A stretch of 64,000 bases of DNA. Origin: Glaucostegus cemiculus (lineage: Eukaryota). The stretch is from assembly GCA_976551045.1 (NCBI GenBank), contig CDPCPM010000013.1, positions 13,392,001-13,456,000 of the forward strand, in the 5' to 3' direction. The notes beneath the pieces were generated by a model. It had not been told where the DNA came from and searched no databases. It saw nothing but the letters and a program-made list of their open reading frames with translations. The translations under genes were made by a program, and so were the position numbers. This document shows, piece by piece, positions 1-64,000 of this stretch; position 1 is the first letter of the stretch; every line of letters begins with the position of its first letter.

Positions 1-365
1 TGAAGGCAGATGTCGACAATGAAGTTCACCACTACCTTCGAAGTACCAGCACAAGCTTTGGTCAATGGAGGAAATGTTTTTTATAAGACATCAGATTTGC
101 CATTAAACTCATGGTCTACCAGGCAACAGTGATCCCTACCCTTCTATCTGCCTCGGAGACCTACAGCCTGTAGCTTCGGGCACTGCCTTGAGATGCTTGC
201 CATAGGTCATCCAGGTCTCCAGGTGTAAGCAAATCAACATCAGTATCCTCTTCCAGTCCAATAACCTTAGCACTGAGGCCCTAGGTAGTCTCAATCAGAT
301 AAGCCCAACACCAGATTCCAAAAACGGGCTCTCTATTCCAAGCTCTGTTATGAGAGAGACCATCA
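1..365 (+). mobile_element. RTE-clade LINE fragment (degenerate)
   Basis: gcagatgtcgacaatgaagttcaccac...agcacaagctttgg resembles the RTE 'ADIDxEIxHRLxxASxAFG' region; followed by a decayed 'LMVYQATVIPTLL' segment. Confidence 0.6.
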
Positions 366-1099
366 TCGGTAACAACTAGTACCACTCTTTCCAAAGCATT
401 ACAGATTTCTTCCAGATAAGTGAAAATCACTCAGTTTAAACTATTCCTTTTGCTGTACTGCCAACATAGGAATATATTTGTGCCAGTGAAGGCCCTCACT
501 GTGGTGGGCATGGACTTACACCTGCTGCCTTGCAAACTATTCTGTCCCTAATTATAAGCATATTGTTCTGGGAAAGCACTCAGTGGAGGCCAGGTGCTTA
601 CCCGCAGGATAGGAGATAAATTGGAGAGAATGCCAAGCCCAACCACTCCCTCAGCTTCTGGCATCCGCTTCAGAGCCTGGGAACAGTTCAGCTGCAACTC
701 CTCTAAATTGTTTGATGCACAGCCCTTGGACGTTCAAATAGGAGAAGGGCTAACTCAAACAAAGTGCTGCATCCACACACAAAAAAAGTCATACCAGCTC
801 CTAGGTATTGAATCTTGTTTGGATTAACTCAGGACATTGGAGTGAATTTTAATTTTAATATACCAGGGTCAGTCATTATCTCAGCTATATACCAGACTCA
901 ACAGAATCCACATTTCTGGCATTTAACTGGGAAATATACTGTTTTCCCATTCCAAAGCTTAGTAATATTGGTCATAAGCTTAATGAGGTCTCTGCTCCAA
1001 GATTTTAAAAGGATTTTCTCCCCAGAATTAATAGGGGTATGTACAAGATTTTTTTTTAATGGAGGAAGGTAAGGCAGGCAGGCAAAGGTTTGTCAGTGT

Positions 1100-2390
1100 T
1101 TTTCTTTTATTTCCTATCGGATGTGGGTATCACCAGCAAGCCAGTGCTTATTGCTTATAGTGGGAGCAAACTACTATAGTGTTTGCAGTAAAGCTACTCA
1201 TACAACATTGTTGGACAATGAGATCCAGCATTTAGACCCAGCAACAATGAAAGAATGGCTGTACACTTCAGGAGAACATGTGACTGGAAGGGAAAGTTGC
1301 CGGTGATATTGCCCCCATATATAAGCTGCCCTTACCCTTCTAGATGCAGGGATTAGGGCGTGTTGTTGTAAAAAAACTCTGTAAAGTTCTTAAAATCAAT
1401 CTTCTCGATAGTGCACACCGTAGCTATTGTCTGCCAGTGGTGGAGGGAATAAATGTTTAAGGTGGAAGATTGTGTCTAAGCCACTGTTCTGAGGAGCTCC
1501 AGCAGTGATATACTAGGGCTGAGATGATTTTCTACAATCACAACTATCTTCTGTTGTGCAAGGAGACTTTCCCTTTGCCACTTCCTCTAGTTTTACAAAG
1601 GGCCTTTGGTTAAGCACTCCTTCGACATCAAGAACAGTCACTCTCACCCCACCTCTGGGATCAGTTCTTTTGTCCATGTGTGGACCAAGGATGTAATGTG
1701 CTCCAGGGACATGTGGTCCTGGCAAAGCACAAACAAAGCATTAGTGAGCAAGTTAATGATGAGTGCTGCTTTACAGCACTGTCAACAATGACACTTTCAC
1801 CACATTGGGGGATGACTGAAAATGGACTGATGGTACACTAATTAGCTGGATTGGATTTGTTCTACTCTTTGTACAGAAGATGCCTCTGGGTAATCTTCCA
1901 TAGTGCTGGTAGATATCAGTGTTATATCTGCAGTGGAACAAATTGCTTTGAGATGCTGCTGGTTCTGGATCACAAGTGTTCAGGACTGCAGCCAGAATAT
2001 TGCCAGGTCCCCTAAGCTTTTGCTCTGCCAATTGCCTCAGTGAGAGTGAACTTCACTGGATGAATACTTGCCTCTATGGTGGTAGGGAACTTGGGAAGCC
2101 AAGCTGGATAATCCACTCAGCACTTCTGATTAAAGGTGACTATAAATGCTTTAGCCTTCTCTTTGGCTCTCATGCCATCATTGAATGCACAGATGGCTTT
2201 GAAGTCTCCTTTTCCTGTTGGGCATTTAATCATCACCATCATTCATGACTGAGTGTGTTGAGATCTGTTTATCCGTTGTTTGTGAGTTTTCCTGGCTCTA
2301 TTATTTGGATGCTACTTTTCCTGTTTAGCAGTACTTTGGCTTCTCCAGGTTGGTGTCTCATTTTTTAGGAACATCTTATGTTGCACCTAA
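1100..2390 (-). mobile_element. Old non-LTR LINE fragments (CR1/L2-group), antisense
   Basis: Decayed pieces resembling a common elasmobranch LINE; no intact ORF. Family assignment uncertain. Confidence 0.45.
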
Positions 2391-2503
2391 CATGGACATC
2401 TGCCCTCCTCACTCAACAAGGATTGCCTAACTTGTTGGGTAAAATAATGGTGTTGCCGGCTGATGAGGTTACAGATTACGTATTTACATGCAATCTCTTT
2501 TTT

Positions 2504-2760
2504 GGGGCGGCATGATAGCGTAGCGGTTAGTGCGACGCTCTTACAGCACCAGCGATCGGGGTTCGATTCCCGTCGCTGTCTGTAAGGAGTTTGTACGTTC
2601 TCCCGTGTCTGCATGGGTTTCCTCCAGGTGCTCCGGTTTCCTCCCACATTCTGAAAGACGTATGGGTAGGTTAATTTGGGGGTTAAAAATGGGCGGCGTT
2701 GACTCAGAGGGCCGAAAGGGCCTGTTACCACGCTGTAAATAAAATTTTAAAAAAAATTAA
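2504..2760 (+). mobile_element. tRNA-derived V-SINE (HE1-like), young, CR1-like tail
   Basis: A-box-like TAGCGTAGCGG, B-box GGTTCGATTCC, V-domain gggtttcctccaggtgctccggtttcctcccaca, tail gggccgaaagggcctgtt..., A-rich end; many CpGs retained. Confidence 0.85.
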
Positions 2761-2794
2761 ATTATGATGGAATTGTTTCTTTAGCTCTTTGATT

Positions 2795-3096
2795 ATAAGA
2801 TAAGATTTCTTTATTAGTCACATGTACATCAAAACACACAGTAAAATGCATCTTTTGCATAGAGTGTTCTGGGGGCAGCCCACAAGTGTTGTTACACTTC
2901 CGGCACCAACATAGCATGCCCACAACTTCCTAACCCATACGTCTTTGGAATGTAGGAGGGAACCGGAGCACCCGGAGGAAACCCACGCAGACACTGGGAG
3001 AACATACAAACTCCTTACTGACAGCAGCTGGAATTGAACCCGGGTCGCTGGCGCTGTAATAGTGTCACGCTAACCACTACACTACCGTGCCTGCCC
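2795..3096 (-). mobile_element. tRNA-derived V-SINE, young, Rex1-like tail
   Basis: Reverse complement shows the same head and V-domain (GGTTCAATTCC B-box) but a different 3' part ending AATAAAGAAATCTTATCTTAT. Confidence 0.85.
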
Positions 3097-3282
3097 TTTA
3101 TCATAAAATGATTATCATAAAACCAAGATGTCCAGCCTCAGTACTGAAGATCCACAAGGCCAGTCTATCCCAATAATATATCAGCCTTCCAACACTTCTG
3201 ACCTGCAAGTGAAACAGGACATAAAAAGGGATCGTGCTGGAGTGCCCTGACATGTTGTCTGATAGGTATGATTACGTGTATC

Positions 3283-3432
3283 AAAAACAGAAAATGCTGG
3301 GAGCACTCAGTAGGTCCGGTAACCTGAAACATTAACTCTGTTTCTCTTTCCACACATGCTGCCTGACCTGCTGAGTGTTTCCAGCATTTTCTACTTCTGT
3401 TTCAGATTTCCAGCATCTGCAGGTTTTTTTTT
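3283..3432. mobile_element. Penelope terminal-repeat-derived fold-back element
   Basis: Left arm aaaacagaaaatgctgggagcactcagtaggtc is complementary to right arm gacctgctgagtgtttccagcattttct. Confidence 0.65.
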
Positions 3433-4003
3433 ATTTCAATGATTCTGTACATATCATGTACGTCAGGTTGTTACCTGGCTAGACTGTGGGACACCATTCT
3501 CCAATAAGGCTCAATCAAGTTCCCCATAAGGGTAGCTTTGCAGAATCAACCCCAAGGCACACTGGCAACCTTCTGACAGGATACAAGGCTGGGGGTGGAA
3601 TCTCACCTCCAGCCAAAGTAGTCAAGGTTTTATAACAGTTTTGAATAGTTCTGATCTTCAGAGACAATTAAAATGTATTGAAATTGCTTCAAATAATAAA
3701 AAATAAAAGATTTTGAAAATTATAAAATTAATTAAAATGCATTACTGGCTAAAGAATAATGTAAACATTATAGTAAGTAAAAGATAAAGAATTTGCCCTT
3801 CTCCTCTTGATCTCCAGGCTGGGGATCTCCATACAAGTGAAATGGGCCTCTGATCCCACAACAAAGAGGGATCAGAGAAGCAGGTTCCCAAGCTAATCCT
3901 GGGAAAACCCAGCATGATTGGGCTCCACAGCTGGGCTCGACATATGTCCCAGTGACAAATGCTTCTGTCACTCATTGTGTCCAGACTTACACTGAGTCCA
4001 CAT

Positions 4004-4192
4004 GAGTCTGGAGCAACAAAAAAAATCAGCTGGAAGAACTCAAAAGGTCAAGTAGCATCTGTGAGGAAAGGAATTGTTGACATTCTGGGTCCGAAATGTT
4101 GACAATTTCTTTCATCCCACAGATGCTGCTTGACCCTCTGAGTTCCTTCAGCTGATTGTTTGTTACTCCAGATTCCAGTATCTGCAGTCTCT
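4004..4192. mobile_element. Penelope terminal-repeat-derived fold-back element (~80-bp arms)
   Basis: 4004-4084 is the imperfect reverse complement of ~4095-4175; the centre is ctgggtccga. Confidence 0.75.
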
Positions 4193-4454
4193 CAAGTCTC
4201 CACTGAGTCTGGACCAAAGCTGGGAGCAGCTGAACATCAGTGATTCCCCTTGGAATCACCAATGACAACCAGCAAACATTTTTCCTTGAGCACCATTTAC
4301 TAATACAATTGTTCTATTCCAATAATTTATTTTGCTGAATTTAAATTGTTTAACTATGTAATGATATTTGAACTCTTATCTCTGGATCATTAGATCCATT
4401 CTCTGGAATACACATCTATTTTGTTTCTCAGTCAGAACAGCGCAGGGTGGGGAT

Positions 4455-5000
4455 ATCAGAATCAGAATCAGAATCAGTTTTATTGTCACAACCATATACA
4501 TACATAGTATGCAGAGGAGCGAGATACCGTCCTCCTCAGGTGCTCGTCCCATTAAATAACAACCAACAGAGACACACATACACACTTGACAGAATAGACA
4601 TTAAAAAAAACATTAAACATTAAAAACTACGGAAGTTAAAATTAAATTAATACGCAGATTAAATTAAAAATGGCCGGTAAATAAATAAATAGTTATTAAA
4701 GTGAACGGGCTGGTCTCGGGCATTTAAAGTCCTGGTGCATTTCTGCGCACCTAGCATCTCTTAGTGTTAACAAAGGAAGATGGAGGGATGAGAGAGTTTG
4801 CAGTTCTGATGGCTTGCGGAAAGAAGCTATTGTTCAGCCTGGTCGTTCTTGCCCTGATACATTTAAGCCTCCTCCCTGATGGCAAAATTGTAAAGAGGTG
4901 GTGGGAGGGGTGAAAAGGGTCGGCCATTATGCTTTTGGTCTTCCTCACACAATGGTCTTTGTATATGAAGGCAAGGATGGTAATGGAGGTGGGGATAGCA
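4455..5000 (-). mobile_element. Rex1/Babar LINE 3' fragment
   Basis: ORF 4751-4948 IMADPFHPSHHLFTILPSGRRLKCIRARTTRLNNSFFPQAIR is the Rex1 C-terminal motif; tail AATAAA + (CTGATT)n. Confidence 0.85.
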
Positions 5001-5039
5001 CAGGGTTGACATGTGAGGAAGGTTTGAAAACTTTATCTG

Positions 5040-5450
5040 CTTAATTTGATGCACATTTTTATTGAAGCGTATAAGATTCTGAGAAGTTATGACTAGACAT
5101 AGAGCGAACGTGGAGACGTTGTTTCCTATTGTGGAAAACTAGAAGTCACTGTTTTAAAGTAAAGGCTCACTCATTTAAGACACAGATGAGGTAAACTTTT
5201 CTCTCAGAGTGTTGTGAGTCTTTGGAACTTTCTTCCTCAAAGGACGGGGAAAATAAAGTATACTTCAGGCAAAGATAGATAGGTTCTTGCTAAGCGAGGG
5301 GATGAAAGGTTACTATGGGTGGATAGGAATGCAGAGTGGAGGTTACAGTCAGATCAGTGAGGATCTTATTAAATTGTGCAGCAAGCTCAAGCAGCCAAAT
5401 AACCTATTCCTGCTTCTAATTCATATGTTCATAGGTTTGTATGTTCATTC
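5040..5450 (+). mobile_element. CR1 LINE 3' end (degenerate)
   Basis: attgaagcgtataagattctg...ttctctcagagtgttgtgagtctttggaac...cctattcctgcttcta matches the CR1 3' end seen at 61587-62351. Confidence 0.7.
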
Positions 5451-6199
5451 AACGTTTGGTGTCCATTGACAGTTGGAATTAAAATGGCGGACATCAGTTC
5501 AGTCCTGAAATGCCTGAATCCCCTTTCCTGCCAATTTTAGTTGTTGCTGGGTTACTGTGAGAGGGATTCTTACACTACACATCCCCAGCCCATACAACTG
5601 CTGGGTGCACTATTCCTCTCCTACATCAGGAAAGGGTGAAGAAAAACGATATGTGTTACACATATTCAGAATAAGAAATTAGTTTTATTTAGTTCAGTGT
5701 ATTTGATCCAGATGAATTTTGAAAAAATGTCTGAAAGGAATGACTTGCATTTACACAGTGCCTTGTATGACTTTGGGAAGTCCCAAAGAGCCAGTGAACA
5801 CAGTTCCTCCCTTTCAGTATGGTCACTCCACTGCTGCAACACTCACCTCCACTCCAAGCCCAGTGGATGCCGACTTGAATGGATATGGCAGATTAATAAT
5901 CCACCAAATCTGCCTGGTCCATGTAAAGCACCATCAGATCCAGCTCTCACGACCAAATCTTTGGATTAATCTGGAATGAATGACTTTTTGTTCTACTGCA
6001 AACCATCTTCCCTGTTTCCTTTGCCTTTACCTTCAGTAACAAGTATGAGGAGCTCTTGGATTTCTCTGTTGATAAAACCAATACTGTTTGCTTCCTTTTC
6101 TTCTTCATCCAGCCCAACAGGCCAAAATTGTTTCCCCCAGCACTAACCTCAGAGCTTCACCTGTTTTACCCAGAACTCTGCATTAAATCCCTCTAATCA

Positions 6200-7285
6200 G
6201 GTCTCTATTTCTACCAAGGAACTGAAAAAGATATGATCAAAGTCACTAATGACATCCAATGTGATTGAGATAACAGTGTCTTAGCCCCCATGCTGTATAC
6301 AGCCTTGCACTTGGCTGCCCATATCCTCTTCAACCAGTTGGGTGGGCTGCACTTATTTATCCAGTCAGAGCCAGAAAATCACCTGCAAGGCTTCATTTCC
6401 CACACCCACAACATTAGCTCTGGCATCTCCCAAGGACCTGCCACTGGCAGGTCCACATCGATGGGGTGCTCCTATTCCACATTGATGGGGTGCTCCTCAT
6501 CAACATTATTCATGTCTACAAGTACCTTAATGACTCCCAGCTTCACCTCAACACCAAGCCCCTTGACTCTTCACTACCTTTAAACTATCAGGCTGCTTGT
6601 TCAACATCTAGCACTGGACAGGCAGAAAAGATTAGGAAGACTGAAGCATTGTCTTCAGTTCCCTTTAGAGCCTGGCTACTCAAACAAACCATGATGGGAC
6701 TCAAACTAGTCCCGATCAGATGTGCCATGTTTGGTGTGGATCATTGTATATTGCACAGAACATTCACCTTTGCCATCCCAGCCTGGCTCAATATTTGATC
6801 CAGATTAGGATGATTTGTTTAGTATTACCACCTGCCCTCCATTGCTGATTAATAGCAATGTATTTGCGGCATAGGAAGTCTTTTTGCACTTCTCTGCAGG
6901 CACCTATGTCAGGTTGAGTCTGGAAAACTTAGGAAGTCCTTGGGCTTGGCCGGGGCTCAGATTTTGGTCAGGTCAGGTTTGTGTTGGATTTTAATTTTAG
7001 ACCCTGATGGACCTCCAGTCCTCATCACAAGCTTTGCCCCTTAGCCGTTGACTCCATCCTCCTCCCTGGCCATTGTCTTAAGCTGATCCAGTCATCTCAT
7101 AGCCTTTTGACTCCTAGGTAAATTTCAGACCTTATTTCTGTACCATGACAAAGAAACCTTATTTCCACCTTTGCTGGCATTGCCTGACTACTCCTTATCC
7201 CAGTTCATTTGCTGCTGAAACCCTCCCCCATGCCTTTGTTACCTCTATACCTGTCTGTTCCAATGAACTCATGGTTGGCCTTCCT
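6200..7285 (+). mobile_element. L2-like LINE RT fragments (interrupted)
   Basis: Decayed 'TE..IKVTNDI', 'SGISQG', 'DSQLHL' and 'AETLPHAFVTS..CSN.L..GLP' segments typical of L2 RT. Confidence 0.6.
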
Positions 7286-7399
7286 TCTGCAGTATTCTTT
7301 CTTCCTTTCTTCCTTCTTCATGGTTATTCATAACTTTACAGCCATGACCTATCTCCCATTCACCCTTCACACGTCTGCTTGCTCCTAGTAAATCAAAGA

Positions 7400-8620
7400 G
7401 CTGAGAGGGATCGGTGAGACAGGGGCTGGTAAGTGAAAGGTTGAACCAGATGAAAGGGGGGGTGTGATGGACAGATGAGGGAGGGGGAGTGTTGACAGAG
7501 GCTGGAAACTGATAAGTGGAAACAGATAAGGGGGTGGGCACAAAATTAGGCAGATGGAACTGGGTGGAGGAGGGGAGCAGGAGGGTAGAGAGAGAGACTG
7601 CTAGGGGGAAACAGGTAAGGGAGAAATGATGGACAGGTGCAACCAAGTAGGAGAAGTGCAGAAGATAGGAAAGGTGAAATAAGGGAGAAGAAACCAAGGT
7701 AGTTAGTTATGTGGGTGATGGACAGATGGAACCAGGTAGAGGAGGGTAATGAGTCTGGGTAGGGAGAAGGTGGGGAAGGAGTGGAAAAGATGAACAGGGA
7801 GAGAGACTCTGGATGGACTGGTGGGAGTGGGAAAGGAATACAGGGAGAGTGAGTTACCTGAAGTTGGAAAACTCAATGTTCATATCATTAGGTTGTAGGC
7901 TACCCCAACGGAATATGAGCTGGTGTTCTTCTAGTTTGTGTTTGACCTCACCCTAGCAGTGGAGAAGGCCGAGGACAGACAGATCAGTGTGGGATTGGAA
8001 AGTGGGAGTTGAAATGACATGTGACTGGAAGTTCAAGATAGCTATTGTGTACAGAGCGCAGGTGCTCTGCAGAATGCTCACCTAGTCTATGCTTTGTTTT
8101 GCCAATGCAGAGGAGGCCACATTGCAAGCACAGAATGCAAGAGGTGAGGTTGGAGGAGGTGTACGTGAATCTTTGTCTCATCTAGAAGGGTTGTTTAGGT
8201 CCCTGGATGGTGAGGGAGGAGGTATAGGGACAAATGTTGCACCTCCTATTATGGGAAAGTGCCAGGGGATGGGGAGGGGTGGATGGAGATGGATGAGAGA
8301 ACCGAAAAGTCACAGAGAGAGTGATCCCTATGGAAAGGGGGTAGAGGGGAAGATGTGACTGGTGGTGGGATCCCATTGCAGTTGGCAGTAGTGGCGAAGG
8401 GTAATATGCTGGATGTGGAAGCTGGTAGGGTGAAAGGGGATGACCAAGGGAACTTCATCTCTGTTCTATCTGGGAGTAGCAGGGGTGAGACCAGACATTC
8501 GGGAAGTGGTAGAAATATGCATGAATACAATGCTGGATGAACTCAGAGGGCCAAGCAGCATCTGTGGAGGCAAAGGGACGGTCGACGTTTCAGGTCAAGA
8601 TCCTGCATCAGGACTGAGAT
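7400..8620 (-). mobile_element. Penelope-like element fragment with GIY-YIG endonuclease and a terminal repeat
   Basis: ORFs give CNICPYTSSLTIQGPKQPF and RQRFTYTSSNLTSCILCLQCGLLCIGKTKHRLGEHSAEHLRSV (degenerate GIY-YIG). Pyrimidine-rich 3' region; terminal repeat at 8525-8620. Confidence 0.85.
8578..8616 (-). ncRNA. Minimal hammerhead-ribozyme-like motif in PLE terminal repeat
   Basis: The - strand reads CAGTC CTGATGC AGGATCTTGACCT GAAACGTC GACCG: stem I, core box, stem II, GAAA, palindromic ACGT and a GTC cleavage triplet. The core has a C after CTGATG, so activity is uncertain. Confidence 0.55.
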
Positions 8621-9289
8621 TGTGGAGCAAAATTGTGCAGATGAGTTGTACCTGTGTATCTTGAGCAGTTGAAGCCCTGCCAAATAATAGTTCAAACCCA
8701 GCCAGCGATCAATACTGGAAGATGCCAGCTGGGGACACTGATCGGTGATTTCCTGGCACCCTGTTCCTCCTGGCTCACCAGACAATCCAAAAATATTTTA
8801 CCTTAGCTTCTTAGCTTCTGAGCCAGAGTTGGAATCCCAGCTGATGGGAAGTAACAGGGAAACTGGCAGTAGTTCTGACCTTAGGCCTCAATCTCTAGCG
8901 CAGCTGGTACTTTAACAATAATCCACATTGTTAAAGAAAGGATTTGTAATCTCCCAATGGGCATCCCCCACAGTTTAATAGAAAGTCACTGCATCAAGTC
9001 AGCTGGTTCACAATGGAGAAGAACCAGGTCTCATTTTGATTGGCCATCTTCCCTGGTTTCTGCCAGTGCAAGTAGAGTCACGGGTGGGATGTTTAACTTA
9101 GTGCAATGGAATTAACTACAGCATATTATTGACATCCAATATCTTACTGAGGGTGAAATAGTAAAAGGGGATACAGCTGAAGTATATTTTCCACTAAAAA
9201 GGAAAATATTAGAGGTTAACATAGAAGTAGGTAGATCCAAAATACACCCACTGTATTACAGACAACTTTGTTTCCCTAACAGCTCCTAC

Positions 9290-9752
9290 TTAAAATAAAC
9301 ACAGAAAATTCTGGAAATACTCAGCAGTCACATTGTTATTTGAATCCCAAAACAAGGCAACCAAGAAGCTATGCCCATGGACACCGGGTTCCCAAGATCC
9401 CCTGGGAGGGGACAACCCAAATGTATTTAAAAACTAATCATCTTACCTCCAAATCAACAATAAGTTTAATGGTCTTAGGAAGAAATTCAGCTTAACGGTG
9501 CCCACTTTTAAGATGCAACAAATCCTCTTAGACTTTTAAAATGACATCCAGTCACTGCATAACCACTCGGTGAGGGCAATCGCACACAACAACAGGAAGC
9601 TCAAATACCAGGCCTAGTCAGCATACTTGTTCTGATGAAAGTTCATTGCCCTCAAGTAGTAGCTCCACAGGTACTGCCTGACATGCTGAGTAACTCCTGC
9701 ATTCTCTGCTCTTATTTCAGATTTCCAGCAGCTACAGTTTTTTTGCTTTTCT
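9290..9752. mobile_element. Inverted pair of PLE terminal-repeat fragments around ~300 bp of other sequence
   Basis: acagaaaattctggaaatactcagcag (9301) versus tctgatgaaag...gctgagtaactcctgcattctctg...tttccagcagctacag (9631-9750). Confidence 0.5.
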
Positions 9753-12700
9753 AATGAGCATGCTGCTGGCCAATGTCTCATCCAAAATGGTAGGGAAGCA
9801 GCTGGCTGGCCATTAAAATGGGAATGCTTGGAGGGTATTGGTTGAGCACATCAGTGGTTTGAGAATGGCAGAAATCCTGGCTGTGGAGCTGCAAGGAATT
9901 CCACCAGGCCCCACAAAGGAAATAAATAGACTAACTCAAGGGGTTAGTCGATCAGCCCACAGCCAACTTCAGCTTGGTGAGAAGGCTATTTCCCCTTTTA
10001 AGGAAAATCAATGTATTTAGGTAAGTCCCCATTGGTTTTGGGGGAGGTGTAGTTAGCACATGAGGTCTACAATTCAAGTTTCCTATCCCATTATAACTGA
10101 GCAGGAAGAATTAAAATGCCGGTTGTATTAAAGATAGGTAAGGTTAGTGAAGGAGTTTTCTACATATCATGCGGAAGGTAGGTCTGCAGTAACGCAGACA
10201 GATGATAGAGCAAAGACACTTTCTTTGACATATAATGAGAAGAATGGGTGAAACTGCTTTCTTTTACTCTTGTGTGTCATGTGCATTCATTGGATAAAGC
10301 ACCAGCTTCTTTAATATTTTACTATTTCTTGGTGAAGTTGCTGTGTGGAGTACTACCTTAAGTCAGAATTCAGACATAATCAAACCAACCTATCAGCACA
10401 GGGCTGTTCACAAAGTGTATCCCTTCTTCAGAGTGCTGTTGCAGTCAAACCTCGTGATGTTTCTGAAAGAAATACTCTTCAGCTGAGTCCCAGTGTTCTG
10501 TGAAGTGTGCATTCAGAACAGGCAGTGGGGGAAGACATGGGCATGAATCCTGGATGTATGAATTTCTATGGAAAACTTGCCCTATTAGTCACAAGGGTGG
10601 AGGGTTAATTTTTCCTTCAATTTTCTCACCCAAAATACAACCAGAAGACTTCCTATTGGGTGGAATAGCTATAAGACCTCAATCGCAAAACTCTGACGCT
10701 GCACAGTTATGGAATGGAAGAGTCAGAGGATAGGTAGGTTGGGGAAAAGTTGCTGGAGATTTGAAGGGAAATCAGAGTTTGTTGATAAGTGGTGGTCATG
10801 GAAGTAACAGGTCATAGAGTGACCTGAGTTTGGGATTAACAGTCCTGCTTGTTCTGGCCTGCAAGGTCCACTGAAGAAAATATTAATCTTAATAATTCAG
10901 CTTTTCTTGCCTCCTTTTATTTGCCACATTTCTCAAGGACATGAAACCTGGTCCACATGTTGAGATTGTTGGTATTATGCCTGATTGATACTTACATTTT
11001 AAGGCAGGATTAATTATCACCCCTCATCTCAACTCTGTTAAAACCTAAAGTGCATGTGTTTAGAATTTTTAATTTTTCATCCTCCCTCTTAAACAAAACC
11101 CATTTGTATTGAGGGTTCAAGTTCTTCCTCAATAGGTTTACTCCCAGCATCAGTTTAAAAGCATCATACTAGAGCAAGCTAAAACATACTTTCATATGAA
11201 TAAGTAATCCTCATGACCAGAACTCTGCTGTATGTGAAAACACTATCTTATATTGTGGTGCATTCCATTTTATTGCCATTCTTTTATCTGAATAATTACT
11301 CTGCCTTTTTATTTTCTACATTGACTTAATCCATAATAAATAAGCACACAATGACTAAGGCACAGCTTACTCAACTATTAAAGGAAATGCTGAAAATTAA
11401 AATAAGCCAGGCTGTCATTTCCCTCATTTTAATGTTTACTCAATGCTTGCACAATGAGACAATTTTTGAAGAAGAGCCTAATAACTCCTGTATGTTCAAC
11501 TAGTACATAGTCATAAATATGCCATATGTTTTTCAACTAATTATAAACCTATTCCAATTTATATAATTATAGGAGTCATTAACATTTAGTACATCACACT
11601 CTGAGAGATTTTCAGATTTGAACACAATCCATAAGTTTTACTAGATTTCATAATGACGAATCTGTATTCTGTTTACTTATGTGGAAAGTGAAAGGCATTC
11701 AACTCAATATATCAGTTATTGATGTTACCTGAAACAAAATAAGCCCTTCTGAATATGAACATAAAGGAGTGAGATACAGGGACCATATGTTCCTAACTAT
11801 CTCCCACCATACATTCTCAATGTTTTTTATTCTTAAAAAAAACAATAAGAATTCCATATACAATTGGACAAGTGCCAACTTTCTCTTCCACTGGTCTACC
11901 CACATCTCCACTCCCTCACCCCACTCCTCCTGATGGTCCCACGGACTGGTGAGTGTTCAAGAAACAGAACCAAAGGCAGAAGCTGCCCTACCTATTCCTA
12001 CCCCTTCCCACATGATTGAATGTATGGAAATTCCATCCATTCCTGACCCAGTGGAAATTCTCCAGGGAAGCTCTGCATTGCTCCAGGACATGAATTTTGA
12101 AGGCTAGCTCATCAGCTACAGTAGTGAACGCTTTACCATAGCTGTGCCTCTGCCACCATAGCTAATTCCTGTTACGAGTCTGTGCAGTTTGCCTTCAAGT
12201 ACTGAGCTTGTGGTGTGGTAAAGGTTGCCTTTTTGATTTTGAAATGGTCATGGTGAATTTGGGAGCCCCTTATATGATTATGTAATATAGCATTTGTAAC
12301 TTCAGCTATAATGAGACCATTCACATATTAACAGTCAGAGCTGCATGGCTTACAACTTAATATCAGAATTATTAATCTTACCAATTCAAATTTTGCTGAG
12401 CTTTGTAGGCCATACCATACCAAACTACTGATAGTCCTGTGTGAAAGTGCCAGCACATTTTGAGACTCCTACATAAGTATAAAAGTCCTGAATGTATTTG
12501 CAGAGCTCATCCAACAATTTCCCAGCTCTGCTCCACTGCTGAGCTCTGTTCACCTGGCAGGAGTCCCACAGCACCTACACTGAGGAAGCTGCTGTCAGGG
12601 CTCAGTGCAGGATTCAAATGTCTATTCATTTGAGTGGAACTTGCAAGGAAGAACGATATCTGAATGTGGGCAGAGCAGATTACAGGGAAGATCCAAAGGG

Positions 12701-14072
12701 GAATGGGTTTGCTTTCTGAGCTGGCATAGTCTCAATGGGCTGAATGACCTCCTATGTAGTAGGGAGCTATGAAAATACAAAATATGAAAGACTAAGGTAC
12801 AATTTCCAGTCAATTGTAGCTCTATTATTAGTTCAAACTATTTATATATTTTAGTAGATTTTAATTTTAATGTATCTTTATTTTTAATTGTTTTAAATGT
12901 TTTTGAATTTCAGGGTCACTCAGAAGTGTTAAAAAGTCTTGAGAGCTTTGATGACAAAGATTTTCCCTGTAACCTACTCTCCCCACATTTGGATACCATT
13001 CTTCCTTGTAATTTCCATTCAAATGAATGGACTCCTGGATCCTGCACTGAGCCTTGACAGCAGGTTCCTCAGTGTAGGTGCAGTGGGACTTCTGCCAAGT
13101 GAAAAGAGCTTAGCACTGGATATGCTGTTGGGGAGGGAAGTGGAGGGGGGTGAGGACTGAGGGCAGGAATGATGTCAAAGGTTTCCAGAGGTACTTTGTG
13201 GGTAGGGCTTGGCTTGGCTGACTCACATCTCCCAGTTACGTTACTCAGTGCCCATATGGCAAGCAGGACAATAGTGGTTTGCACCAGGACCAGCTCATCT
13301 GTCCAGAAGTGGACATGCTATCTAACAAAGCTATGCAGAGCTGACGTGGTGAGTGCAGGCTGTAGATCACACTCAGTAAGATCCATGTCTAAATCACTAA
13401 TAAATATTACCATTAACAGAGGGTTCTCAATGGAGCCTACAGTCAAAAGTCATTTCTAATAGACACCTACTTTTGTCTTTCTGGACAAATGAAATGACAA
13501 ACCTTTGAAAATTCATTTCAAGCTCTTGTAAATTTGCACCTTCCTTAGTATCCCTCCTAATTCAATAAATGTTCATATTAAATAATAGTAATCAAACTAC
13601 AATGATTGTAATTTGCTTCTGATATGACTGTGAGAGTTGGCTTCATTTTACAAAAAAATTAGTCACAATCCATCTGACATTGTGCTTTTCCAAGCCATGT
13701 TATTTAATTTACTGACAATGAAATCTAAATAAAATATTAAAATGCTAAACATTTCATTCTTGGTTATTAGGCATTTTATTACCCTAATTCCTTCATTGTT
13801 TTCATTCAATGCTTTGGCATTTTGTTGGTTGTAATTTGCTGTACATGATAAACAAGTGACTTGACAATGCTGGGCCCTTCCCACCCAATAGCTGCTAGCT
13901 TACCTGCACTTGATCTCCTAGCAGCAGCTCTTGGATGAAGATGCTTCATACCCTAAAAATATGAAAATATGTTTGAGTAAACTCAATTAGTTCAAAGAAT
14001 GCAAATTATCTAAATCTTACCAACCCCTTCTCAGCACTTCCTCTCCACTGAAGTAATGGAGTCATAGAATCA

Positions 14073-14355
14073 TCAAAGTCAAAGTCACAAAGTCAAGTTT
14101 ATTGTCATATGCACAAGTACATGTATGCCCAGGTGCAATGAAAAATTACTTGCAGCAGCATCACAGGCACATAGCATCAGAGAAGCAGCATTCACAAGAA
14201 AAACATAAATTAAACATAAATTATACCCAAATTTTACAAGAAAAAACACAATTAGAACAATAAAAGCCCTTATTAGTGCAAAGTGATCAAAGTGGTCATA
14301 GTGTTGCTAGCGATTAGCGTTGTGCCAGTCCATTCAAAAACCAAATGCTTGAATT
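14073..14355 (-). mobile_element. Rex1/Babar-type 3' tail
   Basis: Reverse complement ends tgacAATAAActtgactttg with (GACTTT)n repeats, the same layout as the 4455 and 50903 copies. Confidence 0.55.
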
Positions 14356-14655
14356 GTACAATATGGAAATAAGCCCTTCTGCCCATCTGTGCTAACTATC
14401 AGGCATCCATTTGCATAAATCCTTCTCTAATCCAATCTTATTCTCTACATGTTCCCATCAACTCCTCCTAGATTTTACCCTTCAACTGCACACTAGAGTC
14501 TATTTACACTGGCCAATTAACCTACTATATGGGAGGAAATCGGAGCACCAGAGGAAACCCACACCATCACAGGGAGAACATGCAAACTCCACACACCAGA
14601 GTTCAGGATTGAACCTGGATCTCTGCAACTGTGAGGCAGCAGATCTACTAGTCAC
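14356..14655 (-). mobile_element. V-SINE (old)
   Basis: gggaggaaatcggagcaccagaggaaacccac...ggagaacatgcaaactccacac...ggattgaacctgg is the antisense V-domain plus B box. Confidence 0.75.
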
Positions 14656-17600
14656 CTCTTCCCAGTAACTGCAAGCAGATGGCTTTCAACTGCTGGATTC
14701 CATGGATGAATCCATTAGTAAAGAGTAGTCAGGAATGCACCATTGAGAATCTGTCAGGAAGTTTGGGACTGATGCATTCAGGCATGGGTACCAAAATTCC
14801 CACCAGGTGTGAAGGGAACTGTTTTATTTCCACATGTAGCTACTGCCAGTTCACAGTAAAATCTAGGTCAATGTTCTTGTAGTCTAGTAATGACTTTCTC
14901 AGATAGTAAAGCGACCACTGTAGGTCATAGTGGTTTCTGTGAGTAATCAGTAAATAGGAGATTATGCTTGTTGCTTTCTTGTGTTCCTGTGCTGACATGA
15001 ATCATACAGACATAATTATTAAAGCAACCTTTGCACTCATGGCCAAGGTCATTCAAATTTCTGTCATTCAGGACACAGCGAAATTCAGAAAGATATTTTT
15101 TGTAGAGACTTATGAACTCATTTGAAGAAACAGGGTAAACATGAAGGTAAAATCAAAGCAGTAGCTTTTCCACTCCTTTATCGTCCTATATCCACTTTAA
15201 TGCCACTGTGTGCTAGGGTGGTTCTTAGTTGTCATAGTCCTGCCAACATCCGTTTTATATTCATTTCACAGGTGCCACAGGAATAATTTCCCCACTAAGT
15301 CTAATTCTAGCACAGACCCCTATGGGTCTATTTGGTTCTTTCTGTTCTACTAAAGATTTTCTGATTCCTTCAATGGAGTTTTAATTGTTTTTTTATTCTA
15401 ATGTCAAATGTCGCTGATGCAACATTTCAAGTGGCTTTGAATTAATGATCCATCCACATTATTGTCAATGTTTCCTACTGCTTACTGCTTTTTTTATAAT
15501 TCATTGCCTCTTAGTAATCATAACATTTATTTAAGTATTGTTTTATCACTGCTGGGTTTATGATTTTGAAATCTCTAACATAGTGGAAACTTTAATTAAA
15601 AGAGTTTGGTTGTTATTGCTTTCAGTATTTACAGATAATGCTATCTTCCATACAGCACAGGTTTTTTTCAATATTATACATATTAAAGTCATTTATTTCC
15701 AGAGTGGAATGCAATTCTGTCAATTTCCAGGCGAAATCATACCACTCCTGAAATTCAATAGGGCACATTTGGTTGCAAATCAGTTATGTGATTTCATGTC
15801 CATTGTGCATGGAGTGATGCTATCTCCTGTTTAATGCTCTTTTAGAACATTTCTAGGAGATTTATGTGCACTTTCTGCAGGGTATTCTCAAAACAGCCAT
15901 GTTTTACCAGTGCTTTTCTCTAAGCAAATACCAGACTTAAGCAGGATCCTTCACTGACTTCCTCTCCTTCCCACAGAACTGAACTTCCCTCCCTCAAACC
16001 CACTGAACACACACCACAATAATTTGGTTGTCCCTCCAATCCCCCATCTCCAGGACCACACCCTGTTTGCACTTTCCATCCAATTAAAGTCCTGATCCCT
16101 AACTAAGGCTGAGACTCCAAATTGACTCCTGACTTCTGATGCTGGCCACCTCTCACTCCAAATCTCTTCTGCACCCCCTTCCCCCACCTAACCCTTGGGT
16201 CTTGGGCACTGCTGAATTTTGCTGTAGCAGGTCCACAACTGAAGCAGACATTGGTATTCCACACAATAATATTTAATGTATCTCTCTCTTCACAATGAAT
16301 TCCAATCCATCATTTCTATAGCTGGCAAAAGAATTGTTTCTGCTTTAGATGCTGTGTCATGCCTATGATGTACAGTAGCATTATTTTCCCCCAGCTCTTG
16401 CTATCCCAGTTTAATTTCTATTGCATGATTATAGAACTAACACAATGCGGATCTAAATAGCATTAGCATTGTTTCTGTAACTCTTTCCCTTGCTGCTAAT
16501 AATTGTACCTTGGACTGTGCCAACATTTGAGATAAACATTTCACCTCTGCAAAGTCCACCTACTGTGATGTCGGTATCACTGCCCATGCCAATTCAGCAC
16601 AGAGCAGGTATTGAACCAGGAACCATGTGGTGCATTTACTCATTGAACCATTATACCCCTTATACTCAATTTTATATTAATTTAGAATACACTTTTGCTC
16701 TCAATTGGTCACTTGATTCAATAGATTGGAAGGTATTGTTTTGTAATTTCATTTTTGGATCTCATCCAGTATGTTCTTGAGTGAGTCCAGTTTCCATGAC
16801 TTTTCTTTGTCCCCTTTAGCAGATGCTTAGTCCTGCCATCCCATCTAAGTACACCTATTTTCTAAAACTATTTTAATCTAAGATACTTGCCTTTCTAGGA
16901 GGGCTAAATGGAAGAATCATGTTAGAGCTGAACTGTTCAGTAGGATATAACCGAATTATCACATTTGTTCCCAATATTCTGACCTTAACTAGAAGCATTG
17001 TGGCCTTTGTCCCATGTGAAGTTTTATTCCTAACCAAGGATGTTATCTGCAGATACGTACAGCTAAAGACAGCAAGACTGGGTGGTTTCACAACTCCATT
17101 TTTCAGGGTCCTTTGTTACTAGTCAACAAGTAACTTCTGTCATTACATTGGGAACAATTATAAATGAAAGTTACCACGTTACTCTCTATAAATGTCAAAA
17201 TATCCACATGAGTTTATGTGGGATATCCCTTATTGTCCTTAGAAGAATATAGCTATTAATTTCTGTTAGAACTGCCATGGGTAGGTTTCACATGTTCTTT
17301 ATGGACATACATGTGTGAACCTTGACAGTAAATAAAGCTGAATACTCAAGTGAAGGTGATTTGGAATGGACAAAAAACTGCCCTTATCTAACAGTACACA
17401 AATGATTACCAAAAGGCACTCACTGGAAAGCAATCTGGAGTGGAAATTCTGACCACCCTTCCCTTCTATAACACAGATAGGTGGGAGAGGCTAATTTTAT
17501 TACTCCCACTACTGTCTTAGGTGAAGTATCTGATCTTCAGCAGAGGTGGTTGGAGTTGAAGGATTCGGAAACCGGTGGGTGTTGAGGCCTGGGATAAACA

Positions 17601-20038
17601 TCCAAGTGTGGCTTTCATGGTCTTAGATAACGAAGAAAACATCCACCAATGTCTTAGTGCAATTCACATCTGATGCAAAATGACAACACAACCAGGGTCA
17701 GGAATTTAAAAATTGAACAGGTGGCTTGTTTCCAGCAATTCTTTGAACAAGTCCTGACAAGAAAAATTACGAACCTCACAACTAAAACTAAAACTACCAA
17801 CCTGACGAGAGAGCTGTGACCTCCATCATGCCCACCATCTAACCCTTCCAATGACGTTCCTTCTAGCTCCACCACTAAGCAGGCAATTGATCTAGATTCC
17901 AACGTGGTTGCTTTATCAGCCTATGTAAGCATTTCTTTAAACATGGGAGCACTGGGGATTGAGAAGTAATGAAGCAGCCCAGGAAATTTCCTTCCTCCAG
18001 TACTGTCACTTTCCCAGCATGAACTAATGTAATTTGCATGACCTTGTTATCTTCTCCCCTAATACCGTACTTGCTATATTCTTGCTAACATCTGTGTCAG
18101 TGAAGCATATATACTTTGTACAACTACAACTTTCCTTCTTGTGCAGATATGTCTTGTGCTCCTACTTGACGACAATATTCATGCCTTAACTTTGTCCACC
18201 TTCTTCCAGACCTTCTGCCAGGTCGTCCTCTGAGTCGTGAAGACAATGCTGAAAAACTGCCATGCTTTGTGCCTACTTTACAAGTTGGAGGGCTTGGCTC
18301 CCCCATGAAAAAAAATGTGGTTGCGTCACTTCATGATGGTGTCTACCAGCAATTGCAGACCCTCATCATTAAAACTGGCTTTGCGCTACAAGCATTTAAC
18401 TATTTTTAACCAGCAATCACGTGCTGTGCAGCAAGCTTTTCAAAAGCTCAGGGTCAAGTGGCTCCTACTGCTTCAGAAGCGCAAATATCTTTAAAGCTGA
18501 TCTATTGCAATTGGCTGATATTTGTCTTTGCCACTTATGACAGCGCACTGTACACTTTCTGCATTTAGGAATGTTGTGTGCTTGACTCCAATTTCGGTGC
18601 AACAATTGCAAAGCAGGCATTTTCCCAACTTTTTGACATTTAAGAAAAAACAGGCCATCTCCTCCACACTACTGTCCCTGGATTAATAAATAATTCTAAA
18701 CAAGAGTTGCTGAAGTCCATGTTTTTCTTTCACAGCAACTAAGAGTTAAATAAAAATAGATTTAGTTACTTTTCTCTTGGATATGAAGACTGCGCAAAGT
18801 TATAACCATACTTTTTTTCTTATATGTCATGCACTGGGGACCAAGCCCAAGCTCCTAGTGTGCAGTTTAAGCAATTGATTGTAAAAATTGCCATGAATGC
18901 AGAACTTGATGATTTTGGTACAAAATATTTGCTTTTGCAAACCAAAAATGGAACAAAAACATTGCTGCGCAATCACTGGGTGGAATTTACCAAATCAAGT
19001 TTTTGGCACGTGGAATTTTGTGCCTGAAGTGTGAATTTGTAAAATCTACCTTTAGAAATCAGAGTGTATCATAAGTGAATGCCTTAACAGAGGTCGCAAA
19101 ATGACTGGCGTTTATAAAAAGCATATGTTACATACAATGAAGATTGATAGATAATATTGCCGGGCATCAGAGAGTTTTCCTCCTTGACAGCACCATGCTG
19201 CTTTTCCCCTTCCTAAATCCTGCATTCATCAGCATTCCCCTTTGTTATTTTTTTTAAATCAAATTAACCTCAGAAAGCTTTCCTGCCAAAGGAAAATATA
19301 GAGGCAATTTTCAAAAGATATCCGAGCCTGAAAAAGTCATCAGCAGCTGGGTGCAGCCGTTTACCCAGCTGTCAGTGACTTTGGTCAGTTCATCTGTTTC
19401 CCAACTGGCATTAAGACTGGTCTGGATGCTGATGTACAGTGTTCTCTAGGAAGGCAGTCACTGCCACTCCCATAGCTGACATCATCAGAATGGCTCCCTG
19501 CAGAGAAGGGAGACCCAGAATCAGGGTCTGAAAAATTGAAATGAAAATAAGGACTTCTCCTAAGAGGTAAGAGATATTTAAATTTCCTTTTACTTAACCA
19601 TTGCCTAGTTAGGAAACGTATTTTAAATTGAAAGCAAAATTCCCCCCCCCCCCCCACTGTTTTCTTTCTCCTTAAGTAAAGTTATATGGATCTTACTCCT
19701 TGAAATAATAATGCTTTTGATCTCAGCCATATCGTCTCAGATGAATTTTTGCCTCCTCAGAGTCAAAGTGCTGATGCCTGGCAGCATCACATTTCCTTTC
19801 TCTTATGTAGCTTCGCACAAAATATGATTTACCATTATGTTTAAGAGACAGCAGATGATTCATTTTGTATGTTCAAAGAAGGCTGAATCTGAAAACCAAG
19901 GCAGCCGAGAAAAGTGAGATCAAACAAAATCCAACAAATGTAGGCATTGGTTTGTGCAGTATAAGTATGTAAACTGAACGGTAACGAATATTGTTAAAAG
20001 TTCAGTCATTGAACAGGAAATTATCTTTTGTTTTTCAG

Positions 20039-20341
20039 CCCGAAAGCTAAGGAAGTTCAGTAAATTAAAGAACATCGGCAACAACCAATCTTCTCTGCAG
20101 TCCGAAATGACACTTCCAAGTGTCAGTCCAGTCGCAGTACCAAAGATCACATTACATTCCGCTAGAGGAGTCCAGTTCACGCCGTCACTCGTTTCCATTT
20201 TACAGATAATTGAACCCGAAGTTGTTTATGCAGGCTATGATAACAGTCAGCCGGACTCATCTAACTATCTGCTAACCAGCCTGAATAGGCTTTGCGAAAG
20301 GCAACTTGTATCTGTTGTTAAATGGGCCAAATCTGTACCAG
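20039..20341 (+). CDS. PGR: Progesterone receptor exon (hinge + LBD helices 1-3; exon 4 equivalent)
   Basis: Acceptor ttttgtttttcag|CC, donor CCAG|gtaaca, 303 bp. Translates (A)RKLRKFSKLK...SILQIIEPEVVYAGYDNSQPDSSNYLLTSLNRLCERQLVSVVKWAKSVP(G), matching the 3-ketosteroid receptor LBD start. LLTSLNxLCERQL is typical of non-mammalian PR. Confidence 0.93.
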
Positions 20342-21711
20342 GTAACAGTATAAGTTTAAGTGACAAAGTTCTAATCATTAGAGAACATAGTGCACACTAC
20401 ACTGTTTTTCTTCCCCTTTTTGAGGATGTTACAGATTAAAGTAATGTGTTTGACCTGTTGGGCAGTAGAACACATTGTGAAGCCCACTCTCACCACCAAA
20501 TATTCCAATGTGAGGTAAAGTATGGCTTGTGTCAAGTAAGGGGAACATTTGTTTCATCTTAAAAGTGTCTCTAATCTCCAACTTGAGCAGTGTATCCCCT
20601 ACTTAAAGCCATTTTGTTTTTTTTGCACCAGCAAGAAAATGCATCAACTCATTGCACAAATCATTTGCTCAAGTAATTTGTGTTCTATGCCAGCAGTTAA
20701 AACCAGCCCAGCCACCTTCAGTGCAAATTATGATAAAGTTTTCAAACCTGATCAAACTGCATTCCTAAGAATGCATTTTGGAAACCAGTTTGTTCTTCAC
20801 TATATGATATAGTGTGTCAAAGCACTTGCATATAGTGATAAAGAATTGGCAGTGGAGTGGTCTTGTTTTGAATCCATCATCATCAACAACTAGCTTAAGG
20901 CTTGCCCAGGGATACTCTACAAAAGAAAAATGAGAGGGTGTGCCAACTGTTCCAGCTGCAGACTGTTCCCTTGCAGAAAACAACATTAGTGCAGGCCTTG
21001 AAGAAAATCTATTGGCTTCCTGGTTTTAACATAGTGAAATGTGAGCCAAAGAAATTATCTGCAGTAAACAAAGATATTATCCACCAGAGAAAAAATTTAA
21101 AAGCAATAAATTACGTTTTATTTAGAGATTGACTGTTGACATTTTGGATTTCAATTGCCAGCAGAATTATTTCAATAATATCCAACTCAAAATTCATTCA
21201 AGATCCTTTTGCATATTTCCTGGTTTCAAACTTTCATACCTGGTTCCTGAATATAAAACTTCAAATTGAATAGCATACTACAAATTGTTTTACTTCGTCG
21301 TCTAAAAGTTAAGTCTTACATAGAAAGAAATAATGTCAGGAAATGGTTGAATCATCTGTATTTTCTGTGCAGATGTGGTCTAATTATCCTCATGAGTCTC
21401 CTGGTTAGAAAGTCAGGGTTGCATATTGTTCTTTCTCTGATGTATACGCATTTTGACTTTTGATTCCTGCTGGCAATCTAGGTTAGCTGAACACTCTTCT
21501 CATGAACTCAACGGTTTTAAACAATTGTTGACTGCTGCATAAAAATGCATAATTTTTTAAAAAATTCTAGGTCATTATGACTCTCTGGGTCACTATATTT
21601 CAGACTCCTGGTCAATTAGTTCCAAAATTCTCCAATTCACTTCATTCTGCCTGTGCTATTAATAGCAGTAGATTTGGATTTTGTTCACAGAAGTTACCTT
21701 TTACACTTGCA

Positions 21712-22055
21712 TTTATCCACAGCCTTTCTGTGGACTTTTGCACAGGAGCTTAGCTGTAGACTAAGAGAAGCAAGAACCAAAAAAACACCACTTCTTTTAT
21801 ATCGGATCTCGAACCTGCCCAAAGAAAAGGCAGCAGGGTTTCTACTTAACCAATAAAATTGAGAATTATTAACTGGCAGACAGTTTATCCACAGCCTTTC
21901 TGTGGACTTTTGCACAGGAGCTTAGCTGTAGACTAAGAGAAGCAAGAACCAAAAAAACACCACTTCTTTTATATCGGATCTCGAACCTGCCCAAGGAAAA
22001 GGCAGCAGGGTTTCTACTTAACCAATCAAATTGAGAATTATTAACTGGCAGACAG
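21712..22055. repeat. Tandem duplication, 2 x 172 bp
   Basis: 21712-21883 and 21884-22055 differ at 2 positions by eye. Confidence 0.95.
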
Positions 22056-22121
22056 AGACTGAATCAGAAAGTATCAGTCAGAATAATTAATTCATTCTCA
22101 AATCAAGAGGCCAAAAAGAAG

Positions 22122-22126
<5 letters not shown>

Positions 22127-22156
<30 letters not shown>
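22127..22156. repeat. (GA)15 microsatellite
   Basis: Seen directly in the sequence. Confidence 0.95.
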
Positions 22157-22159
<3 letters not shown>

Positions 22160-22919
22160 AAGAAACAGAGAGAATATATAAAACTTTTGTTAAAATTTAC
22201 AACAGTAATTAAAATTTAAGTGGATGAGATTCCAGAATATAGAGTGCAATAGGGGTGTTTTGTTCATAATTAAGATGTTGAAAGCTTCCATAGACTGGAA
22301 TGGACTAGCCCCCAACTGTTTCTGTTATGCTTAGAGGGTATGAGTCACATGAGGGTAGCAACTTAGATGGCAAGTCGCTTAGCAAGATCATGGTATTGCA
22401 CAAGTCCAAGAGGAACAGGGCAAATTGTAAATCACCTTCCTGGTTTCCATGTTTAACTGGGTGTGATTAAACAGTTGAAGTTTCTGAACAATTTCCATTG
22501 TAGTATCAGTGAGCCCTATTAGCTATACCATTATTTCTGAAGCAAAATCCAGGCAATTTTAAAACATACAAATATTTTTTCAAATTATTCACTGCCAGTC
22601 AGCTTTCTAGCAACAGCCTCTAGAAACAGTCTCAAGCTTTTTCTTTCCAGCTTCAGAGTTATTTAAGCCTCTTTGAACACAATATAAATAAAAGTGGCTG
22701 TCCAGGTGGGATAAAAAAATATGGATGTTGCAGGAACATAAGCAGAAATTTGTATAGTCCCAACTAATATTAATAACCATTCCATCAACAACCTTTTTCA
22801 TGCAGCCCCTTATGCAAGCATCCTCTGGCTCAACACGAGAGTAATATTAACACCATAAAGCACTATAAGGGAATATTAAGAAAGAGGGTCACAATCTAAG
22901 TGTTAAGGAGCATTTTAAA

Positions 22920-23275
22920 GGAATACATATAGGGATGGGGAGGTATAACGAAACAGAAGTATAGAGGTGGAGCATATAGATGCAGTGAGGTTTATAAAGG
23001 CAAAGAGGAATAGAAATGGAGCTATATAGAATTGAAAGAGGTAAAAAATGTAGAGGCAGAGAGATACATAGATGGGGAGACAGAGAGATACGCTGATATG
23101 TGAGGAATATAGAACTGAAGGGGTATATAGAGGTGAGATGTACAGAGGAAGAGAGGAATATATATAGCAGAGAGGAGGATAGAAGCAGAAGCATATATAA
23201 AGGAAGAGAGGAATGTGGAGATGAAAGTTAGAGGTAGAGATGTATATGAAGGTGGTGAGGCATGAACATAGAGGA
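22920..23275. repeat. Degenerate purine-rich low-complexity repeat
   Basis: Recurring atatagagg/gagaggaat/tagaga units with strong strand asymmetry. Confidence 0.65.
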
Positions 23276-23324
23276 AATTTAAAATAACCAGCCTCCCCTG
23301 TCTGTGTCAGAATTGGCCAATTTT

Positions 23325-24185
23325 ACTGAGAGGGTCATTCACCTGTAATATTAACTCCATTTTTCTCCATCCACAAATGCTGCCTGATCTACTGAGTATT
23401 TCCAGCATTCCCTTTTATTTCATGGTTCCAGTTACTGCTTTGTCCTGCATCTCCCGCATGTTTTTTTCCCTCCTCTAACTGCATTTCCCCGAGCAGAGAT
23501 GCTGTGATTAACTAGCATTTATTCCCCTCTCCTAGATGAGTCCAAAAAGAATAGTGTCAGCTGCACAGCCTTGGTGTCCACCCTATCACAGACATTCCCT
23601 CTGTTCTCTCTGTCCTCCTCCTCTCTGTAGTATGCTTGCTTTCTTACTTTTCTAGTTCTGATGAAGTAGCTTTGACCTGAAGCGTTAACACTGGTTCTGT
23701 ATCAAGGCTGTCTGACCTGCTAAGAATCCTTTGGTTTTTATTTGCTTTTATCTTAGCGAGAGGGCAATTTAGTGTGCTGAGAGGGGAAGAGGAAAGGAAG
23801 GTCTGTGATAGAATGATAAAAGTGGTGAAGGGTGAAGGTGCAAGGTAATAACACAGATTAGTTGAAAATGCAGAACGATTATCTGAAGTTACAAAAGAAA
23901 TTGGGTAAGAATGATGAATTCTGGAATAAAATCACTGGCACGTTATTTATTTGAAATTATTGAATGCTTTGAGTTTGGAAAGCCAGAACATGAAATGCTA
24001 GGCGTCTGAGAGCTCGGAGTCAGGCTTAGGGATTGTAAGGAGGTGTTCGGCAAACCCATTGCCCAATCTGCATTTGGCCTCTCCAGTGCAAGGTCCATAT
24101 TGTGAGCAATCAGTGCAATATACAACAATGGAAGAAATAGAAGAAATTGCTACTCCACATGTAAAGGGGATTTGGAAAGGTGAGC
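23325..24185. mobile_element. Penelope-like cluster: two + strand terminal repeats, then an antisense GIY-YIG remnant
   Basis: Terminal repeats near 23330-23420 and 23650-23745 (AGTT CTGATGA...GACCT GAAGCGTTAAC); 23950-24185 resembles a decayed copy of 7860-8230. Confidence 0.6.
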
Positions 24186-25667
24186 AGGGATAGGGAAAGT
24201 GTTTTGAACTGACAGTTGTTGGTATTCATTTCAAGCTTTTAGCTTTAGAGTTTCAGATGCACTTAATATCACCTGCTGGCTTTAAACTACCAGGATGGAT
24301 TATGCTACCACTGTAGGCTAAAACATTGTTAACTTACAGCACTTTACAATTCCTTTAAATTTCTAAAATCTAGCTCCGCAGTTTAGTTCTTTTACTATGT
24401 AATTAACAGTCTTACTTTTATTCTAATTTTCATGAAGTGTTTAAAATTCTGTGTTTCTATAACCATAAGATTCAGATACAGTATTAATTTGCTTAAGAAC
24501 ACGAGTACCATGTGAAGCACATGGGCTGACTGTCATATTTATGGACTTTGAGGAGGTTTTTAACAAAGTTTAGTTAAAAAGGGTGTAAGAAAGTTAGCAT
24601 AGGATATCAAAGTAAATTAAAAATGTTTTAAAAAGAGGATAAGAGTTTTTCAGAATAGTTGGAAGTGGGAAGTATTCCATGGAATTCAGGACTTGGACCA
24701 TGTCTGTTCACTGGTCATATCAATGAATTGGATATCAGACTGCAAAAGATGCAGCAGAAATTTCCAGATATAGCAACAGGAGATAATGTTAGTTCTTAAA
24801 CACCAGAGAATCCGCAAAGAATAATTGATAAGATCACATAATCATAAAATAGAGCAGCACAGAATGGGTGGAGGGGAGTGAGTGGGGGCAATGAGACCAT
24901 CAAATCTGCGCTCTTTTAAAAACTCTCCTGCTCCTTCAAATGGATATCCAGTCCCCTATTGAAAGTTACTATTGAATCTGTCCCCACTACCCTAATCAAA
25001 ATTGTGTTCAAAATGTCAAAACTCAAGCACTGTAAAAATAAGCTCCCTTTACTCCCTCTATCTAAACCCTTCATGATTTTAAACAAGTCTATCAAACCTC
25101 TTCTTAGCCTTCATTGTTATGTTCTCTTATATGTCCATGGTATAATAATCCCTTGGGCCTGGAACCATTCCCCAAAACCACCACGGGGCAGCAGGAGGAT
25201 TGAGGCAGCAGTTATGTTTTGTCAGAGGAGTGAGGAACTGGTGGAGGGGAAAGATTAAGTTCACAACAAGATCTCAGGAAAATATTTTGTTCAATGTTAT
25301 GGTTCACAATATAACAAGGTTAGAATAGTCATTTGGGGTGAGGAAATATAAATTTGAAGGTGTGTCATGGATGAAGAGTAATGAATTAGAGTGTTTAAAA
25401 TGAAGAAGGATGAATAGAAGCAGAGTTTTGCTAGTAGCCATGAGATTGTGAATGAGGGTCATAGAACTAATTTAAACGTACAAGATTTAGAACATGTGGG
25501 TAGGACAGTACTGAGAGAGTGGTGAGGCTTTGGAATTCACTGCCACAGTGGGTGATTGAGGCAGTCCACATTCAGGTTTAGATTGGATAAAGAAAAAGGT
25601 ATTTAACCAAAGCAGAAAGAGGGTGTGTTATAAAATTCCATGTTTTAAGATTTCTGATGATTCTTGA

Positions 25668-25768
25668 GTGCTGACGAAGGGTCTTCAACCTGAACTGTTA
25701 ACTCTGTTTCTTTTCCCGCAGGAGCAGCCTATCCTCCTGAGTATTCCCAGCATTTTCTGCTTTTATTA
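25668..25768 (+). mobile_element. PLE terminal repeat with hammerhead-like core
   Basis: CTGACGA AGGGTCTTCAACCT GAAC TGTTAACTCTG...gagtattcccagcattttctgc. Confidence 0.6.
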
Positions 25769-26099
25769 TAAGACTTCTTTGAGGACAATTGATTAAGCTG
25801 TAGTATGTGGAGAACTACTGAGTGAACCTTAGCAAATGTTTTTCCTGTTGGTACTTTAAATTTGTTATGGGCCCCCAACCTCCATTATATATTTAACAGA
25901 TTACTTGGCTGTTGATATGAAGGCTACAATCACAGCAGCAGTGAGTGGGGCAGAGAGAATTATTACACAATTATTCGATTGTGAAAGCAAAAATTGCAAT
26001 TGCATTGACATGCTGGTGTCAAACATTACAAACTACTGATTGACTTACAGTGATTATAAATAACTGGAAGATTAGTCTGGATCCTAAAATTAGAGCTCT

Positions 26100-26960
26100 C
26101 ATATGTGAGGACTTTATTGGGCATTCGGCTATGGATTGATAGATATGAGCAGCTCTAACTTTTAGTTTAAATGTAGTGATGTAGATTAGTGGATGGGAAA
26201 AGTGTGGTAGCTAGAATTCAGTATCTGGAAGTGCAATGTCATCTCTTAAGATCCAGGAGAGGAGTTCAAATATTTTACAACAGGAACAATTCCATTTACT
26301 GCCACAAAACTAAGGGTTCTGGGAACCCATGAACACACAAAAAAAGGCAAAAGCAGAAAGTAATCAAAGAAAAATAATGTTGCCTTTTTCTCAAAAGGGT
26401 CTCAACTGCCAGCAAGCTCTGCTGCAGTTGGTCAGACTCCATCTGGACCATTGATGTTCAATTGGACACCACACTTTGGGAAGTTCCTTGGAGGATATGG
26501 AGAGCAATCTCCAGAATGATACTATGGCTCAGAAGGTTAAATACCAAAAACAGGTTAAAAATGTAATTTGTATTGCCTAGTGTATAGAGGATTGGACAGT
26601 GATTTGATCAAGATGTTCAATATGTTAAAGTGGATTCAGAAGTGTTGATACAAAGAGACTATTTGCTTTGGAGGAAATGTCAAGGAAGACCATATTTTAA
26701 AATTTCAGCTGAGTTGTTTGAGAAGGAAATCTGGAACTATTCATTTGTCAAAGAGTAGTAGGAATCTGAAATTCTCTCCCCACAAACGCTGGGAGATTTG
26801 AGTATTCAGAACTGAGCTTTATGGGTTTTTGTTACATAGGAATATCAAACAATATGCATACAAGACTGGTCAATTAATTTTAATCAGCTGTGAACCAATG
26901 GACCAGTGAGTCTGCACAATGGATAGAATGGGCTATTCCTGTTCCAATATTTCTAACATT
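26100..26960 (+). mobile_element. CR1 LINE 3' fragment (old)
   Basis: Decayed 'LVRLHLD..VQ' and 'DLIKMFNM' segments plus a CR1 3' UTR. Confidence 0.6.
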
Positions 26961-27589
26961 ATCTTTTAATTCAAGGGAACTGAAATTTATAAGTGCAGAA
27001 CTGATTTTGCTTCTGTCATAAGATGATAGTTTGGCTTCTTCTGAAATCAGCCATTCAATATTGGGTACAGAACCTTGAGACAGAGGGAGGGGCTGCAGCT
27101 CAGTGCTAACAGAATAGTGGTCAAGTCATAAAAGGTTCAATTATGAGATAAAGTTGCATAAACTTGGTTATGTTCCCTTGATCATAAAAGGTTATGGGGT
27201 GATCAAATTATCTTTAAAATGATTTGAATATTAAAAAGATTTAGAAAATAAGAAGAAGGACTTTTAATGGGAGGGTTTTGGGGTGCTAAGGTGGTTAAAT
27301 GTGCTTTAAGTTCCAGTGCATTGGACTCGGTGACACTCTGACATCTACATTTAACTTGGGTACATCAGACTGCATCTGGGTAACCCCCACAGGAGAAGTG
27401 GATTAACAATTAAGATCTATACACGGAAGTTTCAGGTTCTAACTCTGCATGCATGGGTTTCCCAAGCTTCCTGGAATTTGCAGCATTGAATATCAGCTGC
27501 AGCGTTGACAGGTAGGTCTGCTGATTGATGTGGCAACCCCAAAACTTTTTTGACTGGTGAAAATTTTTCTTCACAAAAGTTGTCATACA

Positions 27590-27862
27590 GTCATTGAGTC
27601 ATATGACATGGAAACAGGCTCTTCGGCCCATTGAATCCATGCTGACGATCAAGCACCGATTTACAGTACTCCCATTCTATTCTCCCCACATTCCCATCAA
27701 TTCTCCCCCAGATTCTATCGCTCACCTACACACTAGCGGCAGTTTACAGTTGCCACTTATGCTACCAACCCCATGTCTTGGAGATGTGAGAAGAAACCAG
27801 AACAGTGGTATCAGGGACAATGTTCAGGCTCCATGCAGACAGCACTGGAGGTCAGGAAGTGC
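27590..27862 (-). mobile_element. V-SINE (old)
   Basis: catggaaacaggctcttcggccca...gccacttatgctaccaacc...ctccatgcagacagcac; same family as the 14356, 50400 and 51343 copies. Confidence 0.65.
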
Positions 27863-28089
27863 CAACTTGTTGCCTGCACTTGCTCACTCTCCCCAGTCAC
27901 ATCATCATGGTTGGTGTTTATATTAAGGCCATGATGAGCAACAGCAAGGACCTCAGGACTGGCAGCAAGCTACACTTCACCTACCTACAGGTGCACAAGA
28001 GAAAAGACATCAGCAGACAGCATGCCCACAAGAGTCTGAAGAAACCTCAGTAGAGGTAGAATTTCCTGAATGTTGTGGGAGGTCAATTA

Positions 28090-28625
28090 TCCAACCCTCT
28101 GGACATTACTGCAAGAGTTCTTTGGGTACTTCATCAATGATTTAGCTTCTATCATAGGGTCAGAAGTGGAGATGTTCAATTCAAATCACAACTCAGAAAA
28201 TGAAGCAGGCAGCAAGATGTGGACAACATTCAGAATATACTAATTAAAAGAAGTATTCTATGTGCCATACAAGTGTTAGGCAATAGCCATCTCCAATTAG
28301 AATGAGTCTAACTGCCTAGTTTTGACACTCACTGTTATTGCCATCACCAAGTCCCCCATAATCAACATTCTGGGGATCACCACTGACCAGCCACATAAAT
28401 ACTTTGGCAACAAGAGTTGGTCATAGGCTGGCTACCCTGACATCTCAACCATCTACAAAGCACAAGTCAGGAGGATGATGATAGACCCTCCACAGCACTG
28501 AAATAGCTGAAACCATCCAGAACAAAACTTCTGCTTGATTGGCGTCTCATCCACCCTCCTAAATCTTCACTTTCTTCACTACCAATGCACTATGCCTGCA
28601 ATGTGAAGCATTTGCAGACTGAATA
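28090..28625 (+). mobile_element. Non-LTR LINE RT fragment (CR1/L2-group)
   Basis: cttcatcaatgattta...gggtcagaagtggagatgttc (FINDL...SEVEMF), caagatgtggacaacatt, atcaacattctggggatcaccactgac (INILGITTD). Confidence 0.65.
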
Positions 28626-30839
28626 GCCAGATCTATTAACTTTGCTTGCAGTGAGGGCAACCAGTATTAGTGGAAACTATGCTTGCATTTTTGTTTGGCG
28701 TATTTCAGATGAAGAGTGTTATATGCCATGTGTGGTGGTCTATCAAGGCATCACAAGGTCACACGGGTGTGTCATCAACCAGAAAGTCTTCCATTCCTTT
28801 GATACTTAACCACGAGAAGATAATTCTGCAGGTTTGTCCAAGATTTTTGCTAGCCTCCTTTTGCCATCCACCCTCACTTAACCTCTTCACCCATCCAAGC
28901 AAACTTACCATTAAGCATTAAAAAACTATTGGAATATGACTGTTAATATACTCGAGGAATTGAACCAATAAGATCCAAGAACAGTACAACTAAAGCCAAA
29001 TGGCAAATTGAGCAAGTCATTGTCATGCAGAGGAGGTGCTTGTGATGCCTTGATGGATTTGGAGGTGCTCTTTAATATGAACCAGCCAGAGTCTTCAGTA
29101 TAAAATGATGGATTGCTGCATTCTAAACAGCATTGCATGGCAGTTAGTATTAGAAATGCAAGCTTGAGAAGATAAAACCCTTATGGATGAAGATGAGGAA
29201 TCAAATGCAGAGAGTAGCAGAGAGCATCACATATCGATACCTGTGATGCTTTCAATTGTGCAGTGTTCACTTAGATTCCCTCAATCCACTTATCTGAGAC
29301 CTGGAGATCAAACCTCTTTTTTATTCCTACTTCCAGGAACACAAACTGGACTCGTAAACAGCCACGCATTCCTTGTCTTTTCCAGAATTTAACATCAGTC
29401 CATGTGTTACAGAAGCTAACACCCAGAAGTGTTCTTGACCAATAAGTTGTGTCAACAAATAATACTGAGTCGAAACATTTAGAACATTATCCTCAAATAG
29501 TGTGTTTTATGCAATATGCATGTTCTTGTACGCCTACAAATCTTTTCTTCTTCCTCTTCTTATAAGTTTTATCCAAAACAACCCCTATGAGGGCTAAGAT
29601 AGAGAGGGCTGCACAGCTCCATTCTCAGACAGCTCAGGTACACTTGACTGACATCCTCTGTGGCTGTTCAGCACTGTGCAGCTCCATGCTACAGCTGAGT
29701 GAGGCAATGAATGGCCCGGGGAGGATCTCGTGTTATGACGTTCATAATGTATACAGCTCAGTGAGGGTCTATATGCCTTTGTGATGTTAATAACCATTTT
29801 TTTCAACAATTTCTAGACCTTGCCAATTATCAGAGACATTTGAAATCAATGAAAAGGGCTTTGACAGCACCAGCTATAAGAAGACCATCAGGGAGATTCA
29901 TGGGCAGGGCCTCTAGATGCACTGTCTGAGGTCTACCCACCTCTGGTGGGCTGCTGTGTTTCATAGAACAGTTCGAGGTTACTAGGAGCAGTACAACCCC
30001 GGTTAATCCAGCCTCAGGCTAAGCAGCAGGAGGATGCAAGGGGGAGGGGGCAAGGTTGCAGGTGATGACAGGTTGCAGCAGAATATGGCCTAATTACTAG
30101 GCCCAGTTGCCCTGCTCATTCTTAACATGAATTTATCTTTGTTATATAGATCAAATATAGATCAAAAATTACACTCATGATCCAATTTCTTTAAATGCAG
30201 GTGATATTTTCTCTTAACATCAAACTAGAATATCTTGTCGATATGACACTTGGAAACTTGCAATTAACATGTCATAACAAGAGAATTACTTCAAAGCAAT
30301 TATTCTCTAAGAAATATTTTAATTAATTTTGTTGCAATGTTGTAGTGATGGCAAAACCATCAAGGTTGAAGAGATTAAAGAAGAGTTTAAATTAATTAAG
30401 AAAATTGTAACCAATTAATGTTGAACTGTTGTTTAAGAAGCCAGCATACTGTAGGCTACGAAGAGGCCTACCAGTGATGAGGAGTTCCACAATTTGAGCC
30501 CTTTGAAAAGTAGAAGATGATGCAATAAATTATAATTTCAACATAGCAGGGAGATTAAGAGGAAGATGAGCATGTAAGATGTTGTAAAGTAAAAAGAAAA
30601 AATACTAGAATGGAGGATGGGTAGTAGAACATAGGCAATATCTCTGATGAGGTGATACCAAATGTGTTAATGTAGCAGTTAGAAGCACATCATATTTCTT
30701 TTTGTATATGTGTGTGTTGCAAATATTAGGGCTATGGGACATGCTCAGCAGGCCACAGAGAGAAAGAGAGAGAGAGGGAGAAAATCACAGATGATTGGTT
30801 GGCAGAAATGGCCAGTTCTGATACACACTGAAAGGAGTG

Positions 30840-31500
30840 TTACAATGAGGTCCAATATAAGCTTAAGGAACAAAACTTCATCTTCCACCTGGACACTTTG
30901 CTGCCTTCCGGACTCAATTTTGAATAGTGAGTATTCAATATCGAGTCCAGAAGGTTAAAAGTGCCCAGATATCGATGAGCTTTTCTTCATTAGGCTTATA
31001 TTGGACCACATTGTAACAGTGTAAGAGGCCTCAGCCAGGTAGGTTAGAATAGGAATGGATCTGAGCATTAAGCAGGCAGGGAACTGGAATTTCAGAGTCA
31101 TGCTTGCAGACTGAACACAGATGTTCTGCAAAGTGATCAGCCAATCTGCATGTGGTTTCTCAAATATAGTGGAGGCCACATTGTGAACAGTATGCTAGAT
31201 TGGAAGAAGAAAAAGTGAATCGTTGTTTCACCTGGAAAAACTGTTTGGGTCCCTGGATGGTGGGTGGGGAGTAGGTGAAAGGACAGCTACTGTAAATCCA
31301 GCCTTAGTATGGGAAGGTGCCAAACAATGAGGCTTAGTTGGTGGAGAGGACCAGGGATTCATGGAGGGAGCAATGCCTATGAAATATTGAAAGGGGAGGG
31401 AAGGGACTTTGTGTCTAGTAGAGAAACCTTGCTGAAGCTGGTGGAAATTGCCAAGGACGACCTATTGAATGTGGAGGGTTGAATGTAAGGACCAGGAGAA
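30840..31500. mobile_element. Penelope-like ORF 3' end in both orientations
   Basis: The + strand gives NEVQYKLKEQNFIFHLDTLLPSGLN (PLE C-terminus); 30985-31015 is its reverse complement and continues into an antisense GIY-YIG remnant. Confidence 0.6.
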
Positions 31501-32169
31501 CTTGCTCTGTTCAGGAGGAGAGCGAATGAGTGCAGATTAAAATTGGCTTGGTTGGTCAGAAGAAGATGGATCAGTGCCTTAGTGCCCATTTAAGGGACAG
31601 AATTTGGCAAGTAGAGTATAAATAAGGAATTAAAGAAACTTGGCCTCAGGTTAGAAGAAGTGGAGAGGCTCATGTTGGAAAAATTGCACATTTGAAAATT
31701 GCAGGAAAAAAATAATTGCTTCTTATCACCCAGTAAAGGACTATCACTGCATAGTCCTTGATACTCAAATTGTTGTACACGTGCAACCTTTTAACATGCA
31801 GATCAGAGTCTATGATGTGCATGAAAAATATGATGCTTTAGAGTTCGCCCAGCTGGAGCATGTTCCATGTTGCTGCATTCAAATTTTCTTCTGATGGAAT
31901 AATTTATAAAATTTTCATTCTGGGGCCAGAACATGAAAACTCTTACAAATTAGCCAATAACACATTAACCTACTCTCAATCCTCACCACAATTATATCAA
32001 CACCTGACTTTGCATTTGGCTGTGCCAACATTCAGGCAATCTATTGTTGTGCCAGTAAAGCTACAGCTGGGTGCCAGTTTGGTGTTCACAATGCACTGTC
32101 AGGATGGTAATGACGGAAGGCTGCCATTACACCAAGTCTACACTGGCAAATATACTGTATATAACCAAG

Positions 32170-32950
32170 CTTTCTGACAACACCAAATTATCCGGCACAG
32201 TAAGCAGAGTGAATGAGAACAACAAGTTACATTAGTAAATTAAGCATTTGGGCAAAATTGTGGTAGATGGAATTCAGCTTAGGGAGACAAAAGATCATCC
32301 AATTTGGATCTAAGAAGTTAGAACAGACTCTAAATAGTGAGAACTTGAGAAGTGTGGTGAAGCAATGGACATATAGATGATCATTACATTTCTCATTCAA
32401 AAACAGTTATTGAGTACAAAAAAATACAAAAGCTACAGCAGAATTAAACTTTAACTGAAAAGGGTAGGAATGCAAAGAAGCATTATGGTTATACAGAACC
32501 CCATTTAGATACTACTTGGAATATAAGAAGGATGCATTGTCACTGAAGGGGATGAAATACAAATTCGCTCGAGTGAGGCTGACAAGAAGAGCATTGAATC
32601 ATGGAAATAAGTTGCATAGATCAAGCTAATACTTATTTGAATGTAAAATATTAAGTATTGCAGTAATTGTGGTGAATAAGGTGGTCAGCACATCTGATAA
32701 CACTGATTCTGGAGCTGGGTGAGTTCAGAACAAACAAGTGTAATTTTAAAATTAGGGACAGGCCATTCAGAAGTAATGTCAGGAAGCAACTCTTATTATG
32801 AAGAGTAATGCAAAGCTGGGCTGTCTCGCCCAGGGCATTGTTGAATTGAGATCAATTGAAAGTACCTAGAAATATGGATTAATTTATGACATAATTGAAT
32901 GGGAGAACAGACTCAAAGGGCTGAATAACTTATATCATTTGCTGCGTTCT
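32170..32950 (+). mobile_element. CR1 LINE fragment (old)
   Basis: tctgacaacaccaaa (ADDTK-like), tggtagatggaattc, and a CR1 3' tail gactcaaagggctgaat. Confidence 0.6.
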
Positions 32951-35423
32951 GACAATCACATTTGCACTGATAAAATTAGATTTTCCTTTCACTTGCAATG
33001 AATTCAGCCCTGAAAAATCCAACATTAAAAAAATGATTCTTGCATTTGTCATTTTTACTACATACACTTGAATTGTTCTAGATTTGATCCTGGTTTTTGC
33101 TCATGATATGGCCTCCTTTAGATTGGAAAAAAAAAATTCTGATTGGCTGCTGCAGTGACAGGCAAGCCATATTGTGTTTTAGTGTCTCAGGAGGAGGGAC
33201 AGGAGATCAACAGAGATTCCTTTTTCCAATCATGCTAATCAATTCAAGGCAGAACAATGCCAGAATGGATCTCTGCTGGGATCAGGCTTAATCTTAGCTG
33301 CACAGCCCCTGCAGAAGAATAGTCTGCCAATGTGAAATGTCTTTGTTCACTTGAAGAATGGATATTTGGCCAATGTGTCATAAGATGACAGACTCTAATG
33401 GAAAGTTCTATCAGCAAATTATCATCAACCAATGAAAAACAGGGAAGGAAAGAAGTAAGGACAGAAGTCAAAACATCTTTAGAATTCCAAAAGCTTCTTC
33501 TGATAGTAGTGACCGGCAATTTCCACAATGTGACAATTGCACTGTAAACCACATTTACTTGATTCTCCGTTTTTCCTGTTATCAGTTTGGTGGCCATCTT
33601 TGCCAGTAATAGAAATGTGTTTTTTCAGATCTTTTCACGTGCTTTCTTTCAAAGCTTTGTTACATCATACAATTGTTTACTGGTACTTTTTATATCTTTC
33701 CATCATTGTTCTGGCTACAATAAAAGCCTTTCCCAATAAGGATGGAGAAACGCAATGTTAAGGCAATTTGTATTTGTCCAACATCATGAATGTAAAAATT
33801 CTTCACCAGGTTCTTCTCCGAGTGTAATGAAATGGACACCAATGCAGTAAAGACAGATATTTTGAATCTTTTGTAGAGCTTCATCCACTAAATGCACACA
33901 CCTGGAACTTGACGATGAGGTTAACTGGGCCCTGTACAATTTTATTTTCATTGTTATTTCCAGTGACTGTGAATAGGCAAAGTTTGCTTTTATCTTTTAG
34001 CATGTCAATGATGTGAAATACTTCAGAGCTTCACTAAGCAGAACTGCGCAAAAATATTTAAAGAAATGACCATATCTTTTTCTGCACCCGGCATACTAGA
34101 GTCCTCTGTGTTCAATGGAACACCAACATTTGTGCTTCTTTCTCCAAAGTATTCTGGAGACATAAAACTACGTCAACATCCGCAGAAGTGAATCTTCAAC
34201 CAGGTCAAAGACCAGCAAGTAAGTTGTGAGCAAGTTAAAATATTAAGGTAACACAGAACATCATGTTATAGGAAAAATCAGCCAAATCAGCAAACTAGAT
34301 GAAGTGAGTGTCCACATGCTGCATTGGAAAGAAGGCATAAATGTTGGGTTTAATCTCAATTATTATCCAAGAAGGGTTCACACAATGAAGAACTGTTGGA
34401 TATCCCACCACACTTCACCATCCCATCTTGAACTGCTAAAGGTTAGCAGGAATATCCCAGCATTTTGTCTGTACTAAAGGATGAATTTAAATTCTCATCT
34501 TACATGCAGTTTGAGCTGCTTAATTTTCAGGATGCTGTCCTAATGCAAGGGCAAGAAACGAAAATGAATTAAAAGCAATTATACGGATGTGCTGCTTTGT
34601 GCTGCATACACAGCATCAAATAAAAATCTGCAGCAAGGAACAATTTGGATGTCCTTTTGTAAAATTACTTTGATCAGAGTTGCATCTCAATAATGCATTG
34701 GCATCAGTAGCAGATACACATTGGAATTAACCTAAAAACTGAATGCAAATTGATCTAGTGGGGTCCAAGCAAACTCTAACCAGACAATAGCCCTAGCCAC
34801 CGAACAGTTTAAGAACAAGGACTGGATTGTGAGAAGAATCAACAGGACCTCATTTTGGAAACTAATGTGTGTATACTCCAAACTACAGAACTATGATTCA
34901 GTCTGTTTATTATGCTTCTGGTATATGTTCATGCAGAATGCATTTCCTTTTAATTCTTCTTGATAGCTGAGGCTAGTTTGAAGATCTCATTTGTCCTCTT
35001 TGAATGTATGGTTTTGTCAAGCTTGTTTTAAGTTGGAAACTGGAGATTTTGAATGCATTGACCTCAGCAAGGAAATTTATTGATTTATCAGTGGTGACTC
35101 CGTTGATCATCACTAATTTCCAAGTCCATGCAGTGAATTTTCATCTTTGACTGAAAGCCGATAATCTGACAAAGAAAATTACACTTCAACTGCCTGATTT
35201 GTTCCCATAGGTCTACTGTACCTGATTACTGCTCATGAGGTAAAGGTGAAAATTAGTCCCATAAGTCTTGGAAAGCCAATTATTCATGAATTTAATTACA
35301 CCAATGTGTATCAAGGGCACTGCTTTGCAAAATGATTTAAAAAAATCAAAACTTATATAGGTCATAAGACCTAGGAGTGTTTTATAGTTATAATTAAAAC
35401 AATATGCTGAAATTGGGAACACA

Positions 35424-35575
35424 AGAGACTGCAGATACTGGAATCTGGAGCAACACAAAAGACGCTGGAGGAACTCAGGGGGTCAGGGAATATCTATGGA
35501 GGGAAATGGACAGTTGACATTTCAGGTTGAGACCCTTCACCTGGACCCACTGAGTTCCTCCAGCACCTTTTGTGT
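35424..35575. mobile_element. PLE-derived fold-back element with 19-bp flanking direct repeats
   Basis: Arms caacacaaaagacgctggaggaactcag / ctgagttcctccagcaccttttgtgttg. Flanks TGCTGAAATTGGGAACACA (35405) and TGCTGAAATTGAGAATACA (35576). Confidence 0.75.
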
Positions 35576-36899
35576 TGCTGAAATTGAGAATACAGTATGT
35601 CTTGTGTTTCCAGAGTTTATTTTAATAGAAGGTAGGAATTGCAACCCTAATCAAACTGTCAAGCTTATTTCAGTTCCACTACATTAAGATCTTGTTGAAA
35701 GTTAATTAACTGCTTCTCAACCATATTTTAGTTGGTTTCCTGTTGATGCAGAGCCTTATATTTCATTCATGTTTGGTTCTCTGTATACCTGTGCTCAGTG
35801 CTTCAATTACAAAGATCATTGCAACCACAGCACTACAAAGGAATATGTGTAAGTTGCTCAGAGTGCAGCAACTTCGACACTGTCAGTCTCCTTAAGAGTT
35901 CATTGTGTAAATTAAGGGTTCCTAACGAACATGCATTAGGAGTTCATCATTTTCAGGAGTCCTTGTTTTTAAAAAGTCATTACAGATGCAGTAAATCAGA
36001 TAAGACAGATGTTTCAGAATTAGCTGAATCTCATGATATATTCCTCCCTTTTACTTATCCTTACCTGGGAGTGTGACTAATTCTGATTGCCTCCTATTGG
36101 GAAATGATTCCAGTTAATTCTCTGTTATGTTTTCCTATATGTTGCCATCTCTTGGTCCTTTTCTGAGAAAGGAATGATACCTCCATCCTTAGATATTATA
36201 CTGGTGAAAGCAAGATGAATGCTGTCACGCCAGGATATCTGAAATATCAATACAATTTGTGGGGGATTAATGTCTTACAGACCTCTGTCCAGAACCCCAC
36301 TGTCCTACTCCAGCTGCTAATGTTTGAGGTACTAAGGGGAAGGGGCTGTTCTTAGCTTATTTTTGCCTTGTATGCAGTGGATTATGTTTGCTGACTCTGG
36401 AGGCATTTCTAAAGTTTGATATTCTGACCACCATCAGACAAAAGGTGTGGAATTACTGGCATCATATCACATGACATTGGATCATACTTCTGGCCAATGT
36501 CATTGGAACTACCTTAATACAGTAGTTCAGAGCTTTTATTTGCACTTTTGTGCAGCTGCCTGATTCAGTTCAAACAAAAAGGAGCCAAAAGAAAACTGTA
36601 GATAAGGGGAAACTCTCTCTGTTAAATCCTCTCCAAGCCCCATTTCTCTTCACCTAGTCCCTATTCCTCAGGCCCCTTCCACAGCACCCTGTCTCCATTC
36701 AACATATTAGCCCCAGTTTTGTCAGAATTTCAGGCTCCATAGGAATGTAATTTATCAGTGTGTTCGCATTTGGAGCCTATCTATACATTATTATGTAGGA
36801 GTGGTTTCAAATGCTATGTTTCAAAACGTACAGTACTTGACACTTGTTCATTTTTTGTGGGAGTGCCCATTTATAGACATTGAAAATATGCTGCTACCA

Positions 36900-37245
36900 G
36901 AGCACATGATGCTTTGTGTGCCGATTATATCATTCTGAATGGAAAGTTAATCCTTCAGTGCACAACAGAGATGAGCAGTGTCAAATTGTTAGAAATACCA
37001 TTCTTTGCATAAGATATTAAACCCAGAGCTTATTTGCATGTTTAATTGAATGGTAAAAGTGGTGCTGTTCAAAGAACTTAGGTTGATTCACAACATTCCT
37101 CTTACAATTAACACCACCAGAAGCAAATTGACTGCTCTTTTATCTCAATACTGTTTGTTTGATCTTTCTGTGCGCAAATCAACTGCCCATCAATGCAATT
37201 TTTGATACATGAAATATAATGAGACATGAATAAACCCTAAAGGCA
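36900..37245 (+). mobile_element. Deu-domain SINE (SacSINE1/AmnSINE-like), ancient
   Basis: taagatattaaaccc...gctgttcaaagaa...aacaccacc...tatctcaatactgtttgtttgatctttctgtgcgcaaatcaactgcc resembles the Deu domain. Confidence 0.55.
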
Positions 37246-39180
37246 CACAGTTGTTTTGTTTTACCTGGATATGCCCTCAGCACTGTAAAAAGGCAAGTGG
37301 TTAAGGTAGGAGATCCATCGAGCATTTATTTTTATATATTTAGGTGACAGGTGGCATGCTAAATGCTGTGGTATATAACTCTGGGTAAAGGCATGGTGGA
37401 AATAATTGAAGAGCAACAATAAACCATGAGACCTGTGGATCTAGTAAAGGTTGTGTCATTGTGCTGCAATGAGCCCATCTTCATTCTGTCTCCCAGTGAA
37501 TTAAATATGAATATAATCACACCAGGAATTATGAATTTTAACGCCTCACAGGCTGTAGTGACAGTGATCACAGAGGACTCTCCTACAACGTGTATTTTGC
37601 ACCTGTTAGATCTCTGAGATAGATACTGCCTGTTTTAATGAAGACACCTGTTGTGTAGTAATAATGCTCAGGATGCATCTGGTGGATTAACTCTGGGTCA
37701 AGGTCTTCATCACAGTACTGTGATCACCTTTCAGCATATGCTTAAAAAAGTCCTCTGGATAGTTCTTCTTAGTTTGAAAGCTGACTTTTAAAATCTAACT
37801 GCTGAGGCAACTAAGGTCAGTGATGGTACTAGACCTCTGCTATTGCCATTCTGCATTTTTTCTGTCCTTCAACACTGCTCTTTGCTCACCTTTTAAGTGC
37901 AATTTTGTGATTCACTTTTAAAACCAATTACGACTCTCCAAATGGCATATTTCTAATGTAAAGCTGATGGATATCAAGTGTGCTCAGATGTTGGTTTTAA
38001 CTCTGATGAAGAGCTTGGAGCCATTTGGAAGCAGTCTCTGTGTGAGAGAGAGAGAACTCAGTGCAAGTGACTTTTCCCTTTTCATCGTTCACATATTTTG
38101 AAAGAAAATATGGTTAGGTTGATTTTCTTGCCATCTGGTTAAAAATGCTGAATTCTGCAAATTACCAAGTCATTTTGTGCCCAAATAATTGCAAACCCTA
38201 TTGTGATTAAGATACCAATTTAATATAAAGATACAACCTGGTATCTCTATGACATCTGCAGTTTCATGTTGCCCCATACCTCATGCTGTATACCTATTCT
38301 AAAGTCAATTTGCTGTTCATTTAGATTTACAGCCCCTCATATTAGTAAGGATTGTCTACTCAGAGTTATCACTTTGTCTCATTTCTAATTATTATCTGCC
38401 ACTTTCTTCCACAATTTCAACCAAAATATTGATTAATCAACAACATTAGTGTGTTTTACACTGTTTCTGACATCCTGCATGGATCTATATTATTTCCACA
38501 AGTATTCCATCTCAGCACCATTTCAATGCCAATCCAGTTCTCTCCGGGTCTTGCAGCACCAGACTGTTCATTAATTAATTAGCATATAATTATTAGTTTT
38601 GTCAAAATTGTGAAAGAAAGTGGCATTTAATAATTGGAAATGAAGAATATTGGTAAACTGAGTACACAATCTTTACTAAAATGAGGAAATTTCCATAAGT
38701 CATAGCCTTTCTGCATCTGAACTATTCAAAATCAATTGCAAAAGGAGAAGAAACAATACATCTTTCTGCTTCCAAACGTTTAGGTGGAAAAAGGGGTAAA
38801 GTTCGCCAATTTGTAATGATGACCACTAACCATGCTATTTTAGACAAGTTTAAATAATCATTGTTGGATGACTCTGGTGAGAATAAGATGGAATTTGGCT
38901 GAAAATTATCTCATAATGGAATATCAAAAAGCCACAATTCAGTCTTCAGGTCAATGGGACCTTTGTTAAGATAAATTAAGTTACTCTAAATTGCAGGTGA
39001 GTAAGCTATCAGTTTTAACAAATTACACTCAGAGAAGTGGTAAAGTGTGATGATTTATTGACTTTTAAAGCGAATAAATGTTTTATTAAACTCTAGATAC
39101 TGCATACACAATGGTACATTCCTGCCAATAGTGTTAGCAACAAAGAAATTTCTTTGTAACATTGACTTATGTATTTACAG

Positions 39181-39325
39181 GATTTCGGAATTTGCACATA
39201 GATGATCAAATGACCCTTATTCAGTACTCGTGGATGGGCTTGATGGTATTCGCAATGGGATGGCGATCATATAAACACGTCAAAGGAAAAATGCTGTACT
39301 TTGCTCCAGATCTGATTTTTAACGA
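39181..39325 (+). CDS. PGR: Progesterone receptor LBD exon (exon 5 equivalent)
   Basis: Acceptor gtatttacag|GA, donor AACGA|gtgagt, 145 bp (the conserved NR3C exon size). Translates (G)[47 protein letters not shown](E), in phase with the previous exon. Absent from the ORF track. Confidence 0.95.
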
Positions 39326-41849
39326 GTGAGTAAATGCATCCTTTCATTTTGTCCTAAATTTTTACAAATTCAGTGTAATGATTATCATGAAACTTCCTGC
39401 TGTTTATTTTAGTGCAGCTTGCACATTAGATTATGCTTTGAAGTATGAAGTAATAGTCTTGTTGTTACAGACTAAATCAAGCCATTCATGGTTCAGATTA
39501 CGATGAACTTCTGTATTTGCTCAGGGAATTGTGGAAGTTTGACTTGAGCTGTATAGATAAGATTTTAGCGCATCTAAGATCACGCTGAGTGGGTCACAGA
39601 TGTACTGTGCAGTGGAACTGAATGCATTTTACATCTGACCTACAGCTTTATACCAGGGTAGGTTGACTTGAGAATGGTAGCCCCATTCTTTTGAATTATG
39701 CTGCTGACCCTTTGGTAAGAGCAAAGCACAGGTAAGTGCTTGAACTATTTTACTTTATTTTAGTTTTCTGTTATTTATTATTTAAGTTTTTTAGTACACC
39801 TAAAATGTTAAATAATATTTATTTTTTACATATTTGAATCTAATTGCTGAATGTCTTTGATATCAGAAAAGAAATTTAAAACAGTTCAAAAGCTTTGAGG
39901 GTGGCCACTGCTGGTGCAGGACCTCAGGATGTGCTGCCTGAGATCTCCTCATAGCCTGGAGCTGATTCCATCACCTGGAGCAATTCTTAGGTGTCAGGGG
40001 TCTTCTATTCTGGTGTTCCACAAATGGAAATTGTAATTCTGGGCTGGCAAACAGGCACTACACGTGGCCAGTTGAACAGTGGACCAGATCAATCCCAATC
40101 CAACTGTCTGTGAATTGCCATATTGTGTGGGTATATCATACAGATACAATAGAGGCCCAACCTTGTTATTGAAATTGCTTTCTGTTCTATTTGAGCCATG
40201 CACAATCAGTACTTTAGAAGTATGAATAAAATGTCTACCCTAGGTTGCTTGGAAAAGTCAAAAGAATGAAAGGGCAAAACTATTTCAGAAAGCTTGAAAG
40301 TAATTTTGAACAAACTTGCCAGCTTTTCCAAATTCCATATGGAGGAAAAAGAGACAAGGTAAGGGAAAGGGATAGCAAATGATACTCAAATCCCTTGGAT
40401 GAATTAAAAAGTATCACTAATTGCTGTCTATCAACCTGTTTTTAATGTATTACTCATTTACATTAATATCCCACACAAACTTATGCTTCTTTCAGTATAT
40501 TTTATTTGTCTCAGCAAAAGAAGCATGGCAGTTATGAATATCCAGAATAGGCTTCAGTTGGATAAATTCTAGCTGGTAGAGACCACATACACTTTTAGAT
40601 TCAGAGTAAAACAATTTGTTAGGAATTACCTAAAGCTTTTTAGTGGGAAATGAAAGGAACATGCTGATCATCCTGAATGATGCATCAGTTAACTCTTTGA
40701 TATTGTTATATAACACTTAAATTTGTATTGCGGTCCTGGACTTAATAGTTGAAGACAGCATTGACCTCACAAGCCAATAGTAATTATGTTAAAAGTTGGC
40801 TTCAGATAGCCTTGCTGTAGATGAAAAGAATATTTTATCTGGCCTCCCAATGAGGGATTTATTCTCTGCAAGTCACAAAAAGGCATGCCAAGATACACAA
40901 GTATGATCTTTGTGCCATTTCCATTTCATCCGCTATGAAATTTTTCATGGTGTCCAAGAATCTCATAAGTGCTCCTTTTTCAAAGAATAAAATAAACCTG
41001 AATTGTATTATTGCCTCAAGACAAATATTAACAGTAACTTTGGAATTATGAAAAAGATACTGTATATAACAAAACCTCTATCTCGATGAGATATGGTAAA
41101 CATTGCAAACAAATGGCTATAGAAAAGTTTCTTTATGCTAACCATTACCCTAGTAAAATTTAACACACAAGTGAAGGTAAGCAAACTTGGAGCAAATCCC
41201 AAATAATTATGCTAAATAATTATTTACATTATATCTGATACCTTAATAATTCTGTCATGACATAGCCAGAAACATCTAGCACAAAATTGCAACTGAAAGC
41301 AGGGATAGAACTGGCATTTCTATTGCAATTGTTCTCCTGTCCACTTCCTCTCCTGGTGTACCTCAGTACTGATTGTGTGCCTCATTGTTACTACACCTCA
41401 AAATAAGACAACTCTTATGGTATTAAAGAAACTTCTGCAAAGTCTATTTCAGAAGTCAATTGCCTTTTCTAAACATTTCCCTTGGATGGCCGTCAGTTGT
41501 GTTTCTACTGTGAAGCAGGAACCAAGAGAAAAGGGGGAAACTTATTTCATTGCATTACATTACTCAGCCACAATCAACATTTTACTGCTGCTCTTGACCT
41601 CACAGAGGCAGTGAAAGAAAACACAACTTGCCTCTCTGGCCTCATCACAGAAATGGCCTGGCAGTAAGTTCATTGCCACTTCCTCTTCAATCTGTCCAAT
41701 GATAGTTACACTGAGTTCTGAGCACATCATCAAAGGGCTCCGTTGGCTTTGGGTTAGTGTCCATGCCACCTGCTCTGAAAAGCAAGTTAAGATATAAATT
41801 TGTAGTTTCTGACAACTCCAGATTAGGTAACTTGCCAATTTTAACAGTA

Positions 41850-42157
41850 AATGAACATTTTTAAAAACTGCAGATGCTCGAACTGCAAAATAAAAACAGA
41901 AAATGCTGTTAAAACTCAGCAGGTCAGGCAGCATCTGTTACACATTACACAGACTAAAGAACTTAATGTGCTGGTATCTGCCCACATTAAGCCATTTTGA
42001 CTCTCCCTCTACATCCCTCCCCCACTTCTCTCTACTGAAAACTAGCAATTTCTCTCTTTCCTATTTCTGACAAAGGGTCACATACCCAAAACATTGACTG
42101 TTTTACTTTTCACCTGTTGCCTGACCTGCAGAGTATTTCCAACAATTTATGTTTTTG
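41850..42157. mobile_element. PLE-derived fold-back element with 14-bp flanking direct repeats
   Basis: Antisense terminal repeat 41865-41937 and sense terminal repeat 42065-42155; TTGCCAATTTTAAC at 41832-41845 and 42158-42171. Confidence 0.7.
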
Positions 42158-42921
42158 TTGCCAATTTTAACTGTTCTCATCGACAGTTTAACTCATCTCT
42201 GTATTAAAAATGCTTCAAATGCCCTTAACTCTGCACAGAATTTCTATTCTGAACAGAATCCTACACACCCGATCTGTGGAATCTACCACACTTATCACCA
42301 TGTAACGAGAACACCTAGATTGATGGTTTAATATTGCAACAATCTCTGTGAAGACAATTTACCACATCTGTCTTCCTGGATCTCATCATTGCTAGGTCTG
42401 AAGAAAAAAGAAACAAAATACAGATTCGGATGTAATGAGTATTCCTGTACTGTGTCCGGCTATAAATGGAAAATCACAAAAGCAATCTCTGCACCAGAAG
42501 TAGACATTTAGCTATCATTCCTAATCAGTGGGAAGTGGTCAAGTATGTAAAATGCCATACCATTTCAGGAAGTCATAATATTTCAGGAGAAAATAATTGT
42601 AATTTGATTTGAGGCCGAAGAGTTACTCTTACAAAATGAACTGCCCAGTCCTATCCATCCGCCACCCTCCCCCTCCGCCATCCTGGAGTTCTTCCTCTTC
42701 AGTTCTATTTCTTCAAACACCTCACAGGAATTTTGGTGTACATTTGAAAATCCCTAGTCCTAGTTATAATACCTACTATCTTGGAGAAATTTCATATGCG
42801 GCAAAAGAAAAATATTCTCAGTGGTCAGTTTTCAAAATTGTTGTTAAATGCTCTCTTGCCTTATGAGCAGAATGAACACCTGACCATTTAAAACATAACG
42901 TAATACCAATTTGTGTATTAA

Positions 42922-44060
42922 GTTCATAGATTGTAGAATTGTACAGCACAAAAACAAGACTCTTTTGGCCCACATTTTCCATGCCAACCATTTAGCCTGT
43001 CTACACTAACCCCATTTGCCCGTATTAGGCCAATATCCCTCTATGTCTTTCGTATCCAATTACCTGTCCAAATACCTGTTAAACGTTGTAATTGTATCAA
43101 TTTCCACCACCTTCTCTGGTAGCTCATTCCAATATTCGCTGTGTGAAAATCTTACCCTCAGACCTTTAAATTTTTTCCCTCTCACCTTAAACCTGTACCT
43201 TATCGTTCTAGACTCTGACAATCTATGCTATGTATGCCCTTCATAATGTTATAAACCTCTATAAGGTCACTCCTCAGCCTCCTAAGTTCTAGTGAGAATC
43301 AATCCAGCCTATTCAATTTCTCCTTACTACACCCTTGATTCCAGGCAACATCCTGGTGAATGTCTTCTGCACTCTCTCTATTGGTATGACATGCTTCCTG
43401 TAGTGTGGTGGCCAGAACTTGTCACAATACTCTAAGTGCGATTTAACCACTACTTTGTACAGCTGCAACATCACATTCCAACCCATGCTCAATCAGACTA
43501 TAAAAGCAAGCATACCAAAAGCTTTTTTCACTACCCTTTCCATCCCTCTCCTTCAGGGAGCTATGGAATTATGTCCTATGGTGTCTCTGTATATCAATGC
43601 TCATTAAGTTCCCTACCACTTACTCTACATGTCCTACCAGAATTTGACTTTCCAAAGTGCATTACCTCACACTTTTCTGGATTAAATTTTATTTGCCACC
43701 ATTCCACCCAATTTTCCAGCTGATCCATGTCCCACTGTATCCTTAGACAGTGTTCTTCACTATTCACAATTCCAATGATTTTTGTGTCATCTGCAAACTT
43801 ACTAATCATAACACCTACATTCTCATCCAAATCATTTATGTAACAAACAACAAAGGTCCCAGCACCAATCCCTGTGGTACACAACTTGTAGCAGACTTCC
43901 AGTCAGAAAATCCGCCATTCACTACTACCCTCTGCATCCTATCACCATGCCAATTTTAGATCCAGTTCACCAATATGCCTCAAATCCCTTGTGCCTTAAC
44001 CTTGTGGACCAGCCTACCATGTGGACCTTGTCAAAAACTTAACTAAATTCCATGTAAACC
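42922..44060 (-). mobile_element. CR1 LINE 3' ~1.1 kb
   Basis: ORF 43594-43884 YINDLDENVGVMISKFADDTKI...WQIKFNPEKCEVMHFGKSN; CR1 tail near 42925. Confidence 0.9.
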
Positions 44061-44424
44061 ACATCTACCACTCGACTTGTCCTGCTTAAACTGACCCAAT
44101 GAATGAGTCCAGCTTAGTTTTGCAACCATGTGACTTAAAGTAAAATAACCTTGAATTTGAACCCCTTTAATTGTCCAACGTGCACATAAAAAAATATTTT
44201 GGGCTTTCTTTAACTCAATTCCTCCTACTTCCAAATAAAGTTGCTCCCACTGAGAATTTGAACCAGAGAACTCCAGTCACTAGTAATCAGGTCATCAACA
44301 TGCACAGTGCTCCTACTGACAGATATTGAAGCAATATTATACAAATATGCTCTTTTAGCTTTAAGTAAAACAAAGAGCAAACCACACAGAAAGATGACAA
44401 GCAGACATTGTTAAAATGTCTGGG

Positions 44425-44575
44425 ATGCAGAAGTAAAATTGATGAAAGCACTCAGTAGCTCAGACAAAGGGTCTTCTACCTGAGAAGTTGATGTTTCTCT
44501 TTCCACAGATATCTCCTGACCTGCTGAATATTTCCAGAATTTTATGTTTTTATTTCAGATTTCCAGCACCTAGTT
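44425..44575. mobile_element. PLE terminal-repeat element (degenerate fold-back)
   Basis: aagggtcttctacctgag...ccacagatatctcctgacctgctgaatatttccag...tttcagatttccagcacc, preceded by a short antisense arm. Confidence 0.55.
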
Positions 44576-44827
44576 TTGTTTTAATTTTCACATGTGACTT
44601 CTTCCTTCACTGAAACAAAACATTGCTGGATCTTATAGTATTGCACTGTCAAAATCAGTATAAAAGTGTGCTGTAGTATCTACAGGCCCAGTGGTGGGGG
44701 CGACTCACAGCATGGGAGAAGATTAATGATGAGGTGATGAGGTGCCAAGGGCAATGTGGCCTGTCTGACTGTGATTCTGTTAAATGCTTGGAAATGAATA
44801 AGCTGCTCTGAGGCAATTAACAGATGA

Positions 44828-45215
44828 AAGACATTGCTTGTATTTAGTGTGTGTCACATTCTTATCAAATTCCAAAGCACGTCACTTCAAAATGAATTAC
44901 TTTTCAAGTGCAGTAACTGTTTTATTTTTGCAAGCAAATGATTTTGTCGATATCCACACAAAAAGCTGATGCAAATAACAATGAGAAAAAGACTAGTTTA
45001 TTTGCTTTTGATTGATGTGGTTGACCAAAATAAATGATGTCCAGATAGAGGTCCCTTCTCTACTTTGAATAACATGAATGAAATTTTGATCTAGCCACCT
45101 ATGTAGATATTCCTGATAATTGCAGCAATAGAGAAGTATCATCTGAGATATTAAGCTCAAATCCTGCAGCACACCTTAAATCAGCAACATTTTGGACAGA
45201 GTGCTGTCACCAAGT
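44828..45215 (-). mobile_element. Deu-domain SINE, ancient
   Basis: Antisense counterpart of 36900-37245 (ttccaaagcac...gaattacttttcaagtgcagtaactg...aacaatgag...tgatgtggttgac). Confidence 0.5.
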
Positions 45216-45487
45216 TAATCTCACATTTCAATACATTTCCTGAGGAAAAAAAAAGGGCCAGCAATATTTAGGAAATGGTAAAAGGATGCAGAAATGAAAA
45301 GACTATCTTGTCTACAAAACCAAATCATCTTGCAAATTATACACATTTTTATGTCTTTGAATGGTAACACTAGCCATACACCAGCCTTTAGCAGCAAATG
45401 ATCTTATTTCTTATTTTTTTTAAATCCTGCCCAGCACTACAAGTTATGCCAGTTCTGGTATGCCGGATAGAAATCTATCTAGATAAC

Positions 45488-45553
45488 ATTCTGATTGTGT
45501 GACTAAATGGGCCCACTACAACACGTGGGCCCATTTAGTCACACAATCAGAAT
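45488..45553. repeat. Perfect inverted repeat, 29-bp arms, 8-nt loop
   Basis: ATTCTGATTGTGTGACTAAATGGGCCCAC-tacaacac-GTGGGCCCATTTAGTCACACAATCAGAAT. Confidence 0.95.
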
Positions 45554-45559
45554 TGTTAA

Positions 45560-46345
45560 AAAACTGGGAGGCCATTTAGTTCATACTGGCTCTATCTAAG
45601 AGCAATCTAGCTAGTCCCATGCCCCACCCTCTCCCCAGAACCCTGCAAATTCTTTTCCTTCAGGTACTTACCCAGATCCTTTTTGAATGCTACAATTACC
45701 CCTAACTACCAATACTACCCCTAATAGTGCATTCCAGACCCTAATCACTTGCTGCATACATTTTTTTCTTCATGTCACTTATAATTATCTTGCCAATCAC
45801 CTTCATTTTGTGTTCCCTAGTTCTTGATACTTTTGTCGATAGGAACAGTTTCTCTCTGTTTGCCTGTACCTTTCATGGCTCTAAACATCTCTGTCAGATC
45901 CCTTCTCCATTCCATGGAACACAATCCTAGATTCTTTAACCTATCCATGTAGTTAAAACCATTCTTCCCTGGAATTATTTCAGTAAATCTCTTCTGCACT
46001 TTCTCTGAACCTTTGTCAATCATTGTTAAACTATGGCCATACCGAACTGGATATAATACTCCAATCATGGCCCAATCAGTGTATTATAAAGGCTCCTTCT
46101 GACCTCTGTGCTCTTTTATTCTTAGCCTCTATCCTGTACACTTCTTGGCAACGTTTTCTAAATACCCTGACACTTATGATAATGCACAACTACCCCTACA
46201 TTTCATTGTTCTTGTATTCCTTTAAAACTTCTCCCCCTCCCCCAGTTGATATTGTCTTTTCTCATTTTTCCCACCAACATGTGACACTCCACATTTCTCA
46301 GTATTAGATTTTGTCTGCCACCAGTAGAACATTTCACCAGCTTGT
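45560..46345 (-). mobile_element. CR1 LINE 3' fragment
   Basis: ORF 45817-46068 EKVQKRFTEIIPG..Y.DRLKNLGLCSMEWRRDLTEMF. Confidence 0.8.
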
Positions 46346-47029
46346 CCAGCTCTCCCTGACATGGACCAGGGCAGAATGACAGTCACTTGAACAAAAATGA
46401 ATTAATTTGAGAAAAACTGAATGTATTTGTTAAAGACAAATTTTATATAACTAGCTTCATAAGAGTTTAATGATGATGTAACAGAGAGAGTTGATGAGGC
46501 AGGTGCAGTTGATGTAATACATATGACCTATATGTGGCACTTTATCAAAGACCTTTTGTAGAGACCATACATACCATATCATCTGCATTTACCTCAACTC
46601 TCACAGTCCACTAGGTTTTGTGTCAACTGCAGATTTGGAAATTATGCCCCGTACACCCAAGTCCAAGTCATTAATATTTACTCAGTGGTCATGGAACCAA
46701 CCCCTGAGGAATTCCACTGAACAATTTCCCTTTAGTTCAAAAGTAAATTCCCTCTTTCTTTTTACTTGGGCAGTTTTCTATCCACATTGTTCCAGCTTCT
46801 TTTTACTCTGTGACCTTCATTCTTGAGGACAAGCCCAACAAGCGGACTTCCAAAAGTCATTCTGGAATTCCACTTGCTGCATTTCAATGTTGTTTCTCAT
46901 CTACTATCTTTGTTATTTGTTCTAAAACTCTTTCAGTTTGAACACCGGGGTCACAGCTTCATTAAATCACCTGTAAGCTTCACTGGAGTCCCTTTCCTCT
47001 TGCCAACCTGCCTTTCCTGGACACATTAC

Positions 47030-47440
47030 ATTGGGAGTGCACTCAACATTTGACCTGATCTGACCTGAATTCACTTGTATCTGTTGCTTAATCTGATTCC
47101 ACTTATCATCTTCATTATTATCAGATTCCAGAATCTGAAGCCTTTTGTTGTCTCAACATCATCTTTCAGCCTCTGTCTCTTTCTCCCCCTACCTGGCTCC
47201 ATCTGCCCAAGAAACCCTCCTCACCTGGTTCCATCTTTCACCTGCCAGCTCCGGGCTCGCACCTCCCATCATCTCTGAGCATGTAGAGGCTATCTCCCCT
47301 CTACATGCTCAGTCCTGACGCAGGATCTCAACCTGAAGCGTTCAATGTCCCTCTGCCTCCACAGATGTTGCCAGACCTATTGAGTTGCTCCAGCAGTTTT
47401 TTGGTCCAGATTCCAGCATCTGCAGTCTCTTGTGTCTCCA
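47030..47440 (+). mobile_element. Penelope 3' region and terminal repeat
   Basis: Pyrimidine-rich tract, then CAGTC CTGACGC AGGATCTCAACCT GAAGCG...ccacagatgttgccagacc...ccagattccagcatctgcagtctcttgtgtctc. Confidence 0.7.
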
Positions 47441-48614
47441 AGATTACTCACTCACCTGACCTTGGATCATGGTACAGAAGCCATACCAAAGCATTTGAAT
47501 GAAATACTTTCAAGACTTGAAGAGACAGCTTACCTCGAAAAGGAATCTTTGTCACCTTCCCTAGAAAAGCTGAGAAAATCAGAGGGTTGAGCAGAAATCC
47601 CATTCTGTCAGAGATGACTCTTCCATCACTTTCACAGAGAGTAATTAGCAATGAGAATGAGTACTGTGGTTTTTCTCTGCTGCACATTTTCTCAAAGTTA
47701 CTGTTAGACAATCATGGCTAACTATCTCCATCTGAGTTACAAATGGAAAGTTAATTCCATTCCATCAGTGTGAAGCTGCTCTTCAAAGGCACAAATTTAT
47801 GCATAAGAAAGCCTGCTACCCTTGTGATAGTAATGAAACCTTCATCATGCAGCCACCTTTGGTGCTCTCATTTGAAAGGGCTTTAAATTTGGTGTGTGGC
47901 TCATGGGAACAAGTATTCTCTCTACAGTCCTGGGTCACGTGACTGAAGTTTGTGTAGTCACTGCACAAAGCAGTAGTTTTCAAATAAATGTTTGAATGGT
48001 TTGGCAGATGGTGGTGTAGTAGAAATCTTCAAATATCTGTGATCATTGTTGGCCATAACCCTTAGTGCAAACAATAAAACTCCAACGATCTGACATCCTC
48101 AGGACATTGATGGTACCAGATTGTCCCTGGTGAGTTTACAGGGACCATGGTTAATTCTTCAAAGGAAATACACTTCCATCCGCTCTCGCTCCACGCTGCC
48201 ATATTATGTGGTCTCAGAAAATCCGAAAAAGTCAAACTCAGCTTTAATATAGTCAAAAGCTCTTAACAAGCTGGTGACTCTCTTCACATCCGACTCAGCA
48301 ATCCTACCATGTTCCCTGCACGCTGACTAACCTTCTCAGGAAGTAAATGGGAACAAATGAAATGCCATGAAAGCAGCTTTACACATGGTTTGATCCACAT
48401 ATAGATGATGCAGAGCACAACTGCCACCTGGGTAAAAGGTATCTTTAAATTACATGGGAACTTGGGAAAGTAAAAAGGCCCAGAACTTCCTGGCAGGAAG
48501 ACTAAGCAACTGGTTGTCATTATTTTTCCATTGTACTGAAGGTTGGGGAAGATCAAAGTTGGGAGCAGTGTGTGTATTGTATGTGAAGATTACTTGGGTG
48601 ATTTTCTCTTTCAG

Positions 48615-48745
48615 GCAACGAATGCAGAAGTCAGCAATGTATGATCTGTGTATAGCAATGCGTCAAATCTCACAAGAATTTATTCATCTTCAAGTGACTC
48701 ATGAGGAATTCTTATGCATGAAAATCTTAATACTCCTTAATACAA
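48615..48745 (+). CDS. PGR: Progesterone receptor LBD exon (exon 6 equivalent)
   Basis: Acceptor ttttctctttcag|G, donor ACAA|gtaagt, 131 bp (conserved size). Translates (E)QRMQKSAMYDLCIAMRQISQEFIHLQVTHEEFLCMKILILLNT; EEFLCMK..LLNT is PR-type. Confidence 0.95.
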
Positions 48746-50399
48746 GTAAGTGCAAATACACTGCAAAGCTGAACAACCAGCATTAAAATTACATGATGAA
48801 TTCTATATTGGAATGGACTCTCCTGAACTTCATATATCCTGTTCTTTAAAAGCGCTCTGCTATAATGCCCTTTTGACTGTTTATCTATCAACTTAGCTTC
48901 CAAGATTTGTCATATTATTGTCAATTATCTTTGATTTCTAAGCATTTTAAACTATCTCGGTTGCACTCTTAACCTAACAATTGTGCAAATCTCAAGATAA
49001 AAAGCCACAGCAAATGCAATGACTTCTTATTCTTTGATTGTGCTATTGGGTAGAGTTGATTGAACTCTTGGCTTAAAGAAGATCTGTTGTCTGTTGTGAT
49101 TATTGCCTATTTAAGGAAATCCCATGAAAAGAATTCTTATTGCAGAAATCAGATACTTGGTCTTGTCCAAATTCCATGGAAACCAGCCAGGCCTGGTGTC
49201 AAATTTATATTGGGGCCACACAGCTATGAAAAGCTGTAGGTCTAAGTAATGATTATCAACACATCACTGCCCAGTCATCACCCAAAGCAAGTAGCCTCCC
49301 ACCGCTGCATATCACTAAAGTGAAGCCATACAATTTAACTCTTAATTAATAGGTAACTTTTAAATGTGTACATTTGTTAAGTGCTAAGTCAATTTTTATC
49401 TCAGATGCTAAGTGTGAGATAAAAGGGACTAGAAATGTAATACTAGTCTTAAAGTATCAGATATGCTCCCTCTATCTTTAGAGTTTCAGATCCCTCTCAT
49501 CTGGAGTGCTGAACAAAAAGAGGCTGCCAACTGACTGCCTCGTTATTTACATCAGCTAAGTGCTTCTATGACAACTTTGTGGGCCTTATGATAGATCTCT
49601 GAGGCAATACAACAATAACGTTAAATGTTTCTTTCAATTGGAAGCATTTAATTCAGTTGATTTAATTTGGGAAAAAGAAAATCTCCCAAGAACAATTACA
49701 ATGTATTAAATGGTATTATTTATGCCAAGAAATTCTAAATTGCATAAATGAAAACAGACATTTGGTGGAAAAGAAACTAAGTGGAATGGATTAAAAGGAA
49801 GATTCAAAAAAAGATAATTCAGATGTTTTGCTGTGGAAAGCAGGAAGGGAAGGGGGATGGCATGGAAGAACTGGAAAAGTACTCTGGATAGGAATGACTC
49901 CTGAGGGGTAGAACTGTCATAGATAAGTGAAAAATGCAAACAAGCATTTAAAGCTGAAGGAGAACACTGAACATTTAAAGCTGTTAATATAAATTTTAAA
50001 TTGATTTGTAGGAGCTCCAGCTAATGAAGCCTGGGGAGGAGCAGGGTAACTGAAGCAATCAGGCTGTCAGCAGGTAGTAGCTAATGTAGCCCCATTCTGC
50101 AGCTGATGGGGCTACTAGTAAAATGGCAGCAGGATAGTCAACCAGGACAAGATTTGTAAAGTCACCCCTTTAGGTACAAGGTAAAGTAAGATTCCACTAA
50201 AATCACTCAATTCTGAACCTAACATTACCTTCAGCATTCGTGTGCATGACAATCTACATGAGACAACAGGGTATCTCACTTTACATAGTTGTGTCCCTCA
50301 GTGAAATTTGTGTTTTGGTCACTCATAGTAACTAGGTGCAAAAATACTGCGAGCAGTTGCATTTACCTCTGCACATACAATTTTGCTAAATCAACAGGC

Positions 50400-50755
50400 T
50401 CAGGGGCAGCACAGTGATGCACTTAGTAGATCTGATGCTCACAGTGTCAGGGAGAAGGGTTCAGTCCTGATTTTGGGTGCTGTCTGTGTGGAGTTTACAT
50501 GTTCTACCAGTGAATTGCGTTGATTTAGTCTGCACTGGTTTCCAACCACATCACAAAATGTGCAGGCTGATAGATCGTGGCAAATGGAGATTGCCTATAG
50601 TGTGTAGGTGAGTGGTAAAATGTGGGGGCAGCTGATGACAATGTGGGTTGATAAAGACAAATGGGATGACCGTAGTGTAAATGGGTGGTTGATGGCTAGC
50701 ATGAATCGGGTGGACAGAAGGTCCTGTTTCCATGCTGTGTAACTCTAGGACTCTC
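50400..50755 (+). mobile_element. V-SINE (old)
   Basis: ggggcagcacagtgatgcac...gggttcagtcctg...gctgtctgtgtggagttt...gaaggtcctgtttccatgctgt. Confidence 0.7.
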
Positions 50756-50902
50756 CATGAGAACCAGATGTGTAGAGGTGAGAACAACACGGTGAAAGCC
50801 GATACCTTGTATGCTTTTATAATAACCAATGTCACATTTCTCCCCCAGAATTATGTCAAAACAATATGGATTTATCTTTTGTAAACCTGGAGTTCTAAGG
50901 TA

Positions 50903-51282
50903 TCATTGGTATTGGTATTGGTTTATTATTGTCACTTGTACCAAGGTACAGTGAAAAGCTTGTCTTACAAACCGATCATACAGGTCAATTCATTACATAG
51001 TACAGTTACATAGTTAGTACAAAGTGCATTGAAGTAATACAGTAAAAGCATTAACAGTACAGAATAAAGTGTCACAGCTACAGAGAAAGTGCAGTGCAAT
51101 AGGTGCAAGGTCACACAAGGTAGAATGTGAGGTCACAGACCATGTCATTGTATAAGGGAACCATTCAATAGTCTTATCAAAGTGGGAAAGAAGCTGTCCT
51201 TAAGTCTGGTGGTGCATGCCCTCAGGCTCCTGTATCTTCTACCTGATGGAAGAGGAGAGAAGAGAGAACATCCCGGATGAGT
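50903..51282 (-). mobile_element. Rex1/Babar LINE 3' fragment
   Basis: The - strand encodes PSGRRYRSLRACTTRLKDSFFPTLIR; tail AATAAA + (CCAATA)n. Confidence 0.85.
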
Positions 51283-51342
51283 GCAATCATTGTTCACTTG
51301 TTAAGATGTTTTGCCACTGGGAAAGAACTCAAAGGCTAAACT

Positions 51343-51668
51343 GGGTAGCACAGTGGTGCAACTCAAAGGGCTGCTGCCTCACAGCTCCAGTCGTTCAATC
51401 CTGATCTCCAGTACTGCCTTTGTGGAGTTTGCCTGTTCACCCTGTGACCACCTGGGTTTCCTGCAGGTACTCTGCTTTCCTCCCACATCACAAAGACAAG
51501 TGGATTGATCGGCCATTGTAAATTGCCCCTATGTGTGAGTGGTAGAATCTAGCAAGAGTTGATTGGAATGTGGTGAGAATAAAAGATGGGATTGGTGTAG
51601 GATTAGTGGACACCAGTGAGGTCTCAGTGGGGCATAGGACCTGATTCTGTGCTCTGTGACTCCATGAC
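51343..51668 (+). mobile_element. V-SINE (old)
   Basis: gggtagcacagtggtgca...gttcaatcctg...gtggagtttgc...gggtttcc...tttcctcccacat...gtaaattgcccct. Confidence 0.75.
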
Positions 51669-52554
51669 GATATACTCATATACAGCCACAGTGACAGGGT
51701 GTCAATGTACCTGCCATATAGGTTGGATGCAGCATGCATCCAGCACTAACCACACTGTCAAGCAGCTACACACCTCAGCAGGAGGTATAATGTTTGAAAA
51801 CTGCCCTGCTTTACACGAAAATGGACCTTGCTGTTAAGGAGCAGTGCCTTGTGACTGCAGCAGTGGGAGATTTCAGTCAAGGTACAGAAGGTCATATTTC
51901 TAACAACTGCACTTCAGTGAGATTCAAGGAAGCTGTCAGCTTCCTCATCTGGCACTTTGTCCCTGTCTTTGCATCCCCTTTTCATTCTCCCAGCCATGCT
52001 CTGTTCCTAGGGAAATGACTGCGGTCAGAGCCATGTGTGGGAGAAACTGGTTTGCACAGAAGCCTTGAAATAAGAACAAAGCTCACCAGTGCCTAGCAGA
52101 CTTCTCACTGTATACTTTATTAGCATTAAAGAGCTGTAGAAATTACCAAACACTTGTACAGCCATCATTACAATCTACCTACTCTGAATACTTCTGGCGA
52201 TCATTAGCCATTTGTGTCCAAATGCCCTGACTAATATGGCACCCTGTGTGACACAGCCTGTAAATGTACACACATTTAATTGTTGTGATTCTTTTATCAA
52301 AAAGCACCATGGTACAATTCCAAATTTGTTCCCCTTGCATCTCTTACCCAGCACCCCAAAAGTTGTACATTTGAAATGACAATTGTTCTGTTTGGTTTGA
52401 CTGTTAAAAATGGACATTTTTCCACATGCTGAATAGGTTTGCAAACATCGTCACTTTTATTCATTATGACTTACGCTTTGACTCAGTGGACTGATTGACC
52501 TCTATCTGCGCTGCAACATTTCTATGATTCTGTATTTAAAGATACAGATTTTTT

Positions 52555-52740
52555 TTAAATGCTAGAAATGCTCAACAGTCTAAACAGTATCTACAGAAAG
52601 AGATATAGAATTAATGTTTCATCAGAAAAGGACATCATCCTGAAATGTTAACTCTGTCTTTCCACCAATGATGCCTGATCAGCTGAATAGTTGCAGAAAT
52701 TTCTTCCTGATTTCAGATTTCCACCATCTGCAGTATTTCA
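52555..52740. mobile_element. PLE-derived fold-back element (old)
   Basis: aaatgctagaaatgctcaacag...aattaatgtttc / cctgaaatgttaactctg...tttcagatttccaccatctgcag. Confidence 0.55.
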
Positions 52741-53217
52741 TTTCCATTTCTGACTGTTTTACTTAACTTTCTAAGTTACCATTGTACAATCTTTTGCACC
52801 AAGAATTATCATTTGGACAATGCAGTCTGGTGCAAAAAAATGAACAGTTGATAAGTGGAGAATGTTATTTTCCTTAAAAAGTTCATCATTCTCATGATTG
52901 GTACATCCCAAGTCCATAAGATCATGGATGTTTCTGAGCAAATAAAGGCTAGGGAAAACCTTAAATTCCAATTTATCTCCATAAAATCTGATCTTGCATC
53001 AAGAGAGGGTTCCTCTGAATGTGTTGATATTTCTATCATTGTCTTGGAACCAAAGGGAATCTCAAAATTGGAGAAGCAAAACTATTGGTAGGCCATAGGT
53101 GTGAAACCTAAAGAAGGGCAATTATTTAATTTTCCTCCTTCCAGTCTCAGTTTTATATGGCTTATGGAAGGCAAGTCCTTTTTTACTCCTTTTACTTGCT
53201 GCTTGTGTAAAGTGTCC

Positions 53218-53445
53218 TGTAGAATCATTGAGAAACACAGCACAGAAACAGACCCTTCAGCCCACAAGCCAACAATCAGCCACCCATTTATACTAATCCT
53301 ATATCAATCCCATATGTTTTATTTTCCTCATATTCTCATAAACCCACCCCTCCCTCCCACACTCCCACAGTTCTACCACTCACCTACAAACGAGGACAAT
53401 TTATAGTGAACAAAAAACCTATCAAGCCTCACGCCTATGGGATGT
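53218..53445 (-). mobile_element. V-SINE 3' part
   Basis: acagcacagaaacagacccttcagccca...cacccatttatactaatcct...ggacaatttatagtg. Confidence 0.6.
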
Positions 53446-53481
53446 GAGAGAACCTTTTATTTCCTTCCTCTCCTTACCTTT

Positions 53482-53706
53482 TGTTATATTTGTTCTTCAT
53501 CCAAGAGACAAACTTGGCGTGGTTTTAACAACTGAACATTTTATTAAAATGATAAAACAAAGCATGCAGACTTACAGGCTGCTATCAAGAGACTGGCTTT
53601 TTCCTGCTCTTTTCAGCTACTTCCTGTCTCCCATGTGACCCCTTGCATTGCCTGCTGGGAACTGTAGTTCTTTATTATAACTATATAACAAACACATAAT
53701 AACACA
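53482..53706 (-). repeat. 3' LTR of Gypsy element
   Basis: Copy of 57315-57540 with about 9 substitutions and 1 indel by eye; preceded on the - strand by the polypurine tract. Confidence 0.95.
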
Positions 53707-53718
53707 TCTTCCCCCTTT
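53707..53718 (-). other. Polypurine tract
   Basis: The - strand reads AAAGGGGGAAGA abutting the 3' LTR. Confidence 0.85.
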
Positions 53719-53949
53719 AAAAAAAAACAAATGCAATACTTTGTTCTTATAAACCTGCCAAGAACCCTTGTCCACTCAGCAGCTTTCAACCAGTCTCTGA
53801 GGAGGTTTAATGGTCCTTTTTGGTCTGGTACTTGTTTCCACAGGTGTGCTGCTTTCATTTGCTGCATTGGTGTTTTCCTGGGAACTCTGGTCCGCATGTT
53901 CATTTTCTCCAGGTGCTGGCCCCTCTGGCGTGCTGACAGGGGACGGTTT

Positions 53950-54650
53950 ACAAATTCCTCACTCGAAAATTGTGGACCATTGTCTGATACGACTTCACAT
54001 GGAACTCCATGCCTCGCAAACACCACTTTCAGGAATGTGATAACTACTTTGCTGGATGTTGATTGTAGTGTCACAACCTCTGGGTAATTGGAAAAGTAGT
54101 CTGTTACAACAATATGACTCTTCCCATTACAGTCAAACAAATCCACTCCAACTCTGAAATACAGCCTGTCTGGTACAGGGTACGGTGTAAGTGGTTCTGC
54201 TTGCTGCTTTGGTCTGTAGGTATGGCATATTTCACATGAAGCAGTTGTCCGGCTGATGTCTTGGTTCATTCTTGGCCAATACATCACTTCACGTGCTCTA
54301 CGTTTACACTTTTCCTCACCAAGATGCCCTTCATGTATCTTTTGGAGCATCTCCTTGCGTAGTGACACTGGAATCACAAATCTGTTCCCTTTGAAAACCA
54401 TATCTTTCACTACTGACAGTTCATCTCTGCATGCCCAATAACCCCGAACACACATTGGACAGTCATTCTTTTCTGCTGGCCATCCTCTCCTTATTGCATC
54501 CTTGTTTACTTTCATTGTTTCATCTGTCTCTGCTGTTTTCCTAATCTGCTCTGTTCTATCCGGAGATACTGAAAGAGAGGTGACAATCATATCAACATAG
54601 GCCTGTATATCCACATTAACCTGTTGATCACCTTCTTTTTTTTCCTGTCT
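53950..54650 (-). pseudogene. Gypsy integrase, truncated
   Basis: HEGHLG..KCK..YWP..CEIC zinc-binding region, VGVDLF, VVSDNGPQFSSEEF; homology stops abruptly before the catalytic Glu. Confidence 0.9.
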
Positions 54651-54660
54651 TGTCGACTGC

Positions 54661-56499
54661 TCAAGACAGAGCATCAGCAGCAAACATGTATTTTCCCGGC
54701 ATGTAAATCATCTTCACATCATATTTATGCAGCCTTATCAACATACGCTGCATCCTCATGGGACAGTCATTCAGTGGTTTGGACATAATTGAGACCAATG
54801 GTTTATGGTCTGTCTCCACTTCAATAGCATGCCCATAGATGTACTGATGGAACCTTTCACATGCATATGTAATGGCGAGAAGCTCTTTTTCTATTTGTGC
54901 ATAGTTGGTTTCTGTACTTGTTGAAGCCCTTGATGCACAGGCCACGGGTTGCCATTTGGCATCATGCTGCTGCAGTAGTACTGATCCAAGGCCGTGCTGG
55001 GATGCGTCAGCTGATATCCTGATACATTTTTCTGGATCATAAAACTTCAGCACGGGTTTTTCAGTTTGGACCCTTTTCAACATCTGGAAACACTCCTCTT
55101 GCTCATGACACCAAATCCATTCTTTTTGTTCCTCAAGGAGTGACCTAAGTGGTGCTGACACTGTTGACAGATGAGGGATGAACTTAGCCAAGTAAGTCAC
55201 CATCCCTAAGAAACGTCTCACCTCCTCTTTGTTTTGAGGCCTCTCCATGTTTTCAATGGTTGATGTCTTTCTTGGGTCTGGTTTCACTCCCTCTTTAGAT
55301 ATAACATCTCCTATGAAGGTCAGTGTTTTCACACCAAACTCACATTTCTCCTTATTTAATTTCAAATGGACTTTCCTTGTCACATCCAGCACTTGTCTCA
55401 GTCGAATATCGTGTTCCTCCTTGGTGGACCCCCAGACGATTATGTCATCCATCATGGTCTCAACACCAGGTATTCCCTCAAAAATCATGTGGATGGTTTT
55501 ATGGTAGACTTCTGGTGCGGACAGGATCCCATATGGCAGCCGATGATAGCGATATCTTCCCTGTGGTGTGTTAAAAGTACACAGTCTCGAACTTGCCTCA
55601 TCAAGCTTCATTTGCCAAAATCCAGATGATGCATCGAGCTTGCTGAGCCATCTGGTACCTGCAAACCGGGATATGATCTCCTCCCGTGTTGGCAATTTAA
55701 AGTGCTCTCTCTTGATGGCTTTATTGAGATCTCTTGGGTCTAGACATATCCACAATGCTCCATTTTTCTTTTGCACAATGACCGGTGAACTCACCCAATC
55801 TGTTGGTTCTTCAGTTTTTTGTATGACATTCATCCGTTCCATGCATGCTAGTTCTTGTTTAAGTTTATCTCTAAGCTGAAGCGGGACTTTCCTGCATGCA
55901 TGGACAACAGGAGCCACTGTCTCATCAATGTGAATTTTGTGTACACCCGGTAAACATTCGAGCCCTTCAAAGACATCTGCATACTCTTCCATGAGCGTTG
56001 TATGGTCATCTTTGGTATGTGAAGCTACTACAAAAACTCTTTTCACTAGGTTGAGCTTTTCACATGCACTCAGACCTAATATTGGGTGAACATTCTTTTT
56101 CACAATCAGTAGCTGTGCTCTTAAGTGCTGCCCCTTGTGCTTAAGGGTCACCATACAGCCTCCTCTTACTGGAACTTTCTCTCCAGTGTAGCCTGTCACT
56201 TTTAACCTCATGGGGTAAATCTTACTTTTTACTGTGAGAGTCTTATAATCGTCCATAGATAACAGATTCACCTGGGCTCCGATGTCAAGCTTGAATGGAA
56301 TTACTGTCTCATTCACAGTTACTGGAACAACCCATTCTGTTTTACCAGCAGCCACAGTCTGTACAGAATCTACAAAGAATTCCTCCATTTTCTCAACCAC
56401 TGTGTGCACCTTTCTCTTGTTAGCCCCAGCTTTGCAGCATCTTGCCAAGTAATTCTTCTTCCCACAGCTATTGCAGGACTTCCCATAAGCAGGACACAT
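54661..56499 (-). pseudogene. Gypsy pol: protease, reverse transcriptase, RNase H
   Basis: FKLDIGAQ (protease), CLDPRDLN, KLDASSGFWQ, LPYGI..APE, MMDDIIVWG (RT), DAS..GLG, YAQIEKELLA, ETDHKPL (RNase H). Ends at a premature stop in ADALS*. Confidence 0.93.
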
Positions 56500-57160
56500 C
56501 TTTGGAGTGTGTTTACCTCCACATCTGCTGCATTGCTTGTATGAGCCTTTCTCTTTAATTTGCTGTTAGGAAGAATGCTTTGGGAGCTGTTTCCCCGTTT
56601 TCACTGCATTTACTGTTGTTTCTGCCCTGTACAACTCCTTAGCCTGCACTCGTGTGGTTTCTGCAGCCCTACACATATTCACTGCCTTTTCCAGGATCAA
56701 ATCTTTTTCACACAACAGTCTTTCTCTGGGTGCATTATCAGGAATTCCACAAACTATTCTGTCTTTAACTAGTGAGTTTCTCAAATCTCCAAATTCAAAA
56801 GACTTACTCAGTGTATGAAGCTCAGCTAAGTATTGGTTGAAACTAACACCTTGTTTCTGATCACAGGAAGAGAACTTATATCTCTCAAATATGATATTTT
56901 TTACTTGGGACAAAATACTCCTCAAATTTTCTCATCAAGGTGTCCAAATTAAAAGCTGTCTCTTCAATTTGAAAACTGTTGTAAATATCCAAAGCATCTT
57001 CTCCTACCACATGTAGAAAAGTAGACGCTTTCAATTTTTCATCCTTCATTCCTGCTCCACTGGCATCTAAATATATATTGAATCGTTGTTTGAAACTTTT
57101 CCAATTATCAGACAGATTGCCAGTAAGCAGCATAGGCTTCCGAGGACTTAACTTATCCAT
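56460..57160 (-). pseudogene. Gypsy gag, frameshifted
   Basis: ORF pieces MDKLSP..GNLSDNWKSFKQRF.. and ..ERYKF..EFGDLRNSLVKDRIVCGI.., followed by a Cys/His knuckle region (CSRCGGKH..CPAYGKSCNSCGKKNYLARCC). Confidence 0.85.
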
Positions 57161-57300
57161 AACAGGAACTTTTACTTAAACTTCTTTTGGTATTTTCAAT
57201 CACTGCTGAACTTCTTCTTTCGATTATTTTTCTTTACTCACAGAGTTTCTTCCTTTTTGCACACAGTATTCGTTTACTTTCTTTGTTCAGAGCTCACACC

Positions 57301-57314
57301 ATCTTCTGACACCA
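57301..57314 (-). other. Primer-binding site (tRNA-Leu type)
   Basis: The - strand reads TGGTGTCAGAAGAT right after the 5' LTR, complementary to the tRNA-Leu 3' end ...CTTCTGACACCA. Confidence 0.85.
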
Positions 57315-57540
57315 TGTTATGTTTGTTCTTCATCCAAGAGACAAACTTGGCATGGTTTTAACAACTGAACATGTTATTAAAACGATAAAACAAAGCATAC
57401 AGACTTACAGGCTGCTATTGAGAGACTGGCTTTTTCCTGCTCTTTTCAGCTACTTCCTGTTCCCCCATGTGACCCCTAGCATTGCCTGCTGGGAACTGTA
57501 GTTCTTTATTATAACTATATAACAAACACATAATAACACA
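57315..57540 (-). repeat. 5' LTR of Gypsy element
   Basis: Near-identical to 53482-53706; reads TGTGTTATT...ATAACA on the - strand and is followed directly by the PBS. Confidence 0.95.
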
Positions 57541-57545
57541 CCTTT

Positions 57546-57845
57546 GATCCATCCCCCAGTGGATCTGCTCTTCCCTCCTACCCCACACCTGCCTACCACT
57601 ATCTCTTACCTGCATCTACCTATAACCACCTTGTGCCCACCATGCCTCCACCTATCACTGCTCTGCTTTTCCCTTCTTTATATTGTGTTTCCCCTTTTCC
57701 TATCTTCAGTCCTGAAGAAGGGTCCTGACCTAAAATGTTGACCGCCAGCTTTTCTCCACAGAAACTGCCTAGCCACTGAGTTCCTCCAGCATCTTGTTGA
57801 TTTTTTCATCTAGATTCTAGCATCTGCAGTCCTCTGTTTTTCCAT
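57546..57845 (+). mobile_element. Penelope 3' region and terminal repeat (host of the Gypsy insertion)
   Basis: Pyrimidine-rich tract, then CAGTC CTGAAGA AGGGTCCTGACCT AAAATGTTGACCG...ctgagttcctccagcatc...agcatctgcagtcc. Confidence 0.75.
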
Positions 57846-58586
57846 TCTCTGATGAGTGAGTGCTTCAGTGCTATGAAATTGCAATTATCTGCAATTGTCT
57901 TATCTCTATCCAGTAATTACCAAATTGCAACAGTCTTATCTCCATTCAGTAATTATCAAAGGATTCTCCATGCTCCTGGTTGCATAGAAAGAAACTGTGA
58001 TTTCTAGGTGGGCTACAATATGCTTGTAATGCAGTCTCCATGATCTCACTTGAGGCCTTTATGGTATAGTATAATTCCAATAACCATTGAGATACAAGAA
58101 CATCTTTACATCCATTTGCTCTGGTTTATATGCCATAGCCATATCAATACACAGTGTAAACTCTTCCTTCTGCAGTCTCTATTCTTTAAAAGAGTTACTT
58201 GCTCAGAAATCCAGCAGCTTGGCTGTCTGTTTGTTTCATCATATACTCTCAATCCAAGTATCAACACAGATGTGAGGGATTGTGCCCAGTGTTCAACCCT
58301 CTGATTCAGGTATGGTGTCTCTATTGTTCATTCATTCACTAAGGTACTAGAAATAGTCAGTAATTCAAACTAACAACAATGGTACTATCAAATAAAAGTA
58401 AAGGTTACAGTATCAGGGTGCATTTTCCACAGTGGCAAACAAACTTTCTAATGTTCCACACTGAAAACATGTTGCAACACAGATGGCAGTAATTCATGTG
58501 ACAGAATCCTTAAAGAGGTACAACCTTAAAACAGCAATGATTGTTCCCAACCACAAACACATGATACATATGTTATTGATCACTAT

Positions 58587-58727
58587 TCCTCCCACATTCT
58601 GAAAGACGTACAGGTAGGTTAATTTGGGGGGGGGGGGGGTGGTTAAAATGGGCGGTGTGGATTCGGAGGGCCGAAAGGGCCTGTTACCACGCTGTAAATA
58701 AAATTTTTTAAAAATTAAAATTTAAAT
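58587..58727 (+). mobile_element. 5'-truncated copy of the V-SINE at 2504
   Basis: Matches 2637-2760 closely, with an expanded G-run. Confidence 0.85.
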
Positions 58728-58829
58728 GAAATAGGTATTCAGTGGAAGGATGAAAATTACTTTCCCCACCTGGTATTCCAGAGCACCCTATATAGTATCA
58801 CCACGAGGTCAAAGTCAAAGCTAGTGTGA

Positions 58830-59350
58830 TAACTGGCAATGAAACAGCTTCACCACATTAAAAGAAACCAGGCGCAAGCAACTTCCACTCCACAATGTCA
58901 TGTTTGAGACCTGGAAGTCAGGACTCTCTTGGACAATACCAACAGACACTTTGACATTGAATGAGGCACAATGTGCAGGAGACAACCAGTCTAAAGAACA
59001 AGGCAGAGGGTGCACCTTCTCCAGGAGGAGTAAACTGGAAGAAAAACACTGTCTTAACAGAGAGGAGTACCGCCAGCAAAAAATGAGCTAGTTCACCATC
59101 TCAAGAACTATTACTGCAAAATTAGTGGACACCCCATTCCTCGGGAACACCATTAGGCCCTATATAAGTACTGGAAGGAGAAAGCCTTCTCACAAACTAT
59201 CCATCTGCCAGCTCTAACAACAACCAACTGCCTCATCTATGGAAGAGCCTAATGCTCTCATATTGGCCTTGCTGGCCACTAAGAACCCATAAAACTGCAG
59301 CAAAAGTAAGGCATCCTTCATCCCAAGGGACAGTCTAAGCAGAAGAAGGT
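58830..59350 (+). mobile_element. RTE-like LINE 3' end (degenerate)
   Basis: Decayed ...ataccaacagacact...cctcatctatggaagagcc...ctctcatattggcctt...cttcatcccaagggacagtctaag resembles RTE 3' termini. Confidence 0.4.
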
Positions 59351-60376
59351 GGCAACCAAGTTTATCACTGTGTAGAGTCCTCAAAACAGAGAAACTTCTA
59401 AAAAAGAAGTTAATAAACCTCGAAAAGGCTTACAGAGCAAGGTAACGCAATGATACCACAAAGCAGTTAAAGAGGCCAAATATGCATTCTGTGAACTGTT
59501 GCCTGGTAACCTTAATATCTTTTAATTACCCAAACATGCAAACCTCTCTCATTACTGTTCCTTCAAAGCAGGATACACATTCAAACTTTAACTTATAACT
59601 GACCTCCTTAACCCACTATCCTCTTAACAGGAACTCTCACAGAAAATTATTGTCATGCAACACAACTGCAAGACATGGACATTACTAACATGCAGGTTGT
59701 GGTGCTGGGCTTCTCTAAAAACTAATTTGCTTGTAAGGCATACCACTATCGCTGGACCCAGACTGATGAGGAACCAGAAGCTCTTGTCTTCAAGTAAGGA
59801 GGCCACCCTGGCATCCTTGCTTAAAAGACTGTTAACCAAAGGCTCTGAAGCTTAAGTCCAATATAATCATTAAATGAAGACATGGCTACTATCTTAAAAC
59901 CATTGCACCAAGAGTGCTGAAAGTGACTCTCAGAGTCAGCTTCCTAATACTTGCCTCTTCTCCTGTTGGTCTGAAAAAAGCGGTAATAGTCATGACCCAA
60001 GAGAAGCTGGCACTCTGCTGTATCTGGCATTCCCCACACCAAATTGTCAAGTAATAGCAATAACATCCAATTATGCAATGACTTTTGAAGATTTTTGCTG
60101 GTCTTGATCAGACACTAAAGCAAAGAATTTAATACAATCCACAGCACAGAAACAGGCTATTAAGCTTACTTTGTGGTGTTGGTGCTTGAGCCTGTTCCAC
60201 CATTCATGATATAATGGTTTATTTGGTATTGGCCTCACATCCGCTCTCCTGTCCAATCCCCACAATCCCTGATTTTTTTCCAACAGTCCTTGAACATAAT
60301 TAATTACTTAACCTCTGCAGTTCTCTGGGACAGAGAGTTCCAAACAGTCACAACTTTCTAAGGAATTCTTCCCCAT

Positions 60377-60510
60377 TGGTCCTGACGCGGGGTCCTGACC
60401 TGAAACGTCAGCCATCCCTTTGCCTCCTCAGCTGCTGCTTGACCTGCTGAGTTCCTCCAGCAGATTTATGTTTGCTCCAGATTCCAGCATCTGCAGTCTC
60501 CTGTGCCTCC
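60377..60510 (+). mobile_element. Solo PLE terminal repeat inserted in an antisense CR1 fragment
   Basis: GGTC CTGACGC GGGGTCCTGACCT GAAACGTC AGCC...gacctgctgagttcctccagcag...ccagattccagcatctgcagtctc; CR1-like sequence lies on both sides. Confidence 0.75.
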
Positions 60511-61099
60511 CCACCTCTTGCATGAACAATCCCCTTGTCCTGAGGCTCTGCCCCTTAATTCTTGATTCCCTTGCCAAAGGTAATAACCTCTGAGTATCTG
60601 CCATGTCACACCCCACTCCCCAAAGCCAAAATCATCTTTCTTTCTTCTCAACTCCAAACAAACACAGTCTGCTTACTCTCTTCTGGAGCAATACGTTCAT
60701 ATTAGGAATTAATCCAGTGAACCATCTCTGCACATCATACGAGGCAAATATATCATCCTTGAAATAAGAAGACTAATTCTATTATCAGTTTTCTTAGTAT
60801 TGTCTTACCAAAGTCCGGTACAGTTCTATAAAACCTCTTTATTTTTGTTCTCCAAGCTCCTTGCAGTAAACCCTTTCTGATACATTCCAACCTGCCACCA
60901 CATCACTTTGTTCCTGAATCAAGGCTGAACACTAATACTATTTGCTGCAATCGCTCAATATGGGAGCAAGGGCTACGTTCTCATTGTGTAAAATTTCTCT
61001 CAAATTCTTTATTTGATCCAAGATCAAAACAACGTGATCAAAAGTAAGTGATACAGCCCCTAAATTCACTCTCCAGCAGACTTAAGGGAATCAGATTTT

Positions 61100-61586
61100 G
61101 ATTTATTTCTTGTTTATAGATTTAGTCAATCTCAGCTTTGAATACATCAACAAACCTCTGGGATACTAAGTTCTAAGAATTCACTGCACTCAGTAAGTAT
61201 TTTTTTCCTGAACTCAGTCCTAAATGGTTAACAGCTGATCATGAGATCATGATCCCTCATTGGAGATGCTTCAAGGAGAGGAATCAGCTATCAACATCTA
61301 TCCTATTGATGCTCTAATGTTTTTCAAACAGCTAATCTTTCACTCTTCCACTACAGTCACTCTAGTGACTATAGGTCCATCCTACTCAATCTCTCTTGAT
61401 AGGACAATCCTATCTGCCCAGAAATAAAACTAACGAACCTATCGACACCCACTCCCAAGATAAGTACATTCTCCTTTGTTTGGAAACCAGAGCTCTACAC
61501 AGTACTCCAGCTGCGATTTCATGCCATGTCTAATTGTAAAAACCCTTCTTTATGCTTGTACTCCAACCCCATTACAATAAAGAACA
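61100..61586 (-). mobile_element. Old CR1 fragment (continues at 62352-62460)
   Basis: ggaaaccagagctctacacagtactccag is the antisense of 'LEYCVELWFP'. Confidence 0.65.
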
Positions 61587-62351
61587 CCTAGGGAGATCGA
61601 ATTCAAAAGCAGAATACAAGGTTAATGGCAGGACTCTTAGCAGTGTGGAGGAACAGAGGGATCTTGGGGTCCACATCCAAAGATCCCTCAAGGTTGCCAC
61701 ACAGGTTGATAGGGTTGTTAAGAAGGTGTATGGAGTGTTGGCCTTCATTTGTCAGGGTATTAAGTTCAAGAGCCACGAGGTGATGTTACAGCTCTATAGA
61801 ACTCTGGTCAGACCACACTTGGAGTATTGTGTTCAGTTCTGGTCGCCTTATTATAGGAAGGATGTGGAAGCTTTAGAGAGGGTGCAGAGGAGATTTACCA
61901 GGATGTTGCCTGGATTGGAGAGCATGTCTTATGAGGATAGGTTGGGCGAGCTAGGGCTTTTCTCTTTGGAGAGAAGGAGGATGAGAGGTGACTTGATAGA
62001 GGTGTACAAGATGATAAGAGGCATAGATCGAGTCGACAGTTGGAGACTTTTTTTCCAGGGTGACAATGGCTAACATGAGGGGACATAATTTTAAGGTGAT
62101 TGGAGGAAGGTATAAGGGGGGTGACGGGGTAATTTTTTTTACACAGAGAGTGGTGGGTACATGGAATGCACTGCCGGCAGAGGTTGTGGAGGCAGATACA
62201 TTAGGGACATTTAAGAGATTCTTTGATAGACACATGAATGATAGAAAAATAAGGGGCTATGAGGGAGGGAAGGGTTAGATAGATCTTAGAGCAGGATAAA
62301 CTGTCGGCACAATATTGTGGGCCAAAGGGCCTGTACTGTGCTGTAGTGTTC
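61587..62351 (+). mobile_element. Young 5'-truncated CR1 LINE
   Basis: ORFs give QRDLGV..LYRTLVRPHLEYCVQFWSPYYRKDVEALERVQRRFTRMLPG..RGDLIEVYK and RGHNFKV..FFTQRVVGTWNALP; the 3' UTR is intact. Confidence 0.93.
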
Positions 62352-62471
62352 AACATACCACTTGCCATCTTGCTTGCTGTAACTGCCTGTTAATTTTCTG
62401 CATTCTGTATGTCAGTGTACACAACTTCCTCTGCACATCAAAGTCTACCAGAGTTTCACCATTTACATTTA

Positions 62472-63065
62472 CGTAGAGTCATGGAGCTGTGCAGCTCAGA
62501 AACAAGTCCTTCAGCTTGTCCATGCTGATCTCCCGGTGCCTGTAAATGCTAATCCCATTTGTCCGCATTAGGCCCGTATCCCTCTACTTCCCTATCCAAG
62601 TTCCTGTCCAAATGCCGTTTAAACATTGTAATTGCACTTGCCTGTACCACTTCCTCTGGAAGCACACTCCATATAACGACCACCCTCTGTGTGAAAACTT
62701 GCCTCTTGTATCTCCTTTAAATGTCTTCCCTTTCACCTTAAGCTATGTTCTCTAAATTTAAACTCTCCACTCTTGGAAAAAGACTCTTACTATCTACCCT
62801 ATCTATGCCCCTCATAATTTTCTTAATCTCTGTAGGGTGATCCCTCAGCCTCATACGTTCCAGTGGGAATAAACCCAGCCTATCCAATCCCTCCTTATAA
62901 GTAAAGCCTTTCATTCCAGGCAACATCCTGGTAAATCTCTCCTGCACTCTTTCTAATGCTATTACATCCTCCCTGTAGTGTGGCGACCAGAAAGGTACAC
63001 AATACTCCAAGTGCAACCTGAACATTGTTTAGTACAACTGCAATATGACATCCCAACTCTTTTAC
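62472..63065 (-). mobile_element. CR1 LINE 3' fragment
   Basis: ORF 62738-63025 RLHLEYCVPFWSPHYREDVIALERVQERFTRMLPG. Confidence 0.88.
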
Positions 63066-64000
63066 TTATTTGTGGCATTCTTACATTTATGTCCACTTGT
63101 TTTGAGCTCACTCATATGGAGACAGTCCCTCCACATTCATTTTATGAAACTCTTTCACAATTTTATCAGATCTCCTCTTACTCTTTTCCAGAATAAAATG
63201 CTCCAGCCTCTTCATCTTTTAAAGCAGTTGTAGTATTTCAGTTCTAATAAATTCTTTTAAGCTTTTTTCTATATTCAGTATTACTGTATTTGCTTCCATT
63301 ATACAGTTGCATAATGATAATAGTTATTGATGAACTCTGAACAGTAATTTCATTCCCCTCAATGAGACCTGACTGTGCTTCATACCCACGCACCAGGGTG
63401 CAGCAGGCTGGAGTGTTTTTTGAAGTAAGACGGGGATACAAAGTTTAGTTTCAAACCATCTATATTTTTAGTGTTAAGAATGTCAGACTGGACACATATG
63501 GCATCTGAAACATGCATTTGGAGTGTGATTTAACCCAAACCCCTTGAATGAGATGTTAGCACAGATGCAACTAATATCTGCTGAAAGTATGCAGACTAGA
63601 AAGGTTGTGGTTCATAAGAATGCAATACTGATTATTATCAGTTAATGCTCACTTATAACCTTGCAAACCTGAATACACATTAGTAGTGAGAAGAATCTCA
63701 CACCAGCAAAATGTAAAAGAATAATAAAATGTTTGCATGTCAATCACTAATGATTTCTACTGACTGTTGCAGTCATTGTATAAGTGAATATAGTACTTTA
63801 AGTTTGTTAACATTAAGTGGTGTCAAGTGCGGAAGAACCTTGTCCTGACTGCAAGACTTCTGCATCAATCAGGGCTAGCTGACATGGGTGGATTAATGGA
63901 CGTTCTCCTGGACTACAGCTGGACTGAGACAATGAGCAGAGAGGACTAAGCAGAATGAACTAGTATGGTGTCAGAGCAGTGGTTATTTAGCAGTGCACAC

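What the first reader, a model, noticed from the sequence alone, without database searches (positions are those of the whole stretch)
8578..60415. Dispersed minimal hammerhead-ribozyme motifs in Penelope terminal repeats across the PGR introns
Seen: the same layout recurs at 8578-8616(-), 23655-23692, 25668-25705, 42065-42100, 47310-47348, 57707-57745 and 60378-60415. It is a short stem I, CTGANG(A/C), a stem II hairpin (e.g. AGGGTC-CT-GACCT), GAAAC-GTH, then the stem I partner. Many deviations fit CpG decay (CGAAACGTCG to TAAAATGTTG). Established: PLEs carry minimal type I hammerheads with a palindromic ACGU in place of stem III and are thought to cleave as dimers. Inference: two subfamilies are present (CAGTC/GTC and AGTT/GTT). 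One variant has C where the conserved A follows CUGAUG (three copies), which could be a non-canonical core. Most copies lie on the PGR sense strand and so are transcribed into the pre-mRNA.
Basis: partly seen in the sequence, partly recalled or inferred. Interest (0 to 1): 0.7.

Follow-up and report, generated by a model that had tools for sequence, protein, structure and literature searches.

The report
Decayed Penelope hammerheads, mutant-core lineages
These motifs are decayed leftover ends of a very common Penelope-type jumping gene, carrying an already described tiny hammerhead RNA shape, at ordinary density in the progesterone-receptor introns; the one unusual point is that two lineages with thousands of copies each carry a changed core letter that would likely weaken or stop self-cutting.

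Summary
All seven motifs are present. They are 3' ends (pseudo-LTR: minimal hammerhead plus tail) of Neptune-type Penelope-like retroelements: elsewhere in the genome the same motif lies about 300-350 nt behind an RT + GIY-YIG frame, and a near-complete element sits in PGR intron 2. PGR is incidental: 126 copies/Mb in the gene versus 128/Mb elsewhere; 15 sense, 8 antisense (P=0.21). None of the seven has a canonical core; only 1 of 83 unselected copies is fully intact. The 'C after CUGAUG' is no three-copy oddity: one pattern finds 4,772 C, 3,812 canonical A and 534 G/T copies, and the C lineage has its own endonuclease branch. A second lineage has U4A (4,039; control 139). Best reading: known PLE hammerheads, with core-mutant lineages that spread without needing cleavage, as shown in vitro for an Anolis element (PMC11167929). 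Cleavage is untested here. The scan noted this family, the core changes and the 5'-end clustering before on other pieces of this genome and in other sharks.

The parts
8578..8616 (-). Minimal hammerhead-type motif, C9 lineage; best preserved of the seven (core intact except A9C, G-U at 10.1/11.1, one mismatch in stem II, 3-bp stem I); antisense to PGR
8491..8621 (-). pLTR end (motif + tail) of a C9-lineage Penelope-like element
7857..8465 (-). Broken 3' part of the PLE frame (linker, Zn-finger region, GIY-YIG endonuclease) directly after the 8578 pLTR end; groups with C-lineage endonucleases
   Evidence: (tblastn E 2.6e-27)
7290..7856 (-). Pyrimidine-rich region after the stop codon (C-lineage type), cut off shortly before where the second hammerhead would be
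23655..23692 (+). Decayed motif, B lineage (3-nt loop, GUU site); A15.1 lost, stem II disrupted
25668..25705 (+). Decayed motif, B lineage; A15.1 lost
42065..42100 (+). Decayed motif, B lineage; G8A, G12A, G16.2A; inverted arm at 41864-41938
47310..47348 (+). Decayed motif, C9 lineage; A15.1G, stem I lost; element with upstream pyrimidine-rich region spans about 47197-47438
57707..57745 (+). Decayed motif, A2 lineage (CUGAAGA, GUU site); G12A, C15.2U; element about 57581-57837
60378..60415 (+). Motif, C9 lineage; stem II complete but stem I closing pair lost and G at the extra 9/10 position; element begins at the motif (60376-60504)
35418..35546 (-). Unlisted copy of the U4A lineage with a short inverted arm (35544-35612)
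3989..4201 (.). Unlisted head-to-head fold-back of two pLTR ends joined in stem II (motif 5' half missing)
3269..3429 (+). Unlisted B-lineage stub with inverted arm
23331..23408 (+). Unlisted B-lineage stub
44461..44571 (+). Unlisted B-lineage copy, core decayed
52558..52740 (.). Unlisted B-lineage fold-back
9641..9744 (+). Unlisted B-type copy with internal deletion
20039..20341 (+). Host gene: PGR exon 4
39181..39325 (+). Host gene: PGR exon 5
48615..48745 (+). Host gene: PGR exon 6 (start approximate)

Best explanation
The seven motifs are decayed copies of the minimal hammerhead in the pseudo-LTR of Neptune-type Penelope-like retroelements, likely inert passengers in the PGR introns, and the C9 form is a founder mutation of one large lineage that likely weakened or abolished self-cleavage without stopping the lineage from spreading. 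Shown: the motif lies about 300-350 nt downstream of an RT + Zn-linker + GIY-YIG frame; copies are 5'-truncated, often with an inverted arm, and nearly all run 50-100 nt past the predicted cut site; lineages differ in motif, tail and endonuclease. Inferred: in the source elements the canonical form paired as a dimer through the ACGU palindrome and cut after GUC/GUU; reverse transcription began in the tail on RNA not cut at this motif, so cutting was not needed in cis; lineages with A9C or U4A therefore amplified as well as canonical ones; after insertion copies decayed about neutrally, mostly at CpG sites.
For: Motif behind endonuclease frame in most of the loci examined; 407-aa frame L170 has 93 homologs, many with RT (PF00078) and some GIY-YIG (PF01541), closest from rays and sharks (weak direct GIY-YIG hit E 0.013); CX4-5CxxC linker in homologs and loci; inverted pLTR + ORF + direct pLTR in PGR intron 2. 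A1 and A2 majority motifs fit the published min-HHR consensus CUGANGAH...GAAAN-palindrome-NUH (PMC4209133 supplement Fig. S3). Compensatory pairs between lineages: 2.1:1.1 C-G 23 vs U-A 19 of 83; 10.1:11.1 A-U in 17 of 49 B copies. Background density and no strand bias. 1 of 83 fully intact; core divergence close to tail divergence. C 4,772, A 3,812, G/T 534; C in 23 of 30 copies of one tail cluster and 2 of 53 others; C-lineage endonucleases on one side of a 95/94 branch. C lineage loses stem I pairs 4-5 (C-A in 13 of 24 at 2.5:1.5, versus C-G in 11 of 19 A copies). Independent U4A lineage 4,039 vs U4G control 139. A9 makes a sheared pair with G12 (PMC11300833, passage); core-loop mutants show low activity (PMC9901934, passage); HHR mutants do not affect insertion in vitro (PMC11167929, section read).
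Against: No cleavage assay and no measured A9C rate was seen (search found 0 papers; Lunse et al. 2017 not held). The rest of the core, stem II and the palindrome remain in the C and U4A majority sequences, which may mean retained function or only recent origin. Core positions diverged slightly less than tails in 5 of 6 lineages, though the profile filter favours that. The A after the C could take over the role of A9. ViennaRNA's minimum-energy fold of the motif is a rod that keeps stems I and II but pairs part of the core, so folding into the active form is not shown for any lineage. Pattern counts depend on lineage age and cover only 2-nt-loop lineages.
Confidence: 0.8

Rival explanations
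1. The C9 form is an active re-registered core: C bulges between G8 and the following A, which serves as A9, so the lineage kept a working (perhaps protein-assisted) ribozyme.
For: The A after the C is kept in 58 of 61 and 28 of 30 copies of the two C clusters, with CUGA, G8, GAAAC-GUC and stem II intact in the majority; a sharp backbone turn lies between G8 and A9 (PMC11300833); some natural core insertions are active (PMC3088659, part 3 read); the Anolis PLE ribozyme needs its protein.
Against: The same lineage shortens stem I to 3 bp without compensation; a second lineage spread with U4A, which has no such rescue; all representatives I saw in PMC4209133 Fig. S3 have A directly after G8; window copy 60378 has G at that position.
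Confidence: 0.2
2. The intronic copies act on PGR: sense-strand ribozymes cut the pre-mRNA or were retained for regulation.
For: Six of seven listed copies, and 15 of 23 in the whole gene, are on the sense strand.
Against: P=0.21; density 126 vs 128 per Mb; each sense copy has a broken core or stem; no tandem partner for dimer formation; copies belong to four lineages of different age.
Confidence: 0.04
3. The motif is kept mainly as a structural or splice/priming signal of the pLTR (acceptor site, fold-back point, protein-binding hairpin); catalysis was lost early in all lineages here.
For: 5' ends pile up at the front edge of the motif (19 of 25 U4A copies within -12..0 of C3; 20 of 61 unselected non-B copies within -7..+4) and not at the cut site (3 of 61); all lineages have a pyrimidine tract plus CAG ending in stem I.
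Against: Compensatory changes in both stems and an unchanged catalytic core across A1, A2 and B lineages with divergent endonucleases fit selection on a ribozyme fold in those lineages; no spliced genomic copy was found.
Confidence: 0.15

Closest known systems
Minimal hammerheads (min-HHR) in pLTRs of metazoan Penelope-like elements (Cervera and De la Pena 2014, PMC4209133; parts 1-2 of 4 of the text and parts 1-2 of 3 of the supplement read)
   Same: Type I layout, CUGANGA plus one extra nucleotide, 5-bp stem II closed by G-C, GAAAC-GUH with palindrome in place of stem III, short stem I, thousands of dispersed truncated copies, position in the pLTR.
   Different: No cartilaginous fish among the representatives I saw; two large lineages here carry A9C or U4A, outside that consensus; the core variant reported there is the compensated U3-A8.
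Neptune-type endonuclease-bearing PLEs (PMC8557442 preprint and PMC3846280, passages read)
   Same: RT, CX2-5CxxC linker, C-terminal GIY-YIG; heavy 5' truncation, inverted 5' pLTR, one-sided tail.
   Different: Clade assigned from the linker only (shared with Nematis); no intact full-length frame recovered; no RT phylogeny run.
Anolis Poseidon element PAc (PMC11167929, passages and second half of main text read)
   Same: Hammerhead in pLTR, insertions extend past the cut site into a tail, cleavage dispensable for insertion in vitro.
   Different: Different PLE clade; PAc has a canonical core and its ORF starts in stem II, which I could not show here.
Drosophila virilis Penelope pLTR intron (PMC2377424 passages; PMC4209133)
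   Same: An intron whose 3' end maps to the 5' end of helix I; here an acceptor-like site sits at the same place.
   Different: Intron here is only predicted, 270-480 nt, with a donor-like GTAA over the stop codon that lacks G at +5.
Non-LTR retrozymes (bioRxiv 10.64898/2026.07.22.740005, passages read)
   Same: PLE-related hammerheads in vertebrate genomes.
   Different: Copies here are dispersed, variably truncated ends of coding elements, not tandem non-coding units.

Membership tests
PLE minimal hammerhead (min-HHR) | CUGANGA core box followed by one extra nucleotide | tested here: met
   Majority of A1, A2 and B lineages
PLE minimal hammerhead (min-HHR) | CUGANGA core box in the C9 and U4A lineages | tested here: not met
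   C at 9 in 57 of 61 and 30 of 30 copies of clusters C1, C2; U4A 4,039 copies
PLE minimal hammerhead (min-HHR) | GAAAN-NUH with palindromic 15.2/16.2, no stem III | tested here: met
   Exact intact motif in 118 A and 12 C copies; decays by CpG changes
PLE minimal hammerhead (min-HHR) | Stems I and II with compensatory changes | tested here: met
   C-G to U-A at 2.1:1.1 and G-C to A-U at 10.1:11.1 between lineages; few independent events, no formal covariation test
PLE minimal hammerhead (min-HHR) | Intact core and stems in the seven window copies | tested here: not met
   0 of 7 canonical
PLE minimal hammerhead (min-HHR) | Self-cleavage as a dimer | not testable with these tools
   No assay possible
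EN+ Penelope-like element | RT followed by C-terminal GIY-YIG upstream of the repeat | tested here: met
EN+ Penelope-like element | pLTR in direct or inverted arrangement, one-sided tail, 5' truncation | tested here: met
   L119; inverted arm upstream in 11 of 25 U4A loci
EN+ Penelope-like element | Intact full-length frame between two direct pLTRs | tested here: inconclusive
   Longest open PLE frames 294-407 aa in the 22 loci screened; no targeted search for the N-terminus
Neptune clade | CX2-5CxxC Zn-finger linker between RT and EN | tested here: met
Neptune clade | RT phylogeny with reference clades | not tested
Non-LTR retrozyme | Tandem non-coding units with hammerhead | tested here: not met
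   Copies dispersed at kb spacing and tied to coding remnants

The most novel reading that the evidence does not exclude
The C9 lineage carries a naturally re-registered, still active hammerhead core (C bulged between G8 and A9) in on the order of a hundred thousand copies, and in all lineages an intron runs from the ORF stop codon to stem I, so that splicing switches the ribozyme's 5' arm, as in Drosophila Penelope; comparing canonical, A9C and U4A lineages of one genome would then show directly what PLE ribozymes are for.
Probability: 0.15. Interest if true: 0.6.

Novelty: new variant of a known kind. Interest (0 to 1): 0.28.

Why it matters
The system is known and the PGR location is incidental. 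What is usable: the role of PLE hammerheads is an open question (PMC8557442), and this genome holds coding lineages with canonical, A9C and U4A cores that each reached thousands of copies. If the two mutant cores are dead in vitro, that is genomic evidence that PLE ribozyme cleavage is dispensable in vivo; if A9C is active, it is a natural core variant missed by CUGANGA-based searches, which would undercount these motifs here.

Tried and rejected
Rfam scan: no hammerhead hit in the window or in four intact copies; uninformative. Homolog search with the 98-aa endonuclease piece among longer proteins: none of 13 candidates scored; the 407-aa frame worked. Pfam on short PLE pieces: nothing relevant. 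Sequencing runs: no RNA holder listed. Spliced genomic copies (endonuclease end joined to stem I; pattern covers A1, C and U4A ends, not A2 or B): 1 match, which was an ordinary unspliced copy; this neither shows nor excludes the intron, since PLEs keep introns. None of the named chondrichthyan homologs ends in the peptide that this splice would give; one stingray gene model continues into other sequence right after the frame's last codon (P0004). Literature: 'hammerhead + A9C + core' 0 papers; 'Penelope + shark + Neptune + transposable' 1 unrelated; 'Penelope-like + chondrichth + hammerhead ribozyme' 3, none evidently on this (listing only); Lunse et al. 2017 not held, so its roughly catalogued variants (recalled) could already include A9C; the eLife per-mutant data and Perreault Figs 5, S6, S7 were not seen. 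Rejected: chance motifs, PGR enrichment or strand bias, C9 as sporadic decay, retrozyme arrays, 5' ends set by the cut site. No covariance model was built.
Full report
Observation. All seven motifs are in the sequence at the stated places and strands. A degenerate pattern gives 5 window matches against 0.10 expected. Each motif is followed by the same 60-100-nt tail, and profile searches show about twice as many family members in the window, several as fold-backs. Rfam does not detect them, nor four intact copies. No listed copy is canonical: A15.1 is lost in 23655, 25668 and 47310, G12 in 42065 and 57707, G8 in 42065; 8578, 47310 and 60378 have C at position 9, and 60378 lacks the stem I closing pair.

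Host gene. Exons of a 3-ketosteroid receptor lie on the + strand at 20039-20341, 39181-39325 and about 48615-48745; in neighbouring stretches exon 2 is near -93.9 kb, exon 3 near -22 kb, and exons 7 and 8 near +86 and +88 kb. The best extant PDB match is the progesterone receptor, by a few bits over androgen and glucocorticoid receptors. Exon numbering is recalled from the vertebrate gene. The closest named relatives of the element's protein are from rays and sharks.

What the repeat is. Intact motifs exist elsewhere: 118 exact canonical and 12 exact C9 copies, 0 in the reversed control. Upstream of many lies a pyrimidine-rich stretch of about 300-350 nt and then the end of a frame with GIY-YIG-like and CX4-5CxxC motifs. 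That piece has 53,932 first-look candidates in the genome. A 407-aa frame (L170) has 93 homologs, many annotated with RT and some with GIY-YIG. In PGR intron 2 (L119) there is an inverted pLTR with tail, a 5'-truncated RT-EN frame and a direct pLTR without tail, the arrangement described for EN+ PLEs (PMC8557442 preprint and PMC3846280, passages). The linker marks Neptune or Nematis. In the window, 8578 is followed by a broken 3' part of such a frame.

Lineages. Clustering 269 copies (83 from 664 kb not chosen for the motif, the rest from targeted searches) gave A1, A1b, A2, B, C1 and C2, plus a small group with deletions. A1 and A2 fit the published min-HHR consensus (PMC4209133 Fig. S3). B, the most diverged (tail divergence 0.22), has a 3-nt loop, a GUU site, U-A instead of C-G at the stem I closing pair and often A-U at 10.1:11.1 (17 of 49), which are compensatory changes, though few independent ones.

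The C variant. With one pattern allowing CpG decay, position 9 is C in 4,772, A in 3,812 and G or T in 534 places. Among unselected copies it is A 52, C 25, T 4, G 2; clustering on the tail alone puts C in 23 of 30 copies of one cluster and 2 of 53 others. Six C-type endonuclease ends, including the window fragment, lie on one side of a 95/94 branch in a 26-row tree (16 of 28 A1 rows were dropped; three of the six were labelled by tail only), and L188 shows RT and EN remnants ahead of a C9 motif. So it is a founder state of a coding lineage. That lineage also reduces stem I to 3 bp. A second change, U4A, occurs in 4,039 places against 139 for U4G, also with endonuclease remnants upstream in several of 25 loci.

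No link to PGR. The gene holds 23 motif-bearing copies in 182 kb (126/Mb); forty 10-kb stretches at round-number coordinates hold 51 (128/Mb), which extrapolates roughly to 360,000 copies. Strands in the gene are 15:8 (P=0.21), elsewhere 26:25. Of 83 unselected copies, 6 have a canonical core and 1 passes core, palindrome and stems. Core divergence is close to tail divergence (0.19 vs 0.22 in B, 0.09 vs 0.13 in C1, 0.11 vs 0.08 in C2), slightly lower in 5 of 6 lineages.

Mechanism. Established: min-HHRs of this type are inactive as monomers and weakly active as dimers (PMC4209133); A9 pairs with G12 (PMC11300833); core-loop mutants have low activity (PMC9901934); catalytic mutants of the Anolis element insert normally in vitro and RT starts inside the tail (PMC11167929); Naiad elements are reported to amplify without detectable hammerheads. 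Shown here: copies nearly always extend 50-100 nt past the predicted cut (by construction of the filter for unselected copies, but also in 65 of 66 pattern-selected ones), and 5' ends cluster at the front of stem I rather than at the cut (20 vs 3 of 61; 19 of 25 U4A copies; 6 of 29 canonical and 5 of 12 C9 exact copies). Inferred: templates were uncut at this motif, so mutant cores cost little and A9C and U4A lineages spread. I put 0.9 on the identity, about 0.65-0.7 on C9 being impaired, 0.2 on an active re-registered core. Against: no assay, no A9C rate in the papers I could search, and the retained A after the C.

Side lead. In 82 aligned frame ends the stop codon sits in a donor-like GTAA (G 76, T 73, A 73, A 72 of 82; position +5 mostly C, so a weak donor), and all lineages end their pyrimidine tract in CAG inside stem I. 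This resembles the D. virilis intron that ends at helix I. No spliced genomic copy was found; the intron is a prediction.

Novelty. The system is that of Cervera and De la Pena 2014. I did not see A9C or U4A lineages in print, but Lunse et al. 2017 and several figure-only data sets were not available. Earlier unreviewed notes of this scan report the same family, family-wide core changes and 5'-end clustering in this genome and other core changes in other sharks; one note from another genome reports starts at the cut site, which I do not see here apart from the 3' end of L119 falling on it. Verdict: real, known kind, incidental to PGR, with a modestly interesting core-mutant lineage; interest 0.28.

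Noticed in passing
window 53469-57544 (-): Ty3/gypsy LTR retrotransposon with two LTRs about 91-96% alike; gag, protease-RT-RNase H and integrase frames are interrupted by stops and the integrase is cut short. Described only.
   Followed up: partly
L119:1486-4328 (PGR intron 2): Near-complete A1 element: inverted pLTR with tail, truncated RT-EN frame, direct pLTR whose 3' end falls exactly at the predicted cleavage triplet; single case.
   Followed up: partly
ORF ends and stem I in L044, L064, L170, L232, L032; window 7857 (-): Donor-like GTAA over the stop codon and pyrimidine tract plus CAG ending in stem I in every lineage: a predicted 270-480-nt intron. Sense copies at 47310 and 57707 thus place acceptor-like sites in PGR introns.
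   Followed up: partly
window 7290-8621 (-): Permuted order: pLTR end first, then the 3' part of the frame and the following region, stopping shortly before the second hammerhead.
   Followed up: partly
window 30974-31507 (-) and 23992-24195 (-): Further decayed PLE frame fragments.
   Followed up: no
motif positions 16.2-1.3, all lineages: The cut site lies in a second 6-nt palindrome that changes in step with stem I (GUCGAC in A1/C, GUUAAC in B), a possible alternative dimer pairing.
   Followed up: no
G000 contigs C1, C3, C4, C6 (L193-L202): The first-listed hits there are mostly CpG-intact canonical motifs and no C9 hit is listed for these contigs; younger copies or a distinct compartment.
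   Followed up: partly
window 61540-63068, 43332-43902, 45817-46083: CR1/L2-type LINE 3' fragments (recalled resemblance), two forming a 292-nt inverted pair.
   Followed up: no
window 2504-3096, 14552-14593, 51421-51488, 58586-58732: Copies of another short repeat, likely a SINE, one pair inverted.
   Followed up: no
window 12532-13120 and 21712-22055: A 162-nt inverted repeat pair (85%, MITE-like) and a 172-nt tandem duplication at 99% identity.
   Followed up: no
P0004, P0010: Ray gene models named for host genes include PLE frame sequence, suggesting exonisation or mis-annotation.
   Followed up: no
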